Origin: a virus
Taxonomy: Duplodnaviria > Heunggongvirae > Uroviricota > Caudoviricetes
Virus record (IMG/VR): IMGVR_UViG_2651869755_000015
Span: 1 to 42,292 of that record
Direction: 5' to 3' (one strand)
Length of the DNA: 42,292 nt
This document shows, piece after piece, positions 1 through 42,292 of this stretch (positions are counted from its first letter, which is position 1; every line of letters starts with the position of its first letter). Both the position numbers and the translations under genes were made by a program. Under the pieces are notes generated by a model. It did not search any database. It was given only the letters and a program-made list of their open reading frames with translations, and was not told the origin of the DNA.

Positions 1-1257
1 GTGCTTACCGATACAAAATTAAAAAACCTCAAGCCGCAGGACAAACTGTACAAGGTCTCCGATCGTGACGGGCTGTATGTAGCTGTGCTTACGTCAGGTA
101 CGGTCTCGTTTCGCTATGACTACCGTATCAACGGTCGCCGCGAAACACTGGTAATCGGGCAGTATGGGCGTGACGGTATCAGCCTGGCAGAAGCGCGGGA
201 AGAACTGATTGCTGCAAAGAAGCTGCTTAAAGCAGGCCAGTCGCCGGCTGCGGCTAAACGTGACGGTATCAAAAAGATTCGTGGTGCCGAGACGTTTGCG
301 GTACATACCGACAGTTATATGAAACACGTCATCCTGGCTGACAGTACCCGCGCAATGAAGCAGGCGGTGATCGACCGTGACATACTTCCGGTTCTTGGCA
401 ACAAAATGATGGCTGAAATTACCACATCGATGGTTCGTGATTTGTGTGACCGGATTGTCGAACGCGGCGGCCGGGCAACAGCAGTGCAGGCCAGGGAGAT
501 CATCAGCAGCGTATACCGTCATGCCAATGACCGTGGTCATGGTTTGTTTAATCCTGCTGCTGACATTAAACCTTCGTCTATCGCCATATTTAAACCACGA
601 GAGCGAACACTGACACCAGAAGAAATTGGTCTGTTCTTCCGCACGCTGGATGCCATTGGTGCTATGGGCACTATGAAAATGGCTTTAAAGTTGGTGCTTA
701 TCACTATGGTTCGTAAAGGCGAATTCACCAATGCAACGTGGGATGAAATAGATTTTAAAAAATGGACATGGACAATTCCTTCAGACCGCATGAAAGGAAG
801 CCGGGCGCACGTTATTTACCTGCCTAAACAGGCACAGGATATATTGGTCGGGTTGCAGATGTGCGCTGGTGGAAGTGAATACCTGGTTCCTGGTCGTTAC
901 AATTTCCGGAAGCCATTATCTAATGCCGCGTTGAACTCTCTGATCGACAGAACGGTGAAAATAATAAATGAAGATGGTGAGCATATTCAGGACTTCACCG
1001 TACACGATATGCGCCGTACAGCCAGTACGTTGTTGCATGAGGCTGGTTATCCTTCAGACTGGATTGAAAAGGCTCTGGCACATGAGCAGAAAGGTGTGCG
1101 CGCCGTATATAACAAAGCGGAATACGCCAGACAGCGCGCCTACATGTTGCAGCAGTGGGCAGATATGATTGATTCCTGGATTGACGGGGAGCATACGGAT
1201 CTGATTCCGTTCTCCCCGTCGAAGTTTGAGAAGTGGATGGAAGACAGTAATAAATAA
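1..1257 (+). CDS. int: Tyrosine-type phage integrase; true start may lie just upstream of the window
   Basis: 418-aa ORF beginning with GTG at base 1; N-terminal LTDTKLKNLKP...YKVSDRDGLYV arm-binding-type region typical of P4/CP4-57-like integrases; C-terminal catalytic-type motifs (VHDMRRTASTLL; AVYNKAEYARQRAY). Confidence 0.85.
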   Translation: MLTDTKLKNLKPQDKLYKVSDRDGLYVAVLTSGTVSFRYDYRINGRRETLVIGQYGRDGISLAEAREELIAAKKLLKAGQSPAAAKRDGIKKIRGAETFAVHTDSYMKHVILADSTRAMKQAVIDRDILPVLGNKMMAEITTSMVRDLCDRIVERGGRATAVQAREIISSVYRHANDRGHGLFNPAADIKPSSIAIFKPRERTLTPEEIGLFFRTLDAIGAMGTMKMALKLVLITMVRKGEFTNATWDEIDFKKWTWTIPSDRMKGSRAHVIYLPKQAQDILVGLQMCAGGSEYLVPGRYNFRKPLSNAALNSLIDRTVKIINEDGEHIQDFTVHDMRRTASTLLHEAGYPSDWIEKALAHEQKGVRAVYNKAEYARQRAYMLQQWADMIDSWIDGEHTDLIPFSPSKFEKWMEDSNK

Positions 1258-1259
1258 TT

Positions 1260-1919
1260 CTATCCTTCCTGGACTTTGGTAAGCGTCAGATTTCCGCAGA
1301 ACACTGCGCCGGTGTCGATGTACATTTGGTTTGCATACACCAGTGGGTGATGTGCTGGCGTATGACCGAAGATGAACAAATCGGCACCGGTTATCTCCGA
1401 GACAATACCGTCCTGCGCGTCGCTAACCCGCTCACGATTCCATATCACCATTTCTTCCGGTACTGGCTTATCGAATGCGTATTCGTTGTGCGGGTAGTCT
1501 GCGTGGCAGATGACGACCTTCTTATTGCCGGTAACCAGTTCGATAATCATCGGGAGGTTGGTAACCTTTGGCAGAAGGTATTTGAGTTGCACATCCTGCT
1601 CAGAATCAAGTTGGTGCCACCATCCACCGCCGTTTGACATCCAATGTCCGAAACTTCCGCCGTTGACCAGTGCATCCAGCATCATCTGCTCATGGTTGCC
1701 ACGAACAGCTCGGAACCACGGCATAGTAATCAAATCCAGGCATTCGACGTTTTCAGCGCCGCGGTCAACAAGGTCACCAACGGAAATAAGCAAATCGCGC
1801 GCCGGGTCGAATGAAACTTTGTCGAGTTCGTTCATCAGCAGCGTGTAGCACCCATGCAGATCGCCGACGACGAAGATATTGCACCAGTCAGCGCCATTGA
1901 TGCGTTGATATAGGTTCAT
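1260..1919 (-). CDS. Ser/Thr protein phosphatase, calcineurin-like metallophosphoesterase (lambda PPase family)
   Basis: ATG at 1919 (ORF track extends upstream to 2039); motifs GDLHG, GDLVDRG, GNHE characteristic of PPP-family phosphatases. Confidence 0.85.
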
Positions 1920-2566
1920 GCTGCACGCTCCCGCCCCTGGTTGTCTGTTGGTGACAGCGGAGCATTGCTGAATGCATTTGTTAATCCGCCGATATCCAAC
2001 GCGTATCCAGGGTGTAGTTGTACTGCCGGATCTTCGCACTGATTACCCCAAACATCGAAGCCATGAGACGGCTGGCGGGCGAACAGTTCAATGCGAGAAA
2101 CATCTCCTAACAATTGCACAAGTTTTTCACGAACGACATCTGGTTTTCTTGAGTGCTCAAGCCGCGGTGCGGTAAATGACTGAACGATCCCTGCATTAAT
2201 GCGCGTAGGTAGTTTTCCCTTTACCGCAAACAGGCAATCTTCACTATTGGCGCGAGTCATGTGACCCATACCCATAACCAGTTTATCTGGTTGTCGACTA
2301 CCACATTTTATCCACGTGAAGCCCTTCATGGTCATAAGACGGAATTCCCAGGCTTCAACAACTTTTAGTGCTTCGAGTGGTTGTGTTGGCACCCACCACA
2401 TGGCCAACAGACAGTTTTCATCGGCCAAATCCCACACAGGAAGGCGGCAGATATCCAGCACACTCATAACCGGATATTTAAAACCGGCACCGCGATTACC
2501 ATCTGTGGCTTTGTCCCGGTATACCCAGGGTGGATCTGCATAGATTAGTGTGTATTTCTTAGTCAT
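1916..2566 (-). CDS. MT-A70 family DNA N6-adenine methyltransferase
   Basis: ATG at 2566; N-terminal YADPPW (DPPW) catalytic motif; 4-nt overlap with the downstream phosphatase gene. Confidence 0.75.
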
Positions 2567-2858
2567 AAACCACCCCACAACATCCTATGCCGCTATAGTC
2601 GCCACGGCGAAGGCCGTTACCTTTTGTGATACATTGGTCCCTGCGAACCGCGATCCTTGCACGCTCAACATCACCAGAAGCAACATCCATACACTGAAGC
2701 CAAAGGTGGGCGGCAATGCGGAACTGCCCTTTTTTCTCTCTTTCAATCGCGCGTTTTTCGATCTCTATCGCCGCAGGAGTAACGGCAACAACCTTTGAAG
2801 GGCTGCGCATTGAAACCTTGTTCATGTGATATTTTTCAAGTCGGCTTAACTTTCTCAC
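2559..2858 (-). CDS. Hypothetical protein (99 aa)
   Basis: ORF overlapping the methyltransferase start by 8 nt, consistent with operon membership; no motif recognised. Confidence 0.35.
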   Translation of the reverse strand: MRKLSRLEKYHMNKVSMRSPSKVVAVTPAAIEIEKRAIEREKKGQFRIAAHLWLQCMDVASGDVERARIAVRRDQCITKGNGLRRGDYSGIGCCGVVYD

Positions 2859-2967
2859 TTAATCCAACCCTCTCTGAAAATTAATGCCAGCAGATAAAGC
2901 CATGCTGAAACAGAGGCCAGGAATAAGTACCATCCTGACCATTTGCTCCAGTGCCTTAGCAGCGCAC

Positions 2968-3216
2968 TCATGCAGCGTTGCTCACAGGACGATATACACG
3001 TTGCTGAACAGGAGGTTTTTTACCCTGGAACTCTGCCGGGCTTGCTGCCTGACGTTCATCAAGCCAACGCTCAACTTCATCACGGTTCCATGCGCAGCGT
3101 TTATCGGTGATATACCAGCGTTTAGGAAATTCCCCTGCGCGCTCCATACGGTCGATAGTGCTCCATGACAGTGGCACCACCGCCAGGAGTTCCTTCTTAC
3201 CTAATGCACCTTTCAT
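2968..3216 (-). CDS. AlpA/excisionase-like HTH DNA-binding protein (possible Xis)
   Basis: 82-aa protein with winged-HTH-like segment LSWSTIDRMERAGEFPKRWYITDKRCAWNRDEVERWL resembling AlpA/Xis family proteins. Confidence 0.55.
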   Translation of the reverse strand: MKGALGKKELLAVVPLSWSTIDRMERAGEFPKRWYITDKRCAWNRDEVERWLDERQAASPAEFQGKKPPVQQRVYRPVSNAA

Positions 3217-3265
3217 AAATACCTCTCTTGGTTGCAGTGCGGCGCGCGTGGCGCCGCGGTGGTGG

Positions 3266-4147
3266 TTACATAGATGTTTCGTTTAATTCTTCCCGACGAA
3301 CGCTGTAAACGTCGGTGGCTTTTGCCAGCAGTTCGTCATCATCTGAAAGTTTTTGTGCAATGTATTTGTAAGCCTTATCCAGTTCGGAGACAGTGCTGTA
3401 ATTCATCGCTGCGCTGGTAAAGGCCATCAGCATTTCTTCTGGATCACGGCTATCCGCTTTACGCGTTTGCTCATCAGGCTTTTTCGCTGGTTTAGCGTTG
3501 ATCAGACTGTTCATTCCCGCAGCAGTGGTCGTTTGCGGAGTAATGTCTCGCTCAACGCGCGGTGCCGTTTCCTGTAATTCGTCAGGGGTGTAAACACCGA
3601 GAAGTACATCAGGAGCGTGCAGGCGAGCCCATCGTTTCGTGCAAAGATAGGCAAGCTGCTGGCGCGGATCCTGTTCCCACAATGGAGAGTTACGCACTCC
3701 GGCTTGCGCCATACTGATGGTAAGCTCACGTGGTTCTGCTTCTCCTTTAAGGACTGCTGACACAGTTACCGTCAGATTCGGTGATTTATCTGTTTTGCCG
3801 TTAACATTCGACCAGTCACCGCTCCAGCGATAATTCAGGCGTGTCGCTAGCAGGCTGGAAGAGGATACGACCGCGTTTACCAACTGTGCTTCGTAGCCTA
3901 ACGTTCCGTTTACCACATGCGTTTTCTGCGCCACGGCGAAAGGGTTCATTCCCCACTGTGCCGCCTGCATGGTCACCGCCAGGCAATCGGCAGGTTTGCC
4001 TTCAAGATGTTTCGGTACAGTCGCTTTGCTTTGTGACATCAACTCAGCGAAACGCACCAGTTGATTCATGCCCTCGGGGCTGAAGATTGCCGCAGCAGTG
4101 CCTACAGTTGCGCCTGGTTGTGATGTGATTGCGATATCATTGCTCAT
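3266..4147 (-). CDS. Red-beta/RecT-family single-strand annealing recombinase
   Basis: 293-aa protein; segments MQAAQWGMNPFAVAQKTHVVNGTLGYEAQLVNAVV and ERDITPQ resemble lambda Bet (recalled sequence); ATGA overlap with the upstream exonuclease gene. Confidence 0.7.
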   Translation of the reverse strand: MSNDIAITSQPGATVGTAAAIFSPEGMNQLVRFAELMSQSKATVPKHLEGKPADCLAVTMQAAQWGMNPFAVAQKTHVVNGTLGYEAQLVNAVVSSSSLLATRLNYRWSGDWSNVNGKTDKSPNLTVTVSAVLKGEAEPRELTISMAQAGVRNSPLWEQDPRQQLAYLCTKRWARLHAPDVLLGVYTPDELQETAPRVERDITPQTTTAAGMNSLINAKPAKKPDEQTRKADSRDPEEMLMAFTSAAMNYSTVSELDKAYKYIAQKLSDDDELLAKATDVYSVRREELNETSM

Positions 4148-4965
4148 ACGTACATATCCTGTTTACGTGCCCAGTCAGGGCGTTTAATAATTTCCACTCC
4201 GCCCCATTCATCGTTGATGCGGCATTCGTGATAGGTATTCAGATCCCGGCGGAACAGAGCGTGCCCGGCATCGACATCTGGTGCATCCAGCTCGAACACG
4301 CGTACCGGATACCGACCACAATCAATGCTTTCGCTCACGGCAAGAAAGAAAAAACCATGCGGCTGACCAGTAACCCTCATTGCGCCTTCGCGGTACATTG
4401 CGTCCTGCACGTGGTAGCGGAATTCCTCGATGTGGCGTGCAAAACGGTCCATATCTGCAACCTTTTTCACGTCGACGATCACGTTGTGCTCGTTCAGCCA
4501 TTTGTCTGGACGAATTCGGCACAACTCACCCGTCTCTTCATCGTTCCAGTACATTGATGCTTCGCAGTAACCAGGTGCTTCCAGCATCCAGCGTGCCGCC
4601 GGATGAGCCATTGCGCTATCACGCATCAGCTCCAGTTTTCGCCACTGCTCGACATCAAGTACCGTAATACCCATATCCGCCACATCACGAAGAAATGCTT
4701 CTTCGTCAGCTTTACCTTGTTTTGTCCGACGATCGAACTTCGGTGAAACAATGAAGCGTTTGTCGAATTCTCCAGGCTCCAGAAGCAGACAGTGCAATGC
4801 GGTTCCCATATCCAGTGCAGACTTTTTCTCTTCGTCTTCTGGTGCTGCCTGAACCCATTTAAGAAGCGCCGGATTCTTGGCAACCATGTCCAGTTGCGAC
4901 TTACTCACGCCGTCACCGGCGTGGTAGTCTTCGTTGCTGATGTCGAAATAAATTCCCGGTTTCAT
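4144..4965 (-). CDS. RecE-family 5'-3' exonuclease (PD-(D/E)xK-type, exonuclease VIII-like short form)
   Basis: 273-aa protein immediately upstream of and translationally coupled to the annealing protein; resembles short phage RecE-like exonucleases. Confidence 0.65.
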   Translation of the reverse strand: MKPGIYFDISNEDYHAGDGVSKSQLDMVAKNPALLKWVQAAPEDEEKKSALDMGTALHCLLLEPGEFDKRFIVSPKFDRRTKQGKADEEAFLRDVADMGITVLDVEQWRKLELMRDSAMAHPAARWMLEAPGYCEASMYWNDEETGELCRIRPDKWLNEHNVIVDVKKVADMDRFARHIEEFRYHVQDAMYREGAMRVTGQPHGFFFLAVSESIDCGRYPVRVFELDAPDVDAGHALFRRDLNTYHECRINDEWGGVEIIKRPDWARKQDMYV

Positions 4966-5261
4966 GCCGCTTCCCTCTGCCCATCAATCCGATCCGCCAG
5001 ATCCCAGCGGGCGATAATTGCCATTGCCTCGCGCCGGTAGGAATCCATCAGTTCTTCGAACTCTGGACTGTCTTTAGCGGCCTCCAGTACTTCCTGGCGA
5101 ACGCCTTTAACTGTTACAACGTCGAAAGTTGATGCCAGTTGATGAAGCCGGATACTCTCAATCAGTTCAACTTGTCGGTCATATAGCTGTTCTGACAGGC
5201 GGTAGTCCTTGTCGAATGCCAGCATGATTTTTTGAAGATTTTTCTGCTGATTAACGTTCAT
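4962..5261 (-). CDS. Hypothetical early protein (99 aa)
   Basis: ATG at 5261 preceded by GGAGGG; ATGA overlap with exonuclease start. Confidence 0.45.
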   Translation of the reverse strand: MNVNQQKNLQKIMLAFDKDYRLSEQLYDRQVELIESIRLHQLASTFDVVTVKGVRQEVLEAAKDSPEFEELMDSYRREAMAIIARWDLADRIDGQREAA

Positions 5262-5263
5262 TA

Positions 5264-5416
5264 TCAGCCCTCCCATATCTCGTTATCGTTGGCCACATCG
5301 CGAGCTTCTTTGCTGACGAAAGCCCACTTAATGCCTTCCTGTAAGGTGCGGAACTTCCAGCTCATGAATCCGCATGCAGTAACGCAGTACCAACCGTTGA
5401 TGATTTTCCACTGCAT
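5264..5416 (-). CDS. Small protein (50 aa), weak resemblance to lambda CIII N-terminus
   Basis: Hand-translated ORF MQWKIINGWYCVTACGFMSWKFRTLQEGIKWAFVSKEARDVANDNEIWEG, not in the supplied track (<60 aa); GAGGT Shine-Dalgarno 8 nt upstream; first gene of the leftward early operon. Confidence 0.3.
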   Translation of the reverse strand: MQWKIINGWYCVTACGFMSWKFRTLQEGIKWAFVSKEARDVANDNEIWEG

Positions 5417-5497
5417 AACTTGTTACCTCGGTCTGTTATCGTTGAGGTAATAATTATGCGTATCTGGTTTGATGTCAATAGATATGAGTTAAAAAAA

Positions 5498-5512
5498 TTA
5501 CCCGTTAGGTAA
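5498..5512. promoter_or_regulatory. Operator-like palindrome TTACCCGTTAGGTAA (OL-equivalent)
   Basis: Perfect TTACC-N5-GGTAA dyad between the repressor gene end and the leftward early operon. Confidence 0.55.
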
Positions 5513-5523
5513 TCAAATAGGCA

Positions 5524-5548
5524 ATAAAAAAGCCGCCAGAAGGCGGCT
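5524..5548 (-). terminator. Rho-independent terminator downstream of repressor gene
   Basis: Stem AGCCGCC/GGCGGCT with AGAA loop, followed on the minus strand by a T-run. Confidence 0.6.
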
Positions 5549-5569
5549 TACTTACTGAAAAATATGATT

Positions 5570-6154
5570 TTATTGTTTGCTTTTTTCGTTCTGGTTGATG
5601 ACAAATTCAATGTAACTTTCGATCTTTGCCTTCTCTGTTTCAGGTAACAATGCGTAGCGCGAGCGGTCATAGTTGATAGTTGCAGGGTCATGCGGATGAA
5701 TCAGTAGTTCATATCCGTGACGCCCGAATGCAGATGCAACATTCTCCAGGGTGGAAATGGAAACGCTGACCTCATTGTTTAACAGGCGGCTGATTGTCAC
5801 CTGGGCGACGCCGGATGCGCGGTGAAGTTTTCCCTGAGTTGAAAGGTCGCGGCTTTCGCTCATCCAGCGTTCCAGGTTGTGAGCCGCCAGCTGACCAATG
5901 TCGCTTGGGCCGACAGGCTGAAAACCTTCCTGAGAAAGCGAGCGATCGATATCAAGCCAGTTACGGGGTTTATTGGCGGCAGCTTCAATTTTTCGCGCAA
6001 CCTGGTCGCCGATAACCTTCTTGCCAAGAGCCCAGCGGTTTACCAGATTTGCCTGAGTTCCAAGTTTTTCAGCCATCCGCGTCTGAACACCATTGAATTC
6101 ACGGTCGATCAAGTCGTTGAGATTTTGCCTGCGGACGTCCTGGATACTTTTCAT
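5570..6154 (-). CDS. Prophage repressor, tandem HTH (XRE-type), no obvious peptidase S24 domain
   Basis: 194 aa; two HTH-like segments (VQTRMAEKLGTQANLVNRW; VAQVTISRLLNNEVSVSISTLENVASAF); divergent from a Cro-like gene with three operators between them; no Ala-Gly/Ser-Lys autocleavage signature seen. Confidence 0.65.
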   Translation of the reverse strand: MKSIQDVRRQNLNDLIDREFNGVQTRMAEKLGTQANLVNRWALGKKVIGDQVARKIEAAANKPRNWLDIDRSLSQEGFQPVGPSDIGQLAAHNLERWMSESRDLSTQGKLHRASGVAQVTISRLLNNEVSVSISTLENVASAFGRHGYELLIHPHDPATINYDRSRYALLPETEKAKIESYIEFVINQNEKSKQ

Positions 6155-6209
6155 TTTCTGGAAAATCGCCTCATATCTGAATCAGAAGATGATTCAATTT
6201 AAAGCAATA

Positions 6210-6272
6210 TTACCCAACAGGTAAATGCACCTCATGGGTAACTATCCTTGATTTTTGTTACCTTATAGGTGA
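6210..6272. promoter_or_regulatory. Divergent immunity promoter region with three operator-like dyads (OR-equivalent)
   Basis: TTACCCAACAGGTAA (6210-6224), partial CACCTCATGGGTAA (about 6229-6242), TTACCTTATAGGTGA (6258-6272) between the repressor and cro-like start codons. Confidence 0.6.
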
Positions 6273-6308
6273 ATATTTATTATCTGAAATAAATATCAGG
6301 CAATAGCT

Positions 6309-6539
6309 ATGAGCGATAACGGACATTTCGATTTCAAAAAGCACTGGCTTGCACTTACTCCGGATGAGCGTGAAGCCTTCGCACAGGAAGCCGGAACGAC
6401 GAGTCACTATATCCAGACTCACTTAACAGGTAAGCGCAAAATGCCAGGTAAGGTATTGATGGATGGGCTTTTTAAAGCCTGTAAATCAAGACAATGGCTG
6501 CGCTCAAAAGCAGAACTGGCATACTTCTTCTACTCATGA
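6309..6539 (+). CDS. Cro-like small HTH regulator
   Basis: 76-aa protein divergent from the repressor; followed by a terminator hairpin. Confidence 0.55.
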   Translation: MSDNGHFDFKKHWLALTPDEREAFAQEAGTTSHYIQTHLTGKRKMPGKVLMDGLFKACKSRQWLRSKAELAYFFYS

Positions 6540-6560
6540 TATCCAGCCACAACCCTCTGT

Positions 6561-6584
6561 AGACCGCCATCCGGCGGTCTTTTC
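6561..6584 (+). terminator. Rho-independent terminator after cro-like gene
   Basis: Stem AGACCGCC/GGCGGTCT, loop ATCC, followed by TTTT. Confidence 0.55.
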
Positions 6585-6594
6585 ATATCTATTC

Positions 6595-6609
6595 GTACCT
6601 CAAAGGTAA
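6595..6609. promoter_or_regulatory. Operator-like dyad GTACCTCAAAGGTAA (one mismatch)
   Basis: Near-perfect copy of the TTACC-N5-GGTAA dyad upstream of the gene at 6690. Confidence 0.4.
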
Positions 6610-6689
6610 TAAAAAACCAAATATGGTTGATCTTTTTTTTGTGTCAGCACAAAATAACCGTAATCCCAATACTAATAACAGGGCTTACC

Positions 6690-6890
6690 ATGGAAATCAT
6701 TACACGTATTGATGCCGCAAAGCGCGGACTTAAACGCTACTACACCGGAAAAACATGTAAGCACGGACATGACAGTGAACGCTGGGTTTACAACGGACAC
6801 TGTGTTGAGTGCACCATGGAATCAAACCGTCGTATCAGGGCAGAGATTAAGCAGATCATGATTAATTCCTCCCCACAACATTCAAGCTGA
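6690..6890 (+). CDS. Hypothetical Cys/His-rich small protein (CII-position gene)
   Basis: ATG at 6690; CKHGHDSERWVYNGHCVEC cluster suggests metal binding; sits where lambdoid phages carry cII. Confidence 0.4.
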   Translation: MEIITRIDAAKRGLKRYYTGKTCKHGHDSERWVYNGHCVECTMESNRRIRAEIKQIMINSSPQHSS

Positions 6891-6905
6891 TAGCGGAGAT
6901 TAATC

Positions 6906-7721
6906 ATGAGCAGACATGCAACAGATTGGGCCTGGGAGACAGATCCAGGTAGCTCGTCATTAAAGCTCATACTGCTCTCGATGGCTGACAGAGCCGATGA
7001 ATATAACCTCTGCTACCCCAGCATAGAACGCCTCGTTAAAGACACTTGCCTGAATAAAAAAACCGTGCAGGCCGGGCTTATATCGCTCATGAAAATGGGG
7101 CTTATTTCAGATACCGGAGAGAGAAAGGGAGCGACGAAAAGAGTGCGGGTTTTCTCTCTTAATATAACCAAAAACGGGAACATTAAAGGCAACCGGGAAG
7201 GGGGTAATGAACCCGAAAACGGTAATGTTACCGAAAACGGGAATATACCCAAAAACGGGATGTTGAATGATCCCAAAAACGGGATGTTGAATGATCCCAA
7301 AAACGGGATCCAGAACCAGTCATATAACCAGTCATTTAACCAAGAGAGGGAGAGCAGGACAAAAAGCGGGGATTCTGTGCCTCATGACCCCGGCGCAAAC
7401 AACGCCGTGATGAATAACTTTGTTCCTCCTGGTGGGCCAGGGCAATTAGGCAAATTTGTCATGCATGAACAATGGCAGCCATCAGATGACTTTCTTCGGA
7501 AAAGCTCATTGCAGGGAATCTACCTGGACAGTCTGCCAACGGCACAGGAACTTGCAGAGTTCAGAATTTACTGGATGGCTGAGGGTAAGGCATACCATCA
7601 GGCACAGTGGGAGCAGAAGCTGGCAAGGCGGCTGCAGATTAGCAGACAGAAGCAATCAACATTACCTGATAACAACGTTCCGCACTGGAACAGCCCTGAA
7701 GCATGGGAGGATTTCTTGTGA
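6906..7721 (+). CDS. Replication initiator, lambda O-like (N-terminal HTH, repeat linker)
   Basis: 271 aa; central Asn/Gly/Pro-rich repeat (ENGNVTENGNIPKNGMLNDPKNGMLNDPKNG) encoded by direct DNA repeats; immediately upstream of the P-like gene. Confidence 0.7.
   Translation: MSRHATDWAWETDPGSSSLKLILLSMADRADEYNLCYPSIERLVKDTCLNKKTVQAGLISLMKMGLISDTGERKGATKRVRVFSLNITKNGNIKGNREGGNEPENGNVTENGNIPKNGMLNDPKNGMLNDPKNGIQNQSYNQSFNQERESRTKSGDSVPHDPGANNAVMNNFVPPGGPGQLGKFVMHEQWQPSDDFLRKSSLQGIYLDSLPTAQELAEFRIYWMAEGKAYHQAQWEQKLARRLQISRQKQSTLPDNNVPHWNSPEAWEDFL
7168..7308. repeat. Iteron array (candidate origin of replication) inside the O-like gene
   Basis: Six copies of CC(A/G)AAAACGG(G/T)A at 7168, 7213, 7231, 7249, 7273, 7297 (18- and 24-bp spacing; two identical 24-bp units CCCAAAAACGGGATGTTGAATGAT), followed by AT-rich AACCAGTCAT(A/T)TAACC repeats. 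Confidence 0.6.
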
Positions 7722-8503
7722 ACAACGTTTTTACCGCGATACAAAACCGTGACGGAGAAGCCCTTTCTCGCATGTCAGGTTATGAGCATCAGTACACCAA
7801 CAATGACAACGTGGTGAACATGTCAGCAGAGAGGCTTGTTGATGCCCTTTTCAAACAGCTGAAACAACTGTTTCCGGCGGCAGTGGTAACCAACCTGAAG
7901 ACGCCAGAGCAGGAAGTTGCTGCAAAACAGCAGTGGATTGCTGCGTTTGCCGAAGGGGGGATCCGAACCCGTGAACAGGTTTCTGCTGGTATGCGCCACG
8001 CCCGCGCCAGTGAGTCTCCGTTCTGGCCGTCGCCAGGGCAATTCATCAAGTGGTGTAAAGACAGCAAGATGGTTCTTGGCGTCACCATTGACGATGTGAT
8101 GGCGGAGTTTCACCGGTACAGCAAGGAAAAAAGTTTATATCCTGGTGGTCCCGAAAGATTCCCGTGGCGACATCCGATTATGTACTGGGTCGTATGTGAT
8201 ACCCGCCGTGCAATGTATCAGCGCCAGCTTAGCGAGATTGAGGTTGAGAAACACGCGCGCAGGCTGCTCGATGATTGGGCGAAAAAGGTGGCTTCCGGAC
8301 AGCAGATACCCGATCCGGTGATCAGCATACAGGCAAAGCCAGAACCCATGAGTACACCTCCGGACACAGGGAGAGACGTTTACCATCCACCAGGGCGAAG
8401 TTTCGGGTGCATGCCTAACGCCGCCACCCTGGGGGGAATAACACCGGCGCAGTGGCTGATGGAGGAATACAGGCGGGGAAAGGCGTCAGGATTTATCAAG
8501 TAA
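7703..8503 (+). CDS. Replication protein P-like (helicase loader)
   Basis: QQWIAAFAEGGIRTREQVSAGMRHARASESPFWPSPGQFIKWC closely parallels the recalled lambda P segment RQWVLAFRENGITTMEQVNAGMRVARRQNRPFLPSPGQFVAWC; overlaps the O-like gene end. Confidence 0.8.
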   Translation: MGGFLVNNVFTAIQNRDGEALSRMSGYEHQYTNNDNVVNMSAERLVDALFKQLKQLFPAAVVTNLKTPEQEVAAKQQWIAAFAEGGIRTREQVSAGMRHARASESPFWPSPGQFIKWCKDSKMVLGVTIDDVMAEFHRYSKEKSLYPGGPERFPWRHPIMYWVVCDTRRAMYQRQLSEIEVEKHARRLLDDWAKKVASGQQIPDPVISIQAKPEPMSTPPDTGRDVYHPPGRSFGCMPNAATLGGITPAQWLMEEYRRGKASGFIK

Positions 8504-8540
8504 TACCAGCGCGATAGCGCATTTTTTTACGTCTCGATAA

Positions 8541-8617
8541 TTACCTTAGAGGTAATAAAATATTCTAAAATCTATTGATTTCGTGTCTTATGTGGTTTTT
8601 AATTACCTAAGGGGTAA
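8541..8617. promoter_or_regulatory. Two operator-like dyads upstream of the 8621 gene
   Basis: TTACCTTAGAGGTAA (8541-8555) and TTACCTAAGGGGTAA (8603-8617); CTTATGTGGTTTTT motif between them. Confidence 0.55.
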
Positions 8618-8620
8618 ATC

Positions 8621-8968
8621 ATGAAAAAACAGATGCAGGCTCTTGGTCGACTCAAAACAGGCCAGATGAACAAAACAGAATCTGCGTATTGCCAGCACCT
8701 TGAGCTGCGTAAACGTGCAGGAGAAATCGTCTGGTATCGATTTGAGGGTATCAAGCTGCGGTTAGCTGACAACACGTTCTATACGCCAGATTTTGCTGTG
8801 ATGCTCGCCACCGGCGAGATGGAACTGCACGAAGTGAAAGGGGGATTCTGGACCGATGACGCCAGAGTGAAAACCAAAGTCGCCGCAGATCAGTATCCGT
8901 TCCGAATCATCGGGGTAACGGTTAAGCCAAAGAAAGCAGGTGGTGGCTGGAACATCGAAGAGTTCTGA
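8621..8968 (+). CDS. DUF1064-like phage protein (putative PD-(D/E)xK-type nuclease)
   Basis: 115 aa; pattern YTPDF...ELHEVKG typical of small phage nuclease-fold proteins; family assignment is by recall. Confidence 0.45.
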   Translation: MKKQMQALGRLKTGQMNKTESAYCQHLELRKRAGEIVWYRFEGIKLRLADNTFYTPDFAVMLATGEMELHEVKGGFWTDDARVKTKVAADQYPFRIIGVTVKPKKAGGGWNIEEF

Positions 8969-9029
8969 ATCGACGATCTTTTTAGTTATCAATGTAATCA
9001 ATAAGTTATGTGGATAAGCGAGGGTAAAG

Positions 9030-9467
9030 ATGGAAAGTAATATCAAATGGTTAGTTGCCGCCGGGCATGAGATGGCTTCGGAACTGAAAGCAGAATGTGG
9101 TGCCGTTGATATGCGCAGTGTGGCAAAGCTGATCAGCTATTTGGCAACGCAACTGGAAGTGCAACTGGTGCGTGCTAATGCGCTGGCTGCGGAGAATGCG
9201 CTGGCTCGTAAAGCAGTTCAGGCATTTTGCGATGTTGTTGGCGACAGCACCGAGGTTATCTGCGAGGAGATTGGGCGAGATGGCGTTCTGGTTATTTTGG
9301 AGGCAATGAAGGCAACAGGAAATATGCCAGCCACCGATGCTTTCCTGTCTGAAGTGCGGGCGCAGGGGGTAGAGATGATGCGCGAACATCCATCAATCAA
9401 ACTTTGTTCTTTGACGCACATATGTGATGAGTTAGCCGCCCAGCTTCGCAAAGGAGGCAGCCAGTGA
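9030..9467 (+). CDS. Hypothetical early protein (145 aa)
   Basis: ATG with GAGGG Shine-Dalgarno; 4-nt overlap with next gene. Confidence 0.45.
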   Translation: MESNIKWLVAAGHEMASELKAECGAVDMRSVAKLISYLATQLEVQLVRANALAAENALARKAVQAFCDVVGDSTEVICEEIGRDGVLVILEAMKATGNMPATDAFLSEVRAQGVEMMREHPSIKLCSLTHICDELAAQLRKGGSQ

Positions 9468-9952
9468 GCAAGATTGACTATCAAAAGCTTCGTGAAATCG
9501 CTGAAAAAACAAAAATTGCTGGTGAAGCACCTGTAATGCCTTTCGATCAGCGAATTAATGCGCTTAACGATTTTATGAAGCACTTTTCGCCAGATATCGT
9601 GCTGGCATTGTTGGATGAGATCAACGCATTAGAGGAAACGCGTATCAACGATGTTTGCCGTATTGCGGAACTAACAAAACAACTGGAGTTGGCAAAATCA
9701 AAACTCAACGAGCAGCGTGAGTATTACGAGGGCGTTATCTCGGATGGAAGTAAGCGCATAGCAGAGTTAGAAAGTGATTCTCAGGCACAAAAGTTAGTTG
9801 AAGCAATCATTGTTGCGATAGAAAACGAACAGGAACGTCTTTTTGATGAAGATTACCTAATGGATTCGAAAGAATGCATTGACGTAATTCGTGAAGAAGT
9901 AAAGCGATGGAATGATTCCCGCGCCGCTGGCATTCGCATCAAAGGAGAGTGA
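9464..9952 (+). CDS. Ead/Ea22-like coiled-coil protein
   Basis: GTG start after AAAGGAGG; N-terminus MSKIDYQKLREIAEK and coiled-coil character typical of Ea22-like proteins. Confidence 0.5.
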   Translation: MSKIDYQKLREIAEKTKIAGEAPVMPFDQRINALNDFMKHFSPDIVLALLDEINALEETRINDVCRIAELTKQLELAKSKLNEQREYYEGVISDGSKRIAELESDSQAQKLVEAIIVAIENEQERLFDEDYLMDSKECIDVIREEVKRWNDSRAAGIRIKGE

Positions 9953-9953
9953 G

Positions 9954-10709
9954 ATGATTCACTACCACGGTGGGCCTATTACTCCTGATACGTGCGCAAT
10001 GAGAGCATGGAAAGGGCGACATGCGTTTATCAGTTTTGCGCATTCAGGCCAGATCAATCTCGCGGCTGAATACTGTCAGTCGTTCGCGCTGGACAACGGT
10101 GCATTCACCGCCTGGAAAGCAGCTGGCAAAAACAAAATCGACTGGAGCGATTACTACGAGTTTGTTGCTCGCTGGAAGAATCACCCAGGATTCGATTTTG
10201 CCATTATCCCGGATGTTATTGATGGCGGAGAGGAGGAAAATGATGCGCTTCTGAATGAGTGGCCTCACGGAAAACTAGCTGGCGTTCCAGTGTGGCACAT
10301 GAATGAAAGTGACGAGCGATTTATTCATTTGTGCAATGAGTTTCCGCGAGTGGCTATCGGTAGTTGTGGCGACTATGACGTAAAGCGCCCAACTCTTGCG
10401 GTAGCCAGAATGAAAGACCTGATTCGTCACATTGTTGATGGGCATGGTCAGCCGGTTACGAAACTACATGGATTGCGCATGTTAAATCCGCTGATATTCA
10501 CAAAATTACCCTTAGCCAGCGCAGATAGTACGAACGTCGCTCGAAACATCGGTATTGATAAAGCCTGGTCTGGGGCTTATGCACCTGCAAGTAAAGAGAC
10601 ACGCGCAGCATTAATGGTAGAACGGATTGAGGCACACAATAGCCCTGGTTCTCTTGCGTATTGTGAACAACGCGACCGCTTTGAAATGCAATTGCAACTA
10701 GCAGTTTAA
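9954..10709 (+). CDS. Candidate tRNA-guanine-transglycosylase-like (DpdA-like) TIM-barrel protein
   Basis: ATG at 9954 after AAAGGAGAG; segments FALDNGAF, FAIIPDV, VAIGSCGDY, KLHGLRMLNP parallel E. coli Tgt segments LTDSGGFQ, VMIFDEC, YAVGGLAVGE, YLMGVGKP (recalled). Confidence 0.45.
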   Translation: MIHYHGGPITPDTCAMRAWKGRHAFISFAHSGQINLAAEYCQSFALDNGAFTAWKAAGKNKIDWSDYYEFVARWKNHPGFDFAIIPDVIDGGEEENDALLNEWPHGKLAGVPVWHMNESDERFIHLCNEFPRVAIGSCGDYDVKRPTLAVARMKDLIRHIVDGHGQPVTKLHGLRMLNPLIFTKLPLASADSTNVARNIGIDKAWSGAYAPASKETRAALMVERIEAHNSPGSLAYCEQRDRFEMQLQLAV

Positions 10710-10719
10710 GGACTAACAA

Positions 10720-11580
10720 ATGACCACTATTACCAAAGAACGTATTGAATTGTTCATTAAAAATCCGCTTGAAAACGGGCTTACTCGTGGCGAACAAATG
10801 GAACTGGCACGAATTGCACTGGCATCGCTGGAAGGCGAGCCGATAGGTTTCCGTTGCAGGCGCAATGATAACCTTGGTGATTGGAGTTACGTATATCATC
10901 GAGAGCCAGATGATTTTGAGCGCAAACATTTAGTGATAGAGGGCATTTACGCCGCCCCTCCAGCGCCGGTAGTACCGGAAGAAAAACCAATGCCTAATCC
11001 TCTTAGCATGTACGCGGTTGATGCTGTTGCCGCTATTGCAGAGGTGAGAGGCTGGAATGCCCGCCGCGCCGCCATGCTTCAGTCCGGAAACTTTCGGGAA
11101 AACAAGAATTCGTCAACCAATAATTTTCGGGAAATCGCGGAAACGTCAACCAACTATCCGGTAATTCCTAGTGAGGTGTTGTCCGCAATCCAGAAGGTTG
11201 CCAAGATTCGTGCCGATTTCGATGATTTTGACGGTGACAGGCGAGGTATCGGTGATTGTCTGGATGAGGCTGAGCAAGAGCTTATCGTTACCATTAACAA
11301 ATATGCCAGTCAGTTGGCAGCAGAACCTATAGCGCCTAATGACGTTCGAGAGCAGACAGCCATTCCGCAAGTTCCGGTAATTCCGGATGGTTGGATAAGC
11401 TGTAGTGAGCGAATGCCGAACGACGCGCAGTGGTGCGTAGTGAACACAGAATACGGGTATTACGTGCAATGCTGGTCTGAAGGTCAAGGGTGGCTTGGTG
11501 ATGATATCAGCATACCTGAATGCGATGTAATCAATTGGATGCCTCTACCAGAACCGCCGAAGGAGGTTAACCGTGGCTAA
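10720..11580 (+). CDS. DUF551-domain phage protein
   Basis: C-terminal WISCSERMPNDAQWCVVNTEYGYYVQCW...VINWMPLPEPP resembles DUF551; internal direct DNA repeat at 11090-11160. Confidence 0.5.
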   Translation: MTTITKERIELFIKNPLENGLTRGEQMELARIALASLEGEPIGFRCRRNDNLGDWSYVYHREPDDFERKHLVIEGIYAAPPAPVVPEEKPMPNPLSMYAVDAVAAIAEVRGWNARRAAMLQSGNFRENKNSSTNNFREIAETSTNYPVIPSEVLSAIQKVAKIRADFDDFDGDRRGIGDCLDEAEQELIVTINKYASQLAAEPIAPNDVREQTAIPQVPVIPDGWISCSERMPNDAQWCVVNTEYGYYVQCWSEGQGWLGDDISIPECDVINWMPLPEPPKEVNRG

Positions 11581-11610
11581 CATGCAACTTATCCTTAAAG
11601 GTGAAAAGAT

Positions 11611-11832
11611 TTGAGGATTCGCATCATTAATAACACCGACAAGCATCCGGAAGATTATTTGGATTGCTCGTTAGCAGAGTGCGGTATTTCCGTATGGGAT
11701 GAGTTCGATGTGATGCGTAAAACCGCTTACGGCTATGTCGTAATTCATAACGGAGACGAATTATTTGTTCGTCGGTCAGAATGCGTGGAATTGATAGAAG
11801 AGAATCTCCGCACATCGGCAACACACAGCTAA
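11611..11832 (+). CDS. Hypothetical protein (73 aa, TTG start)
   Basis: ORF with non-ATG start and AAAGG upstream; weak support. Confidence 0.3.
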   Translation: MRIRIINNTDKHPEDYLDCSLAECGISVWDEFDVMRKTAYGYVVIHNGDELFVRRSECVELIEENLRTSATHS

Positions 11833-11859
11833 GTATGTTCGCAATAAAGGTGAATATTG

Positions 11860-12198
11860 ATGGCTAAATCAGCAGCAGAGCGCAAAGCCGCTCAGAGAGC
11901 CAGACAAGCTGAATCCGGTGTACGTAAGCTGGAGATTGTGCTTGATGCTCAGGAAATTGAAATGCTGGAGCGTAACTGTGCCACGCGTCGCCCCGGGCGT
12001 GCGCCTTACGAATTTGGTGAGTATATAGCGTTACTGATCCGCCAGGATGATGCACGCGTGCGCGGGCGTATAAAATCGATCAGCAGAAAACGTTGCGGTA
12101 AGTGCGGCGAGAGAGTTCCTGTGAATTCATGCCCGTGTAATGGTGACTCGCAATGCTGGGTGACTAAAGGCTGGCATGAAACGAAATTAATAGTGTGA
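11860..12198 (+). CDS. Hypothetical DNA-binding protein (RHH-like N-terminus, Cys-rich zinc-ribbon-like C-terminus)
   Basis: ATG at 11860 after AAAGGTGAA; C-terminal CGKCGERVPVNSCPCNGDSQC; stop codon lies inside the 14-bp palindrome at 12194-12207. Confidence 0.45.
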   Translation: MAKSAAERKAAQRARQAESGVRKLEIVLDAQEIEMLERNCATRRPGRAPYEFGEYIALLIRQDDARVRGRIKSISRKRCGKCGERVPVNSCPCNGDSQCWVTKGWHETKLIV

Positions 12199-12207
12199 CA
12201 TGTCACG
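12194..12207. repeat. 14-bp perfect palindrome TGTGACATGTCACG (copy 1)
   Basis: Exact 14-mer shared with 14598-14611 and, in reverse complement, with 32009-32022. Confidence 0.85.
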
Positions 12208-12215
12208 AAGGTGTT

Positions 12216-12428
12216 ATGCCAAAAATACGCTACGACCTTGAAGATATGAGAGATAACTCAGCAAATTTTCCGAAAGAGGTTAAATTTCTCATGCATAAGT
12301 ATGGTTGCGCCAGGAGGGATATAGTTATCGACAGTCAGCACCCTTGCGGCGAGGATGTAATTTTCATTCGCGGTAAATGGGAAGGGTATCTTGACGAGAG
12401 TTTTTACGATGAATTTGATGGACTTTGA
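12216..12428 (+). CDS. Hypothetical protein (70 aa)
   Basis: ATG at 12216 preceded by GAAGGTG; last gene before the terminator ahead of terS. Confidence 0.4.
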   Translation: MPKIRYDLEDMRDNSANFPKEVKFLMHKYGCARRDIVIDSQHPCGEDVIFIRGKWEGYLDESFYDEFDGL

Positions 12429-12433
12429 ATACT

Positions 12434-12459
12434 GCCGCCAACTATGGCGGCTTTATTTT
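12434..12459 (+). terminator. Rho-independent terminator between early genes and terS
   Basis: Stem GCCGCC/GGCGGC, loop AACTAT, then TTTATTTT. Confidence 0.55.
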
Positions 12460-12470
12460 GCATGTTACTA

Positions 12471-12503
12471 TTACCACAACGGTAACTATTACCACGGTGG
12501 TTA
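12471..12503. promoter_or_regulatory. Operator-like dyads immediately upstream of terS
   Basis: TTACCACAACGGTAA (12471-12485) and a degenerate copy TTACCACGGTGGTTA (12489-12503) within ACTATTACCAC direct repeats. Confidence 0.5.
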
Positions 12504-13099
12504 TGATGCCTGCTGAACCTAAAACCTATAAACGCAAATCAACGCAATTTAAGCCGCTCACAGCAATGCAGGAGGCTTATTGCCAGTCATACATCAAAAC
12601 GCCTGAAAACCAGACTCAGGCAGCGATTAACGCAGGATTCTCCCCAAATACAGCGGCAGTTAAAGCCAGTGTCATGATGCGCGATGAACGCATTCAAAAA
12701 CGGATTGCCGAGTTGATGGAGGAGCGCAACAAACGAATGCGCGTCAGTGCTGATTACGTTCTCATGCGCCTGGTGGAGATCGACCAGATGGACGTGATTG
12801 ATATCCTCAACGACGATGGGAGCCTTAAGCCAATCCGCGAGTGGCCGAAAATCTGGCGCACTACGCTTAGCGGCTTTGATCTGTCATCGACCATCATGAA
12901 CATGAACGAGGATTCGATAGAGACAATCCTCAAAAAAATTAAATGGCCTGACAAGGTGAAGAACCTTGAGCTGATTGGTAAGCACGTCGATGTCAATGCA
13001 TTCAAAGAACGCCTGGATGTTAATGTGAATGTGACAATTGCTGATCGCATAGCGGCAGCCAGGAAGAGACTGAAAGAACGTCAGGATGGCAATCAGTGA
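12503..13099 (+). CDS. Terminase small subunit
   Basis: ATG at 12503 (track ORF starts upstream at 12425); HTH-like N-terminal region LTAMQEAYCQSYIKT...AAINAGFS; 4-nt overlap with terL. Confidence 0.65.
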   Translation: MMPAEPKTYKRKSTQFKPLTAMQEAYCQSYIKTPENQTQAAINAGFSPNTAAVKASVMMRDERIQKRIAELMEERNKRMRVSADYVLMRLVEIDQMDVIDILNDDGSLKPIREWPKIWRTTLSGFDLSSTIMNMNEDSIETILKKIKWPDKVKNLELIGKHVDVNAFKERLDVNVNVTIADRIAAARKRLKERQDGNQ

Positions 13100-14571
13100 C
13101 AGATGCAGCGTTATCTCCTGAAGAGCAGTTGATCGAGGATATTGCAGGGTTCACTCACGATCCGCTTGGCTATGCCCTCTATGCGTTCCCGTGGGGGGAA
13201 GAGGGGACTGAACTGGCACATGCCACCGGTCCACGTCAGTGGCAGGCTGATGCGTTCCGAGAGATACGTGATCACCTGCAGAATCCAGAGACGCGCTATC
13301 AGCCGCTTATGCTGGCACGCGCTTCTGGTCACGGTATTGGTAAATCCGCATTCATCTCAATGCTGATCAACTGGGGCATGTCCACTTGCGAGGATTGTAA
13401 GGTCGTGGTGACCGCCAACACCGACAACCAGCTACGAACGAAGACCTGGCCGGAAATTATCAAGTGGTCGAACCTTGCTATCACGAAAGACTGGTTTACC
13501 TGTACCGCTACCGCGATGTACAGCAATGATCCTGGGCACGACAAGCGGTGGCGAGCTGACGCAATCCCCTGGTCTGAGCACAACACTGAGGCATTCGCCG
13601 GATTACACAACGAGCGCAAACGCATCATCGTGGTATTCGATGAAGCGTCGAACATTGCGGATCTGGTGTGGGAAGTTGCTGAGGGTGCGCTTACGGACGA
13701 AGACACTGAGATTATCTGGGTGGCGTTCGGAAACCCGACGCGTAATACCGGGCGATTCCGTGAATGTTTCCGCAAGTATAAACACCGCTGGAAAACTGCG
13801 CAGATTGACAGCCGGACGGTGGAAGGCACCAACAAACAGCAGTTGCAGAAATGGGTTGATGACTACGGGGAAGACAGCGACTTCGTTAAAATCCGTGTGC
13901 GCGGCATATTCCCGGATGCATCTGAATTGCAGTTTATCCCTACCGGTCTTACTGACGAGGCAATGAAACGGGTGGTAACCGCTGCGCAGGTGGCACATGC
14001 TCCGGTGATAATCGGCGTTGACCCGGCATACTCCGGTGTTGATGACGCTGTGATATACCTGCGGCAGGGGCTGCACAGTAAGGTGCTGTGGACTGGCAAC
14101 AAGACCACTGACGATCTGATTATGGCGAAGCGTATCGCTGACTTTGAAGACCAGTATCAGGCTGACGCGGTGTTCATCGACTTCGGTTACGGAACCGGTT
14201 TGAAGTCAATCGGTGATGGCTGGGGTCGTACATGGCAACTTGTTCCGTTCGGTGGCGCGTCTACTGACCCGCAGATGCTCAACAAGCGTGGGGAGATGTT
14301 CAACTCATGCAAGACATGGCTGAGGCTCGGCGGCATGCTGGATGACCAGGAAACAGCGGACGACCTGTCGACGGCAGAGTACAAAGTTCGCGTGGACGGT
14401 AAAATCGTTATCGAACCGAAGGAAGATATCAAAGAGCGACTTGGGCGTTCTCCTGGTAAAGGCGATGCGCTACTGCTGACGTTTGCGTTCCCTGTGTCGA
14501 AGCGTCTGCGAATTCCCGGGCAGCAGAACCAGCAAGGCAAAGCCATCACAGACTATGATCCTTTTGCATAA
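13096..14571 (+). CDS. Terminase large subunit
   Basis: 491 aa; Walker A-like ASGHGIGKS; size and position after terS. Confidence 0.9.
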   Translation: MTDAALSPEEQLIEDIAGFTHDPLGYALYAFPWGEEGTELAHATGPRQWQADAFREIRDHLQNPETRYQPLMLARASGHGIGKSAFISMLINWGMSTCEDCKVVVTANTDNQLRTKTWPEIIKWSNLAITKDWFTCTATAMYSNDPGHDKRWRADAIPWSEHNTEAFAGLHNERKRIIVVFDEASNIADLVWEVAEGALTDEDTEIIWVAFGNPTRNTGRFRECFRKYKHRWKTAQIDSRTVEGTNKQQLQKWVDDYGEDSDFVKIRVRGIFPDASELQFIPTGLTDEAMKRVVTAAQVAHAPVIIGVDPAYSGVDDAVIYLRQGLHSKVLWTGNKTTDDLIMAKRIADFEDQYQADAVFIDFGYGTGLKSIGDGWGRTWQLVPFGGASTDPQMLNKRGEMFNSCKTWLRLGGMLDDQETADDLSTAEYKVRVDGKIVIEPKEDIKERLGRSPGKGDALLLTFAFPVSKRLRIPGQQNQQGKAITDYDPFA

Positions 14572-14574
14572 AAA

Positions 14575-14594
14575 AGCCCGCGAATCGGCGGGCT
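14575..14594 (-). terminator. Hairpin terminator (mainly minus-strand) between terL and moron
   Basis: Stem AGCCCGC/GCGGGCT with T-run on the minus strand; adjacent to palindrome copy 2. Confidence 0.5.
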
Positions 14595-14597
14595 GAT

Positions 14598-14611
14598 TGT
14601 GACATGTCACG
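14598..14611. repeat. 14-bp perfect palindrome TGTGACATGTCACG (copy 2)
   Basis: Identical 14-mer to copy 1. Confidence 0.85.
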
Positions 14612-14614
14612 GCG

Positions 14615-15037
14615 TTAGAAGGTTATTTTATCGAATGCGGCGTTGATTGCCTTGGCGTCCTGCTCAGCACCAACCACATCAAGTAAAGATCTTTTACTAA
14701 GCACTTCAGCCAGGCATTGTAACTTCATGTTGTATAAGTTTTCGCGCATGTAATCATCATCACTTTTTTCTTTGGCGTATACAGCGCGAGAAATATCAAA
14801 CACATTGCCTTTTTCCATTTCAGTTTTCTGCGCTGAAATCCAGTCATGGCAAGTAACTCCTATTCCATGGTCATCGCTAAGCGTTAACCCGGCAAGTCGC
14901 TCACCTGGAATTGCTTCACAAAGCATTTCATTTCCTGCAAAAACACCATAAAAAATTGAGTCATCACCCTGAACAATGCGTACATATTTGCACGGCCATT
15001 CATTTAGATATTTAGCTAGCATGTCGGCTGTTTTCAT
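14615..15037 (-). CDS. Hypothetical moron protein (140 aa)
   Basis: Opposite-strand gene inserted between terL and portal, bounded by terminator hairpins on both sides. Confidence 0.5.
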   Translation of the reverse strand: MKTADMLAKYLNEWPCKYVRIVQGDDSIFYGVFAGNEMLCEAIPGERLAGLTLSDDHGIGVTCHDWISAQKTEMEKGNVFDISRAVYAKEKSDDDYMRENLYNMKLQCLAEVLSKRSLLDVVGAEQDAKAINAAFDKITF

Positions 15038-15060
15038 GATCTCACCTTAAAAAAATGCCC

Positions 15061-15084
15061 GGCGAACCGGGCTGTACTGGTTTA
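15061..15084 (-). terminator. Rho-independent terminator downstream of tRNA
   Basis: Minus strand GCCCGGTTCGCCGGGC followed by ATTTTTTT. Confidence 0.5.
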
Positions 15085-15202
15085 CAGCATGAAGTCATCG
15101 CAATGGCGTCCTGCTGTAAAAAGGGCGGTGATAGTTCTTCAAGGGAAACCATCACCGCCAAGCCCCTGGAACTTCTGGCATCACGGTCCTCAGGCGTGAT
15201 TC

Positions 15203-15279
15203 TGGCGTGGCATGCAGGATTCGAACCTGCGACCAACCGCTTAGAAGGCGGTTGCTCTGTCCAACTGAGCTAATGCCAC
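15203..15279 (-). tRNA. tRNA-Arg (anticodon UCU)
   Basis: Minus-strand 77-nt sequence GTGGCATTAGCTCAGTTGGACAGAGCAACCGCCTTCTAAGCGGTTGGTCGCAGGTTCGAATCCTGCATGCCACGCCA folds as a cloverleaf (7-bp acceptor stem, GTTCGAATC T-loop, anticodon loop CTTCTAA, 3' CCA). Confidence 0.85.
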
Positions 15280-15601
15280 AACGCTGAGAGCACTTAGCCT
15301 GTTAAGGCGCCACACTTTGTCGCGGCTCCATAAATGCTCTCATCGTTGTACCCTCGTCTCTTCCGAGGCGTCACACCGAATCGCCGGGATGGTGAATCCC
15401 CGTGCGCGGAATAAAACCGCTCGACTTGCACATTCCGGCTACCTGGTTCGTTTGCCCGAGCAAGGGAGGGTGCCCCTTAAACGTATCCAGACCGCTATCG
15501 TCGCATGTGCCATACGCCGTACTGCTCAAAATAAAAGCTCACTCCACCTGTTCAATTTAACGACAAGCCAGTCAGGTTAGTAACCGGAATGAACTCTTTA
15601 G

Positions 15602-15616
15602 TTACCTGAAAGGTAA
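15602..15616. promoter_or_regulatory. Operator-like dyad TTACCTGAAAGGTAA upstream of the structural operon
   Basis: Perfect dyad, identical to the site at 35706-35720; followed by CATATGTGGTTAAATTGGTAAT. Confidence 0.55.
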
Positions 15617-15706
15617 TAATTTGTGCGTTAAATGTCAACTGTCTACGATAAATAAATCATATGTGGTTAAATTGGTAATAATTTAATTGCGTACGGAGTC
15701 ATTGAT

Positions 15707-15913
15707 ATGTGCATGGGTAGCTCACCATCAGTGCCTGCAACACCAGAAGTTCAGGCAGCACCACAGGAGCAGGATGCCGCCGTTGTTGATGCCCGCGACG
15801 AAGAAACACGTCGCCGTCGCGCTGCTGCTGGTCGTAGTTCTACGCTGCTTACCGGTTCTCAGGGCGACACATCAACCGCTAATACCAGCGGTAAAACGCT
15901 GCTTGGTCAGTAA
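15707..15913 (+). CDS. Hypothetical small protein (68 aa) preceding portal
   Basis: ATG preceded by CGGAGTCATTGA, the same initiation context as the portal gene; low-complexity sequence. Confidence 0.35.
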   Translation: MCMGSSPSVPATPEVQAAPQEQDAAVVDARDEETRRRRAAAGRSSTLLTGSQGDTSTANTSGKTLLGQ

Positions 15914-15927
15914 CCGGAGTCATTGAA

Positions 15928-17607
15928 ATGGCGGAAACAACTAAAGAGCGATTGAACAAACAGTTCGCACAACTTGAAAGCGAGCGTCAGTCGTTCGAGC
16001 CGCACTGGCGCGAGTTGAGTGATTACATCAACCCGCGTGGTTCCCGCTTTCTGACTTCTGAGGCCAACCGTAACGATCGGCGCAATACACGCATTATTGA
16101 TTCGACCGGGACTATGGCGGCGCGCACTCTCGCCAGCGGCATGATGTCAGGCATCACAAGCCCCGCGCGTCCGTGGTTTCGCCTGGCTACGCCAGATCCT
16201 GAAATGATGGATTATGGCCCTGTTAAGTTGTGGCTTGAGGCAGTTCAGAACCGCATGAACGATATGTTCAATAAGTCGAATCTCTACCAGTCTCTTCCGC
16301 AGTTATACGGAAGCCTCGGCACATACAGCACTGGTGCAATGGCAGTGCTGGAGGATGACGAGGACATCATTCGCACAATGCCATTCCCGATAGGCAGTTA
16401 CTACCTGGCTAACTCACCTCGTGGCAGTGTTGACACCTGTTTTCGCAAGTTCTCTATGACTGTTCGTCAGCTTGTTCAGGAGTTCGGGCTAAATAACGTC
16501 AGCGAATCCGTAAAAAGCATGTGGGAAAGCGGCACCTACGAGAAGTGGATCGAAGTGATGCATTCGGTTTACCCGAACATTGACCGCGATACATCGAAGC
16601 TGGATAGCAAGAACAAGCCATTCAAATCGGTTTATTACGAGGTTGGTGGAGATAACGACAAGTTGTTGCGTGAGTCCGGATTCGATGAGTTTCCAATTAT
16701 GGCTCCGCGCTGGGAAGTTAACGGCGAAGATGTTTATGGATCATCATGCCCGGGTATGCTGGCGCTTGGGCCTGTTAAGGCATTGCAGCTTCTCCAGAAG
16801 CGCAAGTCGCAGTTGATTGATAAAGCCACCAATCCGCCGATGGTTGCTCCGACTTCCCTCAAGAATCAGCGCGCCTCCCTTCTTCCTGGCGACATCACGT
16901 ATATCGATCAGATTACTGGTCAGGATGGCTTCAGGCCTGCTTATCTGGTTAACCCCAGTACAGCAGATTTGGTGGCAGACATTCAGGACACTCGTCAAAT
17001 CATTAACAGCGCCTACTTTGTCGATCTGTTCATGATGTTGCAGAACATCAATACCCGCTCGATGCCTGTTGAAGCGGTGATCGAAATGAAAGAAGAAAAA
17101 CTTCTGATGTTGGGGCCGGTTCTGGAGCGTCTGAACGACGAATGTCTTAATCCTCTCATTGACCGCGCTTTCTCGATGATGGTGCGCAAAAACATGCTGC
17201 CGCCACCGCCTGACGCGATGGAAGGCATGCCCCTGAAGGTCGAATACATTTCCGTCATGGCTCAGGCGCAGAAGTCTATCGGCCTGTCCAGTCTGGCGTC
17301 CACGGTTAACTTCATTGGTCAACTTGCGCAAGCGAAACCAGAAGCTCTCGACAAACTCAACGTTGATCAGGCGATCGATGCATTCGCTGATATGTCCGGA
17401 GTGTCTCCAACCGTCATTGTTCCGCAGGAACAGGTTGAGCAGGCTCGCCAGCAACGGGCACAGCAACAACAGCAGCAACAAATGATGGCGATGGGGATGG
17501 CGGCGGCACAGGGGGCCAAGACGCTAAGCGAAGCTAAAACTTCGGATCCGAGTGTGTTGTCAGCTATGGCGAATGCAGTTAGTGGTCAGGGTGGGCAATC
17601 ACAATGA
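15928..17607 (+). CDS. Portal (head-to-tail connector) protein, podovirus/T7-like
   Basis: 559 aa; Gln/Ala/Met-rich C-terminus (QQRAQQQQQQQMMAMGMAAAQGA) resembling the recalled T7 gp8 C-terminus; position after terminase. Confidence 0.8.
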   Translation: MAETTKERLNKQFAQLESERQSFEPHWRELSDYINPRGSRFLTSEANRNDRRNTRIIDSTGTMAARTLASGMMSGITSPARPWFRLATPDPEMMDYGPVKLWLEAVQNRMNDMFNKSNLYQSLPQLYGSLGTYSTGAMAVLEDDEDIIRTMPFPIGSYYLANSPRGSVDTCFRKFSMTVRQLVQEFGLNNVSESVKSMWESGTYEKWIEVMHSVYPNIDRDTSKLDSKNKPFKSVYYEVGGDNDKLLRESGFDEFPIMAPRWEVNGEDVYGSSCPGMLALGPVKALQLLQKRKSQLIDKATNPPMVAPTSLKNQRASLLPGDITYIDQITGQDGFRPAYLVNPSTADLVADIQDTRQIINSAYFVDLFMMLQNINTRSMPVEAVIEMKEEKLLMLGPVLERLNDECLNPLIDRAFSMMVRKNMLPPPPDAMEGMPLKVEYISVMAQAQKSIGLSSLASTVNFIGQLAQAKPEALDKLNVDQAIDAFADMSGVSPTVIVPQEQVEQARQQRAQQQQQQQMMAMGMAAAQGAKTLSEAKTSDPSVLSAMANAVSGQGGQSQ

Positions 17608-17900
17608 CAGATTACGAAGACGATCAACTGAAAGAAGAAAACGCCCGTAAGCAACGTGACATGGCGCAGCGTGAAATTGATGACATTCGCTTTGTCATGA
17701 GCAGTGAACAGGGGCGTCGCGTTGTCTGGTCGGTACTGGAGAAAGGCCGTGTGTTTTCCGCTATCTCACCGATGGACGCTATGGCAATGGCATTTAATGA
17801 GGGGCAACGCAATCTGGCGCTGGAACTGTTTCAGCGCGTTATGGCGCATTGCCCTGAACAGTATTTGAAGATGGCCAAAGAGGCCAGTGAACAGGAGTGA
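17604..17900 (+). CDS. Hypothetical head-assembly protein (98 aa)
   Basis: Small acidic ORF between portal and scaffold, 4-nt overlap with portal. Confidence 0.45.
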   Translation: MTDYEDDQLKEENARKQRDMAQREIDDIRFVMSSEQGRRVVWSVLEKGRVFSAISPMDAMAMAFNEGQRNLALELFQRVMAHCPEQYLKMAKEASEQE

Positions 17901-17902
17901 TC

Positions 17903-18598
17903 ATGAATTTATTTGAGCGTTTGCTGTATCGCCGTCTTTGCAATGAGCAACCAGTCGATGGTGGAGCAGCTCCGGCTGCGTCAGAACCGTCAGCGCCTGC
18001 AGGTGATAACCATGCTCCAGTTGGTGATCCATCACAACCGGAAGGTGATAAGTCACAACCTGTTGCTGATGGCGATAAACCGGCTGATGACAAAAATCCT
18101 GAAAACGATAAGCAGGATGAAAAAAAGGACGGCGATAAACCAGAGGGTGCGCCTGAGAAGTACGAGTTTCAGGCTGCCGAAGGCGTAGAGCTGGATACAG
18201 AAGCGTTGAAGGAATTCGAGCCGGTGGCGCGAGAACTAAACCTGACCAACGAGCAAGCGCAAAAGCTGGTTGATGCTTATCCGAAGATTCTGGCAGGTGT
18301 TCAGCAGCGCCAGGCAGAAGCCTGGCAGAAAACAACCGAGCAGTGGGCTGCGGATGTAAAAGCTGATAAAGAAATCGGTGGCGACAAGTTGATTTCTAAC
18401 CTTAGCGCCGCACAGCGTGCGCTTGACCAGTTCGGGACACCTGAACTCAAAGAATATCTGAACACCACCGGGCTGGGTAATCACCCTGATCTGGTCAAAA
18501 CGTTCGTGAAAATCGGAAAGGCGATGTCTGAAGATGGCATGGTCACCGGTGGTAATGAAGGCCAGCGTAGTGCGGCCGAAGTGCTCTATGGCAAATAA
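17903..18598 (+). CDS. Scaffolding protein
   Basis: ATG at 17903 after CAGGAG; highly acidic, Pro/Asp/Lys-rich, low-complexity N-terminal half and helical C-terminal half; located between portal and capsid. Confidence 0.6.
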   Translation: MNLFERLLYRRLCNEQPVDGGAAPAASEPSAPAGDNHAPVGDPSQPEGDKSQPVADGDKPADDKNPENDKQDEKKDGDKPEGAPEKYEFQAAEGVELDTEALKEFEPVARELNLTNEQAQKLVDAYPKILAGVQQRQAEAWQKTTEQWAADVKADKEIGGDKLISNLSAAQRALDQFGTPELKEYLNTTGLGNHPDLVKTFVKIGKAMSEDGMVTGGNEGQRSAAEVLYGK

Positions 18599-18612
18599 GA
18601 GAGGAAATAACA

Positions 18613-19599
18613 ATGGCTGTTAAAGGCTTAACTGCGCTAACGCTGGCTGACTGGGGTAAGCGCGTCGATCAAAACGGGAAAGTCGATAAGATTATCGAGC
18701 TTCTCGGTCAAACTAACCCGATCCTTCAGGATATGCCTTTTGTCGAAGGGAACCTTCCTACCGGACACCGAACCACCATTCGTTCTGGTTTACCTTCAGC
18801 TACCTGGCGTTTGCTGAACTATGGCGTACAGCCAAGCAAATCAACCACAGTGCAGGTAACCGATTCCGTTGGCATGCTGGAAACCTATGCTGAAGTCGAT
18901 AAGTCACTGGCTGATCTGAACGGTAATACCGCCGAATTCCGCCTGTCTGAAGACCGCGCATTTATTGAAGCGATGAATCAGCAGATGGCGCAGACGCTGT
19001 TTTATGGTGATTCCAGCGTTAACCCTCAGCAGTTTATGGGACTGTCCTCCCGCTATTCCAGCCTGTCTGCAGGTAATGCTCAGAACATCATTGATGCTGG
19101 TGGCACGGGTACAGATAACACCTCAATCTGGTTAGTAGTGTGGGGCGAAAACACCGTGCATGGCATCTTCCCGAAAGGGCAGAAGGCTGGCATCCAGATG
19201 GAAGATAAAGGCCAGGTGACACTGGAAGATGCGAATGGCGGCAAGTACGAAGGCTACCGTACCCATTACAAATGGGACAACGGACTTACTCTGCGTGACT
19301 GGCGTTATGTTGTTCGCATTGCAAACATCGATGTCAGAAATCTTTCAGAACCTTCCTCTGCCGCAAATATTGCGAAGTTGATGGTTAAAGCACTGCATCG
19401 CATTCCAAACCGTGGCATGGGTCGCCCGGTGTTCTACATGAACCGCACTGTAGGCCAGGCTCTTGATCTGCAGTCTCTGGAGAAAACATCTCTGGCGATT
19501 AGCGTAAAAGAGACTGAAGGCGAGTGGTGGACGTCATTCCGTGGTGTACCAATCCGTGAAACTGATGCGCTTCTGGAAACAGAAGCCCGCGTGGTGTAA
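18613..19599 (+). CDS. Major capsid protein
   Basis: 328 aa following scaffold; followed by stem-loop GTGGGTC/GACCCAC (about 19608-19629) as often seen after capsid genes. Confidence 0.75.
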   Translation: MAVKGLTALTLADWGKRVDQNGKVDKIIELLGQTNPILQDMPFVEGNLPTGHRTTIRSGLPSATWRLLNYGVQPSKSTTVQVTDSVGMLETYAEVDKSLADLNGNTAEFRLSEDRAFIEAMNQQMAQTLFYGDSSVNPQQFMGLSSRYSSLSAGNAQNIIDAGGTGTDNTSIWLVVWGENTVHGIFPKGQKAGIQMEDKGQVTLEDANGGKYEGYRTHYKWDNGLTLRDWRYVVRIANIDVRNLSEPSSAANIAKLMVKALHRIPNRGMGRPVFYMNRTVGQALDLQSLEKTSLAISVKETEGEWWTSFRGVPIRETDALLETEARVV

Positions 19600-19650
19600 C
19601 GCCTGTTATTAACCTGTGGGTCGTAACAGACCCACTAATGGAGAAAGAAG

Positions 19651-20088
19651 ATGATCACCGACAAACTGTTGATGTTCTCCGAAGCACAGGCGGTAACTGA
19701 TACCGCGGCTTCTACTGACGTAATCGATCTCGGTCCAATTGATGGAAACCGTCGCGATATCGGTGTGGGTTACCCGCTTGAGTTTTGGGGGCTGGTTAAC
19801 GAAGCCGCCACGGCAAGTGGTGAGGCAACTGTAAACATCCAGTTGCAGACGAGTGAGAATAACAGCTCTTGGACCACTATTTATGATAGTGGTGCGTTGG
19901 CAAAGGCCACCCTGACAGCAGGTAAGCGAGTTGTTTCTGCAAAGGTGCCAGCCGGTGTTCAGCGATATCTGCGTGTTAACTACTCCGTCGCAACTGGCCC
20001 ACTAACGGCCGGCAAATTCACTGCGGGTATCAGTCTGGATGTTGATGCCAATACGCCGTACCCGATCCGCTCAAAAGTAACTGGTTAA
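19651..20088 (+). CDS. Hypothetical virion protein (possible capsid decoration/accessory)
   Basis: 145 aa directly downstream of capsid gene with good Shine-Dalgarno (GGAGAAAG). Confidence 0.45.
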   Translation: MITDKLLMFSEAQAVTDTAASTDVIDLGPIDGNRRDIGVGYPLEFWGLVNEAATASGEATVNIQLQTSENNSSWTTIYDSGALAKATLTAGKRVVSAKVPAGVQRYLRVNYSVATGPLTAGKFTAGISLDVDANTPYPIRSKVTG

Positions 20089-20098
20089 GGTGATATCG

Positions 20099-20434
20099 AT
20101 GTCAGGTGAGAAACCAAGATACCGCGTTCTGCGCCTCTCTCATATCCATAACACACTGTGGCCGGAGGGGGCAGAAATCGAATACGAAGGTGAGCCTGGT
20201 AGCGCACTGGAACCTGTTAACGATGCAGCCAGACAGGCAAAAGCAAAGGTAGCAGGAAAGGTGTCTATGGCAGCAACCAGCACCAAAATCATCAACGATG
20301 TGTCAGATGATGGTGAACTGGATAAGCTCCGTGAAGAGTACGAATTGCTCTTTAACGAGAAGCCACACCATAACGCCAAAGCCGAAACGCTCCGCGAGAA
20401 GATCGCAGATAAGCGTAAAGAACTGGGCGTGTAA
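20099..20434 (+). CDS. Hypothetical protein (111 aa)
   Basis: ATG at 20099 (track starts at GTG 20090); followed by terminator. Confidence 0.4.
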   Translation: MSGEKPRYRVLRLSHIHNTLWPEGAEIEYEGEPGSALEPVNDAARQAKAKVAGKVSMAATSTKIINDVSDDGELDKLREEYELLFNEKPHHNAKAETLREKIADKRKELGV

Positions 20435-20450
20435 GCCTCGCGAATCAGAC

Positions 20451-20472
20451 AAGGGGCTTCGGCCCCTTTATT
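20451..20472 (+). terminator. Hairpin terminator after capsid module
   Basis: Stem AAGGGGC/GCCCCTT, loop TTCG, then TATT. Confidence 0.45.
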
Positions 20473-20490
20473 GCAGGAGTATAGAAACTT

Positions 20491-21096
20491 ATGGCCTCTG
20501 TAGTAGAGATCTGCAATCGTGCGCTGTCCAATATTGGCAACAGCCGCAGTATTAACAGCCTGACGGAAGCCAGCAAGGAAGCGGGGGAATGTTCGCTGCA
20601 CTTTGAGGCCTGCCGTGATGCTGTGCTTTCTGATTTTGACTGGAACTTTGCTACCAAACGCGTGGCGCTTGCAGATACGAACAATCCACCGCCTGACTGG
20701 GAATATGCGTACCAGTACCCGTCCGATTGTCTGCGCATTACTGAAATTATGCTTCCTGGTGTACGCAATCCAACAGCAGCAATGCGCGTTCAGTACGAAG
20801 TTGGTGCAGACACCAACGGAACAGGAAAGTTGATCTACACAGACCAGCCGCAGGCATGGCTCAAGTATGTATCTCGCGTTACAGATGTGAACATGTTTGA
20901 TGCCATTTTTATGGAGGCGTTGGCCTGGCGTCTTGCGGCAGCTATTAACATGGCGCTGACTGGGAATGCAGACCTCGGTACGTTTGCCCTCAATATGTAC
21001 AATCGCGTGATTCTTAGTGCTGGCTCGCATAGCCAGAATGAATCACAGGAACCACTGCCACCGGTTGACGAGTTTACCATTGCGAGGTTGTCCTGA
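20491..21096 (+). CDS. Tail tubular protein A-like / head-tail adaptor (T7 gp11-position)
   Basis: 201 aa preceding an 823-aa protein, mirroring the T7 gp11/gp12 size pair; weak direct similarity. Confidence 0.45.
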   Translation: MASVVEICNRALSNIGNSRSINSLTEASKEAGECSLHFEACRDAVLSDFDWNFATKRVALADTNNPPPDWEYAYQYPSDCLRITEIMLPGVRNPTAAMRVQYEVGADTNGTGKLIYTDQPQAWLKYVSRVTDVNMFDAIFMEALAWRLAAAINMALTGNADLGTFALNMYNRVILSAGSHSQNESQEPLPPVDEFTIARLS

Positions 21097-23567
21097 TGGC
21101 TATCAGTTGGATCCAGCCCAGCTTTGCCGGTGGTGAGATTGGACCGTCGTTGTACGGTCGTATTGACATGGCGAAGTACCAGGTGGCATTGCGCAAGTGC
21201 GATAACTTTATCGTGCGGCAGTATGGCGGAGTTGAGAATCGACCTGGTACGCGTTTTGTCGGTGCCGCCAAATACCCAAATCGGAAATGCCGCCTGATCC
21301 CGTTCCAGTTCTCGACGGTTCAGACTTATGCTCTGGAGTTCGGACACCAGTACATGCGCGTTATCAAAGATGGTGCGTTGGTGCTGAACAGCAGCAATGT
21401 TATTTATGAAATTTCCACGCCATATACTGAAGCCGATCTGTTCCGAATTAAATTCACGCAAAGCGCCGACGTGCTTACGCTTGTTCATCCGGCATACCCG
21501 CCGAAAGAGTTGCGTCGCTATGCGCATGACAACTGGCAACTGGTTGATGTGGTAACGAAGAACGGGCCATTTGAAGATATCAATATTGACGAGTCAGTGA
21601 CGGTTTATGCCAGCGCCAGCACCGGGACAATTACGTTAACGGCAAGCGCCTCTATTTTTGGCGCGGAGCAGGTAGGCAAATTGTTCTATCTGGAACAGCC
21701 TGCAGTGGATTCTGTGCCGGTATGGGAAACCAGTAAGAGTACGTCAATTGGCGATATTCGCCGTGCAGACAGTAACTACTATCGCGCCGTTACAGTAGGC
21801 AAAACAGGCACTTTGCGCCCTTCGCATACAGAAGGCACATCATGGGATGGCTGGGGCGGATCCGGTGATGATGATACCGGCATTGAGTGGGAGTATCTGC
21901 ACAGTGGTTTTGGCATTGCCCGTATCTCTGCTGCAAATGGAACTACTGCAACTGCCGAGGTGATTTCCTATATCCCTTCGCAGGTAGTTGGCGAGGATAA
22001 TGCCAGCTATAAATGGGCTAAATATGCCTGGAACAGTGTTAATGGTTATCCTGGCACTGTTGTTTATTATCAACAACGTCTTTACTTCGCCGCATCGACT
22101 GCGTTCCCTCAGACTATCTGGGCCAGCCGTACCGGGGATTATAAGGATTTTGGCAAAAGCAATCCTACGCAGGATGACGACAGAATTATCTACACCTATG
22201 CCGGGCGTCAGGTTAATGAGATCCGCCACCTGATTGATGTTGGTTCTCTGGTGGCGCTGACTTCCGGAGGTGAGTACGTCATCACCGGCGACCAGAACAA
22301 AGTGTTAACCCCATCATCATTTGCATTCAGCTCTCAGGGATCAAATGGCTCAAGCAACGTCCCGCCAATTGCCGTGGCGAATATTGCTCTGTTCGTCCAG
22401 GAGAAAGGCAGCGTTGTCCGTGATCTGGCCTACTCATTTGATGTTGACGGCTATCAGGGGAACGACCTGACCATCCTTGCCAATCATCTTTTTCAGAAGC
22501 ACAGCATTGTTGACTGGTGCTTCTCGATTGTCCCTTACTCCAGTGCCTTTTGCATTCGTGATGACGGTAAATTACTGGTGATGACCTATTTGCGTGATCA
22601 GCAGGTTTTTGCATGGGCACCACAATCCAGTACCGGAAAATATGAAAGCACATGCAGTATCAGCGAAGGCAATGAAGATGCGGTGTATTTCGTCGTTAAC
22701 CGAACCGTTAACGGGCAAACAGTGAGATACATCGAGCGACTGTCCAGCCGTTTATTTACCAGCGATGAAGATGCTTTCTTTGTTGATTCTGGCCTTAGCT
22801 ATGATGGAAGAAATACGTCTGACAGAACGATGATCATCACTGGTGGTTCTGGCGAATGGGATTACCGCGAGGAATATACAATCAGTGTTTCTGGTGGTGC
22901 GTACTTCACCAGTAGTGATATCGGTGCCCAACTACAGTTCCCTTATACCGGAATTGATCATGATACTGGCGATGAAGTGTCAAAAGAATTACGTTGCGAC
23001 ATCATTTCTGTAACCAGCAATACCGCTGTAGTGGTTCGTGCTAACAGGAACGTCCCGCCACCCCTCAGGAATGTGGCCACCACGAACTGGCAGATGGCGC
23101 GCCGGACATTTGGAGGCCTGTCTCATCTTGAAGGCCAGACCGTAAACATTCTCTCTGATGCGAACGTGGAACCACAGAAAGTTGTTTCCGGAGGTGCCGT
23201 CACGCTGGAATCTCCGGGGGCTGTTGTGCACATCGGCCTGCCAATAACTGCTGAATTCGAAACACTGGATATCAACATTAACGGACAGGAAATGCTGCTG
23301 GACAAAAAACAGGTGATCCCCTCCGTTACTCTGGTTGTGAATGCCAGTCGCGGCATCTGGGCGACTACGCCCGGCGGTAAATGGTACGAATATCCACAGC
23401 GTGAATTCGAGTTCTACGATGATCCTGTTGATGATGCTACCGGAAAAGTAGAAGTGAAACTGGACAGTAACTGGGGCAAAAACGGACGTGTAAAAATCCG
23501 TCAGCTTGATCCGTTGCCGCTGTCTGTTCTTGCCGTTATTCCTCGTCTTACTGTTGGGGGATTCTGA
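21096..23567 (+). CDS. Tail tubular protein B-like (large tail/nozzle protein)
   Basis: 823 aa; size and order as for T7 gp12; 1-nt overlap coupling with flanking genes. Confidence 0.5.
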   Translation: MAISWIQPSFAGGEIGPSLYGRIDMAKYQVALRKCDNFIVRQYGGVENRPGTRFVGAAKYPNRKCRLIPFQFSTVQTYALEFGHQYMRVIKDGALVLNSSNVIYEISTPYTEADLFRIKFTQSADVLTLVHPAYPPKELRRYAHDNWQLVDVVTKNGPFEDINIDESVTVYASASTGTITLTASASIFGAEQVGKLFYLEQPAVDSVPVWETSKSTSIGDIRRADSNYYRAVTVGKTGTLRPSHTEGTSWDGWGGSGDDDTGIEWEYLHSGFGIARISAANGTTATAEVISYIPSQVVGEDNASYKWAKYAWNSVNGYPGTVVYYQQRLYFAASTAFPQTIWASRTGDYKDFGKSNPTQDDDRIIYTYAGRQVNEIRHLIDVGSLVALTSGGEYVITGDQNKVLTPSSFAFSSQGSNGSSNVPPIAVANIALFVQEKGSVVRDLAYSFDVDGYQGNDLTILANHLFQKHSIVDWCFSIVPYSSAFCIRDDGKLLVMTYLRDQQVFAWAPQSSTGKYESTCSISEGNEDAVYFVVNRTVNGQTVRYIERLSSRLFTSDEDAFFVDSGLSYDGRNTSDRTMIITGGSGEWDYREEYTISVSGGAYFTSSDIGAQLQFPYTGIDHDTGDEVSKELRCDIISVTSNTAVVVRANRNVPPPLRNVATTNWQMARRTFGGLSHLEGQTVNILSDANVEPQKVVSGGAVTLESPGAVVHIGLPITAEFETLDININGQEMLLDKKQVIPSVTLVVNASRGIWATTPGGKWYEYPQREFEFYDDPVDDATGKVEVKLDSNWGKNGRVKIRQLDPLPLSVLAVIPRLTVGGF

Positions 23568-24031
23568 TGATCGATGTTCGAGTTATTCCCGCCACCGAAG
23601 AGCATCTTCAGATGATTTTGCCGGATGTTCGTCAGGCTGATATTGACGAACTGTATGCGGTATCGCTGATGACTACCGAAGATGCGCTGCGTGTTGGTCT
23701 TCGCACTGCGACTATGGCCTGGTCAGGGTTCGCGAACGGAGAACTGGTAACCATGTTTGGTGTATCTCCGGCGTCAATGATCGGTGGCAATGGTACACCC
23801 TGGCTGGTCGGAACCAGCCGTATTGAAAAATATCAGAAGACATTTCTTCGCCACTGCCGACCTGTATTGCAGCAGATGCTGGCAGTTTATCCGCGCCTGG
23901 AAAACTACGTCGACGAGCGAAACCATGTTGCCAAAGCATGGCTGCACTGGCTTGGATTCAGGCTTGAAGAAGCCGCGCCTTATGGTGCTCTTGGTCTTAA
24001 TTTCCACAGATTTCACATGGAGAGAAAATAA
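23567..24031 (+). CDS. Internal virion protein (gp13/14-position)
   Basis: 154 aa, coupled to neighbours; function by synteny only. Confidence 0.4.
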   Translation: MIDVRVIPATEEHLQMILPDVRQADIDELYAVSLMTTEDALRVGLRTATMAWSGFANGELVTMFGVSPASMIGGNGTPWLVGTSRIEKYQKTFLRHCRPVLQQMLAVYPRLENYVDERNHVAKAWLHWLGFRLEEAAPYGALGLNFHRFHMERK

Positions 24032-24576
24032 TGTGCGATCCGGTTATTGCTGGTGGCGCAATGCTCGCCATGAGTGGCATTCAGGCATACACCCAGTACC
24101 AACAGGGAAAGTATGCCTCGAAGGTTGCAGAAGCGAACGCAGATATAGCCACTGCTCAGGCAAATGATGCAATAAACAGAGGTAACGCTGAAGCTGAGCA
24201 ACGGCGCAGAGAGACCCGACAGCGGCTTGGTACTCAAGCGGCGACAATGGGGGCGACCGGCGCCGATTTATCTACCGGTAACGCGCTGGATATATTTGGC
24301 GACACTGCCCAGTTTGGCGCTCTTGATTCGCTGACGACGGTGAATAACGCGCAACGCGAGGCTTACGGTTATCAGGTTCAGGCTGCCAACTATAAAGCAG
24401 AAGCCAGTTCAGCCCGTAAACAGGGGAATGTGGGAGCAGCAACAACATTGCTCACTGCGCCTCTGAAGGCATACGGTGCGTACCAGATGTTTGGTGGGAC
24501 GTGGAGTCCGTTTACTCAAAGCACTCCTGCGCCAATCGGGGCAGCAGCAGGAACCAGATTACCCGGAGGATTATAA
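24031..24576 (+). CDS. Internal virion protein (Gly/Ala-rich)
   Basis: 181 aa, Ala/Gly/Gln-rich, TAATG coupling to next gene. Confidence 0.4.
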   Translation: MCDPVIAGGAMLAMSGIQAYTQYQQGKYASKVAEANADIATAQANDAINRGNAEAEQRRRETRQRLGTQAATMGATGADLSTGNALDIFGDTAQFGALDSLTTVNNAQREAYGYQVQAANYKAEASSARKQGNVGAATTLLTAPLKAYGAYQMFGGTWSPFTQSTPAPIGAAAGTRLPGGL

Positions 24577-27197
24577 TGCCAGTCGTACCAACAGTATCCG
24601 GACGTCAGGTTGAGAGCCGTGGAGTTCAGTCAGCAGGCTTACAGACGTTTTCTCAGCCAGGTATTGGTGATGCTTTTGTTCGGGCAGGGGCAGAGGCAAT
24701 TGATGTTTTTGGTCAGGCAAAACAGCGTGCCAATATTGCCTTGGTTCAGGAGGCATCCCTTAAACTCAGTCAGACAGGCAGTGATCTGCTGAATAATCCT
24801 GAAACAGGATTGCTTAACCTGAAAGGGAAAAATGCTATTGGAAAAGGCCATGAGTATACACAGCAGTTTGATGCTCAGATCGAACAACTGGCTATGTCGC
24901 TGCCGGATGAACAGGCTCGTAATGCTTTCATGCAGCAGGCGCAGCAGCAGCGTATTCAGTTCGCTACGCAGGCCGGGAGGTACGAAATAGGACAGGTTCG
25001 CCAGTATGAGGCGGATATGCAGGATGCGACACTAAAAAACCTATCGATGCAGTTCCGTCACCCGACAATGGCAAACCAGGCAGGATTGAAGGCATATCAT
25101 AGCATCATCGCTTACGGCGAAGCCCACGGCCAGAGTCAGGAAGAGATCGAACAGAACTGGGTTTCGTGGCGCGAGAATGCCGCGAACGGTGCGGCGGAGG
25201 CGTGGTATGTGCCGATGTATCAACAGATGATGGGTCCGAACGGCAAGATTGAGGTAACCGATACACCGAGTGAGGCGCAGTTATTCTCTGCAATAATCTG
25301 GCAGGAGAGTGGCGGAAATCAGTACGGAAAGGACGGAACACCTCTGGTGTCGCCAAAAGGCGCTGTTGGCGTAGCGCAGGTGACGGAAGATACTGGCCCC
25401 GAAGCTGCCCGCCTTGCTGGCGTGCCGTGGGACCGAGATAAATGGTTGAATGACCCGCGCTATAATGCCCGCTTGGGGCAAGCTTATTTCGGCGCGCAGA
25501 TGAAGAAATACGACAATAACCCGGTTCTGGCAGTAGCTGCCTATAACGCTGGCCCAGGAAAGGTTGACGGCTGGATTAAACAGATTGGCGATCCGCGCAC
25601 AGGCGAAGTCAGTAACGCCCAGTTTGCCGCAGCTATCCCATACGACGAGACGCGCAATTATGTGGCAAAAGTAACTGGCAGTGCTGGAGCTATTCCTGGA
25701 TCTGCGACGATGGAAAACCTCATCGCACAGCCATTCTGGAACGCCATGAGTCCGGACAAAAAGTCGCAGATGATGAGCAAGGTTGCTGGCATGTACGACA
25801 TGCAGGCTTCAGCCGGTCGCGTTGCGCTACAGAGTCGAATGCAGGACGACCTATCCAAAATTGAGGCCGGTAAGCAGGTGACGCCTATTTCAGCGCACGA
25901 ATGGGCCGCCGTTATGCCGCTTCAGGCAGCGCCTGCCGAGCGCCTGCAGATGGAAAAAACCTTCCAGCAATACCAGCAGGCAATGACGCTACAACCTGTT
26001 TATCAGACCATTATGCAGGGCAACGTCCAGCAGGGTACCGCCGCCGTGCAGGCAATGGCACCGCAGGAAAACGACCCTGACTTTAAATACAAAGCAGAGC
26101 TTTATGCATCGGCAAAGGTCAAGCTTGGGCAGGTACTGAAGGCGCGGGAAGCGGATCCGGGGGCATGGCTGCAACAAAACTCTCCGGTTGTGCAGGCTGC
26201 ATTCCAGCAGTACCTGAATGACCCTTCATCTGGTGAATACCTAGTTTCCCGCATACAGTCTGAAAAAGACCGCCTGGGGATAATGAGCAAAAAAGTTTTA
26301 CCGGAGTCCATGGTCAACGACGTACTGCAGCGTATTGACAACACGCAGGAATCTAGCGTAAAGGCCATTCAGTCGGTGGCGCAGTCGTTCGGCAAATACT
26401 CGGATAAGGTGATGCAGCAGGTTCAGAAGAGCGCTTATCCTGCGTTGCAGGTTGTCATGGCTACCGAGAACCCGCGCGCGGCAAATGCGCTCTGGCAAAA
26501 CCGTAGCGTTAAAACTGCTGACTTACGCGGCAGTCTTGAGAAAACCGACGCGGATAGCGCCGACTCGTCATGGAATGACCAATCGAAAGATTTTGCTGGC
26601 ACGATGGTTGTTCAGCCTGGTGGCACTGCCGTGTGGAATAACTTCAACGAGCAGGGAAAACGACTTACTTACATCAACATGCAGCGCGGAATGTCGGCGT
26701 CTGATGCAGCAAAACAGGCGTATCAGGACATCCTCGGCGAGCAGTACCAGACCAATGGCACTTGGCGGCTACCTAAGCGTGCAGGGATAGATATTCGTGA
26801 CGTTAACGATGGTGCCAATGCGTATCTGAAAAACCTGTCAGCAGATCAGATTATGCCGCTTATTGGTGACCCAAGGCTACCTGATGAGGTCAACCGTGAG
26901 CAGAGTATCTCCCGCATTCGTGATAATGCGCAGTGGGTTACCAACAGCGACGAAACAGGACTTACCCTGATGCTCAACGGGCTGATCGTCAACGGTGCCG
27001 ACGGCAACCCGATTACGGTGCCGTTCAACGATCTGGCGAAACTGGGAACAACCAACCGATCAGTATGGAACAGCATTACCAAGTTCATTGATACTCCGGT
27101 GAAATATACTCCCGGACAGTCTAAGGAATACAGCGCAGAAAGTCAGCGCGACAACCTGATTAACATTTTCCAGAACGGCCAGCAATCAGGACGATAA
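24576..27197 (+). CDS. Internal virion/ejection protein with lytic transglycosylase (SLT) domain
   Basis: ATG at 24576 after GGAGGA; SLT-type motifs WQESGGNQ...GVAQV...AAYNAGPGKV. Confidence 0.75.
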   Translation: MPVVPTVSGRQVESRGVQSAGLQTFSQPGIGDAFVRAGAEAIDVFGQAKQRANIALVQEASLKLSQTGSDLLNNPETGLLNLKGKNAIGKGHEYTQQFDAQIEQLAMSLPDEQARNAFMQQAQQQRIQFATQAGRYEIGQVRQYEADMQDATLKNLSMQFRHPTMANQAGLKAYHSIIAYGEAHGQSQEEIEQNWVSWRENAANGAAEAWYVPMYQQMMGPNGKIEVTDTPSEAQLFSAIIWQESGGNQYGKDGTPLVSPKGAVGVAQVTEDTGPEAARLAGVPWDRDKWLNDPRYNARLGQAYFGAQMKKYDNNPVLAVAAYNAGPGKVDGWIKQIGDPRTGEVSNAQFAAAIPYDETRNYVAKVTGSAGAIPGSATMENLIAQPFWNAMSPDKKSQMMSKVAGMYDMQASAGRVALQSRMQDDLSKIEAGKQVTPISAHEWAAVMPLQAAPAERLQMEKTFQQYQQAMTLQPVYQTIMQGNVQQGTAAVQAMAPQENDPDFKYKAELYASAKVKLGQVLKAREADPGAWLQQNSPVVQAAFQQYLNDPSSGEYLVSRIQSEKDRLGIMSKKVLPESMVNDVLQRIDNTQESSVKAIQSVAQSFGKYSDKVMQQVQKSAYPALQVVMATENPRAANALWQNRSVKTADLRGSLEKTDADSADSSWNDQSKDFAGTMVVQPGGTAVWNNFNEQGKRLTYINMQRGMSASDAAKQAYQDILGEQYQTNGTWRLPKRAGIDIRDVNDGANAYLKNLSADQIMPLIGDPRLPDEVNREQSISRIRDNAQWVTNSDETGLTLMLNGLIVNGADGNPITVPFNDLAKLGTTNRSVWNSITKFIDTPVKYTPGQSKEYSAESQRDNLINIFQNGQQSGR

Positions 27198-27198
27198 C

Positions 27199-28896
27199 AT
27201 GCCAATTTACACAGATGATCCGGGACAGGGAATTAACCAGCCAATTGGCAACGCGCCAGCAGGGCTTGGCGAATCGCTGCTTTCTTCCCTTAAGCAGGGA
27301 TTTGAAGAGGGGCCGGTCATGTCCGGCTACCGCTTTGCGCAGGCCGACTCGCTGGCGAATGACCAAAACTCTACAGTTATCAGTAAGCAGGAAGCGGATG
27401 AGCTCCTGAAGCAGTACGGCGTAAAGAGCATAAACGTGCCAGATTCTGGCGTTACGCAGGCTTTTCTCGATCATGTTATTGCCGAACGCAAAGATTCTCT
27501 GGCACGCCAGCAGATCGCGATGTCGGCACCGAGCGGGTGGGTAGCCACGCCGCTTAATTTCGCAGCCAGCCTAGCTGGTTCAATGGCAGATCCTGGTAAC
27601 GTGGCGCTGGCGCTGGTTCCGTTCGCTGGAGAAGCAAAGGCGGCTTCTGTGCTTGGCCGATTTGGCGAGCGATTTGTTGCTGGTGCACGCATGGGGGCAG
27701 CGCAGGCGTTGGTGACCGTGCCGCTTACCGGGCTGGCAGCGGCGGCGGAAGGTGACGACTTCACCTATAGCAACGCGTTGGAAAGTACTTTCTTTAACAC
27801 GATGGCTGGCGGTCTAATACATGCCGGCGGCGGCCTTATCGCCGATATCGTGCGACCGCGTCGCGTTCCCGATGCTGCAACGGGAGAGTCCCCGGCGTTT
27901 TCTGGCGATGCGCAGCCAACCCCGGTGATAACGCCTGACAACATTCCGGCGGGCGTGAATATCCCTGAGGTTGGCGCTAACGCAGATCTGGCGGCGGCCA
28001 TTTCCAGTGAAGCGGAGAGCTACGCATACAGCCGGGCTTATGACGACGTGGTTCCTGACTATATGGCGCGCCAGCAGGAGTTACAGAGCGGGCAGATCGG
28101 TAACGTTGCCGACCTGCGTGCCGAGCTTGCGGCTAATCAACGTCATGCTGACTCGCTTGATGCGACGCTGCAGCAGCGCACCAAAAAGTATCAGGGGCAG
28201 CGGATGAAGTTTAAGGATGCGCGCTCTAGGGCACTGAAAGAGATTCAGGCCGAGAAAGACGCCATCGCTGCACGCAATCAGGAGATCAACACATCGCTGG
28301 AGCAGAACGCGACAGCAGAGCAGGCGCGCTGGCGCCAGTCTCAGATTTCCCGCGGCGAGATCCCCGACGACCTGAAAGTCACCATTTCCGAGCGTGCGCA
28401 GCAGATCCTGGACGGCATGCAGATGTCGCCGGTCGCTGGCGCAGTTCGCACTGCCGCAAGCGCCATCAGGGATGCTGACTGGAACGTGAACCAGCAGGCG
28501 TATCGCGCTGCGCTGGCACACATGATGGAAGGACGTAGCCCAGATGTTGAGCCCTTCTATGAACTGCACAAACCAGCACTGCGTGAACGCGCCATCCATC
28601 GCATACAGAACCCGGCACGGCAGGTTGATGAAACGGCTCGCCCAGCAAGCGAAACAGCCGATCGGGTTTATCAAGAAACGCAAAAGGCAGATCATGAAAT
28701 TACCGCTGCCGCTGCAGACCTTGATAACGAGCTCAACCTGAGTAACGCCCTGCTTGACGATATCGCTGTCGATAACCCTGATCTTGCGACCACGTTGCGC
28801 CAGAAACTCAATGATATTCGTGCCGACGCCAGCGACAATAGTATGAGCAACGCTTTCCGGGCATTTGCCGCCTGTATGATTAACCGGGGGATGTGA
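27199..28896 (+). CDS. Internal virion/ejection protein
   Basis: 565 aa Ala-rich protein in the ejection-protein block. Confidence 0.45.
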   Translation: MPIYTDDPGQGINQPIGNAPAGLGESLLSSLKQGFEEGPVMSGYRFAQADSLANDQNSTVISKQEADELLKQYGVKSINVPDSGVTQAFLDHVIAERKDSLARQQIAMSAPSGWVATPLNFAASLAGSMADPGNVALALVPFAGEAKAASVLGRFGERFVAGARMGAAQALVTVPLTGLAAAAEGDDFTYSNALESTFFNTMAGGLIHAGGGLIADIVRPRRVPDAATGESPAFSGDAQPTPVITPDNIPAGVNIPEVGANADLAAAISSEAESYAYSRAYDDVVPDYMARQQELQSGQIGNVADLRAELAANQRHADSLDATLQQRTKKYQGQRMKFKDARSRALKEIQAEKDAIAARNQEINTSLEQNATAEQARWRQSQISRGEIPDDLKVTISERAQQILDGMQMSPVAGAVRTAASAIRDADWNVNQQAYRAALAHMMEGRSPDVEPFYELHKPALRERAIHRIQNPARQVDETARPASETADRVYQETQKADHEITAAAADLDNELNLSNALLDDIAVDNPDLATTLRQKLNDIRADASDNSMSNAFRAFAACMINRGM

Positions 28897-31445
28897 TGGC
28901 AGCAAACGAATTTTTGACGCAGTGCGAGCGCAGTGTAAATGCTGCCGCTGGTCGCGAGCTTTCTTCCGATGAGATGGAGTCGCTGGTGCGTGACATGAAC
29001 GACACCACTAGGCGAATTCTGGCGACCAATGAGGCGCTGTCTCTGGAAGAGGCCGCGATGCGCGCAGCGGAAGAACTGAGCAATGCCGATATGCTGGCAA
29101 AACAGATTGAGGCTCGCAATAAGGCAATCAACGCCCGTATTGCCGCACAACGACTTAGAGAGCTTCGTACTATCTGGAAAGACCGCCCGGATATCGGGCT
29201 TGAAGCAATGCTGGTTGGCCGCAACGATGCGCGTACCGGCGCCCGCCGGTCGGTATCTTCGGAGGTGGCGCAACTGCGCGGCAAGTATCATTCCGGTATC
29301 AACTACGATTTTGACCGTGCCGGGCTGGTGCAATTCATCGCCAGCGGCAGCAATGACCGGGAAATTGCCGATGCAATGTGGCGCATAGGGCGCGGGCAGT
29401 CAACTGACGGTATGACAAAGCAATCCGTAAGCGCTGCACAAATCATCATGAAATGGCAGGAAACTGCGCGCATTGATGAGAACCGCGCCGGGGCATGGAT
29501 ACGCAAAGAGCCGGGCTATATAGTGCGCCAGTCACACGACATCATGAAGATCCGCGCCGCAGGTTATGAAGCATGGCGAAATGCTATTCTCCCGCGCCTT
29601 GATGAGCGCACTTTTGACGGCGTGGCTGACCGCGAGCAGTTCATGCGTAACATTTATAACGGGCTGGCTTCCGGCGTGCATCTTACATCTGAAAAGCCCG
29701 ATTGGATGAATGGCTTTAAGGGATCGGCGAACGCAGCTAAACGCGCCAGCCAAGAGCGAATTTTGCACTTCAAAGATGGTATCTCGTGGCACGAGTACAA
29801 CCAGCAATTCGGCACCGGCAGCCTGCGAGAAGCGCTGTTTGGTGGCTTAAACAGCGCTGCCCGCACAACGGGCATGATGCGCGTACTGGGCACTAACCCA
29901 CAGAACATGTTTAAGTACCTGACGGACGCCATTGCTGAAGATATCAGCAAATCCGGAAGACCGGCAGCGTTGGCTGACTACATGACGAAGGTGCGTCGCA
30001 TTAACCGTACCGTAATGCCGCAGGTTGACGGCTCGCTAAATATTCCTGGCAGCGTAGGCTGGGCCAATGCGTCGGCGGCTGTACGCGGCTGGTTGCGTAT
30101 GAGCCAACTTGGTGGCGCGGTAATCTCATCGTTTAACGACGTGCCTATCGCCGCTACCGAGATGCGCTACCAAGGGCAGAATTTTATGCAGGCGTTGCTT
30201 GGTGCTATGAGAGGCCGCTTCACGCGTTACAACAGCGCGGAGCAGAAAGAGATCCTTTCCTCTATCGGAGTTTATTCCGACTCCATGACGCAGGAAATCA
30301 TCCGGCGCATATCTGGTGATGACACGCTGAATGGAAAGCTTGGTCGCGCGCAGCAGCTTTTCTTTAAGTACAACCTCATGAACTTCTGGACCGAGAGCGG
30401 TCGCAACAGCAACGCCATGATGATAACCAACTGGCTTGCAAAGAATGCTGACCAGTCTCATGCGCGGCTACCGGAAGACCTGCGACGCGTGCTGGATCTG
30501 CACGGTATTGGCGAACGTGAGTGGGAAATTTTTCGCAACATGGACATGGCCGATAGCGAAGGTCGTAAGTTCATGACGACCAGCGGCATCCGCGGCGTGC
30601 CTGACGAAGTGATTGCCGGTTATGTAGAGAGTAAGGGGATCAAACCAACGCAGCGCGCTATCGCTGACGCACGCGATCAATTGGAAGGGCAGTTGCGCGG
30701 CTACATCCTTGACCGCCTGAATATCGCCATGTCAGAGCCTGGCGATCGCACGCAGGCGTTTATGAAGATGGGCACGGTGCCAGGAACGGTGGCTGGGGAA
30801 GCAATACGATTCGCTGGTCAGTACAAATCGTTCACTGCAAGCTTCATGCAGAACGTACTAGGACGCGAAGTATTCGGGCGTGGTTATATTCCTGCTGGGC
30901 TTGGTGAGTCGAAAACCGGATCGCTGACGAATGCGCTGCTACGTAACGGGAAGGGGGCTTTCCTTGGTGCTGCAAACCTCTTTGTCTGGGCGACTATGTT
31001 TGGTTATATCTCCATGCAGTCAAAACTCATGCTGAAAGGGCAAACACCACGCCCGGCAGATGCCAAGACGTTTCTCGCAGCCGCATCTCAGGGGGGCGGT
31101 CTTGGCATCTTGGGTGACTTCATGTTTGGTGAGGTCAACCGCATGGGGGCCGGGCCGGTTACGTCGCTAATGGGGCCAGCAGCATCGAACGCTGACAGCA
31201 TTATCACGCTGCTCCAGCAGACCACGAGAGGGGATGCAGATTTGGGTGACTGGTATCGCACGGCACTTGACAATACGCCATTCCTCAACGTGTTCTGGCT
31301 TCGTACGGCGATGAATGGTTTAATATTGAACCGGATACAAGATGCCCTTGACCCAGGCTCTCTTGAGCGTTATCAGCGCCGTGTTGAGCGTGAGCAGGGG
31401 AACGACTTTCTGATCCCACCATCGCAGTTCATGCTAGGTAAATAA
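28896..31445 (+). CDS. Large internal virion/ejection protein
   Basis: ATG at 28896 overlapping the previous stop; 850 aa; last gene of the high-GC structural block. Confidence 0.5.
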   Translation: MAANEFLTQCERSVNAAAGRELSSDEMESLVRDMNDTTRRILATNEALSLEEAAMRAAEELSNADMLAKQIEARNKAINARIAAQRLRELRTIWKDRPDIGLEAMLVGRNDARTGARRSVSSEVAQLRGKYHSGINYDFDRAGLVQFIASGSNDREIADAMWRIGRGQSTDGMTKQSVSAAQIIMKWQETARIDENRAGAWIRKEPGYIVRQSHDIMKIRAAGYEAWRNAILPRLDERTFDGVADREQFMRNIYNGLASGVHLTSEKPDWMNGFKGSANAAKRASQERILHFKDGISWHEYNQQFGTGSLREALFGGLNSAARTTGMMRVLGTNPQNMFKYLTDAIAEDISKSGRPAALADYMTKVRRINRTVMPQVDGSLNIPGSVGWANASAAVRGWLRMSQLGGAVISSFNDVPIAATEMRYQGQNFMQALLGAMRGRFTRYNSAEQKEILSSIGVYSDSMTQEIIRRISGDDTLNGKLGRAQQLFFKYNLMNFWTESGRNSNAMMITNWLAKNADQSHARLPEDLRRVLDLHGIGEREWEIFRNMDMADSEGRKFMTTSGIRGVPDEVIAGYVESKGIKPTQRAIADARDQLEGQLRGYILDRLNIAMSEPGDRTQAFMKMGTVPGTVAGEAIRFAGQYKSFTASFMQNVLGREVFGRGYIPAGLGESKTGSLTNALLRNGKGAFLGAANLFVWATMFGYISMQSKLMLKGQTPRPADAKTFLAAASQGGGLGILGDFMFGEVNRMGAGPVTSLMGPAASNADSIITLLQQTTRGDADLGDWYRTALDNTPFLNVFWLRTAMNGLILNRIQDALDPGSLERYQRRVEREQGNDFLIPPSQFMLGK

Positions 31446-31447
31446 TA

Positions 31448-32008
31448 ATGAAGGCAATTATATTTTTTGTTTCAATATTGATGTCTGCATTTTCTTTTGC
31501 AGGGCAAAATGTTAAATGCGAACTTCAATACTTTGGAGATAGCGATAAATTTAAGGTAACTCAGTTTTCTTTTATGGGGATTCCATCTGATTCATACCTT
31601 TATACCTGTGCCGACTGTGGAGGCATCCAGATAAACGTGTTCCCATCTATTCAGACTGTTGCCTCCTACTCATTTGAAAACAACATTGATTTCGAAAGGA
31701 AAATCAATGCTGAATACAACAGAAAAGACATAGCTAAACTTGAGATGGAAAACGTTACTCAAGGCGGGAGAATAAAATATTCAATCACCGATACTGGTTT
31801 GGCAGAGTTTTACCCAGAGGGCAAAAAGATAAGCTACCTCTACTTTTTAGCCAAGCAACAAAATGGTAAAGAACAAGTAGGTTATTCAGGATTTGTTACC
31901 TCTAACGGGGATAAGTCATGCTCAATTATTGCGACATATCCAGGAAAAGAAATTTCTTTTCTGGGAAGTAAATCTTTAAGCTACTTTATGAATCATATAT
32001 CAATGTAG
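31448..32008 (+). CDS. AT-rich secreted protein (signal peptide), accessory
   Basis: N-terminal MKAIIFFVSILMSAFSFAGQ signal-peptide-like; visibly AT-rich codon usage; followed by palindrome copy 3. Confidence 0.55.
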   Translation: MKAIIFFVSILMSAFSFAGQNVKCELQYFGDSDKFKVTQFSFMGIPSDSYLYTCADCGGIQINVFPSIQTVASYSFENNIDFERKINAEYNRKDIAKLEMENVTQGGRIKYSITDTGLAEFYPEGKKISYLYFLAKQQNGKEQVGYSGFVTSNGDKSCSIIATYPGKEISFLGSKSLSYFMNHISM

Positions 32009-32022
32009 CGTGACATGTCACA
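32009..32022. repeat. 14-bp perfect palindrome CGTGACATGTCACA (copy 3, inverted orientation)
   Basis: Exact reverse complement of the 14-mer at 12194 and 14598. Confidence 0.85.
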
Positions 32023-32123
32023 GGCCGCTTTCGCGGTCTTGTTTTTAACGGATGCCACCGCCACCCGGGCGGGAATCCGCAGAACGCCCACCGCAGCGGG
32101 AGCCGTCAGCAGCAGTGTCGCTG

Positions 32124-32627
32124 TTATACTATTGAGTTAAATGATATCTTGTCCTTAATATCATTAAGTTTGCCATATATCTTTTTTGCATAAAAATCAG
32201 CTTCCTCAATAAACTTCGACTTCTCATTATCAGGCATATTTTTGAAGGTATGTGCACATGTATATTGAGAGTAGTAATTGTGAAACTTGTTATACATATT
32301 ATTGAGTTCTTGTAAGTCTTTTTTATACTCAGGAAGGTATATGTTTATTAGCATTTCCATCGTTTGCAACGGATTGACTTTTGATGTGTCAAATTTACTA
32401 TCAGAGTGGTAACTGGCATTGTTAACAAAATTGAGAATAGCCATTTTGTTTGAAGCTATGACTTTTTCAGTAAGTATGCAATTTGTGAATAATTGCTCAC
32501 GTTTATCTCTTAATATTTTTTCGCGCTCTAATTTTATGCTGTTTTTGTATCCTTGCCTTGCACTTATGTAAGTAGAAACTATAGCAATAACTGCACCTAT
32601 CAATGCGCCTAAGATAGTATTATCCAT
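32124..32627 (-). CDS. AT-rich membrane-anchored protein (1 predicted TM), accessory
   Basis: ATG at 32627 after AGGTGG; N-terminal hydrophobic helix ILGALIGAVIAIVSTYI; Lys/Asn/Tyr-rich soluble domain. Confidence 0.5.
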   Translation of the reverse strand: MDNTILGALIGAVIAIVSTYISARQGYKNSIKLEREKILRDKREQLFTNCILTEKVIASNKMAILNFVNNASYHSDSKFDTSKVNPLQTMEMLINIYLPEYKKDLQELNNMYNKFHNYYSQYTCAHTFKNMPDNEKSKFIEEADFYAKKIYGKLNDIKDKISFNSIV

Positions 32628-32652
32628 ATAAGCCACCTAAACTGCGTAAAAA

Positions 32653-33516
32653 TTATTTCCTGCCACTTCTGTAGTATATGTTGCGACCATTTTTGGTCAC
32701 ATTAACAACATGACCCTTTGTTTCTACTTTGTTATTGGTTGCCTTATATACTTCAAAGTCAAACCATGATATATGACTTATTTCGTCTATAGATACCATA
32801 ATTTCTAGACCTTGAACTTTCTTTTTGCTTATCCCTTTTATCGCAGCACTGCGCTTAATTTGGATTTCACCTGGGTAAGCGTTTGTAAATGTAACAGATA
32901 AATTTTCTTTGTTTCTGTACCCTGACATTAAAGGAACAAAAGATATGTGTTGGTGTGGCCCTTGATTTTCCGTTGGCTCACCAGAACCATTTATTATTCC
33001 AACGTATACTTTATTTGATGATAAAGTAATTAACATTGGTTTCTTAGGATCTGATTCGATTGCATCAAGCAATAGCAAATCTAAAGAACCCTGGGAGTAC
33101 GTTTTTCGCAATACTCTAGCTTTCATTGCCTCTGATATTTTGTCATAAATATCACGTTTATAAAAACAACCTAAAAGAAGATCTTTTAGCCAAACAAAAG
33201 ATACATAACACAAAGAGAAGCAAATTGATGTGACTGACAGAAGAAGTAGCCACATGTAAATTCTATCTGTTTCTGGTTTTGACGTTACATTAAAAGTTTC
33301 CACCATGTCGTGAACTAGGTGAAAATCAGGATATTTACATTTTATAAATGCGGCAATTATTACTGAAGCAACAAGGCAATATGTACCTAATGCAGCTACT
33401 TTCATATAAAGAAGCTGGCCTTCATGTCGGTATAAACGGAAATAATGATACTGGTTAGCGGTTATCATAATATAACCACTAACCAGAATGGGGATAATTA
33501 GAAGAGCTAACAACAC
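32653..33516 (-). CDS. AT-rich multi-pass membrane protein, accessory
   Basis: 287 aa; about 3 hydrophobic helices in the first ~110 residues then a soluble domain; GTG start overlapping the upstream stop (TAGTG). Confidence 0.55.
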   Translation of the reverse strand: MLLALLIIPILVSGYIMITANQYHYFRLYRHEGQLLYMKVAALGTYCLVASVIIAAFIKCKYPDFHLVHDMVETFNVTSKPETDRIYMWLLLLSVTSICFSLCYVSFVWLKDLLLGCFYKRDIYDKISEAMKARVLRKTYSQGSLDLLLLDAIESDPKKPMLITLSSNKVYVGIINGSGEPTENQGPHQHISFVPLMSGYRNKENLSVTFTNAYPGEIQIKRSAAIKGISKKKVQGLEIMVSIDEISHISWFDFEVYKATNNKVETKGHVVNVTKNGRNIYYRSGRK

Positions 33517-33725
33517 TATTTCCTTACAGTGGCAAGATCCTGTTTAACAATTGCAGCAGCGAGACGACGCATCTCTTTAACCTCAGGAAGCTCAGAAATT
33601 TGCTGTGATGAGATATATACTCCACCACGCTTGTTAACCTGCGCTGACGCCGGAACTTCTGCATTTTTTGCCTGAGGGCTGGGTGCATTATCCCTCGTTT
33701 TTGTACGAGCGAACCAAAATCCCAT
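33516..33725 (-). CDS. Hypothetical small protein (69 aa), first gene of the accessory operon
   Basis: Normal-GC ORF translationally coupled to the membrane protein; operator dyad upstream. Confidence 0.4.
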   Translation of the reverse strand: MGFWFARTKTRDNAPSPQAKNAEVPASAQVNKRGGVYISSQQISELPEVKEMRRLAAAIVKQDLATVRK

Positions 33726-33751
33726 ATCTCCTCCTCATGTAAACACATGGT

Positions 33752-33766
33752 TTACCTTTAGGGTAA
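33752..33766. promoter_or_regulatory. Operator-like dyad TTACCTTTAGGGTAA
   Basis: Perfect dyad in the 113-bp spacer upstream of the accessory operon; preceded by ACACATGGTT. Confidence 0.55.
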
Positions 33767-33838
33767 TAGTACGCTATTCACTCCCAGTCTGCAATCTGTA
33801 CAGAATTATTTAAAGGCACATCCCTGTGCCGCCGCCCG

Positions 33839-34573
33839 TCAGAAGAACCCTGCCTTGTCGTTGATGTACTCCGCGTGGGTCTGGATATCACGCAGGCATT
33901 TGCTCACACCGACGATGTAGCAGAACATGGTGGTCAGCTCCGCCGCCGCGCCCGATACGTCGTGCCCGTCTTCCTGTAACTGGTTCAGCAGATTCATCAG
34001 CAGTGAGTTCTCCGTCAGGCCGAGAACACCAGACGGCGAATGAATCAGGCTGCGGTAGCCGGGCTTCAGTGGGGCACTGTATTCTTTTTTGTCTTCCAGC
34101 TTGATCGCCTCCATAATGGCGGGCATGAATTTTTCAATTACCTGAGTGGCCTTTGATAAATCAGCTCCACCTGAGAGACGAACATCTCCACTGACATTTG
34201 CGGGTTTTCTGTCGAAGTAGCAATCTTCCAGTTTTTCGAAGACCTCCCACGCTTTTTCAGTCTCAAGAATTTTCGCATGTCGTGCTGCACCGCGAGCGGT
34301 CCATAAGAAAAGATGACTTACTTTTGGTGCAATATTAAGCAAACCTCTTTGAGAGGACTCGTTCTTAAATGCTCGTAATTCTTCGCCTATCAGCTTGAAA
34401 CAATGTTTTCCCTCAATGAATCGATCTGCATTTCGTTGATAGTTTTGACGAATCAGTTTGGGTTCTGTGTCATACAAATCAGCAAGCATTTCTGTAGTCA
34501 TTACAGGGATGTTGCAATGAGTTGTTATCGGCAACTTATCAATAGCTATATTACGCATTTTCATTGCCTCCAT
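33839..34573 (-). CDS. Antirepressor-like protein (ORF6N/Ant N-terminal domain plus C-terminal domain)
   Basis: N-terminal VMTTEMLADLYDTEPKLIRQNYQRNADRFIEGKHCFKL matches the ORF6N/Ant pattern; C-terminal ~70 aa homologous to the 35372-35629 product. Start may be 34558 or 34564. Confidence 0.65.
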   Translation of the reverse strand: MEAMKMRNIAIDKLPITTHCNIPVMTTEMLADLYDTEPKLIRQNYQRNADRFIEGKHCFKLIGEELRAFKNESSQRGLLNIAPKVSHLFLWTARGAARHAKILETEKAWEVFEKLEDCYFDRKPANVSGDVRLSGGADLSKATQVIEKFMPAIMEAIKLEDKKEYSAPLKPGYRSLIHSPSGVLGLTENSLLMNLLNQLQEDGHDVSGAAAELTTMFCYIVGVSKCLRDIQTHAEYINDKAGFF

Positions 34574-35057
34574 CTTTCACGACGAAATAGCAATTATCTT
34601 TATAATCTAACTGGATGAACTTTATGTTTTCAGGGAGTTTTACAGAAAGAGTTTTTGCACAAGCAAAACCAAAATCTGCGCCAGAAGCATCCATATACCT
34701 TAATAATTGTTTTAATGCTGAAGGAGAAAAAGTATCTACCTTCACCTCAACAGGGTAACCATCTTTTGTTTTTAGGTCTGGTTGACCTGGTCCACCAAGT
34801 ATTTCAGCGTTAAGGTATTTTGCTATTTCTGGATAAGCGTTGTATTCAGAGCGTAGTTTTGCCTTGTTATCGACTGCTAGTTGCATAAGATGATCAAACA
34901 AATTGGTATCTAAATCTGCCCCTTCATCCCACATTCTATTTCTACAGCTAATCAATTCACTGACCAGTGGTGCACTTTCTTGCCTTAGCATAAGAAGGAG
35001 TGGAGAATTAGAAATTAACCAATACAGATCGTCGTTTGAGATTTTTTGGCCTGGCAT
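34551..35057 (-). CDS. Hypothetical protein (168 aa) co-transcribed with antirepressor
   Basis: ORF with stop overlapping the ant start region. Confidence 0.45.
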   Translation of the reverse strand: MPGQKISNDDLYWLISNSPLLLMLRQESAPLVSELISCRNRMWDEGADLDTNLFDHLMQLAVDNKAKLRSEYNAYPEIAKYLNAEILGGPGQPDLKTKDGYPVEVKVDTFSPSALKQLLRYMDASGADFGFACAKTLSVKLPENIKFIQLDYKDNCYFVVKDGGNENA

Positions 35058-35211
35058 AGCGATACCTCTACTAGTAAGTTACCCACCACCGCAACGCCAA
35101 TTGCTGGTGGTGAACTGGACAAGGTTGGCGTACCGGCCTAGTAGGTACCGGCGCACCTTTCGGTGCCCCTGCCCAGCCCACCATAATTCGGATATGACTG
35201 TGCTATACGCA

Positions 35212-35235
35212 TAAAAAAACCACGTCTGGCGTGGT
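35212..35235 (-). terminator. Rho-independent terminator downstream of small antirepressor gene
   Basis: Minus strand ACCACGCCAGACGTGGT followed by TTTTTTT. Confidence 0.55.
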
Positions 35236-35325
35236 ATGCGCCTACTAGTAATCCGGGACGCCAATCCCGGCACTGGATTTTGCCAGTGCCTGATTACTAT
35301 GGCACAAGAGGAGTGCGATGTAAAT

Positions 35326-35340
35326 TTACCGCAAAGGTAA
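35326..35340. promoter_or_regulatory. Operator-like dyad TTACCGCAAAGGTAA
   Basis: Perfect dyad in the structured noncoding spacer 35058-35371. Confidence 0.5.
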
Positions 35341-35371
35341 ATATAAGCACTCCACTTGGTAATTGCAAACC

Positions 35372-35629
35372 TTATCTGGTTTGCTTTCGTAATTGTTCGG
35401 CACAATAGTCGAGATGTGTTTGCAGATCCTGCATAGACATCTGTGAGCTGGTGACGTAGTTAATCAGTGCAGTCAGTTCGGCAAGTGGGCCATCGACATT
35501 AAATCCATCCTTATCGAGATCCCGGAGTAATTTCATCAAGTGCGATCCCTCCACCAGTGACCTGACGCCTCCCGGCGTGTGAATCCTTTCGGTAAATCCG
35601 TCTTCCAGTGGATAGTGATACTGCTGCAT
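35372..35629 (-). CDS. Small antirepressor-like protein (homolog of Ant C-terminal domain)
   Basis: ATG at 35629 after GGAGAAG (track uses TTG at 35647); IHTPGGVRSLVEGSHLMKLLRDLDKDGFNVDGPLAELTALINYV aligns with IHSPSGVLGLTENSLLMNLLNQLQEDGHDVSGAAAELTTMFCYI of the 244-aa Ant; LexA box 22 bp upstream. Confidence 0.5.
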   Translation of the reverse strand: MQQYHYPLEDGFTERIHTPGGVRSLVEGSHLMKLLRDLDKDGFNVDGPLAELTALINYVTSSQMSMQDLQTHLDYCAEQLRKQTR

Positions 35630-35650
35630 CTTATCTTCTCCATGCAATAA

Positions 35651-35666
35651 CTGTATATTTATACAG
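35651..35666. promoter_or_regulatory. LexA (SOS) box CTGTATATTTATACAG
   Basis: AACTGTATATTTATACAGTA matches the E. coli LexA consensus TACTGTATATATATACAGTA at 18 of 20 positions, with perfect CTGT-N8-ACAG. Confidence 0.7.
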
Positions 35667-35705
35667 TATCAAATAATTTGTTTGCTATCCAGCACGTTTC
35701 GCAAA

Positions 35706-35720
35706 TTACCTGAAAGGTAA
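35706..35720. promoter_or_regulatory. Operator-like dyad TTACCTGAAAGGTAA upstream of tailspike
   Basis: Identical to 15602-15616; followed by CCATATGTGGTTTTTCAGGTAAT. Confidence 0.55.
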
Positions 35721-35824
35721 TATCTGTTCGTATTCACACCATTTCTATCCATATGTGGTTTTTCAGGTAATAGAATAACCAGATATGCGGCGCAACGGGT
35801 GCTGCGACTATCTGGAGATTTAAC

Positions 35825-38800
35825 ATGACGGTCTCAACCGAAGTTGACCACAACGAATACACAGGTAACGGCGTTACGACATCATTTCCGTATACCTTTA
35901 GGGTTTTCAAGGAATCTGATCTGGCAGTACAGGTGGTTGACCTTGACGAAAATATCGCTGTGCTGGCTCTTGATACTGATTACACTGTCACTGGGGCTGG
36001 TGGATATAATGGCGGTAATGTAATTCTGTCGAAGGCGTTAGCTAACGGTTATCAGATTTCTATATCACGAGAGCTACCAGTTACGCAGGAAACTGATCTG
36101 CGAAATCAGGGAAAGTTTTTCGCTGAGGTGCATGAAGACGCGTTAGATAAGCTGACGATGCTGATACAGCAAGTCCGCGGTTGGTTTAGCCTGGCGCTGC
36201 GCAAGCCATCATTTGTGGCAAACTATTACGATGCTTTGAATAATTACATCCGCAATTTGCGCGATCCTTCCAAGCCTCAAGATGCAGCTACAAAGAATTA
36301 TGTTGATAATATTGTTAATGTGAATATTAACAGGACATTACGGGTTCCAGATAATTTTATTGAACCACTTCCTCCAGTTCATTTACTGGAAGAAACTGTC
36401 ATTGGTATCGTCAATGGTAAACCTATAGGTGTACCTGTGCCTTCTGGCAGTGCCGCAGATGTTCTTCTGCAATTATCTAGCGCAGGAGAAGGAAAAGGTG
36501 ATGCATTAATTGGTGTAAGGCAGCCATTTGCCGGGGCTGTAACTATAACTCAGCATGAAAACAATGCTCTTTTCTTAAATGTAAAACAATTCGGAGCAAT
36601 TGGGGATGGGAAATATCATCCATTATCTGAGAGGTTTTCTTCAATTTCTGAAGCAAAATCCTTATATCCTTTTGTTGACTCATTATCTCAGTCAATAGAC
36701 TGGGCCGCGTGGCAAGCTGCCATTAACACAGGAAAGGTTATTTATGGTACTGATAATGCGTATGTAATAACGGATACGTTAACACCTGTTTCTGGTGGTG
36801 GGATAATTGGTCTTGGTGTGGGCAAATGGGTCTCCGGATATACTGCAACATTTGCTCCTGATATTACCACAGGGACCACATTCCTGATGTACGGTGTAGG
36901 AAATAAAAAATATACTGTAGATTGTGTTTCTAATATGGATGTTAGTGGTGGTGTGGTTTCTAATCCATCTTCCGAAGACCCGTATACAACAACGGCACCT
37001 GCGTCATCATATGATTTATTGGATTTTACTAACGGTGATGCTAATGGGGCTACAAGAGCCACGCTTAAACCATTCTCTGCCGCAATATTGATGCCAGAGA
37101 CAGGGTGTGTTCGCCTTGAGAACTTTCGTATTGTTCCATATTTCAATGGGCTGGATGGTTATAAAGACATTGCAAATACCGGTCTTGGCGATGAGTGGGA
37201 TGTAGGTATTTGGTCACGTGCGTCTTTTGGCAATGAATACCGCAATTTGCAGGTGGTTGGATACTGGCGCAAGACGGCACTTTTAAAAACGAACATTCCT
37301 GTATCTGGCACGCTGGCCGCTCAGGGCGAGGATGAAAACTATTATCACTGTAGATTCCAGGGATTCAAGGGTGTTTCGATCCGCGCCCATGATGTATTCC
37401 GAATTACAGCGGTAACGTCCAGCACTATCGAAATCCCATGGTCAGCAAGCCACACCTTCGAAACGTCCGGGGTTTTAAGATCGGGAGGCAGGAATTTCAC
37501 TTATTCAGGATTATCCGTATCCGGTGATAAGTTAGTATTTACTGGAGTGTCTAACGCTTCTGAGGCAACAGTAGGTTCTACTATACGGCGAAATGACATA
37601 GATAACTTTGGTATGGCGGGAACGCAATTTTTCGATTGCTACATTACCAGCCTGTATCACCACACACATCTGCTTGCCACATCGCAATACCTGTCTCAGC
37701 CATTCAGCCGGCCATCAGAGTGTATGGAGGTTTCAGGGGAACCAGTTCGCGGTGTACAGGTACATGCAGGAACCATTCAGGGATGGGATGATGTTCTTAT
37801 TCATCTACATGACTGTGGAAATATGAACTTTTACAGTACATATTTCGAAAGCCAGCCAGCATATGTAACTATAAATGGTGGTAATGCTATTGGTTATGGA
37901 GCACGTATGATAGCTTCCCGGCAATCAACAAGCTCATTACCATATGCAGCAGGGAATACTCGAGTGCTTAGAATGGTCGGGTGCTCTGAAGGCAATGGCG
38001 TTGACTGGGGTCCTGTATTTAACAACTATACAGGAGGAAGATATAATTCTGGAGACGGTGTATTTAACCCCCGCGATGCATTTATAGACCATAAATCTCT
38101 TCCTGAGCAGTCAGGAGGTGAGTCAAGACTCGTATCACAAAAAGGAAATGCCAGAGTAGTATGTGGTGTTGGTAAAACTGTACTGCTTGGACCAACGTCA
38201 GGAGATTGTAATTTACAGAGCAATACTGGAAGTTTAAATATTAGAAGTGGGATAAGAGTAAGAATCGGTCACGCTGATGGAACAGACTGGTGGTTGGCAG
38301 ATGCTAATAAAATAGCTCCTGTTGATGATAATGTTAAAGCTATTGGACAGCCATCAAACAGATGCTCTGTTATCTATGCAGGAACCGGGTCAATCAATAC
38401 GTCAGATGAAACTCTTAAAACAAGATATGATATTCTTAATGCAGAGCGTAATGCCGCTATTGAAATAAAGTCAGTCATCTATAAATTTAAATTTAATGAC
38501 TCAATTAATCACAAAGGAATTGAGTCGTCCAGGTATCATTTTGGCGTTGGCGCTCAAACCGTAGGGGATATTCTTAGAAAGCATGGTTTAAACCCGGAGC
38601 AATATGCTTTTTGGTGTTACGATGAATGGCCTGACGTATGGGATGAAGAGGTGATAACTGAAGAGAGCACAGATCCTGATACAGGTGAGAAAATTTATTC
38701 TCAATATAAAACAGGAGATATGATTCTTGTAAAAAAAGCAGGAGGACGCTACGGAATTCGTTATGACGAATTAGCCATGTTTATATTAATGTCAATGTAA
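35825..38800 (+). CDS. Tailspike/tail fibre with T7 gp17-like N-terminal adaptor and C-terminal intramolecular chaperone-like domain
   Basis: 991 aa; N-terminus TGNGVTTSFPYTFRVF...DTDYTV parallels the recalled T7 gp17 N-domain; Gly/Thr/Ser-rich central region; C-terminal ~150 aa resemble auto-cleaving chaperone (S74-like) domains. Confidence 0.75.
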   Translation: MTVSTEVDHNEYTGNGVTTSFPYTFRVFKESDLAVQVVDLDENIAVLALDTDYTVTGAGGYNGGNVILSKALANGYQISISRELPVTQETDLRNQGKFFAEVHEDALDKLTMLIQQVRGWFSLALRKPSFVANYYDALNNYIRNLRDPSKPQDAATKNYVDNIVNVNINRTLRVPDNFIEPLPPVHLLEETVIGIVNGKPIGVPVPSGSAADVLLQLSSAGEGKGDALIGVRQPFAGAVTITQHENNALFLNVKQFGAIGDGKYHPLSERFSSISEAKSLYPFVDSLSQSIDWAAWQAAINTGKVIYGTDNAYVITDTLTPVSGGGIIGLGVGKWVSGYTATFAPDITTGTTFLMYGVGNKKYTVDCVSNMDVSGGVVSNPSSEDPYTTTAPASSYDLLDFTNGDANGATRATLKPFSAAILMPETGCVRLENFRIVPYFNGLDGYKDIANTGLGDEWDVGIWSRASFGNEYRNLQVVGYWRKTALLKTNIPVSGTLAAQGEDENYYHCRFQGFKGVSIRAHDVFRITAVTSSTIEIPWSASHTFETSGVLRSGGRNFTYSGLSVSGDKLVFTGVSNASEATVGSTIRRNDIDNFGMAGTQFFDCYITSLYHHTHLLATSQYLSQPFSRPSECMEVSGEPVRGVQVHAGTIQGWDDVLIHLHDCGNMNFYSTYFESQPAYVTINGGNAIGYGARMIASRQSTSSLPYAAGNTRVLRMVGCSEGNGVDWGPVFNNYTGGRYNSGDGVFNPRDAFIDHKSLPEQSGGESRLVSQKGNARVVCGVGKTVLLGPTSGDCNLQSNTGSLNIRSGIRVRIGHADGTDWWLADANKIAPVDDNVKAIGQPSNRCSVIYAGTGSINTSDETLKTRYDILNAERNAAIEIKSVIYKFKFNDSINHKGIESSRYHFGVGAQTVGDILRKHGLNPEQYAFWCYDEWPDVWDEEVITEESTDPDTGEKIYSQYKTGDMILVKKAGGRYGIRYDELAMFILMSM

Positions 38801-38813
38801 TAATAAATGCAAT

Positions 38814-38845
38814 AACCCCGAATAAAACAGCGGGGTTATTGTTAT
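38814..38845 (+). terminator. Rho-independent terminator after tailspike
   Basis: Stem AACCCCG/CGGGGTT followed by T-rich tract. Confidence 0.55.
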
Positions 38846-39206
38846 TATAATAATGCTCTTAACTTCTTAAATGATATTTATATGCACTTAGATTATTAAA
38901 TCTATATTATGCCTGTTATTTATGTGTTCTGTTATATGTTTTGCAGGCACTGTTGGCAGCATTAAAGGAAATTGTATTTATGGCGAAATAGCTGGTATCG
39001 TGTTTTTATTGTGCGTAAAAATAACAGACTGCATATATTATTGTATAAAGTTTTGGAAATGAAAACACTCAAACTTACCGCTGTGGATATGTTTTGACCA
39101 TCGCGAATTGGATTGGTAATATTGGGTAACAAAAAACCATAAATGGTTTATCATGCGTAATGCTTTACTGTTCAGGAGGTAGTTATGCATATAAACGGTG
39201 GAAAAC

Positions 39207-39611
39207 ATGTCAGCTCAACTAACCAGTGAAACTTTAAATCAGTGGCTTAGCATGAGTTCTTTGGCGGCAGTGATAGCAGGAGTTCCTCCTGAGGTTGCTT
39301 TGGGGTCTTTGGCTGGGGCGGTGATTTTTGTTACCTCTGCGGTAGAGTATCCCATTCGTCGTCGCGTGCTCTTGTCGATGCTTAGCTTTCTCTGCGGACT
39401 TCTATTCTACAAACCAGCAGCATCAATTCTTATCGGCATAGCCAGCCTGATCCCTACAATCACACAGGATTCTTTCGAGAAAGGGATTGTTTTCTCTGCC
39501 GGTGCATTTGTGTCAGCAATCGTCGCTGTGCGAATTGGGATCTGGCTCTATCACCGTTCCGATAATCCACGCGAGTTAATTCCGGGGAGAAAAGACGATG
39601 GTAACTCATGA
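39207..39611 (+). CDS. Multi-pass membrane protein (holin/antiholin candidate)
   Basis: About 4 hydrophobic segments; first gene of the lysis cluster; start uncertain (GTG 39198 or ATG 39207). Confidence 0.4.
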   Translation: MSAQLTSETLNQWLSMSSLAAVIAGVPPEVALGSLAGAVIFVTSAVEYPIRRRVLLSMLSFLCGLLFYKPAASILIGIASLIPTITQDSFEKGIVFSAGAFVSAIVAVRIGIWLYHRSDNPRELIPGRKDDGNS

Positions 39612-39906
39612 GCTTTTTTTGCTTATCACCAATGCGGTTATTTGCGCCGGTATAGCAGTTCGAGTTGCCACATTTCGGAGAAACGGTTCTCAACACAGGC
39701 GATGGGGTGGGTGGCTTGCTTATTTCCTGATTGTTGCTGCGGCCAGCATTCCAGTTCGTGTCGCTTATGCAATCTGGTTACGCACGCCAATGGCTGTGGA
39801 TTTATCTGAGGTCATTATCAACGCTGTCATGCTTGCCGCGGTTATTAAAACACGCGGTAACGTTGTTCAGATTTTCAAAATATCGAGGTCTAAACATGGA
39901 GATTAA
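39598..39906 (+). CDS. Holin-like membrane protein
   Basis: 102 aa with about 3 TM segments, basic C-terminus; overlaps endolysin start by 11 nt. Confidence 0.5.
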
Positions 39907-40525
39907 ACAATTCCAGCGAGCTGCTGGTATTAGCGAGGCGCTGGCCGCACGCTGGTTCTCGCATATAACTTCTGCGATGAAAGAGTTTGGTATCAGCAAA
40001 CCAGAAGATCTGGCAATGTTTATTGCTCAGGTCGGGCATGAGTCTGTGGGCTTCACCCGGTTGCAGGAGAATTTCAACTACAGCGTCAGCGGACTGGCTA
40101 ACTTCGTTCGGGCTGGGCGTCTCACTCAGGGGCAGGCTAATGCACTGGGGCGACGTGCTGGTGAGCCACCATTGCCACTCGAGCGCCAGCGAGCGATCGC
40201 CAATCTGGTGTACAGCAAACGCATGGGGAACAATGCCCCTGGTGACGGCTGGAACTACCGTGGGCGCGGACTTATCCAGATTACCGGTTTGAATAACTAT
40301 CGTGACTGTGGAAACGGTCTTAAGGTTGACCTGCTGGAGAGTCCTGAACTGCTGGCGCAGGACGAATACGCGGCTCGTAGCGCGGCGTGGTTCTTCTCCA
40401 GCAAAGGCTGCATGAAGTATACCGGAGATATTGCACGTGTAACTCTGCTTATCAATGGTGGCCGGAACGGCATTGATGACCGGCGCGCGCGATACATAAC
40501 TGCCAGTAAGGTGCTGGCGGTATGA
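39896..40525 (+). CDS. Endolysin, glycoside hydrolase family 19 (chitinase-like lysozyme)
   Basis: ATG at 39896 after GAGG; GH19 signature [15 protein letters not shown]. Confidence 0.8.
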
Positions 40526-41004
40526 TCTGGGCATTCGCAAAAGCATACTGGAAACAGTTGGTTATCATGGCGATGCTTGCTGTTCTGGTCATATCAGGAG
40601 TTGTAGCCTGGAATGCACACGGCAGTCGTCAGTACGATGCCGGGTATGCGCAGGCGAAGGAAGACCGCAAAGCTGAAGATGAGATAGTTCGTCAGCACTA
40701 CGAACAGGAGAAATCGATCAATGAACGTGAAGCGCAGCAGAGGATCGACCAGGCGCGCAATGATGCTCTTGATGCTGCCGCTCGCGCTGGCCGGTTGCAG
40801 CAACAACTCTTTGCCATCCGTGAGCAGCTCAGGCAGTATAACGCCATTGTCGGCGCTGGGACGTCAGCCGCAGACACCGGAGTTTTGCTTGCCGACGTGC
40901 TCAGCAAATCTCTCGAGAGAAACAGACAACTGGCAGAGTATGCTGACCGGGCAGCCGAAGCCGGAAGAGTCTGCGAAAAACAATACGACACCCTGACCAG
41001 ATAG
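40522..41004 (+). CDS. Rz-like inner-membrane spanin (i-spanin)
   Basis: N-terminal TM ([18 protein letters not shown]) then coiled-coil periplasmic domain; 4-nt overlap with endolysin. Confidence 0.65.
40760..40996 (+). CDS. Rz1-like outer-membrane lipoprotein spanin (o-spanin), embedded in Rz in another frame
   Basis: Lipobox [11 protein letters not shown] followed by a short Pro-containing peptide; entirely inside the Rz-like gene. Confidence 0.6.
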   Translation: MMLLMLPLALAGCSNNSLPSVSSSGSITPLSALGRQPQTPEFCLPTCSANLSRETDNWQSMLTGQPKPEESAKNNTTP

Positions 41005-41153
41005 CATGGCATTTTTCATGGTACTGATTTCCGGTGACGGTATATAAAACGGTACTAGAAAAATGAAGTTTTGGAAAAATGTTATCACTCAATTAGTTAT
41101 GATTGTCGTAAATAATTGAGTGGGAATGATTTGACCCTGCACTATGAATGAAC

Positions 41154-41183
41154 AAAACCCTCTGTTACTACAGAGGGTTTTTT
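41154..41183. terminator. Bidirectional rho-independent terminator at right end of lysis cassette
   Basis: AAAACCCTCTG-TTACTA-CAGAGGGTTTTTT: A-run, 7-bp stem, T-run. Confidence 0.6.
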
Positions 41184-41221
41184 ATCTTCAAGAATTATAG
41201 GATTGAAGTTACTAACATCGA

Positions 41222-41761
41222 TTAATTAAACCAGCTGTCCGATTTGTTCTCTTCTGCTTTGCCCACGCTTTTCATCAGATCGCGACCGCCTTCAGTCATA
41301 TTTCTGTTGGCGTCAGCTTCAGATTGCACCACATCGGTTTGCGCAGCTTTGTGCTTCAGTTCCTGATCGATAAATTCGTTTTCTCGCTTAACGCGGGCTT
41401 CTTCTTTCGCCAGCGCCAGTTTTTGTTTCTGAATCTCTAAGCTGCGTAGCTCATCTTCATAACTTTGATCGCGTTTTTTGTCCGCAGAGGCTTCGGCGTC
41501 CAGTTTATCCTGACGAGCTTTCTTATTTGCCGCTGCCGTTGCCGCTCTTTTGTTAGCGGCGGCCTGGGCATTTGCGCGACGTTGCTTCTCTTGCTGGATT
41601 TCCCTGTTGCGCTCCGCGACCCATTCGTCATGCTGCCTTTGCTCTTCATTTTTACCTTGCTGTTCCGCTTCTGCGACAGCAGAGAGTTGATCCTGCAATG
41701 ATGAGGCGATAGCCGGATAGCTTAAGGAGGCTAAGATGGCGCAAAGAAAAACTTTCTTCAT
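41222..41761 (-). CDS. Secreted coiled-coil protein (signal peptide), cargo or host-flank gene
   Basis: MKKVFLCAILASLSYPAIASS signal-peptide-like, then highly charged Ala/Lys/Glu/Gln-rich helix-forming sequence. Confidence 0.5.
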   Translation of the reverse strand: MKKVFLCAILASLSYPAIASSLQDQLSAVAEAEQQGKNEEQRQHDEWVAERNREIQQEKQRRANAQAAANKRAATAAANKKARQDKLDAEASADKKRDQSYEDELRSLEIQKQKLALAKEEARVKRENEFIDQELKHKAAQTDVVQSEADANRNMTEGGRDLMKSVGKAEENKSDSWFN

Positions 41762-41776
41762 GACTCCTCCTGATTA

Positions 41777-42292
41777 TTAGCTCTTTTCAGGACATTTGGT
41801 ATTTGGCTGAATACGCGTTTCGTTATACGTCGTGGTAATAACAACGGCTAAACCTGTCGTAAACTGGCACTCTTTACCCACCTGGGTAGAGGTATACACT
41901 TTGGTGCCTTCCTTATAGGTTAAAGAAACACCTTCCACTAAGGTTTTATCATTCACCATAGAACCCGCTGCCGCGCCTACAGCTCCGCCGCCAACTGCAC
42001 CTGCCGTCGTTCCGGAATTGCTGCCAGACCCGACGTTGTGGCCGATAACACCGCCAGCGACTGCGCCAATAAGCGCGCCGAAGGCTTGTGCGTTCCGTTT
42101 ATTTTGGGAGTTGTCTACGGCAACTTTTGCGGGAAGAATGGAAATAATATTAACGGTTTTAGTTTCTTGTTTGGTATTCAGTTGATCGGTTTGATAAACA
42201 TCGGCAGCATGATCGTCAGCATTTGACTGGCATCCTGCCAGAGTGAATGACGCTAACATTGCCACAGGCAGAAGACATTTTTTAAATTTCAT
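41777..42292 (-). CDS. Lipoprotein with glycine-zipper motif, cargo or host-flank gene
   Basis: Lipobox FTLAGC; GALIGAVAGGVIGHNVG...GAVGGGAVGAAAG glycine zipper; start codon at the last base of the window. Confidence 0.55.
   Translation of the reverse strand: MKFKKCLLPVAMLASFTLAGCQSNADDHAADVYQTDQLNTKQETKTVNIISILPAKVAVDNSQNKRNAQAFGALIGAVAGGVIGHNVGSGSNSGTTAGAVGGGAVGAAAGSMVNDKTLVEGVSLTYKEGTKVYTSTQVGKECQFTTGLAVVITTTYNETRIQPNTKCPEKS

Follow-up and report, generated by a model that had tools for sequence, protein, structure and literature searches.

We find that the methyltransferase gene and the phosphatase gene standing side by side near one end of this prophage are both real, intact, and ordinary cargo of a common E. 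coli prophage, and that their adjacency is the product of cassette exchange, not a conserved functional unit. The window, by which we mean the whole 42,292-nucleotide stretch of DNA that was analyzed, is an epsilon15/phiV10-like (Uetakevirus) podovirus prophage of E. coli. The two genes are the final two of its early-left (recombination/excision) operon. A swap slot with two main alleles, one of which is the phosphatase, separates the methyltransferase gene from the integrase gene, int. We consider it quite probable that this explanation holds as a whole, with an epsilon15/phiV10-like operon end, a GATC-type methyltransferase, a NinI cassette, and an adjacency made by exchange. In essence, two well-known families have been correctly annotated in a prophage that is common, and the practical value of the finding is modest.

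The end of the early-left operon

Region 1-3300 of the window shares 98% DNA identity with Escherichia phage vB_EcoP_PAS61 (OQ921333) and, with the exception of the phosphatase, with phiV10 (NC_007804), both members of the genus Uetakevirus. PAS61 has the identical gene order of int, phosphatase, methyltransferase, PerC-like gene, AlpA, and RecT, and its annotation names a "serine/threonine protein phosphatase NinI" and an "adenine DNA methyltransferase"; both genes are thus already known from a cultured phage that was deposited and annotated with the same arrangement. The remaining content of the window is consistent with a complete Uetakevirus-type prophage and includes genes for a cI-like repressor (5570-6154), an antirepressor with C4 and isrK RNAs (33.8-35.3 kb), a tailspike (35825-38800), and an endolysin (39731-40525). 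Rfam searches returned no match in 1-3300; matches were found elsewhere, at 15.2 kb and 35.1-35.3 kb. At a DNA identity of at least 95%, the region from int to the methyltransferase gene is present in 546 of the 5,426 complete E. coli genomes (~10%) in which all of our population counts were taken.

The phosphatase gene occupies 1260..1919 on the minus strand (ATG at 1919, stop at 1260-1262) and encodes 219 amino acids beginning with MNLYQRING. The methyltransferase gene, at 1916..2566 on the same strand (ATG at 2566, stop at 1916-1918), encodes 216 amino acids. Longer, GTG-started open reading frames exist at 1260-2039 and 1916-2578, but the family profiles and the deposited annotation both correspond to the shorter forms. 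As the original prediction had it, the two genes overlap by 4 nt, the four bases ATGA (1916..1919, minus strand) being common to the stop of the methyltransferase gene and the start of the phosphatase gene in the sequence itself. Its placement of both genes beside int, where the leftward operon ends, was also borne out: only 2 nt separate the phosphatase stop from the stop of int, a P4-type tyrosine integrase gene (1..1257, plus strand; Arm-DNA-bind_3, Phage_int_M, and Phage_integrase domains; PHROG 1) that converges with the operon.

Upstream of the methyltransferase gene lies a gene for a 99-amino-acid PerC-family small regulator (2559..2858, minus strand; PF06069, E=6e-07; PHROG 868, E=6.5e-62, residues 1-99 of 99), the end of which overlaps the methyltransferase start by 8 nt. 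This overlapping gene had been overlooked in the original prediction. A PerC-like gene upstream of the methyltransferase gene is conserved in Uetakevirus-type loci, often with other genes intervening. Farther upstream, the operon context comprises an AlpA-type excisionase/regulator (2968..3216, minus strand; PF05930; PHROG 66), followed by RecT (3266-4147, minus strand) and a PDDEXK exonuclease (4144-4965, minus strand), two genes of the same operon that were identified by profile matches and share 4 nt. From 5276 down to 1260, genes abut or overlap by 4-8 nt, with a 49-nt gap as the single exception. Our promoter/terminator scan predicted no minus-strand terminator-like site from 5520 to 1260; its counts did not rise above those of shuffled sequence, and it yielded no arguable internal promoter. 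The operon can fairly be presumed to be co-transcribed from a promoter just below the repressor gene.

An exchangeable slot between the methyltransferase gene and int

Comparison with related phages revealed that the position between the methyltransferase gene and int holds different genes in different genomes. In phiV10 the phosphatase is replaced by a 64-amino-acid DUF1382 protein with the same ATGA overlap; SPN1S carries a 59-amino-acid protein there, epsilon15 a 60-amino-acid "transacetylase repressor", and the window the phosphatase. The borders of the cassette are the start codon of the slot gene and the last codons of int. The upstream border coincides with the ATGA overlap, and the downstream border, located by alignment with phiV10, SPN1S, and epsilon15 and by the C-terminal translations, consists of the last int codons and the 2-nt spacer (1240..1259). 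The integrase ends in ...WMEDSNK in every phosphatase-bearing genome examined, whereas that of phiV10, with the DUF1382 allele, has a C-terminal tail of its own, ...WMAGE. phiV10 has the ATGA junction with DUF1382, and all phosphatase-bearing relatives that we examined have it as well; the translational coupling that it provides goes with the slot and not with the methyltransferase-phosphatase pair.

The population counts speak against the two genes as a pair, which is how they had been presented in the original prediction. Among the complete E. coli genomes, the slot carries the DUF1382 allele in 373 and the phosphatase allele (at least 95% identity) in 146 (~2.7%), so that, of the E. coli prophages in which one or the other allele was scored, 72% have DUF1382 at the identical junction. 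Roughly 27 further genomes with a prophage of this type carry neither of the two. When the 80 closest IMG/VR phosphatase loci were inspected, 54 had the methyltransferase-phosphatase-int arrangement (84-100% identity), while the other 26 (78-92% identity) lay in other places and lacked the methyltransferase gene. The examples examined among those 26 were lambdoid nin regions, with the phosphatase gene between NinB-like and NinG-like genes. Unlike these nin-region genes, the phosphatase gene of the window belongs to a podovirus prophage and lies next to int, as the final gene of its operon. Viewed from the methyltransferase side, only one of 40 loci from other species had a phosphatase gene within 4 kb. 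This locus, a nin region of Ewingella, consists in order of NinB, the methyltransferase, two small open reading frames, NinI, and NinG; its methyltransferase and NinI genes are ~860 nt apart and both are ordinary nin cargo. Given that each gene recurs without the other, both belong to the mobile accessory pool of temperate enterobacterial phages. The phosphatase is a NinI orthologue derived from a lambdoid nin region, and it probably entered the slot when recombination in the conserved sequence on either side exchanged the cassettes.

We also considered that the two genes form a co-adapted module and are translationally coupled because they work together, with the methyltransferase perhaps under the control of the phosphatase or with a single host pathway as the target of both. 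The ATGA overlap would be in keeping with such a module, as would the occurrence of both genes in one unrelated lambdoid nin region, that of Ewingella, and the persistence of the arrangement in L100 and L101, two diverged Uetakevirus relatives in which the same slot holds a phosphatase 84% identical to ours next to an integrase 80-89% and a methyltransferase 51-81% identical. Because the phosphatase cassette is also present in these diverged relatives, it has long been kept in the slot, and this retention leaves some room for a functional link with the methyltransferase. The distribution of the genes nevertheless largely refutes the module: DUF1382 is the prevalent occupant of the identical junction, 39 of the 40 methyltransferase loci in other species have no phosphatase gene nearby, and about a third of the closest phosphatase loci do without the methyltransferase. 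Lambda itself is known to have NinI with no MT-A70 gene adjacent to it. Since the phosphatase is a swap-slot allele and the two genes rarely co-occur, co-transcription is not evidence of joint function, and we regard a co-adapted module as very improbable compared with neighbors brought together by cassette exchange.

An MT-A70 methyltransferase with a contested substrate

The assignment of the upstream gene to the MT-A70 family on the strength of a DPPW motif was upheld by profile searches. Residues 5-176 cover positions 1-172 of 172 of the PF05063 (MT-A70) profile (E=8.5e-21; 75.1 bits against a cut-off of 23.9), and PHROG 359, "DNA methyltransferase", matches with E=2e-118. The DPPW motif lies near the N-terminus, at residues 11-14, in the permuted motif order of the family, and a conserved C-terminal ELFxR...WGNQ segment aligns with MTA1. 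Across 34 homologues, residues D11, P12, P13, W14, E160, F162, W173, G174, and N175 vary little or not at all. The AlphaFold2 model, which is of moderate confidence only (pLDDT 70.8, pTM 0.72), is a bare, stand-alone MT-A70 catalytic domain with no extra domain, and by this model the enzyme appears to have no target-recognition domain. Its top PDB matches were the METTL3 catalytic domain (E=1e-10, TM 0.60-0.65) and then MTA1; in the sequence comparison, MTA1, a DNA m6A enzyme, was the best match of known structure. The METTL3-METTL14 complex and the Tetrahymena MTA1-MTA9-p1-p2 complex thus share the catalytic fold and the DPPW motif with the phage enzyme, but METTL3 and MTA1 are only 18-22% identical to it in structural alignments, and both complexes are obligate heteromers with separate nucleic-acid-binding subunits, in contrast to the bare catalytic domain encoded here.

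This methyltransferase is a standard gene of its phage group. It recurs across the genus, being found in phiV10, epsilon15, SPN1S, and Tyrion, and is common to Stx-converting phages. It is 97.7% identical to phiV10 gp33 and, over residues 1-187, 82.9% identical (E=1e-121) to M.EcoPA8orf6770P, the gp5 of phiPA8. The 2,905 proteins in its 90%-identity cluster go by the names "MT-A70 family methyltransferase" or "adenine methylase", and nearly all homologues among the matches listed are stand-alone proteins of ~195-216 amino acids. The gene is under purifying selection, with a dN/dS of 0.05 against the Stx-phage orthologue; the comparison with L100 was left out because of indels. There is no cognate restriction endonuclease gene beside it, the immediate neighbors being the PerC-like gene and the phosphatase gene, and PADLOC returned only generic MTase_II (Type II) models for the methyltransferase and nothing for its neighbors. 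Its description as an orphan enzyme therefore agrees with the gene content and with PADLOC.

The original prediction went on to call the enzyme a DNA N6-adenine methyltransferase. Of this label, the MT-A70 family stands, while DNA as the settled substrate does not; the label is contested because the accounts for orthologous enzymes diverge between GATC in DNA (REBASE; Fang et al., 2012) and 16S rRNA (Gong et al., 2023). These orthologues are M.EcoPA8orf6770P and M.EcoGV of Stx2-converting phages, which are reported to be highly similar to each other (PMC10810198) and which share with our enzyme the DPPW motif and the location at the int-proximal end of the leftward operon. As far as the accounts in PMC10810198 and PMC6602927 go, REBASE relatives of the M.EcoPA8orf6770P clade are annotated as GATC enzymes, and M.EcoGV, when overproduced, methylated GATC in vivo (Fang et al., 2012, as cited in PMC10810198 and in table 3 of PMC6602927). 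By contrast, purified M.EcoPA8orf6770P methylated DNA in vitro neither at GATC nor elsewhere (Gong et al., 2023; PMC10810198). It binds PNB-2, the product of its upstream gene, and the complex prefers 16S rRNA and 30S subunits (Gong, Chakraborty, and Koudelka; PMC10810198). The active phiPA8 enzyme increases spontaneous Stx prophage induction, a phenotype that is abolished by a DPPW-to-APPA mutation, and the modified rRNA base was not mapped in that study (PMC10810198).

The statement in the original prediction that target specificity is not deducible takes no account of this studied orthologue, 83% identical over residues 1-187. The substrates reported for it, GATC DNA or 16S rRNA, are nonetheless those of the Stx-phage enzymes only, and the loci differ in their surroundings. 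There, the upstream gene encodes PNB-2, and a DUF1382 gene follows with a 41-nt overlap; here, the upstream gene is PerC-like, and the phosphatase gene follows with the ATGA overlap. No PNB-2 homologue was detected anywhere in the 42-kb window (best tblastn E=0.83), the PerC-like protein has no BLASTP similarity to PNB-2, and no DUF1382 homologue was found elsewhere in the window. Moreover, the alignment of our methyltransferase with the Stx enzyme stops at residue 187, beyond which its 29-residue tail is unrelated to the 21-residue Stx tail. Because these C-terminal 29 residues differ, specificity may differ from that of the Stx enzyme.

With these differences in mind, we give about even odds that the true activity is the N6-methylation of adenine in DNA, with GATC as the most likely site. 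The enzyme would move a methyl group from S-adenosylmethionine (SAM) to the N6 of adenine, its most likely target being GATC in DNA as reported for the related M.EcoGV, and such methylation of phage DNA during its replication would supplement that by host Dam or take its place. The GATC count of the window (152 observed against 202 expected under a Markov model) is a mild under-representation, which is uninformative on specificity in a Dam+ host. Methylation of rRNA or other RNA takes a clearly smaller share, and another DNA motif accounts for most of the remaining probability. The strongest form of the RNA alternative is that the protein is mainly a 16S rRNA m6A methyltransferase tuning spontaneous prophage induction. 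It draws on the rRNA and 30S preference of the Stx-phage orthologue with PNB-2, on the inactivity of that orthologue alone on DNA in vitro together with the effect of its DPPW-to-APPA mutation, and on the presence of METTL3, an RNA methyltransferase, among the closest solved folds. It is weakened by the missing homologue of PNB-2, the protein credited with the preference for rRNA, and by the different tail of our enzyme, since the authors suspect the STEC-type C-terminal tail of binding PNB-2 (PMC10810198). The unmapped base, the in vivo GATC methylation by M.EcoGV (as cited in PMC10810198 and PMC6602927), and the fact that MTA1, the best solved match by sequence, is a DNA m6A enzyme also weigh against an rRNA substrate, and we consider it unlikely. 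With no PNB-2 encoded in the window, this methyltransferase offers a clean test case for the dispute between GATC DNA and 16S rRNA.

Whatever the substrate, the methyltransferase likely needs a partner or self-association, and its active form is probably an oligomer or a complex with a small protein. Because it has no target-recognition domain in the model, it is possibly a catalytic subunit whose target is set by a partner, and the candidates may be the upstream PerC-like protein or the downstream slot protein, which is DUF1382 in phiV10 and the Stx phages. If so, the exchange of DUF1382 for the phosphatase would change what the enzyme methylates, and the two slot alleles would represent two functional states. 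We regard as a long shot the reading that such a coupled small protein sets the methyltransferase target and that, separately, the phosphatase reverses phosphorylation by kinases of superinfecting phages; in that event, phosphorylation used by a superinfecting phage to disarm host defenses would be undone by the prophage phosphatase. On a related matter, the published "MTase + PNB-2" construct was made with a reverse primer that anneals to the end of the DUF1382 gene. The DUF1382 gene is therefore inside that construct as well, which calls for caution in interpreting work on the holoenzyme.

A lambda-type phosphatase as slot cargo

The downstream gene had been described as encoding a lambda-PPase-like phosphatase, and the family matches agree with this. 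The protein matches Metallophos (PF00149; E=1.2e-15) and PHROG 246, "NinI-like serine-threonine phosphatase" (E=9e-108), and aligns without gaps with the lambda phosphatase NinI (ORF221; PDB 1G5B) from residues 1-217 to 1-217 at 66.8% identity (E=6.7e-100). The GDxHG, GDxxDRG, and GNHE motifs and two downstream histidines are present. All of the metal and phosphate ligands of the lambda enzyme in the 1G5B structure are conserved (D20, H22, D49, R53, N75, H76, H139, R162, and H186). The scores stayed below the equivalog cut-offs of NF008516 and NF007425 (266 bits against 326 and 221.5 against 332, in that order), the two NCBIfam models for the E. coli serine/threonine phosphatases (PrpA and PrpB); the protein is therefore of the phage NinI type. 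Like the methyltransferase, it is under purifying selection, with a dN/dS of 0.07-0.15 against six alleles. Judged by sequence, it is a competent lambda-type metallophosphatase.

The activity of lambda phosphatase on proteins phosphorylated at Ser, Thr, Tyr, or His is established. By this analogy, the most economical reading is that the phosphatase would act as a metal-dependent phosphoprotein phosphatase and dephosphorylate host or phage phosphoproteins after induction. We know of no established biological role of NinI, even in lambda, and our literature search on the role of NinI or of phage phosphatases in counter-defense found nothing specific. The roles proposed in the original prediction, namely interference with host phosphosignaling by the phosphatase and protection from restriction by the methyltransferase, are putative and reasonable as ideas.

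Alternatively, the phosphatase might target nucleic-acid ends or signaling nucleotides, such as 2',3'-cyclic phosphates or Np4N-type caps, and thus serve as an RNA-repair or anti-defense enzyme. Weaker matches of the protein to ApaH, PrpE, and the Pnkp phosphatase domain are consistent with a non-protein substrate, and lambda phosphatase reportedly has 2',3'-cyclic phosphodiesterase activity in vitro. An anti-defense role would also suit the location, given that int-proximal slots of temperate phages often hold defense or counter-defense cargo and that in SPN1S a DGQHR protein adjoins the same methyltransferase. However, the phosphatase is colinear over its full length, at 67% identity, with a phosphoprotein enzyme, it has no PADLOC match, and its surroundings bear no sign of RNA repair, with no ligase or kinase gene nearby. 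We therefore think a nucleic-acid or nucleotide substrate quite unlikely and favor phosphoproteins.

For the question of what NinI does, PAS61 with the phosphatase and phiV10 with DUF1382 constitute a closely matched natural pair. The identical phosphatase protein occurs on at least 1,000 public contigs, where it is named "serine/threonine protein phosphatase".

DUF1382 and the MT-A70 methyltransferase gene

The MT-A70 methyltransferase gene is followed at its 3′ end by a DUF1382 gene in two unrelated groups of phages, those of the phiV10 type and Stx phages. In phiV10, the DUF1382 gene (2755-2949) overlaps the methyltransferase gene by 4 nt, while in the Stx phages, including phiPA8, it lies downstream of the methyltransferase gene with a 41-nt overlap. 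The DUF1382 proteins of phiV10 and the Stx phages share 49% amino acid identity. The association of the MT-A70 gene with DUF1382 is more persistent than its association with the phosphatase gene. A different arrangement was seen in a single IMG/VR contig (L095), where DUF1382 (2658-2843) is located upstream of the methyltransferase gene and the phosphatase gene downstream.

The same neighbor is also carried by a published plasmid. The primers reported for the "MTase + PNB-2" construct of phiPA8 (PMC10810198) cover gp6 (PNB-2), gp5 (the methyltransferase), and the entire DUF1382 gene gp4 (KP682374, 2056-3282), with the reverse primer annealing to the 3′-terminal part of gp4 (2056-2074). Because the primers span all of gp4, DUF1382 was present in the construct that defined the MTase/PNB-2 holoenzyme.

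Variation around the methyltransferase gene

On the upstream side, the Salmonella phage SPN1S differs by carrying a gene for a DGQHR-domain (DndB-like) protein (3517-4512) directly 5′ of the same methyltransferase gene, with a 4-nt overlap. A second position of variable content thus exists between the methyltransferase and PerC-like genes. Rare in-frame fusions of these two genes were found in public assemblies, each in one contig (P0033, 297 aa; P0031, 263 aa); these could be either genuine, arising across the 8-nt overlap, or artifacts of assembly.

Two deposited phage records match the region from the integrase gene to the methyltransferase gene at 98% identity: "Escherichia phage BP9" (PP488543.1; 138,295 bp), with the phosphatase gene included, and "phage PH444" (PP350014.1; 114,913 bp), without it and at 80% coverage in two pieces. 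Both records are three times as long as a Uetakevirus genome, and may be composite or misassembled.

Other features of the window

The sole intergenic gap of the leftward operon separates recT from alpA (3217-3265) and contains a G+C-rich inverted repeat, GCGGCGCGCGTGGCGCCGCGG; at the corresponding site, the epsilon15 annotation gives a stem-loop for transcriptional pausing.

Rfam hits on the minus strand at 35103-35289 comprise a C4 antisense RNA, scoring 76.7 bits, and isrK, scoring 68.1 bits. Immediately 3′ of both, on the same strand at 33839-35057, come an ORF of 168 aa and an antirepressor gene assigned to PHROG 1760. These elements constitute a P1/P7-style c4-ant immunity module within a Uetakevirus prophage. 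The N-terminal domain of this antirepressor shares 57% identity with PNB-1 of phiPA8.

The prophage also contains a minus-strand tRNA-Arg gene (anticodon TCT; 15203-15279), which adjoins a 140-aa minus-strand ORF (PHROG 4846); the surrounding region is otherwise plus-strand.

Follow-up and report, generated by a model that had tools for sequence, protein, structure and literature searches.

Dispersed copies of the TTACC-N5-GGTAA palindrome as predicted operators of the immunity repressor in a phiV10/epsilon15-type Uetakevirus prophage

Introduction

A dispersed set of repressor sites has been annotated in Salmonella phage epsilon15, in whose GenBank record (AY150271.2) seven copies of the dyad TTACC-N5-GGTAA carry the protein_bind label 'repressor / lysogeny', at places equivalent to those described below: ahead of terS, the portal operon and the tailspike gene, to the left of the repressor gene and past the replication genes. 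This annotation may itself have been made by prediction alone, and it leaves unmarked the OR pair of that phage (33341 and 33358), the site upstream of its lysis genes (24704) and a site at 35969. The predicted epsilon15 repressor-binding sites are reportedly associated with work by Kropinski et al. in 2007, and the Rep-Ant antirepression switch of Salmonella phage SPC32H is said to go back to Kim and Ryu in 2013 and Kim et al. in 2016. In Rep, the N-terminal domain binds DNA, the middle HTH_3-like domain serves dimerisation and the C-terminal domain serves tetramerisation and Ant-binding (PMC9986798); the tetramer binds palindromic sites (PMC9638917), and the mechanism of repression 'has not been extensively characterized' (PMC9986798).

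In phage P1, one immunity repressor, C1, likewise controls many separate units through 22 dispersed operators (PMC8546580), and the c4-icd-ant immunity region resembles the antirepressor unit described here in its C4 antisense RNA; however, the operators of P1 are 17-mers without symmetry, and C1 and Rep are unrelated proteins. The stoperators of cluster A mycobacteriophages (L5, Bxb1; PMC9283540, PMC6550527) are also numerous repressor sites in short intergenic gaps that silence the lysogen genome-wide, but they are asymmetric, orientation-dependent, bound by monomers and halt elongation within operons, whereas the sites described here are symmetric, fewer and located at the heads of transcription units.

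The window analysed here is the whole 42,292-nucleotide stretch of IMG/VR record IMGVR_UViG_2651869755_000015, about 97% identical to known phages and classed as a Uetakevirus prophage of the phiV10/epsilon15 group. It shares with epsilon15 the identical ATTACC-N5-GGTAAT, the same placement and an orthologous repressor, and differs in having additional sites on cargo missing from epsilon15 (33752 at an AT-rich cassette, 35326 at an isrK/C4 module), two OL sites rather than three, and a decayed site ahead of the lysis genes. The palindrome is genuine and, on sequence grounds, is the predicted binding site of the immunity repressor of the prophage. Since the same dyad and placement are annotated as a repressor site in the epsilon15 record, its detection in the window was a correct rediscovery of something already known; the observation in the original prediction is confirmed, and its interpretation is partly supported.

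Number, placement and conservation of the dyad

Exactly nine perfect TTACC-N5-GGTAA copies were found in the window (5498, 6210, 8541, 8603, 12471, 15602, 33752, 35326 and 35706), as had been claimed, against a mean of 0.01 in shuffled sequence, where none of 100 shuffles reached nine. With up to one mismatch there are 15 dyads against 0.71 expected, the one-mismatch copies being the previously noted 6258 and 6595, together with 5436, 12489, 31810 and 39331, the last two inside coding DNA and in chance-level number. The sites making up the earlier figure of about eleven are thus real, but 5436, 6227 and 12489 had been missed. When all 5-mer dyads with spacers of 0 to 14 were ranked without bias, TTACC-N5-GGTAA came first with its nine copies, and the runner-up (four copies) was a sub-pattern nested within it.

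We built a weight matrix from 47 sites in five related phages, excluding the window from training; the consensus is (A)TTACC-N5-GGTAA(T), with A/T at the centre. At least 14.5 was scored by 12 window sites, all within the non-coding DNA that makes up 7.5% of the window, and by matrix no site in shuffled sequence passed a threshold of 15. The intergenic enrichment for which a matrix scan had been proposed is therefore observed, with a matrix drawn from the relatives' sites and not from the window's. That every copy is intergenic also holds, after two mechanical ORFs are discounted: a TTG-started terS ORF (12425-), which encloses a terminator hairpin and an operator and whose true start is ATG 12506 by alignment with epsilon15, SPC32H and Tyrion, and ORF 35079-35405, which overlies the isrK and C4 RNA genes.

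Six relatives were compared, with E. coli, Salmonella, Enterobacter and Klebsiella as hosts. TTACC-N5-GGTAA is the top-ranking dyad in phiV10, epsilon15, SPC32H, Tyrion and Klebsiella phage BUCT711, each of which has 8-11 perfect copies in syntenic places, and TL-2011b has it again at matching syntenic positions; in Carin1, which has related structural genes without Rep, it was looked for and is absent.

Being a palindrome whose RNA form can fold a 5-7 bp hairpin, the dyad might instead work in RNA, as a hairpin, terminator or processing site, or be a small mobile repeat. Nevertheless, these are weak hairpins of -3.6 to -5.8 kcal/mol that have no T-run, both arms are the same in 47 of 47 training sites and show no compensatory changes, whereas the five-base spacer is free except for its central A/T, the sites lie upstream of predicted starts and in both orientations relative to transcription, and the real terminators adjoin them as separate GC-rich hairpins. 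Such an origin of the dyad seems to us extremely improbable.

Identity of the binding protein

Two proteins of the window belong to the Rep-Ant switch by homology:

5570..6154, minus strand: Rep, immunity repressor, full-length homolog of the SPC32H repressor (PDB 5D50_A; E 3.5e-42)
35372..35629, minus strand: Ant, small antirepressor, about 87% identical to PDB 5D50_E (E 5.4e-47), start ATG 35629 by alignment

The comparisons indicate that the binder of the dyad is almost certainly the repressor at 5570-6154, and we hold it highly probable that the dyad is the Rep operator, dispersed across this phiV10/epsilon15-type Uetakevirus prophage. In Rep, residues 106-147 match HTH_3 and residues 21-61 match, weakly, a Cro/YdaS-like HTH; the label 'tandem-HTH' given to it earlier is misleading, because the second HTH-like domain is the dimerisation domain in the SPC32H structure (PMC9986798). 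Although Rep is only about 43% identical overall to that of SPC32H (PDB 5D50/5D4Z), whose genome has 10 copies of the same dyad, the invariant operator is matched by a conserved DNA-binding domain, where 50% of the columns are invariant (10-32% elsewhere), including NLVNRW. An Ant homolog is found in all relatives, the window shares with SPC32H a LexA box at ant, and by analogy Ant would take Rep apart.

Near the invariant leftward promoter PL and within the rep/cro spacer, the only conserved dyads are TTACC-N5-GGTAA sites. Identical sites are indistinguishable by location, and therefore the binder of OL and OR should also bind the dispersed copies. In the lambda-like Pseudomonas phage PseuP_224, which is one case, a domain shared with Rep, the DNA-binding domain only, is fused to an S24 domain, a Q is annotated, and TTACC-N4-GGTAA occurs solely on both flanks of cI (0.015 expected); a search of this phage for gp49-like, cro-like and Ant homologs gave none.

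The RHH/Zn-ribbon protein at 11857-12198 (epsilon15 gp49-like, PHROG 536 'transcriptional regulator'), named originally as an alternative binder, is kept in all relatives and is encoded just upstream of terS, a frequent place for late regulators. If it bound the dyad instead of Rep, however, Rep would be stripped of operators at PL and between rep and cro, since no other dyad is conserved there. Moreover, PseuP_224 has the same half-sites around cI without a homolog of this protein, and SPC32H, in which tblastn matches only residues 36-113 and the annotated ORF has 78 aa, retains all operators. The epsilon15 annotation, the homology to SPC32H Rep, the sites bracketing PL and filling the rep/cro spacer and the PseuP_224 half-sites, which agree with the original choice of Rep as single binder, make the gp49-like protein a very unlikely one.

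Operators of the early region

The early sites and units are the following (strand is not applicable to operators, here and below):

5436..5450: OL1 operator, TTATCGTTGAGGTAA, one mismatch (perfect in phiV10), matrix score 14.5
5450..5478, minus strand: PL, predicted promoter, -35 TTGACA (5478-5473), 17-bp spacer, -10 AATTAT (5455-5450)
5498..5512: OL2 operator, perfect, 62 bp from OL1, centre at about -62 relative to the predicted PL start
6210..6224: OR site a, perfect
6227..6241: OR site b, GCACCTCATGGGTAA, two mismatches here, 17 bp from site a
6258..6272: OR site c, TTACCTTATAGGTGA, one mismatch
6309..6539, plus strand: cro-like gene, PHROG 35, 'transcriptional repressor'
6595..6609: degenerate operator, GTACCTCAAAGGTAA, 3' of the cro-like gene and a terminator (6561-6580)
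8541..8555: distal operator of the 8621 gene, perfect, centre at about -62
8603..8617: proximal operator of the 8621 gene, perfect, its first base the last of -10 TTTAAT (8598-8603)

All promoters in the window are predicted from consensus matches. For PL, the match is joined by conservation, TTGACA and ATTAT being invariant across six genomes; on the minus strand the first base of OL1 is the final base of the -10 hexamer, and OL1 would therefore span about -7 to +8 of the putative start. The predicted promoter of the 8621 gene has its -35, TTGATT, at 8575-8580, with a 17-bp spacer, and the 8603 operator also covers the ribosome-binding site of the gene beginning at 8621.

Three OR sites do exist in the repressor/cro spacer, but the third is 6227, not 6595, which lies past the cro-like gene and its terminator. 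Site b is perfect in epsilon15, SPC32H and BUCT711, and site c lies in the spacer behind an invariant -35, TTGATT (6248-6253), in the predicted rightward promoter of the cro-like gene. The 6595 operator, whose left arm is degenerate in all six genomes, is upstream of a conserved predicted promoter of the replication operon, TTGATC (6627-6632)-17-CAAAAT (6650-6655).

This arrangement resembles lambda OR/OL (CI/Cro) in that three adjacent dyads separate the divergent repressor and cro-like genes, the leftward early promoter has more than one operator, and the half-sites are one helical turn apart, as with HTH dimers. Unlike in lambda, operators are also found at late and accessory units, and Rep has no S24 autocleavage domain, so that induction would proceed via the antirepressor.

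In lambdoid phages it is well established that repressor and Cro use common operators. The cro-like protein could thus share the Rep operators in lytic growth, as lambda Cro does the CI sites, and the dispersed copies would then also damp early and accessory units, which is compatible with Rep binding. We consider this somewhat unlikely: the gene is divergent from rep, with the OR sites in between, and its product is present in all relatives and assigned to a repressor PHROG, but a Pfam search gave no domain match for it and PseuP_224 has the same half-sites without a homolog.

Operators of the late and accessory units

Further sites lie at the late, cargo and antirepressor genes (the LexA box also without strand):

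12471..12485: terS operator 1, perfect, its first base the last of an extended -10, TGTTACTAT (12463-12471)
12489..12503: terS operator 2, TTACCACGGTGGTTA, one mismatch, 18 bp from operator 1, matrix score below 8
15602..15616: portal-operon operator, perfect, 56 bp upstream of an invariant block
33752..33766: AT-rich cassette operator, perfect, at the head of genes 33725-32124 (minus strand)
35103-35188: C4 RNA, downstream of operator 35326
35326..35340: isrK/C4 module operator, perfect, at the head of the isrK sRNA, C4 antisense RNA and ORF6N antirepressor module (minus strand)
35651..35666: perfect LexA box, CTGTATATTTATACAG, overlapping the predicted ant promoter, conserved in 6/6 genomes
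35706..35720: operator of the divergent ant/tailspike region, perfect, at about -57 from the predicted ant start

A terminator (12434-12451) precedes terS operator 1; operator 2 overlaps the GGTGG ribosome-binding site of terS (ATG 12506), and relatives keep a degenerate copy of it. The predicted minus-strand promoter of the AT-rich cassette (-35 TTGCAG, 33794-33789; 17-bp spacer; -10 TACTAT, 33771-33766) terminates on the first base of the 33752 operator, and TL-2011b has the same promoter-side flank with different cargo. The 35326 operator is overlapped by a promoter-like TTGCAA (35368-35363)-17-TATATT (35345-35340) and abuts the -35 of TTTACA (35324-35319)-17-CATAGT (35301-35296), whose predicted start agrees with the isrK 5' end (35289). 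The predicted ant promoter, also on the minus strand, has -35 TGGATA (35691-35686) and -10 TACTGT (35668-35663). The AT-rich flank of the operator by itself yields -10-like hexamers, which weakens the argument from register where conservation gives no backing.

Overlap of the operator with a predicted core promoter is confined to PL, PR, the 8621 gene, terS, the AT-rich cassette and the isrK/C4 module. In front of the portal and tailspike units the operator precedes, by about 44-56 bp, an invariant promoter-like block that contains a second dyad, AACCA-N4-TGGTT, which is unannotated: CATATGTGGTT-N5-GGTAATAATTT (15658-15684) for the portal, and CATATGTGGTT-N5-GGTAA-TAGAAT (35750-35776), 44 bp beyond operator 35706, for the tailspike. 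Because of this upstream position, direct silencing of the late genes is at best plausible. The lysis cassette of the window has no good operator, the site ahead of the lysis genes having decayed. The proposal that every operon is silenced directly is compatible with operator placement at six units, but finds no such backing at portal, tailspike and lysis. The shared upstream element proposed with it did not hold, since ATGTGGTT lies downstream of the full sites 15602 and 35706, as part of a separate conserved motif, and ACACATGGTT at 33742 differs from the ATGTGGTT-type motif.

The late genes of P1 are reached via a C1-controlled activator. In the window, where lambda would have Q or N, no Q/N-type antiterminator was detectable, which fits the claim that no antitermination cascade operates, but a second regulator besides Rep is likely. 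It is possible, as a tentative reading, that this regulator mainly governs transcription of the late operons (portal, tailspike, lysis), with the dyad not being their off-switch. It would act on a conserved AACCA-N4-TGGTT / CATAT-NN-GGTT element, 7-10 bp upstream of the -10, and the Rep operators close by would control units that are divergent or run leftward (ant; tRNA and accessory genes) or only anchor looping. In favour of this reading, besides the upstream position of the Rep operators, the late blocks have a poor -35, and AACCA-N4-TGGTT has five copies (0.84 expected), all intergenic and syntenic in all relatives (after-cro, portal, tailspike and lysis regions). Operator 35706 is placed at about -57 of the ant promoter, and a leftward promoter-like TAGACA-18-AATTAT adjoins operator 15602, which could also serve a leftward unit with the tRNA (15206-15279) downstream on that strand. 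Candidate regulators are a PerC-like activator (2559-2858) and the gp49-like protein (11857-12198). On the other hand, the distance from motif to -10 is uneven (7-10 bp at the late blocks, 21 bp after cro), and both late blocks have a GGTAA half-site directly next to the -10, through which Rep could still occlude them by bridging. Furthermore, over-expression of the ZX5 Rep, 99.5% identical to that of the window, lowered holin and endolysin transcripts by more than 99.9% (PMC9782041), a fall that could be indirect.

Proposed mechanism

With Rep as the binder, we hypothesize that in the lysogen it occupies about 14 sites across nine regulatory regions, its N-terminal HTH domains contacting two half-sites one helical turn apart. 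At five promoter-like units (PL, the 8621 gene, terS, the AT-rich cassette and the isrK/C4/antirepressor module) the operator appears to begin at the final -10 base, and bound Rep would thus cover -7 to +8, blocking open-complex formation; at the rightward promoter of the cro-like gene it would occupy the -35/-10 spacer. One tetramer, having two DNA-binding units, could grip two operators simultaneously through second sites lying a constant 62 bp away (PL, the 8621 gene) or 17-18 bp away (OR, terS). For the portal and tailspike units, where the operator is upstream of the likely promoter, repression would require either a loop to the neighbouring GGTAA half-site or interference with the second regulator. 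Upon induction, DNA damage would lead to LexA cleavage and production of Ant from the LexA-boxed promoter (35651-35668), and the dismantling of Rep tetramers by Ant would free all operator-controlled units together.

Placement of the operator in the window

Nine perfect copies of the TTACC-N5-GGTAA dyad (the operator) were found, exactly at the positions of the original prediction (shuffle mean 0.01), and 15 matches with at most one mismatch are present in the window, where 0.71 were expected. When every 5-base inverted repeat with spacers of 0–14 bases was counted, this dyad ranked first with its nine copies, the runner-up (four copies) being a nested part of TTACC-N5-GGTAA. A weight matrix trained on 47 sites from five related phages only, with the window sites left out, retrieved 12 sites in the window at scores of at least 14.5 (5436, 5498, 6210, 6258, 6595, 8541, 8603, 12471, 15602, 33752, 35326 and 35706). 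All 12 are located in non-coding DNA, which makes up 7.5% of the window, in line with the intergenic enrichment that had been proposed, and the weak matches in coding DNA (39331 and 39626) are at chance level (0.85). At the centre of the spacer, 92 of the 94 oriented training sites have A or T, as do the sites of the window, which share the arms of the Uetakevirus operator set (ATTACC-N5-GGTAAT, AT-rich spacer). An analysis of k-mers enriched in the non-coding DNA revealed no element besides those reported here. We rejected a reading of the dyad as an RNA hairpin or terminator: the arms are invariant while the spacer varies, and the hairpins are weak and have no T-run.

The operator set in Uetakevirus

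The window, a prophage belonging to the genus Uetakevirus (phiV10/epsilon15-like podophages), has an integrase gene at its left edge and extends to lysis genes near 41 kb; pieces of it are ~97% identical to phiV10, vB_EcoP_PAS61, phiv142-3, HEMP4 and others. The family is frequent in E. coli: of 5426 complete genomes, 354 carry 80% or more of the first 25 kb. The dyad is also the top-ranked one in phiV10, epsilon15, SPC32H, Enterobacter phage Tyrion and Klebsiella phage BUCT711 (8, 11, 10, 9 and 9 perfect copies, respectively); its syntenic placement is common to these five phages, and the same places recur in TL-2011b. In the window, the copies are found at the syntenic regulatory regions, namely OL and OR (the operators at the leftward early promoter, PL, and in the spacer between the immunity repressor gene, rep, and a cro-like gene), after the replication genes, and at terS, the portal operon and the tailspike. 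Cobetia phage Carin1, whose structural genes are related but which has no Rep, does not contain the dyad.

The epsilon15 GenBank record (AY150271.2) contains seven features described as "protein_bind, repressor, lysogeny", with the sequence ATTACC-N5-GGTAAT, before terS, the portal operon and the tailspike, three left of the repressor gene and one after the replication genes. Since these features assign the motif to the repressor, the operator set is already known for Uetakevirus, and finding it in the window amounts to a correct rediscovery rather than a new system. The structure of the Rep–Ant switch has likewise been solved, in SPC32H. The epsilon15 genome paper is said to give the consensus ATTACCWDWWNGGTAAT for the repressor site; a full-text literature search for this IUPAC consensus gave no match, and a search combining epsilon15 with half-site strings returned unrelated papers only. 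The phiV10-type records are without operator features and have a wrong terS start, and the practical value of the present assignment is that this common prophage family of E. coli can be annotated better. The operator/-10 register with its 62-bp pairing, a second dyad at late promoters and an operator at a cargo junction (all described below) seem to have no annotation in the sources examined, and the side observations, the second dyad at the late operons among them, are what may be new.

Rep as the probable binding protein

Four genes are relevant to the identity of the binding protein:

5570–6154 (-): Rep, the immunity repressor
6309–6539 (+): cro-like gene
11857–12198: gp49-like RHH/Zn-ribbon protein
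35372–35629 (-): Ant, small antirepressor

The 5570–6154 product aligns in full length with the crystallised SPC32H repressor (5D50_A, E 3.5e-42; residues 1–190 of 194, a sequence-only match), and the layout of DNA-binding, middle dimerisation and C-terminal tetramerisation/Ant-binding domains is matched in the alignment. It is orthologous to epsilon15 gp38 and SPC32H Rep and is encoded beside OL and OR. Rep is composed of N-terminal DNA-binding, middle dimerisation and C-terminal tetramerisation domains (PMC9986798) and binds palindromic sites as a tetramer, with DNA-binding pairs drawn from different dimers (PMC9638917); the mechanism by which it represses "has not been extensively characterized" (PMC9986798). 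A domain search gave no Peptidase_S24 match in Rep, as expected for a repressor that does not cleave itself. The 35372–35629 product is 87% identical to SPC32H Ant (E 5.4e-47) and belongs to the ~86-aa Ant class. A perfect LexA box (CTGT-N8-ACAG, 35651–35666), conserved in six genomes, overlaps the predicted -10 of the ant promoter, by which ant is predicted to be under LexA control.

In six-genome alignments, the operator sites are the only conserved dyads around the invariant PL and between rep and the cro-like gene. Because the immunity repressor must act at OL and OR, and a protein cannot tell identical sites apart by their location, Rep should bind the dispersed copies too. Invariant columns make up 50% of the Rep DNA-binding domain versus 10–32% elsewhere, with NLVNRW invariant, and such a conserved domain fits an unchanged operator at an overall Rep identity of 43%. 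A search with this domain in 5.8 billion proteins recovered no distant relatives, all matches being fragments of Rep itself. The Rep of phage ZX5 is 99.5% identical to that of the window, and when it was over-expressed, transcripts of endolysin fell by 99.99% and those of holin by 99.97% (PMC9782041).

The gp49-like protein had been named as an alternative binder and, like Rep and the cro-like protein, it is present in every relative examined, so that presence or absence does not separate the candidates. The best-discriminating comparison, a single case standing in for a wide co-variation test, was provided by PseuP_224, a lambda-like Pseudomonas siphovirus with an annotated Q antiterminator. 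Its cI is composed of a Rep-type N-terminal domain (39% identity, E 1e-10) fused to a LexA-like S24 self-cleaving domain, and no homologs of the gp49-like, cro-like or Ant proteins were detected in this phage (E above 0.1). Within its 43 kb, TTACC-N4-GGTAA is confined to the immunity region, where copies at 10906, 10932 (one mismatch), 11768 and 11807 flank cI on either side (0.015 expected); the half-sites are the same as in the window and the spacer is one base shorter (N4 versus N5). As the half-sites are shared without the other binders, the half-site, in this one case, goes with the Rep-type domain and the spacer with the dimer architecture. Binding by the gp49-like protein instead of Rep is thus very unlikely, given these half-sites without a gp49-like homolog and the conservation of the dyads at OL and OR. 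SPC32H also keeps all operators, although its gp49-like homolog (38396–38632) is annotated with 78 aa and matched by tblastn only over residues 36–113 of the window protein; this homolog may be N-terminally truncated or mis-started. The cro-like protein possibly also uses the operators, which is compatible with binding by Rep.

Operators at predicted core promoters

Promoters were predicted as consensus matches backed by conservation, from which transcription starts were deduced. Because the AT-rich flank of the operator resembles a -10, automatic scoring of the operator/promoter register picked out 9 of the 26 oriented flanks; only the registers supported by conservation and gene orientation were retained. 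The sites and predicted promoters are as follows:

5478–5473 and 5455–5450 (-): PL, TTGACA, 17 bp, AATTAT; invariant in six genomes
5436: OL1, its first base being the last base of the PL -10; OL2 (5498) is 62 bp away
6210, 6227 and 6258: OR; 6227 has two mismatches in the window and is perfect in epsilon15, SPC32H and BUCT711
6248–6253: invariant -35 (TTGATT), with OR site 6258 in the spacer that follows
6595: upstream-of-promoter site after the cro-like gene and its terminator; left arm degenerate in all genomes
After 6595: replication-operon promoter, TTGATC-17-CAAAAT, conserved
8575–8580 and 8598–8603: promoter of the 8621 gene, TTGATT, 17 bp, TTTAAT; same geometry as PL
8603: operator starting on the last base of this -10 and also covering the ribosome-binding site; operator 8541 is 62 bp upstream
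12471: terS operator, on whose first base the extended -10 of the terS promoter (TGTTACTAT) ends
12489: degenerate second terS site, over the ribosome-binding site
33752 (-): operator on which the AT-rich cassette promoter (TTGCAG-17-TACTAT) ends, at the cassette head
35326 (-): operator on which TTGCAA-17-TATATT ends

All five units in which an operator abuts the -10 are directed toward the adjacent gene. In seven genomes, operator pairs 62 bp apart were counted 13 times, with one further pair at 63 bp, at PL and at the 8621 gene, otherwise unrelated loci. Together, the fixed operator/-10 register and this pairing would explain the way of working of a tetrameric repressor. Alignment with epsilon15, SPC32H and Tyrion places the real start of terS at ATG 12506, after GGTGG; the long terS open reading frame (TTG 12425; annotated as 41–715 in phiV10, NC_007804.2) takes in a terminator hairpin and the operators.

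Late operons and a second dyad

The original prediction, in which one repressor silences every operon directly and not through an antitermination cascade, was right about the binder and its dispersal, wrong in several details and too far-reaching as to "every operon". Family searches detected no Q/N-type antiterminator among the early genes, as had been supposed, but the portal and tailspike operators are upstream of the likely promoter. Operators 15602 and 35706 are located 56 bp and 44 bp, respectively, upstream of a near-invariant block, CATATGTGGTT-N5-GGTAAT followed by AATTT or AGAAT (portal, tailspike). This block resembles a promoter whose -35 is poor and whose -10 would be abutted by the GGTAA half-site, and Rep could repress these late units through a bridge between the upstream operator and the half-site. 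In the window, the operator before the lysis genes has decayed.

The near-invariant block also holds a second motif, whose CAWAT-NN-GGTT core is present five times in the window (0.84 expected), always intergenic; its palindromic form, AACCA-N4-TGGTT, is found ten times with at most one mismatch (1.44 expected), both perfect copies (6615 and 39135) being intergenic. Copies of this second dyad stand beside Rep operators:

6615–6628: second dyad
15655–15668: second dyad
35747–35760: second dyad
39135–39148: second dyad
35777–35787 (-): further copy

The shared upstream element previously proposed, ATGTGGTT, forms part of this dyad; mini-ORFs starting at it (MWLNW, MWFFR) were rejected, the ATG not being conserved in epsilon15, Tyrion and BUCT711. 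The second dyad is syntenic in all relatives, in the after-cro, portal, tailspike and lysis upstream regions, 7–10 bp before -10-like hexamers that have a poor -35. In phiV10 and Tyrion, its copy before the lysis genes is a perfect 14-bp palindrome, 7 bp upstream of TATAAT or TATGAT. In epsilon15 (AY150271.2) the second dyad is without annotation. A second regulator probably binds it, and such a regulator is likely for the late units; besides the cro-like and gp49-like proteins, the candidates include PerC-like (2559–2858) and AlpA-like (2968–3216) products.

Comparison with known systems

The window matches every testable feature of the epsilon15 operator set and of the SPC32H Rep–Ant switch; binding of Rep to the dyad is predicted, with indirect support from the epsilon15 annotation, the PseuP_224 comparison and the palindromic sites stated for Rep (PMC9638917). 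Its likeness to lambda is in the OL/OR switch, whereas a RecA-stimulated autocleaving repressor and Q/N late antitermination, which define a lambda-type CI/Cro/Q system, are lacking: Rep showed no S24 domain, and the early genes no antiterminator family. Genome-wide spread of operators is also known from phage P1, with 22 dispersed C1 operators (PMC8546580), and from the stoperators of cluster A mycobacteriophages (PMC9283540), but in both the sites are asymmetric and the repressors unrelated to Rep. Stoperators are, in addition, orientation-biased, within operons and halt elongation, whereas the window sites are perfect palindromes at the 5' ends of units.

We hypothesize, tentatively and with more doubt than confidence, an undescribed two-key circuit in Uetakevirus. 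One Rep tetramer would clamp promoters via operator pairs at the exact 62-bp distance; the middle and late units that run rightward (replication, portal, tailspike and lysis) would additionally need a second dimeric regulator, acting on AACCA-N4-TGGTT, which would substitute for the -35 element; and the operator would mark the junction at which cargo cassettes are swapped, bringing new cargo automatically under Rep control.

Cargo, RNAs and other elements

The AT-rich cassette (32124–33725, minus strand) is composed of three genes (69, 287 and 170 aa; GC 0.32–0.37) with no Pfam match and with PHROGs of unknown function only; in the phage collection, nothing but its flanks was found. TL-2011b carries different cargo in its place (a YafO-family toxin and others), and an operator is present at the 5' end of the cargo in both the window (33752–33766) and TL-2011b (33333–33347). 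The promoter-side flank, GGTAAtagtacgctatt, is identical in the two, and the spacer and cargo-side flank differ; the mosaic junction therefore falls on or within the operator, and exchanged cargo comes under the predicted control by Rep. The cassette appears to be Rep-repressed, an unusual state for cargo that should be active in the lysogen.

Downstream of operator 35326, an isrK Hfq-binding sRNA (35213–35289, minus strand, 68 bits) and a C4 antisense RNA (35103–35188, minus strand, 77 bits) were identified with Rfam, in tandem and upstream of a 168-aa gene (34551–35057) and an ORF6N-type antirepressor (33839–34573). The RNA stretch (35103–35289) has a folding z-score of -5.4, and isrK, C4 and ORF6N constitute a second antirepressor module of the P1 immI or Gifsy-1 isrK kind (compare PMC4825925).

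A 12-bp palindrome, GTGACATGTCAC, has three copies (0.08 expected), all at the 3' ends of transcription units: at the gp49-like stop codon (12195–12206), after terL (14599–14610) and after the last late gene (32010–32021). The second and third abut a terminator hairpin; the first is ~230 bp before its terminator (12434–12451), because an open reading frame is inserted between them. The palindrome is syntenic in Uetakevirus relatives (two or three positions each) and absent from Carin1.

A tRNA gene (15206–15279, minus strand, 73 bits) is located between terL and the portal operon, leftward-downstream of operator 15602; its anticodon loop, CUUCUAA, is read as UCU/Arg, and a tRNA-Arg is annotated at the syntenic place in SPC32H. 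The early gene at 9912–10709 (plus strand) matches PHROG 887, "queuine tRNA-ribosyltransferase" (E 6e-104), which may hint at DNA or tRNA base modification in the early accessory block.

Follow-up and report, generated by a model that had tools for sequence, protein, structure and literature searches.

A candidate lambda-type replication origin within the initiator gene of a phiV10/epsilon15-like prophage

Where replication starts in prophages of the phiV10/epsilon15 type, which occur in ~8% of complete E. coli genomes (424/5,426), is the question raised by a cluster of short direct repeats in one of them. The window analyzed here (the whole stretch of 42,292 bp) is a phiV10/epsilon15-like (Uetakevirus) E. 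coli prophage, and a first-pass annotation had proposed that repeats inside its replication gene mark a probable lambda-type origin. The phiV10 RefSeq record contains no origin feature in the corresponding replication-region stretch, and the literature search returned no paper that combines phiV10 with iterons, contains the iteron strings or describes an origin for the phiV10-like group, and nothing relevant on epsilon15 and origins. The analysis described below makes it highly probable that the repeats at 7166-7309 are the iterons of an origin from which the prophage replicates, and that this origin is located within the initiator gene, where a linker is encoded, in the way that ori-lambda is located within gene O. 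The origin would most likely be one of ordinary lambda-type design that is served by another family of initiator proteins.

The repeat array and the gene that contains it

The features on which this reading is built are the following, with coordinates given as positions in the window.

6906..7721, + strand: initiator gene (271 aa) encoding an N-terminal winged helix, a disordered linker and a C-terminal DnaT-type ssDNA-binding domain; contains the candidate origin
6906..7169, + strand: segment coding for the winged helix (aa 1-88), the predicted iteron-binding domain
7166..7179, + strand: iteron 1, AACCAAAAACGGGA, the distal, degenerate copy
7211..7224, + strand: iteron 2, ACCCGAAAACGGTA
7229..7242, + strand: iteron 3, TACCGAAAACGGGA
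7247..7260, + strand: iteron 4, ACCCAAAAACGGGA
7270..7285, + strand: iteron 5, ATCCC-AAAAAC-GGGAT, with 5-bp inverted arms
7294..7309, + strand: iteron 6, ATCCC-AAAAAC-GGGAT, the last copy, adjoining the pentamer box
7203-7258: array 1 of Tandem Repeats Finder, 18-bp period
7248-7309: array 2 of Tandem Repeats Finder, 24-bp period, 2.6 copies, 100% identical
7314-7342: array 3 of Tandem Repeats Finder, 12-bp period AACCAGTCATAT, 2.4 copies, 94%
7311..7342, + strand: pentamer box, candidate start of the unwinding element; CAGAACC, TAACC and TAACC from 7313, 7325 and 7337, 12-bp period
7342..7372, + strand: purine-rich run, AAGAGAGGGAGAGCAGGACAAAAAGCGGGGA
7703..8503, + strand: gene for a lambda-P-type helicase loader (Pfam Phage_lambda_P, 2.1e-56)

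Exactly six sites in the 42,292-bp window match the motif CCRAAAACGGKA, and all are on the + strand (starts 7168, 7213, 7231, 7249, 7273 and 7297; span 7168-7308); 0.01 would be expected by chance, and none of 100 shuffles gave six. The six direct repeats of the first-pass annotation are therefore real, and so are its identical 24-bp units, which correspond to the second of three arrays that Tandem Repeats Finder reported in the region, in agreement with a separate repeat search. When the window was searched with a 14-bp core (TCCCAAAAACGGGA) at up to three mismatches, matches clustered only at the array; two isolated 3-mismatch matches elsewhere (387-400 and 34227-34240, both on the - strand) are at chance level. 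The repeats are partial palindromes, the three best of which read ATCCC/ACCC-AAAAAC-GGGAT with inverted arms, so the initiator ORF contains six tandem direct repeats with internal dyad symmetry (7166-7309), where at least four were taken to define an array of this kind. An ORF of 95 aa on the - strand (7013-7300) was set aside as a by-product of the repeats.

The product of the gene is matched along its full length (aa 1-269) by the family phrog_1032 'replication initiation protein' (1.3e-108), and it contains two Pfam domains, HTH_36 at aa 18-67 (1.8e-10) and DnaT at aa 184-252 (1.2e-15). AlphaFold2 models aa 1-88 as a winged helix with a pLDDT of 94-98 (H3-11, H17-28, H40-47, H51-63, E67-74, E80-85), and residues 89-180 are regarded as a linker because their pLDDT is <60. 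The iterons lie in the linker-coding segment between the N-domain and the C-domain, as delimited by the Pfam domains and the AlphaFold2 model, and encode aa 87-135 in a single frame as TKNG, PENG, TENG and three copies of PKNG. Residues 86-148 are 48% Asn+Gly+Pro compared with 11% in the rest of the initiator, in keeping with the earlier description of repeats inside the initiator coding sequence that specify an Asn/Gly/Pro-rich linker.

At the other end of the protein, a Foldseek search matched the C-terminal 70-80 residues to the ssDNA-binding domain of DnaT (4ou6/6aeq) at ~50% identity and a TM of ~0.8. The likeness to E. coli DnaT concerns this domain, for which 4ou6 and 6aeq are the solved structures, whereas the N-terminal two thirds of the initiator are unrelated to DnaT. 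For the N-domain, Foldseek found only generic winged helices in the PDB, and a PDB profile search returned nothing below E 0.1. Database names such as 'primosomal protein I' and 'DnaT-like ssDNA-binding domain-containing protein' are due to the C-terminal DnaT match; the NCBIfam DnaT equivalog NF002770 scores the initiator at 85 bits, below its cut-off of 201, with a match confined to DnaT positions 86-169. The label 'primosomal protein' has been carried over from one domain and does not describe the function of the whole initiator.

The gene for the P-type loader lies directly downstream of the initiator gene and overlaps it. Its product belongs to PHROG 109 'P-like helicase loader' and is 31% identical to lambda P (BLASTP, E 1e-35); translation possibly starts instead at a GTG at 7718, which would overlap the initiator stop as GTGA, as in the phiV10 annotation.

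To the right of the last iteron, the pentamer box corresponds to what the first-pass annotation had listed as AT-rich AACCAGTCATWT repeats. The 12-bp repeats are present, but 'AT-rich' overstates a modest composition of 66% A+T (7314-7342, 29 bp) compared with 51% in the window. The duplex stability of this 12-bp repeat tract is -34.9 kcal/mol per 30-mer compared with a window mean of -40.9 (sd 3.7; 94th percentile), and the AT-rich tract of lambda is far weaker (-30.3 compared with a mean of -41.3). The pentamer box is the second least stable 30-mer of the initiator gene, and the least stable 30-40-mers within 6001-9000 are intergenic (~8537-8553 and 6258-6270) and not beside the iterons. Since the flanking tract is this modest, we only infer that unwinding would occur there. 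The purine-rich run that follows (7343-7375 is 82% purine) is the positional equivalent of the A-rich tract in relatives, which carry TCTAAAAATAAAAAA at this position, and in lambda, and its role is presumed.

Conservation of the array among relatives

A scan of genome contigs provided a family set of 77 divergent loci that encode the same N-domain at 40-87% identity, from Enterobacterales, Vibrio, Pseudoalteromonas, Acinetobacter, Desulfovibrionaceae, Sphingomonadales and Burkholderiaceae; a scan of viral contigs provided near-identical copies only, and was used for copy-number polymorphism, not for divergence. In 67 of the 77 loci, the 330 bp after the N-domain contain at least four copies (4-11) of a CCC-(A-rich)-GGG partial palindrome, compared with 0-1 of 77 in four control windows. 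The spacings between repeats in the family peak at 17, 22 and 24 bp, and the repeats are spread over two or more reading frames in 57/67 loci and over all three in 36/67. Because 57/67 loci use two or three frames, the motif is kept as DNA and not as peptide, an argument that rests on the relatives since all six repeats of the window share one frame. The iterons of lambda are also in different frames (0, 2, 2 and 1, by arithmetic on the annotated coordinates).

The second element is conserved in a similar manner. A C[AG]GAAYC box is found family-wide, in frames 0, 1 and 2 in 57, 13 and 3 loci, respectively, and 54 of 73 loci, compared with 0.6% of controls, have three [GT]AAYC pentamers, 12-13 bp apart, within 40 bp after the last repeat. 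In addition, the mean A+T excess of the family peaks at +0.17, 50-60 bp past the last iteron.

Every one of 71 aligned relatives has the HTH_36 N-domain, while their C-termini include DnaT (8), Phg_2220_C (5) and DnaA_N (2), with most of the others lacking a recognised family; the N-domain and the repeats thus travel together while the C-termini differ. The family is large, as 608 clusters (at 50% identity) match the N-domain at E <= 1e-10. At the opposite end of the scale of divergence, 80 near-identical prophages have repeat copy numbers of 3-9, with changes that are always multiples of 3 bp, and initiator protein variants of 271-311 aa exist.

One relative of the initiator, in which the same iterons are present, is encoded together with a P homologue by a circular plasmid of 8,461 bp from E. 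coli (NZ_CP148379.1), which can be called lambda-dv-like because these are its sole recognisable replication genes (in a PLSDB gene table that is incomplete). The plasmid is an indirect hint of replication that depends on initiator and loader, although the 8.46-kb circle might have resulted from assembly or from excision. Another relative is gp62 of Edwardsiella phage GF-2 (NC_026611), a 'replication initiation O-like' protein which shares the N-domain (50% identity over aa 1-139), iterons of the same type (CCCAAAAACGGGA, plus TCCCAAAATTGGGA three times at 24 bp), a CAGAAYC pentamer box and a P homologue downstream, but which has a true lambda O C-domain as its C-terminal half (62% identity to lambda O, E 2e-67). 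In GF-2, the N-domain and repeat cassette stand in place of the lambda O N-domain, iterons and AT-rich tract, and the DNA junction with lambda is just right of the A-rich part, at lambda CGTCAGAGAATTCTGGCGAATCCTC. The GF-2 initiator is a natural hybrid that links both systems.

The origin reading and its alternatives

The dyad form of the repeats, their position in the linker, their frame-independent conservation as DNA, the P homologue and the GF-2 hybrid provide computational support for the proposal of a lambda-type origin inside the initiator gene. From these features we infer a mechanism in which the N-terminal winged helix would bind, probably in dimeric form, to the six partial palindromes, whose consensus is ATCCC-AAAAAC-GGGAT; the three promoter-distal-side copies at 24-bp spacing are the best predicted sites, and binding would form an O-some-like nucleoprotein complex. 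The DNA on its right-hand side, with three [G/T]AACC pentamers at 12-bp spacing (7311-7342) and then the purine-rich run (7342-7372), would become destabilised, and the DnaT-type ssDNA-binding domain and the lambda-P-type loader would bring the host DnaB helicase onto the opened DNA. A tentative extension, which we consider possible but do not favor, is that the pentamers are a sequence-specific unwinding or ssDNA-recognition element (compare the 13-mers of oriC and RK2, and DnaA-trios) that is read by the initiator, here possibly by its DnaT-type domain. Together with the N-domain and iterons, they would then form a portable 'origin-plus-reader' cassette that undergoes recombination inside the origin (the GF-2/lambda junction being an example) and serves at least 600 protein clusters with many helicase-recruiting C-termini.

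The two DnaA boxes in the window, one of them at 9009-9017, are at chance level; no known RNA families were found by Rfam in 5000-10000; and a promoter and terminator scan gave counts at shuffle level, with terminator-like matches at 7256-7299 on the - strand that represent pairing between neighbouring iteron arms. The cumulative GC skew has its minimum at 5-7 kb, which is uninformative because it coincides with a switch in the direction of transcription.

Of the alternatives, the one that survives best, although we consider it improbable, is that the repeats are initiator-binding sites for autoregulation, copy control (by titration or handcuffing) or a transcription roadblock, and that replication starts elsewhere, for example at ~8504-8620 (strongly A+T-rich intergenic DNA after the P-like gene) or near repressor/cro at ~6160-6300. 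Plasmid iterons double as control elements, the least stable DNA is found at ~8537-8553 and 6258-6270 instead of beside the iterons, and the tract that does adjoin them is only 66% A+T, all of which would fit this reading. However, no match to the iteron core is in these alternative regions or at a promoter, the two matches elsewhere being at chance level, as is the DnaA box at 9009-9017. Moreover, a second conserved element follows the iterons irrespective of frame, often with an A-rich run, which is the anatomy of an origin and not of an operator, and the GF-2 cassette replaces exactly the iterons and AT-rich tract of lambda.

A less probable explanation is that the array is a slippage-prone coding repeat that provides a flexible Asn/Gly/Pro linker of variable length, and that it has no cis-acting function as DNA. 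Such a repeat would account for six window copies that share one frame and encode xKNG/xENG, for copy numbers of 3-9 that change by multiples of 3 bp in the 80 near-identical prophages, and for protein variants of 271-311 aa in a region predicted to be disordered. It is contradicted by the 57 of 67 loci with two or three frames within one gene, where the 17- and 22-bp spacings give unrelated peptides (for example, PKNG, QKRD and PKTE). The CCC...GGG dyad is also kept despite residue changes (PKNG, PKIG, PIYG and PKFG from CCCAAAAACGGG, CCCAAAATTGGG, CCCATATACGGG and CCCAAATTTGGG, respectively), and a peptide repeat has no need of inverted-repeat arms.

Least probable of all is that another protein (a host factor, repressor, Cro or the 66-aa product of 6690-6890) binds the repeats in place of the initiator N-domain, since, even though the small upstream genes are uncharacterised and binding by the initiator is predicted, the array is found together with the HTH_36 N-domain across phyla, whichever genes are adjacent and whichever C-terminal domain is present, and iteron variants track variants of the wing and recognition helix (DTGKRKG with ACCCCC...GGGGG, DTGKTRG with GTACCAAAAGTGGTAC and a divergent wing with CCCCCGCCGGAAAC), a relationship that phylogeny confounds and that is therefore no more than suggestive.

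Read as a replication origin, the locus gives phiV10/epsilon15-type phages a concrete candidate (7166-7372 of the window) at a place where databases currently annotate a 'primosomal protein' or 'DnaT-like protein'. It also suggests that the lambda design, comprising a winged helix, an origin in linker-coding DNA and an exchangeable helicase-recruiting C-domain, is common to a very large initiator family with another Pfam N-domain, from Enterobacterales to Desulfovibrionaceae and Sphingomonadales. While the general understanding of phage replication is unchanged, this reading would make origins in such prophages predictable by a simple rule and would account for the hypervariable length of the 'linker' in their initiators.

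Comparison with known systems

The Rac prophage of E. coli K-12 has a replication gene, ydaU, at the same position, after racR-ydaS-ydaT. The ydaU product of a Rac-type phage (Rac-SA53) matches the DnaT-like region of the window initiator (aa 181-247), and K-12 ydaU contains its own in-gene repeat set, with four copies resembling AACAGATGTTCAA. Rac contains an active origin, oriJ, that has been used to make plasmids (PMC3945230; a work cited in PMC11014345). This origin was rejected as an experimentally validated homologue because the K-12 YdaU N-domain is DUF1376 and the repeats have another sequence; in addition, the next gene encodes a DnaC-like ATPase (ydaV) and not P.

Iteron plasmids, such as those with RK2 oriV/TrfA, pPS10/RepA or R6K/pi, resemble the window by description in having a winged-helix initiator, tandem iterons beside an unwinding element of short motifs, and a variable iteron copy number. 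In RK2 the motifs are reported to be 13-mers, which the Rep protein recognises sequence-specifically in single-stranded form (PMC4081077). Iteron plasmids differ in that the rep gene does not usually include the origin, the Rep proteins are built of WH1 and WH2 domains in tandem, and the helicase is loaded via DnaA/DnaC or directly instead of by a P-type loader.

With regard to lambda itself, the initiators differ at the family level. The window N-domain is Pfam HTH_36 and not Phage_rep_O, and its C-terminal domain is of the DnaT type and not that of lambda O; the N-domain matches only HTH_36 even at E up to 10, while lambda O matches only PF04492. BLASTP of the initiator against lambda O gave no significant match and hhalign of the N-domain against lambda O gave a 7% probability, so, given also the DnaT-type C-terminus, membership of the lambda O family (PF04492 plus the lambda O C-domain, residues ~156-299) was rejected. 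Only indirect links exist between the two proteins: their N-terminal parts match PHROGs 678 and 345 at overlapping profile positions, and a Foldseek search (BFVD) with the AlphaFold2 model found 'replication protein O' of phage Min27 at E 3.4e-7 and, at E 5.6e-6, a 'lambda GpO N-terminal' protein. Winged helices are common, however, and the linker keeps the global TM scores low. The earlier description of the initiator as 'O-like' can thus be retained in the functional sense but not in the family sense, which is HTH_36 plus DnaT.

In lambda and Stx phages the origin consists of iterons and an AT-rich tract in the middle of O, and the tract-proximal iterons are the most important (PMC7466680). 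The window iterons have shorter arms (16 bp compared with 18-19 bp in lambda), and their flanking tract is 66% A+T compared with 73% over a longer stretch in lambda, and opens with three [G/T]AAYC pentamers. As in ori-lambda and the 6-iteron origins of Stx phages 933W and P27, the candidate origin occupies a central part of the initiator gene, within the inter-domain linker, and contains direct repeats (4-6 across these systems, with the number varying between relatives) that are partial palindromes with an A-tract centre. The lambda iterons ATCCCTCAAAACGAGGGA and the window iterons ATCCCAAAAACGGGAT have the same dyad-plus-A-tract form, the annotated lambda ATCCCTC-AAAAC-GAGGGA closely resembles ATCCC-AAAAAC-GGGAT of the window, and in both cases a purine- or A-rich tract on the promoter-distal side is followed by the gene for a P-type loader.

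Gene order and prophage setting

The window represents an E. coli prophage of the phiV10/epsilon15-like type (Uetakevirus). Its O-P region is 98-99% identical to that of phages phiV10, PAS61, EC.W1-9 and phiv142-3, and 424 of 5,426 complete E. coli genomes contain it. The replication-region stretch of the phiV10 RefSeq record contains no annotated origin feature, and the gene analyzed here is named 'replication initiation protein' in that record, a name assigned via the DnaT family.

Genes and elements of the immunity and replication region
5570-6154, - strand: repressor
6309-6539: cro-like gene
6561-6580: terminator-like hairpin
6690-6890: 66-aa ORF
6906-7721, + strand: initiator, 271 aa
7703 (or GTG 7718) to 8503: lambda-P homologue (Pfam Phage_lambda_P, 2.1e-56; BLASTP 31% identity to lambda P, E 1e-35)

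The initiator stop codon TGA overlaps a GTG within the GTGA at 7718-7721, which suggests translational coupling of the two genes; in phiV10 the P-like gene is annotated as starting at this GTG, whereas a mechanical ORF list begins it at ATG 7703.

Several other features of this prophage group were recorded. A tRNA-Arg gene (anticodon TCT) lies inside the prophage at 15203-15279 on the - strand, and a low-G+C block near its right end (~31000-39000; 0.39-0.44 vs ~0.50-0.56 in neighbouring structural genes) may represent cargo gained by horizontal transfer, or else a tailspike/serotype-conversion region. In duck E. coli HL15 and SF10, the initiator gene is 99.8-100% identical on the chromosome (NZ_CP079770.1, NZ_CP079767.1) and in a second record, a 41-kb 'plasmid' (NZ_CP079771.1, NZ_CP079768.1; 41,027 bp), which is probably an excised or replicating phage genome caught in assembly. 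Two records submitted as large lytic phages, PP488543.1 (phage BP9, Vequintavirus, 138 kb; 133.4-138.0 kb) and PP350014.1 (PH444, 115 kb), also end in an immunity and replication region of phiV10 type (97-99% identical), which is likely to reflect chimeric assembly or prophage contamination and not a genuine part of those genomes.

The repeat array and the initiator protein

Repeats inside the initiator gene
7168, 7213, 7231, 7249, 7273, 7297, + strand: copies of CCRAAAACGGKA, spaced 45, 18, 18, 24 and 24 bp
7203-7258: 18-bp period (Tandem Repeats Finder)
7248-7309: perfect 24-bp period, 2.6 copies (Tandem Repeats Finder)
7314-7342: 12-bp period AACCAGTCATAT (Tandem Repeats Finder)
7313, 7325, 7337: starts of pentamers GAACC, TAACC and TAACC
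7342-7372: purine-rich run directly after the pentamers (7343-7375, 82% purine)

The first-pass annotation had described six direct repeats with identical 24-bp units, placed them in the initiator coding sequence and assigned them to an Asn/Gly/Pro-rich linker, all of which was borne out. A pattern search of the 42,292-bp window for CCRAAAACGGKA returned six matches, all on the + strand, when 0.01 are expected by chance and no shuffle reached that count. The six iterons share one frame (TKNG, PENG, TENG and three times PKNG), all repeats lie inside the initiator ORF, and Asn, Gly and Pro make up 48% of residues 86-148 vs 11% of the remaining protein. When as many as three mismatches are allowed, the sole cluster of the 14-bp core TCCCAAAAACGGGA in the window is this array, the two other matches being isolated, distant and at chance level (three mismatches each). 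The three right-hand iterons are partial palindromes, (A)TCCC-AAAAAC-GGGA(T).

A terminator scan also reported two terminator-like hairpins on the - strand at 7256-7299 (TGGGATCATTCAACATCCCG and TTTTTGGG), built from facing arms of adjacent iterons plus their A-tracts; these are probably incidental, yet would oppose antisense transcription into the putative origin.

Pfam places HTH_36 at aa 18-67 of the initiator and a DnaT DNA-binding domain at aa 184-252. In an AlphaFold2 model drawing on 107 diverse relatives, a winged helix (aa 1-88, pLDDT 94-98) is joined by a disordered segment (aa 89-180, pLDDT <60) to a helical C-domain (~aa 181-255, pLDDT 82-86) that superposes on the solved DnaT ssDNA-binding domain (4ou6, 6aeq) with ~50% identity. 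The iterons, 12-mers and purine run coincide exactly with the DNA encoding the disordered linker. Because the whole protein misses the DnaT equivalog cut-off (85 bits vs 201), its 'primosomal protein I' label is a domain-level carry-over; PHROGs and RefSeq already name it a replication initiator.

Conservation across the initiator family and its interpretation

The N-domain family comprises 608 clusters (50% identity) at E <= 1e-10 and 3,813 at E <= 1e-3. Homologues of aa 1-88 were gathered from one genome per species, yielding 80 loci of 40-87% identity from Enterobacterales, Vibrio, Pseudoalteromonas, Marinomonas, Acinetobacter, Desulfovibrionaceae, Burkholderiaceae and Sphingomonadales, to which phages GF-2, Vibrio phage Her, AP22 and PPompW were joined. 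In the 330 bp past the N-domain, 67 of 77 distinct loci contain at least four copies (maximum 11) of one 12-mer with at most two mismatches, as did 0, 0, 1 and 0 of the 77 in four control windows from the same loci. The repeat almost invariably has the form CCC-(A-rich, ~6 bp)-GGG, with spacing peaks at 17, 22 and 24 bp. Across 80 prophage copies that are nearly identical, the number of units in the array varies from 3 to 9, the layout of the window being the commonest (53/80), and initiator variants of 271-311 aa are known.

A C[AG]GAAYC box lies directly right of the last iteron in 73 distinct loci (frames 0/1/2 in 57/13/3), and in 54 of these there are three [G/T]AAYC pentamers within 40 bp at 12-13-bp spacing, an arrangement seen at 0.6% of the GAAYC sites that served as controls from those loci. 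In many relatives the next feature is an A-rich stretch, for example TCTAAAAATAAAAAA, and the family-mean A+T excess peaks at +0.17, 50-60 bp past the last iteron. Since the pentamers at 7313, 7325 and 7337 match this family element, the AACCAGTCATWT repeats of the first-pass annotation are a conserved family feature, although their description as AT-rich holds only modestly here: the 12-mers have 66% A+T over 29 bp vs 51% window-wide, and they are the second least stable 30-mer of the initiator gene (94th percentile of the window). The pentamers may serve for sequence-specific unwinding or for ssDNA recognition. In relatives L004, L006, L109, L141, L146 and L153 (enterobacterial and Vibrio loci), AAAGATCT occurs after the box, ~30-45 bp past the last iteron; it includes a GATC (Dam) site whose surroundings recall the GATCT start of oriC 13-mers, and it is absent from the window's own putative origin.

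It is possible, if improbable, that the iterons are initiator sites used for control and that replication starts elsewhere, as the least stable nearby DNA is intergenic; however, those intergenic regions contain no iterons, and both the conserved anatomy and the junction in phage GF-2 (see below) favour an origin. That the array is purely a coding repeat is very unlikely and is contradicted by the frame analysis. The same DNA motif is found in two or three frames at 57 of 67 loci and in all three at 36 of 67; for example, locus L107 has CCCAAAAACGGG in frames 1,0,1,0,2,0,1,0,2,0,0, encoding PKNG, PQKR and PKTD. The dyad is also retained when the peptide varies in-frame (PKNG CCCAAAAACGGG, PKIG CCCAAAATTGGG, PIYG CCCATATACGGG, PKFG CCCAAATTTGGG), and a purely protein-level repeat is therefore excluded. 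Least probable of all is that a different protein binds the iterons, as they are co-inherited with the N-domain and their variants apparently track wing variants, a correlation confounded by phylogeny. Among 71 relatives the C-termini are diverse (DnaT in 8, Phg_2220_C in 5, DnaA_N in 2, most others without a recognised family), and the N-domain and repeats remain associated throughout.

Anatomy, conservation, domain identities and gene adjacency are the observed footing for a model of initiation at a putative origin within the gene. Winged-helix domains, probably as dimers, would bind and wrap the six dyad-symmetric iterons, the best sites being the three 24-bp-spaced copies adjoining the pentamer box. 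The neighbouring pentamer and purine region (7311-7372) would then open, the DnaT-type domain would hold ssDNA and/or contact the P-type loader, and this loader would deliver host DnaB; transcription from the rightward promoter may also be required.

Comparison with known replication systems

This kind of element is textbook. A literature search found no description of four aspects that we propose as new: an explicit putative origin for the phiV10 group, iteron conservation irrespective of frame throughout a very large family of HTH_36 initiators, the pentamer box as a conserved element, and the GF-2 hybrid viewed as a natural domain swap.

Lambdoid origins consist of iterons and an AT-rich tract, both located midway within O, with four iterons in lambda and six in Stx phages, and the critical iterons are those closest to the AT-rich tract (PMC7466680). 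The four annotated in lambda gene O (NC_001416) are ATCCCTCAAAACGAGGGA, ATCCCCTAAAACGAGGGA, ATCCCTCAAATTGGGGGA and ATCCCTCAAAACAGGGGG, followed by a purine- and A-rich tract. In the window, ATCCCAAAAACGGGAT shares the outer arms and the central A-tract of these lambda iterons, its arms being shorter. Relative to its own surroundings, the lambda tract is far less stable than the window's 12-mers.

The initiator had been called O-like, a likeness that proved indirect. It has no BLASTP similarity to lambda O and no Pfam match to Phage_rep_O, and hhalign gave 7% probability while aligning the equivalent recognition-helix and wing region. Indirect links are that the N-terminal parts of both proteins match PHROGs 678 and 345 at overlapping profile positions, and that the initiator model matches Min27 O (E 3.4e-7) and a 'GpO N-terminal' protein (E 5.6e-6) in BFVD.

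The circular 8,461-bp E. coli plasmid record NZ_CP148379.1 encodes a repressor, cro, ydaT, a PPompW-type initiator relative with CCCAAAAACGGGA-type iterons and a P homologue, accompanied by a small number of defence-like genes; in its incomplete gene table, the initiator relative and P homologue are the only recognisable replication genes. The record resembles a lambda-dv plasmid and may be a natural replicon of that type or an excised prophage fragment; as an unverified assembly, it hints weakly at function. Rac ydaU of E. coli K-12 (1972-2063 of locus L171) has four AACAGATGTTCAA-like in-gene repeats spaced 33, 33 and 12 bp, and the N-domain of YdaU is DUF1376, unlike the HTH_36 of the window initiator, suggesting that the origin-in-initiator design recurs there with a DNA-binding domain of unrelated type.

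The strongest link to the lambda system is phage GF-2, on sequence grounds a natural hybrid. The N-domain of its initiator is 50% identical to the window protein and is accompanied by same-family iterons and a pentamer box. Fused to these is a C-terminal half that shares 62% identity with lambda O (E 2e-67), with a P homologue downstream. In the DNA, the GF-2/lambda junction is at CGTCAGAGAATTCTGGCGAATCCTC, immediately to the right of the A-rich part, and the cassette therefore replaces the lambda N-domain, iterons and AT-rich tract jointly.

Follow-up and report, generated by a model that had tools for sequence, protein, structure and literature searches.

A stand-alone DpdA-like gene in an Escherichia coli prophage encodes a putative minimal, zinc-less DNA-guanine transglycosylase

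A 251-residue protein encoded in the early region of an E. coli prophage belongs to the phage DpdA family, and its conserved residues match the active site of the tRNA-guanine transglycosylase (TGT) superfamily in order and position. By analogy with characterized homologues, we consider it probable, at roughly 60%, that this protein acts as a DNA-guanine transglycosylase and that, through it, small amounts of a preQ0-type base taken from the host enter phage DNA. The integrity of the gene and the selection acting on it, its family membership, the fold, the conserved active-site residues and the absence of precursor genes are established directly by the analyses described below. Throughout the text, "the window" refers to the whole stretch of 42,292 nucleotides of viral DNA that was analysed.

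The gene and its prophage setting

The window is essentially one complete prophage. Because near-identical prophages are annotated with a "capsid staple protein gp10" and a T7 gp14-like core protein, the sequence suggests an epsilon15-like E. coli podovirus; these near-identical E. coli prophages adjoin guaA. The features that bear on the analysis are as follows.

1-1257: integrase
1916..2578, minus strand: MT-A70 family N6-adenine DNA methyltransferase (PF05063, E 9e-21; also its PGAP name in a near-identical prophage)
Minus strand: recombination genes
Near 5.5-6.5 kb: repressor/PR-like divergent region
6906-7721: O-like initiator, rightward operon
7703-8503: lambda-P-like loader, rightward operon
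8621-8968: DUF1064, rightward operon
9030-9952: two Ea22-type ORFs, rightward operon, just before the dpdA-like gene
9464..9952, plus strand: Ead/Ea22-like ORF directly upstream of the dpdA-like gene (PF13935, E 1e-14)
9941..9949, plus strand: Shine-Dalgarno sequence AAAGGAGAG, 4 nt upstream of the ATG at 9954, from direct reading of the sequence
9954..10709, plus strand: dpdA-like CDS, 251 aa plus stop; minimal zinc-less TIM-barrel transglycosylase (putative) of the phage DpdA family
10720-11580: DUF551 protein, rightward operon, just after the dpdA-like gene and followed by small ORFs
12425: small terminase
13096: large terminase

The first-pass annotation of this DNA had placed a 251-aa product at 9954-10709, in the early region. 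The ORF is present, real and intact, and the placement holds in that the rightward operon carries the gene downstream of its O/P-like replication genes and upstream of the small terminase. An alternative start at 9912 would give a product of 265 aa; since homologues begin at MIHYHG, however, 251 aa is the correct length. The stop codon of the upstream Ea22-like ORF (TGA, 9950-9952) falls between the Shine-Dalgarno sequence and the ATG, with a single base separating TGA from ATG, and this ORF is apparently co-transcribed with the dpdA-like gene. The nearest promoter-like site upstream of the gene is distant, at 8534-8561, and no strong terminator-like site was found on the plus strand between 9300 and 11900.

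Judging from its sequence match, the MT-A70 methyltransferase would be a second, independent DNA-modification gene of the prophage.

Assignment to the DpdA family

The window protein matches PHROG 887 ("queuine tRNA-ribosyltransferase") over its whole length with an E value of 2.3e-103; the DpdA of Enterobacteria phage 9g (9g DpdA), which has been validated experimentally, falls in this PHROG as well (E 2e-98). When a family profile built from a 59-sequence alignment (33-94% identity) was compared with 9g DpdA using hhalign, the two aligned with 98.4% probability and an E value of 4.2e-15 over 151 columns, with three pairs of segments in register: LDNGAF with LDSGAF, KLHG with KVHG, and SADST with SCDSS. 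Likewise, a tblastn search with 9g DpdA matches the window ORF directly (E 9e-5, approximately 22% identity over 152 residues). AlphaFold2 run on the family alignment produced a model with eight beta/alpha units, a pLDDT of 91.7 and a pTM of 0.88. A Foldseek search against viral models (BFVD) gave 29 matches at E <= 1e-3, and every functionally named one is a phage "queuine tRNA-ribosyltransferase". The window protein is accordingly modelled as a TGT-superfamily (beta/alpha)8 barrel without the zinc subdomain. The earlier proposal of a DpdA-like gene with a TGT fold is thus borne out by the PHROG held in common with 9g DpdA, by the hhalign result and by the invariance of the catalytic residues described below.

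Curated libraries gave a different picture. Searches of Pfam, NCBIfam and PDB sequences with the window protein returned no matches even at E <= 10, and at the same threshold none of the 59 family members matches PF01702, the Pfam TGT family. Because the validated 9g DpdA also lacks any Pfam match (PF01702 included) and any PDB match, these negatives carry no weight. The profile search against PF01702 that the first-pass annotation had put forward as a check therefore came out negative but does not refute the assignment, given that 9g DpdA fails it too. When the family HMM was searched against PDB sequences, only spurious matches to GCN4 coiled coils were obtained, and hhalign found nothing when the family profile was aligned to the single E. 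coli Tgt sequence. Foldseek against the PDB yielded only weak, generic TIM-barrel matches, with tryptophan synthase alpha ranked first. The best structural match of the model is Cap10, by a margin over bacterial DpdA of just 0.6 Z units.

Conserved residues and predicted active site

Six conserved segments of the protein are referred to below.

10083..10106, plus strand: FALDNGAF, residues 44-51, end of beta-strand 3; aligns to LDSGAF of 9g DpdA
10206..10223, plus strand: IPDVID, residues 85-90, end of beta-strand 4; P86 and D87 at least 90% conserved
10290..10310, plus strand: VWHMNES, residues 113-119, end of beta-strand 5; H115 and E118 nearly invariant
10350..10376, plus strand: VAIGSCGDY, residues 133-141, beta-strand 6; G136 at least 90% conserved; colinear with YAVGGLAVGE of Tgt
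10461..10490, plus strand: KLHGLRMLNP, residues 170-179, beta-strand 7; H172 invariant, aligns to H197 of 9g DpdA
10518..10532, plus strand: SADST, residues 189-193, beta-strand 8; aligns to SCDSS of 9g DpdA

Five residues (D47, H172, S189, D191 and S192) are invariant in the 59-sequence alignment, and others, among them H5, D87, H115, E118 and G136, are nearly so. The catalytic face of a TIM barrel is formed by the C-terminal ends of its strands, and it is there, on strands 1, 3, 4, 5, 6, 7 and 8, that the AlphaFold2 model places the conserved residues.

In bacterial DpdA, D95 serves as the acid/base, F99 as the base gate, D130 and H181 in base recognition, and D256 as the nucleophile (PMC10164549). 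D47, F51, D87, H115 and D191 of the window protein follow the order of these active-site residues, and the D..x3..F spacing of D47 and F51 equals that of D95 and F99; the residue matches to bacterial DpdA are drawn from order and strand position, not from superposition. D47 is thus predicted to be the general acid/base and F51 the base-stacking gate. D87 is the predicted base-recognition Asp and the likely counterpart of D130, with the qualification that hhalign pairs the strand-4 Asp of 9g DpdA with D90, three residues away, and not with D87. Conservation, strand position in the model and residue order point to H115 as the putative counterpart of H181. D191 is predicted to be the covalent nucleophile, equivalent to D256 of bacterial DpdA and to D264 in the FDCV motif of E. 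coli Tgt, and H172 is its predicted partner. This His-Asp pair corresponds to H197/D215 of 9g DpdA. A conserved His ("position 196") separates DpdA/DpdA1 from DpdA2 (PMC6884629), and this DpdA1-specific His is present here as the invariant H172, aligned to H197 of 9g DpdA. No CxCxxC zinc motif occurs in any of the 59 family members or in 9g DpdA, and the family alignment has no conserved Cys column.

The first-pass annotation had arrived at the TGT fold through the resemblance of three short segments to conserved TGT segments. FALDNGAF, VAIGSCGDY and KLHGLRMLNP are found at residues 44-51, 133-141 and 170-179, and the strings to which they were compared are genuine parts of E. coli Tgt (LTDSGGFQ at 87-94, YAVGGLAVGE at 209-218 and YLMGVGKP at 242-249) and occur in the same order. 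The first and third of these parallels gain independent support from the profile alignment to 9g DpdA. The set was incomplete, however: a fourth motif, SADST versus FDCV, escaped notice, although it contains the nucleophile Asp and is the most diagnostic of the four. The spacing that leads into this last motif is alike in the two proteins, with 20 residues from M244 to D264 in E. coli Tgt and 19 from H172 to D191 in the window protein.

Comparison with characterized enzymes

The enzyme of DpdA1 type from 9g is a validated DNA preQ0 transglycosylase that acts on DNA (PMC6884629). In addition to PHROG 887, it has the acid/base Asp, the DpdA1-specific His and the nucleophile Asp in common with the window protein, and both proteins lack a CxCxxC zinc motif and a Pfam match. 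The two differ in length, 317 aa for 9g DpdA versus 251 aa here, and their alignment spans just residues 66-222 of 9g DpdA. They also differ in setting: the 9g gene adjoins folE, queD, gat-queC and queE, whereas the window gene stands alone.

The bacterial DpdA of the Salmonella Montevideo Dpd system (PDB 7UI4) shares with the window protein the active-site order D..x3..F, D, H, D and, by analogy, presumably the double-displacement chemistry as well, at an identity of 14%. Its DNA-binding insertion Ins8 (approximately 128 residues) and its CxCx2Cx22H zinc site are absent from the window protein, which ends approximately 60 residues past the nucleophile Asp. In addition, bacterial DpdA needs the ParB-like ATPase DpdB, whereas the PGAP annotation of the near-identical prophages contains no dpdB or other dpd cluster gene, and it belongs to a host defence island while the window gene belongs to a phage.

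Cap10 of type IV CBASS (PDB 9NTN) is a TGT-like protein that handles a deazaguanine conjugated to a protein N-terminus rather than DNA. Like the window protein, it is zinc-less, and its catalytic Asp is preceded, approximately 20 residues earlier, by a His (H226/D248 in Cap10 versus H172/D191 here); the two proteins are 10% identical. Cap10 operates in a defence operon with the QueC-like Cap9 and a CD-NTase, the N-terminus of which is the substrate. No operon of this type was found here, in that tblastn detected no QueC-like gene in the window or in 80 relatives and the annotation of the near-identical prophages lists no Cap9 or CD-NTase genes.

E. coli Tgt, the PF01702 representative in this comparison, shares four colinear strand-end motifs with the window protein. 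It differs in having a zinc motif (CDCYTC at 302), which the window protein lacks, and in being approximately 125 residues longer, and no sequence-profile similarity between the two is detectable. The substrate of Tgt is tRNA, whereas the substrate expected for the window protein is DNA.

Selection, spread and mobility

A search of IMG/VR with a 14-sequence alignment as the query returned relatives that are all at least 67% identical. The dpdA-like gene is intact in every one of these 80 related loci (67-100% identity), and relative to the window copy the median dN/dS is approximately 0.02; synonymous sites are saturated while the proteins are still 93% identical. The gene is therefore real, intact and under strong purifying selection, and a decayed or non-functional ORF was rejected on the same two grounds, the dN/dS ratio and the 80 intact copies.

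Of 5,426 complete E. coli genomes, 204 contain an identical or near-identical gene, which RefSeq/PGAP names "hypothetical protein". A set of 5.8 billion proteins contains more than 7,855 homologues, the representatives of which form 813 clusters at 50% identity, and no Pfam domain is recorded among the 120 matches listed.

A copy in E. coli FORC 064 shows that the gene is exchanged between phages of unrelated backbone and between operons. This copy is 100% identical and again has an Ead/Ea22-like ORF upstream, within positions 19592-20756 of the locus. It lies in the leftward operon (exo/bet ... xis/int) of a degraded lambdoid prophage that adjoins ybhC.

Precursor supply and gene neighbourhood

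Neither the window nor the 80 related loci, each taken with flanks of up to 10 kb, contain a preQ0 synthesis or transport gene detectable by tblastn. The queries were FolE, QueD, Gat-QueC and QueE of 9g; QueC, QueD, QueE, QueF, YhhQ and Tgt of E. coli; a phage VUT-family transporter; and a phage QueD. Very divergent precursor genes could escape tblastn, and the PGAP annotation of the near-identical prophages agrees in listing none. Two claims of the first-pass annotation, that the window has no queuosine-precursor genes and that any such enzyme would depend on host precursors, are thus upheld, the latter for the 80 relatives as well. E. coli carries the queuosine pathway genes, queF among them, and since the phage lacks folE, queD, queE, queC and yhhQ, it would have to draw the base from this host pathway.

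That such a supply can suffice is indicated by other DpdAs. Expression of nt-1 DpdA2 alone gave 926-1607 dPreQ0 per 10^6 nt, a signal that disappeared when the host lacked functional queD, and VH7D DpdA2 in E. coli inserts mainly preQ1. In wild-type E. coli, 9g DpdA alone produced 84-790 dPreQ0 per 10^6 nt in plasmids, up to 0.3% of guanines (PMC6884629). By analogy, a host precursor supply that is sufficient for these enzymes should be feasible here.

The immediate neighbours of the gene are highly variable and fall into 59 clusters among 81 related loci. The Ea22-like ORF upstream and the DUF550/551-like ORF downstream each occur in only about 20 of these loci, and an obligate partner gene was rejected on these grounds. 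An N6-adenine DNA methyltransferase gene lies within 300 bp of dpdA, on the same strand and on either side, in 21 of the 81 loci, a raw count of loci that are non-independent. These methyltransferases belong to three unrelated families (Dam, PF05869; MT-A70, PF05063; D12, PF02086), which hints at a DNA-modification neighbourhood for dpdA relatives.

More distant homologues are found beside precursor genes. In the Drexlerviridae Escherichia phage vB_EcoD_Opt-719 (4522-5825), a dpdA homologue of 42% identity, annotated "hypothetical protein", is immediately preceded by a gene for a VUT-family (YhhQ-like) queuosine-precursor transporter, and no synthesis genes are annotated nearby; this arrangement suggests a salvage-plus-insertion pair. 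In Caulobacter phage DMCA, a 37%-identical homologue directly follows QueD.

Relation to the published DpdA-only phages

Hutinet et al. (2019) described a third and largest group of phage DpdAs, comprising 76 phages that have DpdA without preQ0/G+ genes (PMC6884629). The absence of linkage to preQ0/G+ genes therefore places the window gene in this published "DpdA-only" group and does not exclude it from DpdA, and we regard its membership as nearly certain. Supplementary Data 1 of that study lists, among others, SPN3UB (YP_007011024), HK106, SfI, BTP1, SEN1 and 7-11. The protein of Salmonella phage SPN3UB (gp54) is 93% identical to the window protein and equal to it in length, and its gene likewise follows the replication genes; gp032 of 7-11 (YP_004782407) is 36% identical, with all motifs conserved. 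As in the window prophage, there are no preQ0 genes in SPN3UB or 7-11. The host phages themselves differ, in that SPN3UB is a lambdoid siphovirus and 7-11 a lytic Moazamivirus, whereas the window gene resides in the epsilon15-like prophage by guaA.

Assays of two phages of this group for modified bases detected none or only traces. The DNA of Mycobacterium phage Orion is unmodified, and the DNA of Salmonella phage 7-11, the sole enterobacterial DpdA-only phage assayed, contains 50 dADG per 10^6 nt (approximately 0.02% of guanines) and no dPreQ0 (PMC6884629). The singleton DpdAs of gamma-proteobacterial phages form a cluster of their own, for which the authors raise the possibility of functional divergence (PMC6884629). 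No later work on singleton or prophage DpdAs was found in the literature searched. The stand-alone DpdA type is thus not new, having been catalogued in 2019, and the identification of this gene adds little beyond that study.

Proposed function and alternatives

In the reading that we favour, an epsilon15-like temperate phage would transcribe the gene along with its replication genes when it grows lytically. Like its homologues, the enzyme would flip out particular guanines of double-stranded phage DNA, and a free 7-deazaguanine base would then resolve the enzyme intermediate. This base, most likely preQ0 and possibly preQ1, would be supplied by the E. coli queuosine pathway, and the outcome would be a low-level modification of the dPreQ0 type that may blunt some restriction systems. 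The substrate, the base inserted, the level of modification and the protective effect are what we infer. Several observations weigh against this reading: the nil or trace modification of Orion and 7-11 DNA, the suspected divergence of the gamma-proteobacterial singletons, the searches of curated libraries and of E. coli Tgt that gave no match, the weak Foldseek matches in the PDB, the rank of the protein-directed Cap10 as best structural match, and the missing Ins8 and zinc site of bacterial DpdA.

The main competing explanation is that the protein is a true DpdA-family transglycosylase in which the transferred base or the acceptor has changed. The base may be preQ1, ADG, CDG or another host purine analogue, or the acceptor may be tRNA or protein, as for Cap10. 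The separate clustering of the gamma-proteobacterial singletons, with their suspected functional divergence (PMC6884629), speaks for this explanation, as do the finding of dADG and not dPreQ0 in 7-11 DNA and the preference of VH7D DpdA2 for preQ1 in E. coli. We nevertheless consider it unlikely, given that the nearest sequence relative of known activity, 9g DpdA, acts on DNA and that the neighbours of the gene are replication genes and DNA methyltransferases. The Cap10-like variant in particular is weakened by the mere 0.6 Z units that separate Cap10 from bacterial DpdA in the structural comparison, by the failure of tblastn to detect a QueC-like Cap9 in the window and 80 relatives, and by the lack of a QueC-like or cyclase gene in the annotation of the near-identical prophages. 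A broader version would assign the singleton DpdAs that temperate phages of enterobacteria and vibrios carry, zinc-less proteins of 250 aa, to a functionally distinct branch that draws on another intermediate of the host queuosine pathway than preQ0 (preQ1, CDG or ADG) or acts on a non-DNA acceptor and that forms, with the adenine methyltransferases often found next to it, a mobile multi-modification anti-restriction module in approximately 4% of E. coli genomes; this we offer as speculation with the odds well against it.

The enzyme might instead be expressed but near-silent or non-modifying in E. coli, with a small host pool of preQ0 and negligible modification as the result. E. coli QueF converts preQ0 onward in the queuosine pathway, and the phage carries no transporter or synthesis gene; the unmodified DNA of Orion and the 0.02% of guanines modified in 7-11 fit such an outcome. 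Alternatively, the protein could be a guanine-exchange or glycosylase enzyme with another role, for example in host takeover or DNA repair. The very strong purifying selection, the more than 7,800 homologues and the presence of the gene in 204 of 5,426 E. coli genomes argue for a selected function, however, and 9g DpdA, acting alone in a wild-type E. coli host, modifies as many as 0.3% of guanines; we judge near-silence to be quite improbable. A chance resemblance, in which an unrelated TIM-barrel enzyme such as an aldolase-like metabolic gene happens to carry TGT-like motifs, would be in keeping with the unmatched Pfam TGT family and with tryptophan synthase alpha at the top of the Foldseek search of the PDB. 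The first of these points loses its force with the equally unmatched 9g DpdA, and the hhalign alignment to 9g DpdA (E 4e-15) with the catalytic motifs in register, the common PHROG 887 and the BFVD matches to phage "queuine tRNA-ribosyltransferases" effectively refute this idea, leaving it with a negligible likelihood.

Modification of DNA with 7-deazaguanines is a means of phage counter-defence. Modification-dependent defences, GrwAB among them, in turn target DNA that carries 7-deazaguanine, and mutants that escape GrwAB map to dpdA (PMC12137116). Stand-alone DpdAs are the largest group of the 2019 survey, with 76 phages, and the least understood. Because the gene described here resides in an inducible type of E. 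coli prophage, it is genetically tractable, and host que mutants exist. The gene could serve to establish whether queuosine precursors of the host are by themselves enough for a phage to modify its DNA, and also which base is used and to what level; its value is as a tractable test case for an already recognised question.

Other features of the prophage

Several further observations on the window concern the prophage as a whole. The MT-A70 ORF (1916-2578, minus strand) is overlapped by a serine/threonine phosphatase ORF (1260-2039, minus strand), next to the integrase. Since the window begins at the integrase gene, attL lies outside it. At the other end, the host genes yfgI and yfgH occupy 41222-42292 (minus strand), and the right prophage end is therefore near 41.0-41.2 kb, past the lysis cassette. 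Within the O-like gene, positions 7160-7312 contain six tandem units of approximately 24 nt with the core CCCAAAAACGGGA, spaced 18-45 nt apart; these look like an iteron array and probably constitute the origin of phage replication, which, as in lambda, would then lie inside the initiator gene.

A tRNA-Arg gene (anticodon TCT; 15203-15279, minus strand) separates the large terminase gene from the portal gene, and a related prophage has a tRNA gene at the equivalent place. The segment from 31000 to 39000 has a low GC content, 37-46% versus about 50-57% elsewhere, and contains minus-strand ORFs, including one for a BRO-N protein, as well as a tail fibre gene at 35825-38800. Related prophages diverge in this segment, with a coverage of only 76-79%, and horizontal exchange of a host-range or moron cassette is the probable explanation.

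Follow-up and report, generated by a model that had tools for sequence, protein, structure and literature searches.

The window analysed here, a 42,292-nt stretch of DNA, is an epsilon15/phiV10-like (Uetakevirus) prophage adjoining guaA. It contains three copies of a palindrome that are probably operators, i.e. duplex DNA sites, of a predicted binding protein encoded at 11860–12198 of the same window. Judged from its co-occurrence and covariation with the site in other phages, DNA binding by this 112-aa protein is most likely. A first-pass annotation had listed binding sites for some regulator as one option for the palindromes; this option is backed by the evidence presented below, and the candidate is the gene whose stop codon sits in site A.

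The palindrome and its three positions

The 12-mer GTGACATGTCAC occurs exactly three times in the window (sites A, B, and C below). The 14-mer TGTGACATGTCACG is found exactly at 12194–12207 and 14598–14611, with its reverse complement at 32009–32022, which reproduces the three positions recorded in the first-pass annotation. In a shuffle control allowing ≤2 mismatches, a mean of 0.35 matches per shuffle was obtained, and the observed number was reached in 0 of 100 shuffles. The generalized form GTGACNNGTCAC was observed three times versus 0.04 expected. The 14-mer had been described as a perfect palindrome, which it is not, as the outermost T and G do not pair; full palindromic symmetry is confined to the 12-bp core, with flanks of the form Y...R. 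Its distinctness from the operator motif of the phage was confirmed, as the annotated epsilon15 repressor sites (ATTACC-N5-GGTAAT type) are unrelated in sequence. The sites and their neighbors are as follows.

11860–12198, plus strand: gene of the candidate binding protein (112 aa, phrog_536 "transcriptional regulator"; ORF 11857/11860..12198), last gene of the early-right operon
12195–12206, unstranded: site A, GTGACATGTCAC; the candidate regulator gene has its TGA stop at 12196–12198
12216–12428, plus strand: ORF70 (70 aa, phrog_1541), cargo gene of the presence/absence type, inserted after site A and before the terminator
12434–12451, plus strand: terminator-like hairpin downstream of site A, ending the early-right transcription unit
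14575–14594, minus strand: terminator hairpin after terL, 3 nt from site B; bidirectional form with the best U-tract on the minus strand
14599–14610, unstranded: site B, GTGACATGTCAC, flanked by the bidirectional terminator on the terL side and by the stop codon of the convergent gene
14615–15037, minus strand: convergent cargo gene (140 aa, phrog_4846), ending 4 nt from site B
31448–32008, plus strand: AT-rich, variable last gene of the tail operon (186 aa, phrog_11983), ending directly before site C
32010–32021, unstranded: site C, GTGACATGTCAC, preceded by the stop codon of the final tail-operon gene and followed by a rho-independent terminator
32022–32039, plus strand: this terminator hairpin, adjoining site C
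32124–35647, minus strand: AT-rich leftward cargo operon to the right of site C
33839–34573: ORF6N-type anti-repressor within this operon

The earlier placement of all three copies at gene ends was right and could be sharpened, with site A lying over a stop codon and sites B and C beside terminators. The RBS and ATG of ORF70 follow 4–10 nt downstream of site A; in short-form relatives, a mini-ORF remnant alone is left in the ORF70 slot. The epsilon15 counterpart of the hairpin at 12434–12451 is annotated at 39646–39672. The cargo around site C had correctly been called AT-rich because the GC content falls to 0.34–0.40 on both sides. PADLOC analysis identified no defence family in the regulator or the adjacent cargo.

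The palindrome as such was rejected as an intrinsic (rho-independent) terminator: alone, it forms a 4-bp stem (−2.7 kcal/mol) without a U-tract that folds no better than shuffles, and the real terminator-like hairpins are separate adjacent elements. CRP-, FNR-, and LacI-type operators were also discarded on account of mismatching spacing and central bases. The sites are unannotated in the epsilon15, phiV10, N15, and phiKO2 records examined. A literature search with the exact sequences yielded unrelated eukaryotic primer matches only, and no paper with the sequence was found; the ZX5 paper deals with other regulators.

Conservation of the sites and linkage to a phage protein

All three sites are present at the same positions in epsilon15, phiV10 (with one mismatch in site A), Tyrion, PAT1, and more than 100 metagenomic relatives (IMG/VR), with completely different flanking DNA. 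At site A, 75 of 80 related loci have the exact palindrome with its own TGA as the regulator stop codon. Site B, which is kept in epsilon15, phiV10, and Tyrion, has a conserved left flank and many unrelated classes of right flank, where Tad2-like, Phage_gp49_66, or other families are found in relatives. At least four unrelated cargo families adjoin this site, each ending 4 nt from the core. At site C, 52 of 63 related loci retain the 12 bp as a conserved island; both sides are variable, and the neighbors comprise many different genes and terminators. The view of the sites as junctions of variable gene content thus held. The possibility that the motif belongs to some longer coding or terminator element was borne out in part, in that a stop codon is overlapped by site A and terminators adjoin sites B and C. 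However, the stem sequence of the terminator at site B varies among relatives, whereas the palindrome is constant, and because the 12-mer is invariant while terminator stems change, it is an independent element.

The protein and the site most likely travel jointly through many unrelated temperate phages. Homologs of the 112-aa protein are epsilon15 gp49, phiV10 p55, N15 gp46, and ZF40 gp22. The myovirus ZF40 has a homolog and three GTGAC-N2-GTCAC sites, the telomere phages N15 and phiKO2 have a homolog and three sites each with the center TG/CA, and a Vibrio phage fragment has a homolog and three sites with the center AC/GC; the expected number of such sites is 0.02–0.06 for ZF40, N15, and the Vibrio fragment. 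P2-like Yersinia phages contain a homolog and paired sites; both the protein and the sites are absent from lambda and P2. The TGA stop of the regulator also lies within the palindrome in PAT1, N15, and phiKO2, and in ZF40 a site begins 2 nt past the regulator stop codon. In a reverse search seeded with the T...A 14-mer palindrome alone, a homolog was present in 22 of 80 fragments, usually at a distance of 0–24 nt, and Uetakevirus-like fragments made up only 11 of the 80. The hosts found were Enterobacterales, Vibrio, and Aeromonas.

Protein and site also covary. The half-sites and their spacing are fixed, and the central dinucleotide is AT, TG/CA, or AC/GC depending on the protein clade; on the protein side, the N-terminal helix does not vary (R8, R13), and the predicted β-strand varies by clade. 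On one contig (L232), a promoter-like element lies between two sites with a spacing of 27 bp, immediately ahead of a related gene, which has an N-terminal segment in common with the regulator; this arrangement is an autoregulatory layout. In ZF40-like and N15-like phages, the motif is found without cargo inside conserved genes (phrog_2479, a cII-like gene, and repA). The phrog_2479 genes retain the 12-bp core even where the encoded cysteine is replaced by serine, which points to selection at the DNA level.

The 112-aa protein has a basic N-terminal helix (AERKAAQRARQ) and four conserved cysteines (CxxC...C...C). A usable structure model, built on a three-clade alignment, predicts an RHH core plus the four-cysteine motif, with a β-strand followed by two helices as in solved RHH proteins; a Foldseek search with the first, too poor model gave no match. 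Sequence searches with the window protein gave no match in Pfam, including its RHH families, and none in the PDB; the database members of the family, which is without a Pfam domain, are all named "hypothetical." A Q-type antiterminator was rejected as the identity of the regulator because ZF40 and N15 carry separate Q-like genes of their own.

Among the RHH repressors of phages and plasmids with palindromic operators are P22 Arc/Mnt, CopG, omega, and TA antitoxins, for example TacA, MazE, and ParD. The phage protein differs from these by an extra zinc-type C-terminal module and the missing Pfam RHH match, and the window sites are located at operon 3′ ends, terminators, and the regulator's own stop codon, not at promoters. 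For CopB/RepA2 (PF10723, RepB-RCR_reg), a weak match over the N-terminal helix and RHH-like region of one Vibrio-clade member (E = 0.034; best match 14.5 bits versus a cut-off of 21) suggests a similar basic-helix, strand, helix, helix pattern. The window protein was unmatched by PF10723, hhalign against genuine IncF RepA2/CopB gave 0.4%, and CopB, unlike the phage protein, has no zinc motif.

Other explanations for the sites

The variable DNA begins exactly at the palindrome, with the four or more cargo families at site B and the highly varied flanks of site C, a presence/absence ORF follows directly after site A, and a palindromic site is usable in both orientations. All this would suit site-specific recombination or insertion sites, or nuclease targets, for the exchange of cargo cassettes, as had been proposed initially. 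Such a role is nevertheless unlikely. The motif is not accompanied by any recombinase, transposase, or homing nuclease; neither the associated enzyme nor the flanking sites of att-, dif-, or attC-like elements were found, and the neighboring genes contained no recombinase or nuclease families. Two copies had been said to flank inserted-looking cargo; the cargo junctions are real, but each cargo block adjoins one copy, not two. Moreover, the three sites are fixed in position across genera, the copies in conserved coding DNA of ZF40-like and N15-like phages have no cargo, and the sites of L232 and the Yersinia phages form pairs in the manner of classical operators. The junction pattern itself can be explained secondarily by a selected 12-bp island being the sole homology available for exchange. 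Lambdoid phage genomics has the related concept of conserved boundary or linker sequences where temperate phages have mosaic junctions. The likeness lies in a short conserved sequence exactly where gene content switches among relatives; the difference is that here one palindrome is present three times per genome and is common to unrelated phages with the same protein.

A function of the palindrome in RNA, either as a processing, stabilizing, or protein-binding hairpin of the 3′ UTR or as a translational operator upstream of an RBS, would agree with the position of the palindrome in the transcribed direction, always after a stop codon and before a terminator (plus strand at site C, minus strand at site B; likewise at site A of epsilon15), and with palindromes 4–12 nt upstream of an RBS at site A, the N15 gene 46/47 junction, and two Vibrio sites. 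We consider it very unlikely given the weak hairpin described above and the invariant stem bases that never covary, whereas the adjacent terminator stems do; promoter-bracketing pairs and intragenic copies on either strand fit recognition of duplex DNA. A reading as promoter −35 element (GTGACA) fits epsilon15/PAT1 site A, where 17 bp, TAAATT, and a terminator follow (a PR′-tR′-like look), and also site C on the minus strand. It was dropped because the element is not conserved in the window and phiV10 forms and promoter-like matches were at chance level.

MatP is carried by the Enterobacterales, Vibrio, and Aeromonas groups, i.e. by all host groups found, which favors binding by a host nucleoid factor with recognition of GTGA(C)...(G)TCAC (MatP, SlmA, or a relative) and mere synteny as the reason for the phage-gene linkage. 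SlmA, a TetR-family protein, has no relationship to the phage regulator. The half-sites match those of matS, GTGAC[AG]N[TC]GTCAC, exactly (PMC3603311, PMC3116907); the SlmA site GTGAGTACTCAC is likewise a 12-bp palindrome with the same outer 4 bp, GTGA...TCAC (PMC3116907); and besides its 12-bp sites, the Vibrio phage carries a single true 13-bp site of the matS type. Host-factor binding is still highly improbable. The phage site has 12 bp (GTGAC-AT-GTCAC) versus 13 bp in matS (PMC3603311), the spacer being one base shorter in all enterobacterial cases, and the 13-bp matS had no match in the window or enterobacterial relatives. From the SlmA consensus, the palindrome differs at 4 of 12 positions, with the inner four bases CATG versus GTAC (PMC3116907). 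The motif follows the phage protein across differing genome positions, its center shifts from clade to clade of the protein, and different centers are used by two phages of E. coli, one phiV10-like and the other N15. Prophages are reported to avoid matS (PMC3603311), which also counts against a host factor.

In a phage analogue of MatP/matS, a small RHH protein and its few matS-like sites would insulate genome domains or engage host SMC-type machinery, for example MukBEF or SMC-like defence complexes. The sites, invisible to host MatP because they are one base shorter, would also be fixed ports for the exchange of anti-defence and other cargo among otherwise unrelated podo-, myo-, telomere, and plasmid-like temperate phages. 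This is a distinctly doubtful proposal. As for MatP itself, the predicted RHH fold of the phage protein is a likeness; the four-helix bundle and coiled coil of MatP are absent and a four-cysteine C-terminal motif is present instead, and hhalign of the family profile against E. coli MatP gave a probability of 0.1%, i.e. sequence homology was undetectable. The protein is phage-encoded, and the prophage is located at guaA, not in Ter.

Proposed function and implications

As operators of the phage-encoded regulator, the probable explanation, the palindromes would be bound by the 112-aa protein as a symmetric dimer via its RHH core. The invariant basic N-terminal helix would read the invariant GTGAC half-sites, and the variable β-strand would be placed over the variable central dinucleotide. 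The regulator gene and site A are inherited jointly because they are physically fused, and the bound protein may feed back on its own transcript. The next two units transcribed rightward, terS-terL and the head-tail operon, finish with sites B and C, each adjoining a terminator directly. With the build-up of the early protein, roadblocks or insulators would form at operon ends, which may reinforce termination and limit transcription across the borders that separate the phage operons from accessory genes in the opposite orientation. No other sequence is constant at the boundaries, so the sites may in addition serve as a shared anchor for cargo exchange between diverged relatives; this role would account for the cargo-junction pattern.

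The Uetakeviruses epsilon15, phiV10, and SPC32H and the telomere phages N15 and phiKO2 are well-studied models, yet the protein family is unannotated in the epsilon15, phiV10, N15, and phiKO2 records examined. If true, our interpretation would provide a functional handle on a widespread orphan phage gene and a candidate control element separating phage operons from oppositely oriented accessory or anti-defence genes, and GTGAC-N2-GTCAC would be a simple landmark for prophage cargo slots. The near-identity to matS raises the question of whether the one-base difference in spacing keeps the phage sites and the terminus-organizing system of the host from interfering with each other.

The palindrome and its three gene junctions

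As claimed in the first-pass annotation, TGTGACATGTCACG occurs exactly at 12194-12207 and 14598-14611 and as its reverse complement at 32009-32022, and this thrice-present repeat is real: its copy number was reached by no shuffle of the window, and the generalised pattern GTGACNNGTCAC gave three occurrences versus 0.04 expected. The description as a 14-bp perfect palindrome held only for the 12-bp core GTGACATGTCAC, the flanks being pyrimidine...purine. The window contains a whole prophage, from integrase gene to attR, of an epsilon15/phiV10-like podovirus (genus Uetakevirus). Its right end carries yfgI/yfgH next to guaA, thus the integration site is the one reported at guaA for the related Uetakevirus ZX5 (PMC9782041). 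The relevant features are as follows:

11857/11860..12198, plus strand: ORF (phrog_536) for a candidate DNA-binding protein of 112 aa, here called the regulator
12195..12206: site A (core)
12216-12428: ORF70, a 70-aa ORF (phrog_1541)
12434-12451: terminator
~12470-12485: epsilon15-type repressor-operator-like sequence ATTACCACAACGGTAA
~12506: likely true start of terS
14594-14575, minus strand: terL-side terminator hairpin
14599..14610: site B (core)
14615..15037, convergent: 140-aa phrog_4846 gene, first in the slot 14615-15279
15203-15279, minus strand: tRNA-Arg(TCT), second in that slot
31448..32008: ORF ending at site C
32010..32021: site C (core)
32022-32039: terminator
33839..34573: ORF6N-type anti-repressor gene in a leftward AT-rich operon
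41050-42292: host chromosome

The regulator gene ends within site A, which supplies its TGA stop codon; 3' of the site come an RBS, ORF70, the terminator, the operator-like sequence and terS. The operator-like sequence, located between terminator and terS, matches a 'repressor' site annotated directly upstream of terS in epsilon15, which suggests that the late terS-terL unit is under direct repressor control. Site B is bordered by the terL-side hairpin and by the stop codon of the convergent gene, and the immediate neighbours of site C are the stop codon of its ORF on one side and the terminator on the other. AT-rich DNA had been proposed to flank the third copy, and the GC content was indeed 0.34-0.40 on either side of site C versus about 0.55 (region 31400-35650). 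phiV10 and Tyrion carry anti-immunity/anti-repressor genes at the position analogous to the ORF6N-type gene.

Conservation of the sites in related phages

The palindrome was found at the same three junctions in epsilon15 (Salmonella), Tyrion (Enterobacter) and PAT1, whereas phiV10 has two exact copies and one one-mismatch copy spanning the record ends; the three sites are positionally conserved. For site B, 80 metagenomic loci centred on terL were compared. Left of the site, terL and the terminator sequence were conserved, whereas to the right the sequence split into many unrelated classes, with at least four unrelated cargo families (accessory genes) occupying the slot:

phrog_4846
PF13876 (Phage_gp49_66)
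PF11195 (Tad2-like, Thoeris anti-defence domain)
a family of unknown type

The distance from cargo end to site-B core was exactly 4 nt in each of these families. For site C, 63 loci with the upstream tail gene at their centre were compared. The site was present in 52 of them, an island of 12 bp with last genes of many kinds on one side and terminators of varying stem sequence on the other. The palindrome thus coincides exactly with cargo junctions, and the proposal that it marks junctions of varying gene content in related phages was borne out in both sets.

Among the 34 distinct site-C contexts, 28 had a terminator-like hairpin ≤55 nt from the palindrome; the figure was 21 of 41 for sites A and B, compared with about 1% of random positions. 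The stem sequences differed across relatives whereas the palindrome stayed constant, which argues that the 12-mer is under its own sequence-specific constraint.

ORF70 was polymorphic by presence/absence among the relatives: about a quarter had a 307-nt long form with ORF70, and the remainder a 121-nt short form retaining only a mini-ORF, MHDEFDGF*, that matches the ORF70 C-terminus. Epsilon15-type loci carry a similar mini-ORF (MKDEFDRF* or MKYEFDGF*) beside site B on the opposite strand, so that such remnants are common to sites A and B.

Co-occurrence of the palindrome with the regulator

PHROG classifies the regulator as 'transcriptional regulator'; it matched no Pfam or NCBIfam family and no PDB entry in sequence searches, and each of its 623 homologs in the databases carries the name 'hypothetical'. 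Searches of publications and database annotations turned up neither the motif nor a function for the regulator. Its TGA stop codon forms bases 2-4 of an exact palindrome in 75 of 80 related loci, with single-mismatch variants in three more. Modelling indicates an orphan phage protein with a predicted ribbon-helix-helix (RHH) fold. Aligned across clades, the proteins share an invariant basic N-terminal helix (R8 and R13) and differ by clade in the segment read as the RHH β-strand; the helix may read GTGAC, with the strand facing the centre.

Regulator homologs were identified by tblastn in quite different phages, followed by whole-genome site scans. In the Pectobacterium myovirus ZF40 (67% identity), TGTGACATGTCACA occurs three times, and one of these copies begins 2 nt past the homolog's stop codon. 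The telomere phages N15 and phiKO2 (about 35%) each have GTGAC-(TG/CA)-GTCAC three times at homologous positions, and the homolog's stop codon lies inside one copy. These N15 sites are distinct from its four SopB centromere repeats. N15 also carries an inverted repeat of another sequence, GTGCGACC..GGTCGCAC, dispersed over four positions (33481, 35932, 41126, 45563), which we take to be the SopB sites; in the phiKO2 record their counterparts are annotated as putative partitioning sites. In a Vibrio plasmid-like phage (31%) the motif occurs three times with AC/GC at its centre, once just upstream of terS. P2-like Yersinia phages (about 39%) carry an exact copy and, 33 bp from it, a degenerate one, upstream of an AT-rich gene. 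Both homolog and site are absent from lambda and P2. Across clades, half-sites and 2-bp spacing are constant, the central dinucleotide shifts with the protein clade, and three sites per genome recur. The palindrome and this single orphan phage protein occur together and vary together.

In the reverse test, viral contigs were scanned for TGTGACATGTCACA. The scan returned 80 fragments, all of them short excerpts of larger contigs. Only 11 were Uetakevirus-like; 22 included a regulator homolog within the excerpt, and in about 15 of these 22 the site lay 0-24 nt from the homolog gene end. One contig (L232) has a textbook autoregulatory layout: a promoter-like TTGCGT-17-TATTAC is flanked by two exact palindromes spaced 27 bp apart, and the gene immediately downstream encodes a product that aligns at its N-terminus with the N-terminal segment of the regulator family (hhalign 65%, E = 6e-5).

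In a recurrent class the palindrome lies inside a phrog_2479 gene, where it encodes C/S-D-M-S (L173, L176, L188, L194, and ZF40 4919-5224). The 12-bp core is kept even where a change in a flanking base replaces the encoded residue, indicating selection at the DNA level. Members of this ~100-aa family lie upstream of a recombination exonuclease in several phages; the 162-aa annotation of ZF40 gp08 appears too long, judged by the RBS-preceded start common to the family.

Possible roles of the sites

We infer that the regulator binds the sites; its binding would form a roadblock or insulator where operons end and would also act on the regulator's own transcript, and the sites may double as recombination anchors. 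The Uetakevirus sites abut terminators, whereas those of other phages lie inside genes. The suggestion that the repeats are recombination sites or nuclease targets was not upheld, since there is no associated enzyme, the cargo borders carry single copies, and other phages have copies of the motif inside genes, without cargo. A role as an RNA hairpin is unlikely: the hairpin is weak (-2.7 kcal/mol, a stability that shuffled sequences match) and lacks compensatory variation. On the minus strand at 32021-31992, GTGACA from the palindrome and a TATGAT placed after an 18-bp spacer make up the region's best-scoring sigma-70-like match (10/12), which points antisense into ORF 31448..32008; promoter-like matches overall were at chance frequency, and a promoter reading of the palindrome is not conserved.

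Binding by a host factor fits less well with the covariation with a phage protein. Among host sites, matS of E. coli MatP is GTGAC[AG]N[TC]GTCAC (13 bp) and the SlmA site is GTGAGTACTCAC, and true matS motifs are absent from 500 prophages (PMC3603311, PMC3116907). The phage motif has the same half-sites as matS but a spacer one base shorter, and no true matS was detected in any enterobacterial relative examined. Vibrio phage K303, the plasmid-like phage above, has besides its three 12-bp sites one 13-bp site fitting the matS consensus (GTGACACCGTCAC, 6769-6781), and the gene upstream takes its TGA stop codon from this site. Profile comparison of the regulator gave 0.1% with E. coli MatP and 0.4% with IncF CopB/RepA2, and PF10723 matched weakly in one family member only, which rules out membership in either family; the likeness to MatP/matS is limited to fold class and half-site.

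A 'gp46' was among only nine phage proteins detected in the lysogen proteome of telomere phage NAR688 (PMC12042878). If this is the homolog of N15 gp46, expression of the regulator would be expected in the prophage state.

Follow-up and report, generated by a model that had tools for sequence, protein, structure and literature searches.

An RHH protein with a conserved cysteine cluster and a predicted operator on its own stop codon in epsilon15-type and other phages

The locus analyzed here lies in a stretch of 42,292 nucleotides of phage DNA (hereafter the window) and consists of a gene for a 112-aa ribbon-helix-helix (RHH) protein and a palindrome that overlaps the gene's stop codon. Several described systems resemble it in part. 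When LacI occupies the operator that overlaps the end of lacI, stop-less transcripts arise and LacI undergoes trans-translation (PMC13584721, PMC3985003). By analogy, the phage palindrome may be an operator placed over the 3′ end of the regulator's gene, and each system has three operators in all, although LacI is an HTH tetramer and the lac operators lie within ~500 bp, whereas the phage sites are kilobases apart. In E. coli, the matS site of MatP is a 13-bp sequence, GTGACRNYGTCAC, whose half-sites are identical to those of the phage palindrome (PMC6907758). MatP and the window protein both have an RHH fold after a basic helix, and both systems combine GTGAC/GTCAC half-sites with few, dispersed and often intragenic copies, but matS has a 3-bp spacer, MatP has a four-helix bundle and a coiled coil, and the window protein is phage-borne. 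Antiterminators of the lambda Q type are likewise products of the last early gene, with a DNA site near a terminator and a zinc-type Cys cluster; they differ in having no sequence or fold similarity to the RHH family, which coexists with Q and whose palindrome does not lie inside a promoter. The RHH repressors Arc and Mnt of the P22 immI antirepressor region have no zinc module, their operators are found at their own divergent promoters and not at the gene 3′ end, and no sequence similarity to the window protein was detected. The C4 fingers of DksA and TraR share with the window protein a CxxCGxx(L/I)P motif after a long helix, but in the window protein the second CxxC is replaced by single, differently spaced cysteines.

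The window represents a Uetakevirus, a temperate E. coli phage of the epsilon15/phiV10 type, and a megablast search with positions 11500-12600 returned phiV10, TL-2011b, ZX5, PAS61 and O157 typing phages at 92-98% identity. According to PHROG scans, it starts with an integrase, a NinI-like phosphatase, a methyltransferase, RecT/exonuclease genes and a CI-like repressor, followed by replication O/P-like genes, a resolvase, a queuine-tRNA-ribosyltransferase-like gene, a DUF551 protein, the RHH gene, terS, terL and the portal gene (Table 1). As the intergenic gap 5′ of the RHH gene is only 27 nt, the gene is taken to have no promoter of its own and to be read from the early-right operon. Its reading frame extends from an ATG at 11860 to a TGA at 12196-12198, and the latter lies inside GTGACATGTCAC, as a reading of the sequence alone had noticed. 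The same sequence-only reading had placed the gene just before a terminator and an operator-bearing promoter ahead of terS. Both the terminator and the operators are real, but a 70-aa ORF intervenes, and a search for a convincing sigma-70 promoter 5′ of terS found none. The 70-aa ORF is an indel polymorphism, missing from 52 of 80 near-identical IMG/VR loci, which keep a nine-codon remnant, and it is not part of the conserved module.

Table 1. Features of the window that bear on the RHH gene and its palindromes, and palindrome sites in other family-bearing genomes and loci. L-numbered loci are distant family members (30-48% identity) from metagenomic and genomic contigs.
Feature or genome	Position in window	Strand	Description
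CI-like repressor gene	5570..6154	-	PHROG scan
Shine-Dalgarno-like AAAGGTGA	11846..11853	+	6 nt 5′ of the RHH-protein ATG; read from sequence
RHH and Cys-cluster protein gene, 112 aa	11860..12198	+	epsilon15 gp49 / N15 gp46 family, PHROG 536
Palindrome copy 1, TGTGACATGTCACG	12194..12207	.	core GTGACATGTCAC at 12195-12206; overlaps RHH-gene stop; proposed cognate operator
70-aa ORF	12216..12428	+	phrog_1541, unknown function; inserted between RHH gene and terminator
Intrinsic terminator, GCCGCCAACTATGGCGGC + TTTATTTT	12434..12459	+	12434-12451 plus T-run; closes early-right operon
Two TTACC-N5-GGTAA-type sites	12471..12503	.	12471-12485 exact, 12489-12503 one mismatch; CI-type operators
terS	12506..13099	+	first late gene downstream
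Palindrome copy 2, TGTGACATGTCACG	14598..14611	.	core GTGACATGTCAC from 14599; just 3′ of terL, between the stop of a minus-strand ORF (14615-14617) and the terminator hairpin of the same ORF (14594-14575); syntenic in epsilon15, PAT1
Palindrome copy 3, CGTGACATGTCACA	32009..32022	.	core GTGACATGTCAC from 32010; begins 1 nt past the stop of ORF 31448-32008, the final one of the structural operon; abuts terminator 32022-32039; syntenic in epsilon15, PAT1
epsilon15, PAT1			Uetakevirus; copies syntenic with those of the window
ZF40			myovirus; one copy 3 nt 3′ of gp22 stop
N15, phiKO2			linear plasmid-prophages; sites mutually syntenic; one copy overlaps gene 46 / gp45 TGA
K233			Vibrio phage, HNH-terminase phage with integrase and ParA-like genes; three copies
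L093			Vibrio; three sites
L094/L095			lambda-like; one site 15 bp 5′ of family gene
L098			one-mismatch site 3 nt 3′ of family-gene stop
L100			two one-mismatch sites
L104			Aeromonas phage; GTGACCGGACAC twice, one 25 bp 5′ of family gene
L107			P. fluorescens group; site overlaps family-gene TGA
L111			Mu-like; site within last codons of family gene
L112			N15-like; two sites at repA-equivalent position, in incomplete upstream ORF
L113			Serratia; two sites
Chlobot			lambda-like; site 6 nt 3′ of family-gene stop

That the 112-aa protein combines a basic N-terminal segment with a Cys cluster, as proposed from the sequence alone, was confirmed by the ORF itself, by an AlphaFold2 model and by an alignment of 58 diverse homologues. 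In the model, which was built on these homologues and is confident (pLDDT 92.3), a basic helix (residues 5-19) and an extended segment (20-29) are followed by helices 30-42 and 52-74, after which a Cys-rich loop leads to a short C-terminal helix, and the strand-helix-helix core characteristic of RHH (Arc/MetJ/CopG) proteins is present. No Pfam or NCBIfam model, those for RHH proteins included, matched the query above cut-off, and only one or two of the 58 family members weakly touch RHH_1, RHH_5 or RepB-RCR_reg. The cysteines of the protein are arranged as C79-x2-C82, C91-x-C93 and C99, with an additional C40. C79 and C82 do not vary in any of the 58 homologues, conservation reaches at least 90% for C99, P87 and G95, and a further Cys is always found in the 90-93 region, so that the family has the four conserved Cys of a putative zinc ribbon or C4 module; R8 and R13 of the N-terminal helix are nearly invariant in the family alignment. 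The protein matched PHROG 536 with an E value of 3.2e-54 (residues 1-111 against profile positions 2-114 of 115), and homologues, which include epsilon15 gp49, phiV10 p55, N15 gp46, phiKO2 gp45 and ZF40 gp22, were found by tblastn in 154 phage records. Epsilon15 gp49, phiV10 p55, N15 gp46 and ZF40 gp22 align over their full length at 30-98% identity and agree with the window protein in length, basic N-terminus and Cys pattern. By alignment, the window protein is a member of the epsilon15 gp49 / N15 gp46 family, from which it does not differ in kind.

Members of this family are spread over lambdoid, N15-like, Mu-like, P2-like, myovirus and podovirus genomes. Where hosts are named, they belong to Escherichia, Salmonella, Citrobacter, Klebsiella, Serratia, Yersinia, Pectobacterium, Vibrio, Enterovibrio, Aeromonas and Pseudomonas. 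A large protein collection holds 718 relatives, which are named 'hypothetical', and at the 50% cluster level the family has 150 representatives. The label 'transcriptional regulator' of PHROG 536 is an annotation only, and a literature search returned no experimental paper on any PHROG 536 member and none linking the family to a function. We consider the 112-aa protein to be very probably a sequence-specific DNA-binding regulator.

The palindrome GTGAC-N2-GTCAC occurs three times in the window, where 0.04 copies are expected, and none of 100 shuffles reached this number. We found exactly three copies in each of epsilon15, PAT1, ZF40, N15, phiKO2 and Vibrio phage K233; every complete family-bearing genome checked contained the palindrome, usually in three copies, and it was also present in partial Pseudomonas, Serratia, Mu-like and lambda-like loci. 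When eight genomes were pooled (341 kb), 22 copies were counted where 0.33 would be expected; spacers of 0, 1 and 3-6 bp together produced one match in these eight genomes. Within individual genomes, the palindrome is one of 1-17 inverted repeats, among 9216 combinations of 5-mer and spacer, that reach three copies, and the remaining ones are known CI-type operators and SopB sites. Lambda and P22 have neither a family member (hmmsearch, E up to 1) nor an exact site. A BLASTP comparison of the window ORFs with eight palindrome-bearing elements detected the family in all eight, and no other window ORF was found in even three of them. Furthermore, the P. putida-type elements L108 and L109 carry 4-6 copies of cGTTAC-N2-GTAACg, and the stop codon of their own family gene lies inside a hybrid GTGAC-AG-GTAAC; judged from these sequences, site and protein lineage have changed in step.

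The sequence-only reading had offered two targets for the protein, TTACC-N5-GGTAA and the 14-bp palindrome. Because the family is the only window protein common to the palindrome-bearing elements, the palindrome is the probable target and TTACC-N5-GGTAA is not, and YGTGAC-N2-GTCACR is in our estimation a highly likely binding site of the RHH protein. The other candidate has 15 sites in the window against 0.7 expected, and was rejected as a target of the protein since its sites lie on either side of the CI gene and since ZF40 and N15, both of which bear the family, lack them. The epsilon15 GenBank record annotates these sequences as repressor sites, including those before terS, portal and tailspike; they are CI-type operators. 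The fold, the co-occurrence of gene and site and their co-variation are shown at the level of sequence comparison, and binding of the protein to the site is inferred from the latter two. A literature search for the palindrome sequence found it in none of the papers covered.

One copy lies at or beside the end of the family gene in most lineages, and it overlaps the TGA in the Uetakeviruses, in N15 and phiKO2, and in the Pseudomonas loci L107 and L108; these proteins are no more than ~30% identical to that of the window. In the three Uetakeviruses, all sites lie 1-45 nt upstream of the intrinsic terminator of the unit ending there, which is the early-right operon for site 1, a minus-strand moron converging on terL for site 2 and the structural operon for site 3. 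N15 and phiKO2 share one conserved site ~620 nt inside repA and another ~65 bp before the point where the antirepressor-operon promoter begins; this promoter drives isrK-like and C4 RNAs. In L107 and L094, the center of a site lies ~92 bp 5′ of a promoter-like sequence, after which come an intrinsic terminator and lysis genes; the order is the same in L108, with spacing that is similar by eye. The ZF40 genome has a site ~89 bp upstream of a promoter-like sequence 5′ of ninB-HNH-Q, and Vibrio phages have one site 23-31 bp 5′ of terS. The site in the Aeromonas phage falls at ~+8 to +19 of a GTGACG-17-TATAGT promoter directly 5′ of the family gene. Many sites are intragenic, for example in repA of N15 and phiKO2, in cII and gp08 of ZF40, and in terS, terL and the portal gene of L108. 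A packaging (cos/pac) role was rejected, as no site lies close to the terminase genes of either N15 or ZF40. The palindromes were also rejected as N15 SopB centromeres, since the Sop sites are GCGACC-N2-GGTCGC, present in four copies at different positions.

The best reading of these observations, which we hold tentatively and at slightly less than an even chance, is that of an autoregulated repressor that acts as a boundary or roadblock where the early genes meet the late ones. A dimeric RHH DNA-binding regulator with a C-terminal four-Cys zinc module would recognize YGTGAC-N2-GTCACR as its operator. The protein would be produced last from the early-right operon and would then occupy the copy over its own stop codon, where it would halt RNA polymerase coming from the early promoter. 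Because a roadblock at this position would give truncated, stop-less messages, the protein would limit its own synthesis, much as LacI does at the operator overlapping the end of lacI, and the same roadblock would close the early operon at the terS junction. At copies 2 and 3, directly upstream of unit-end terminators, the bound protein could reinforce the insulation between converging units. In other lineages the junction would be that with a different gene of the next temporal class, namely the holin gene in phage-plasmid-like elements, Q in ZF40 and gemA in the Mu-like phage.

Most RHH regulators are repressors, and this property of the fold class is one of the points in favor of a negative sign. 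That the main effect of the RHH protein is negative is nevertheless weakly constrained, and we regard it as close to, but short of, an even call. It agrees with the Aeromonas-phage site, which has the position of a classical auto-operator, and with the Uetakevirus sites upstream of unit-end terminators, where read-through from the moron would yield antisense terL RNA. The conserved site inside repA of N15 and phiKO2 and the pair of sites at the equivalent position in L112 point the same way, as do the tolerance of a 186-bp indel 3′ of site 1 and the LacI/trans-translation precedent, in which an operator lies over the regulator's own 3′ end (PMC13584721, PMC3985003). For self-limitation in particular, the palindrome on or beside the stop codon recurs in lineages with differing C-terminal residues, and a site is found just 5′ of the start in L094 and in the Aeromonas phage. 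On the other hand, a roadblock formed by one RHH dimer on a 12-bp site is usually leaky, and at the Uetakevirus sites a roadblock looks redundant because strong intrinsic terminators already adjoin all three. Sites upstream of promoters, at ~-65 in N15 and phiKO2 and ~-90 in L107, L094 and ZF40, would suit an activator better, and the P. putida-type sites, which are mostly inside late-gene coding regions, look architectural and not operator-like. The boundary-repressor reading also leaves the role of the zinc module unexplained.

Alternatively, the palindrome-bound protein could permit read-through of the adjacent terminators or activate late promoters, replacing Q in phages that have none. 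We consider this somewhat unlikely but a live rival, and much of the gene order would fit it. The family gene is the last early gene and directly 5′ of terS in the window, and it is directly 5′ of the holin gene in K233, L093, L100, L107 and L108. The absence of a lambda Q-like antiterminator, noted in the sequence-only reading, held in PHROG scans of 26 ORFs of the window, all but a few small ones, and no Pfam Q match is recorded for the called genes of those five elements. Sites 1 and 3 lie just 5′ of plus-strand terminators that separate late gene blocks, while the succession of site, promoter-like sequence, terminator and holin gene in L107, L108, L094, L100 and K233 resembles lambda PR'-tR', with the site centered near -90 in L107, L094 and ZF40; the elements of this layout show no Pfam Q. 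A processive antiterminator would also tolerate the 186-bp indel. Against this, Q-like antiterminators coexist with the family in N15, phiKO2, ZF40, L112 and Chlobot, and members occur in a Mu-like phage (just 5′ of gemA) and in a P2-like Yersinia phage (following gpA in the early operon), which have late activators of their own; for these reasons the family is no general Q substitute. The 112-aa protein itself matches neither a Q family (Pfam, PHROG) nor Ogr_Delta (P2 Ogr / P4 Delta; Pfam). In addition, site 2 is oriented for the minus-strand moron, where read-through would make no sense, the Aeromonas-phage site is in an operator position, and every late block of the Uetakeviruses comes with a CI-type operator of its own, which suggests direct control by the repressor without a late factor. 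Site 1 is unlikely to be an upstream activator site whose spacing or helical phase relative to a terS promoter matters, given that the distance between site 1 and terS varies by a 186-bp indel among near-identical phages and that no convincing sigma-70 promoter was seen there. The broader proposal that the RHH-zinc protein and YGTGAC-N2-GTCACR form an unrecognized mobile early-to-late switch gating RNA polymerase appears unlikely. If it were true, the protein would load at palindromes before terminators or upstream of late promoter-terminator cassettes, and it would add a fourth, sequence-unrelated type to the Q-like late regulators, in Q-less phages such as Uetakeviruses and the Vibrio and Pseudomonas phage-plasmid-like elements. 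The sequence-only reading had left open whether the protein was a late activator or a second repressor. Its general idea of a regulator stands insofar as the protein very probably binds DNA and in many lineages is the product of the last early gene ahead of lysis, packaging or other next-stage genes, and between the two roles we lean towards the second, a repressor closing the early operon.

The likeness to matS raises a further alternative, that of an architectural protein that marks or bridges a few sites, for DNA organization, for pairing or for interaction with host SMC complexes. The identical half-sites, the low and constant copy number of three per genome, the many sites inside coding regions and the travelling of gene and site as a cassette, as in Chlobot, would all be expected of such a binder. 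However, the spacer is strictly 2 bp where matS has 3, a matS-type spacer occurring once in total across the eight genomes surveyed, and several sites are clearly promoter-proximal. Homology to MatP was rejected as undetectable by hhalign (probability 0.5%) and in a profile-against-PDB search, in which MatP was absent from the matches; there were no MatP Pfam matches, and the model lacks the four-helix bundle and the coiled coil. A search for homologues of MatP brought up near-identical sequences only. A restriction of the family to the MatP/MukBEF clade is ruled out by its members in Pseudomonas elements; to our knowledge, Pseudomonas has no MatP/MukBEF. Taken together, we judge an architectural role to be quite unlikely. 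A last option is that some other host or phage factor binds the palindromes and that the protein acts elsewhere, for example on RNA polymerase in the manner of TraR/DksA. The best PDB matches of the family profile are indeed TraR and YbiI (residues 48-109), but their E value of ~0.03 is not significant, and zf-dskA_traR is not among the 25 most frequent of the 27 Pfam families matching the 58 members. Membership in the DksA/TraR group (CxxC-N17-CxxC) was rejected, as the second CxxC of the finger is missing from the 58-homologue alignment and the query has no Pfam match, and in the model the helix that aligns with the channel-inserting helix of TraR is helix B of the RHH core. Since gene and site are linked and co-vary in hosts ranging from Vibrio to Pseudomonas, and no second protein is shared, this option seems highly improbable.

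As far as sequence comparison can tell, the locus is a conserved, mobile cassette of a protein and its predicted operator, in which the operator lies on the stop codon, and the protein resembles a self-limiting repressor at a boundary more than a proven activator of late genes. The locus is more interesting than a generic small DNA-binding protein. The cassette bears on the move from early to late expression in epsilon15/phiV10-type phages and in many Vibrio and Pseudomonas phage-plasmid-like elements without a recognizable Q, and regulators of phiV10 and epsilon15 relatives are of practical value because these serve as reporter and typing phages. That the half-sites are identical to those of matS was unexpected and raises the question of cross-talk with host chromosome organization. 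With the 14-bp site and its predicted GTTAC specificity variant, a family of 'hypothetical proteins' becomes a concrete candidate protein-operator pair. The palindrome is absent from the divergent members L101 and L110; at the stop codon of its family gene, L101 has two ACAAAT-N5-ATTTGT repeats.

Beyond the window, the family gene encoding the 112-aa ribbon-helix-helix/Cys-cluster protein is also present in Escherichia phage Chlobot, a lambda-like phage that has both N and Q, where it lies in the leftward arm near xis/int and is 92% identical in nucleotide sequence to the window gene. The Chlobot annotation splits the family ORF, and TGTGACATGTCACG is placed 6 nt past the gene's stop. The similarity to the window gene extends from the ATG to the stop and no further, so gene and site travel together as a cassette.

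The palindrome proposed as the protein's operator (GTGAC-N2-GTCAC or a close variant) is followed by an intrinsic terminator immediately before the holin in elements of Pseudomonas, Vibrio and lambda-like type (five loci; see the table), and in four of these (L107, L108, L094 and L092) a promoter-like sequence also occurs 3′ of the palindrome. Elements with this arrangement of palindrome, promoter-like sequence, terminator and holin resemble the lambda PR'-tR' layout; the Pfam matches precomputed for genes called on the contig loci with the pre-holin layout include no Q-like protein. When its spacer is AT, the palindrome presents GTGACA on either strand, which agrees with the -35 hexamer at 5/6 positions, and the promoter-like match at window copy 3 is directed back into the structural operon.

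The site itself varies within the family. The P. putida-type elements L108 and L109 carry cGTTAC-N2-GTAACg four to six times and also have two GTGAC/GTAAC hybrids, with many of these sites falling within the coding regions of terS, terL and portal. The locus of the divergent member P0227 (L101) has no GTGAC site; two ACAAAT-N5-ATTTGT inverted repeats at the P0227 stop codon possibly represent an alternative specificity.

A different motif, TTACC-N5-GGTAA, occurs 15 times in the window, where 0.7 copies are expected. These sites flank the CI gene and also lie ahead of the resolvase gene, terS, the portal operon, the antirepressor operon and the tailspike; their equivalents are labelled repressor-binding in the epsilon15 GenBank record. 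Given this placement and annotation, CI seems to control the late blocks directly. Upstream of the anti-repressor gene are a C4 antisense RNA and an isrK-like RNA, a pair also found in N15, and this set is a P1/N15-type immI module, here in a Uetakevirus.

Where lambda has cII, the window has a small ORF whose Cys/His cluster predicts a second small zinc-type protein. The phrog_887 gene is possibly of DpdA type, for 7-deazaguanine DNA modification. The phrog_1541 ORF is an insertion/deletion polymorphism, present in 28 of 80 close relatives, and those without it keep just ATGCATGATGAATTTGATGGGTTTTGA there. The moron region that separates terL from the portal operon contains a tRNA-Arg gene.

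Coordinates of features in the window and in other elements
Feature	Element	Position	Strand	Detail
Pre-holin layout	L107 (P. fluorescens group)	10387-10670		
Pre-holin layout	L108	10381-10556		
Pre-holin layout	L094 (lambda-like)	6679-6904		
Pre-holin layout	L100	2044-2374		
Pre-holin layout	L092	33227-33513		
Promoter-like match, copy 3	window	31992-32021	-	GTGACA + TATGAT, 18 bp, 10/12
Family gene + site	L114 (Chlobot)	17149-17505		
cGTTAC-N2-GTAACg sites	L108	353-18838		
cGTTAC-N2-GTAACg sites	L109	10019-18838		
ACAAAT-N5-ATTTGT repeats	L101	2490-2540		
TTACC-N5-GGTAA sites	window	5436-6609, 8541, 8603, 12471, 12489, 15602, 33752, 35326, 35706 and others		
C4 antisense RNA	window	35103-35188	-	Rfam
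isrK-like RNA	window	35213-35289	-	
Anti-repressor gene	window	33842-34573	-	
C4 + isrK-like RNA pair	N15	28301-28489		
Small Cys/His-cluster ORF	window	6627-6890		…CKHGHDSERWVYNGHCVEC…
Queuine tRNA-ribosyltransferase-like gene	window	9912-10709		phrog_887, E 6e-104
70-aa ORF	window	12216-12428		phrog_1541, unknown function
tRNA-Arg	window	15203-15279	-	anticodon TCT
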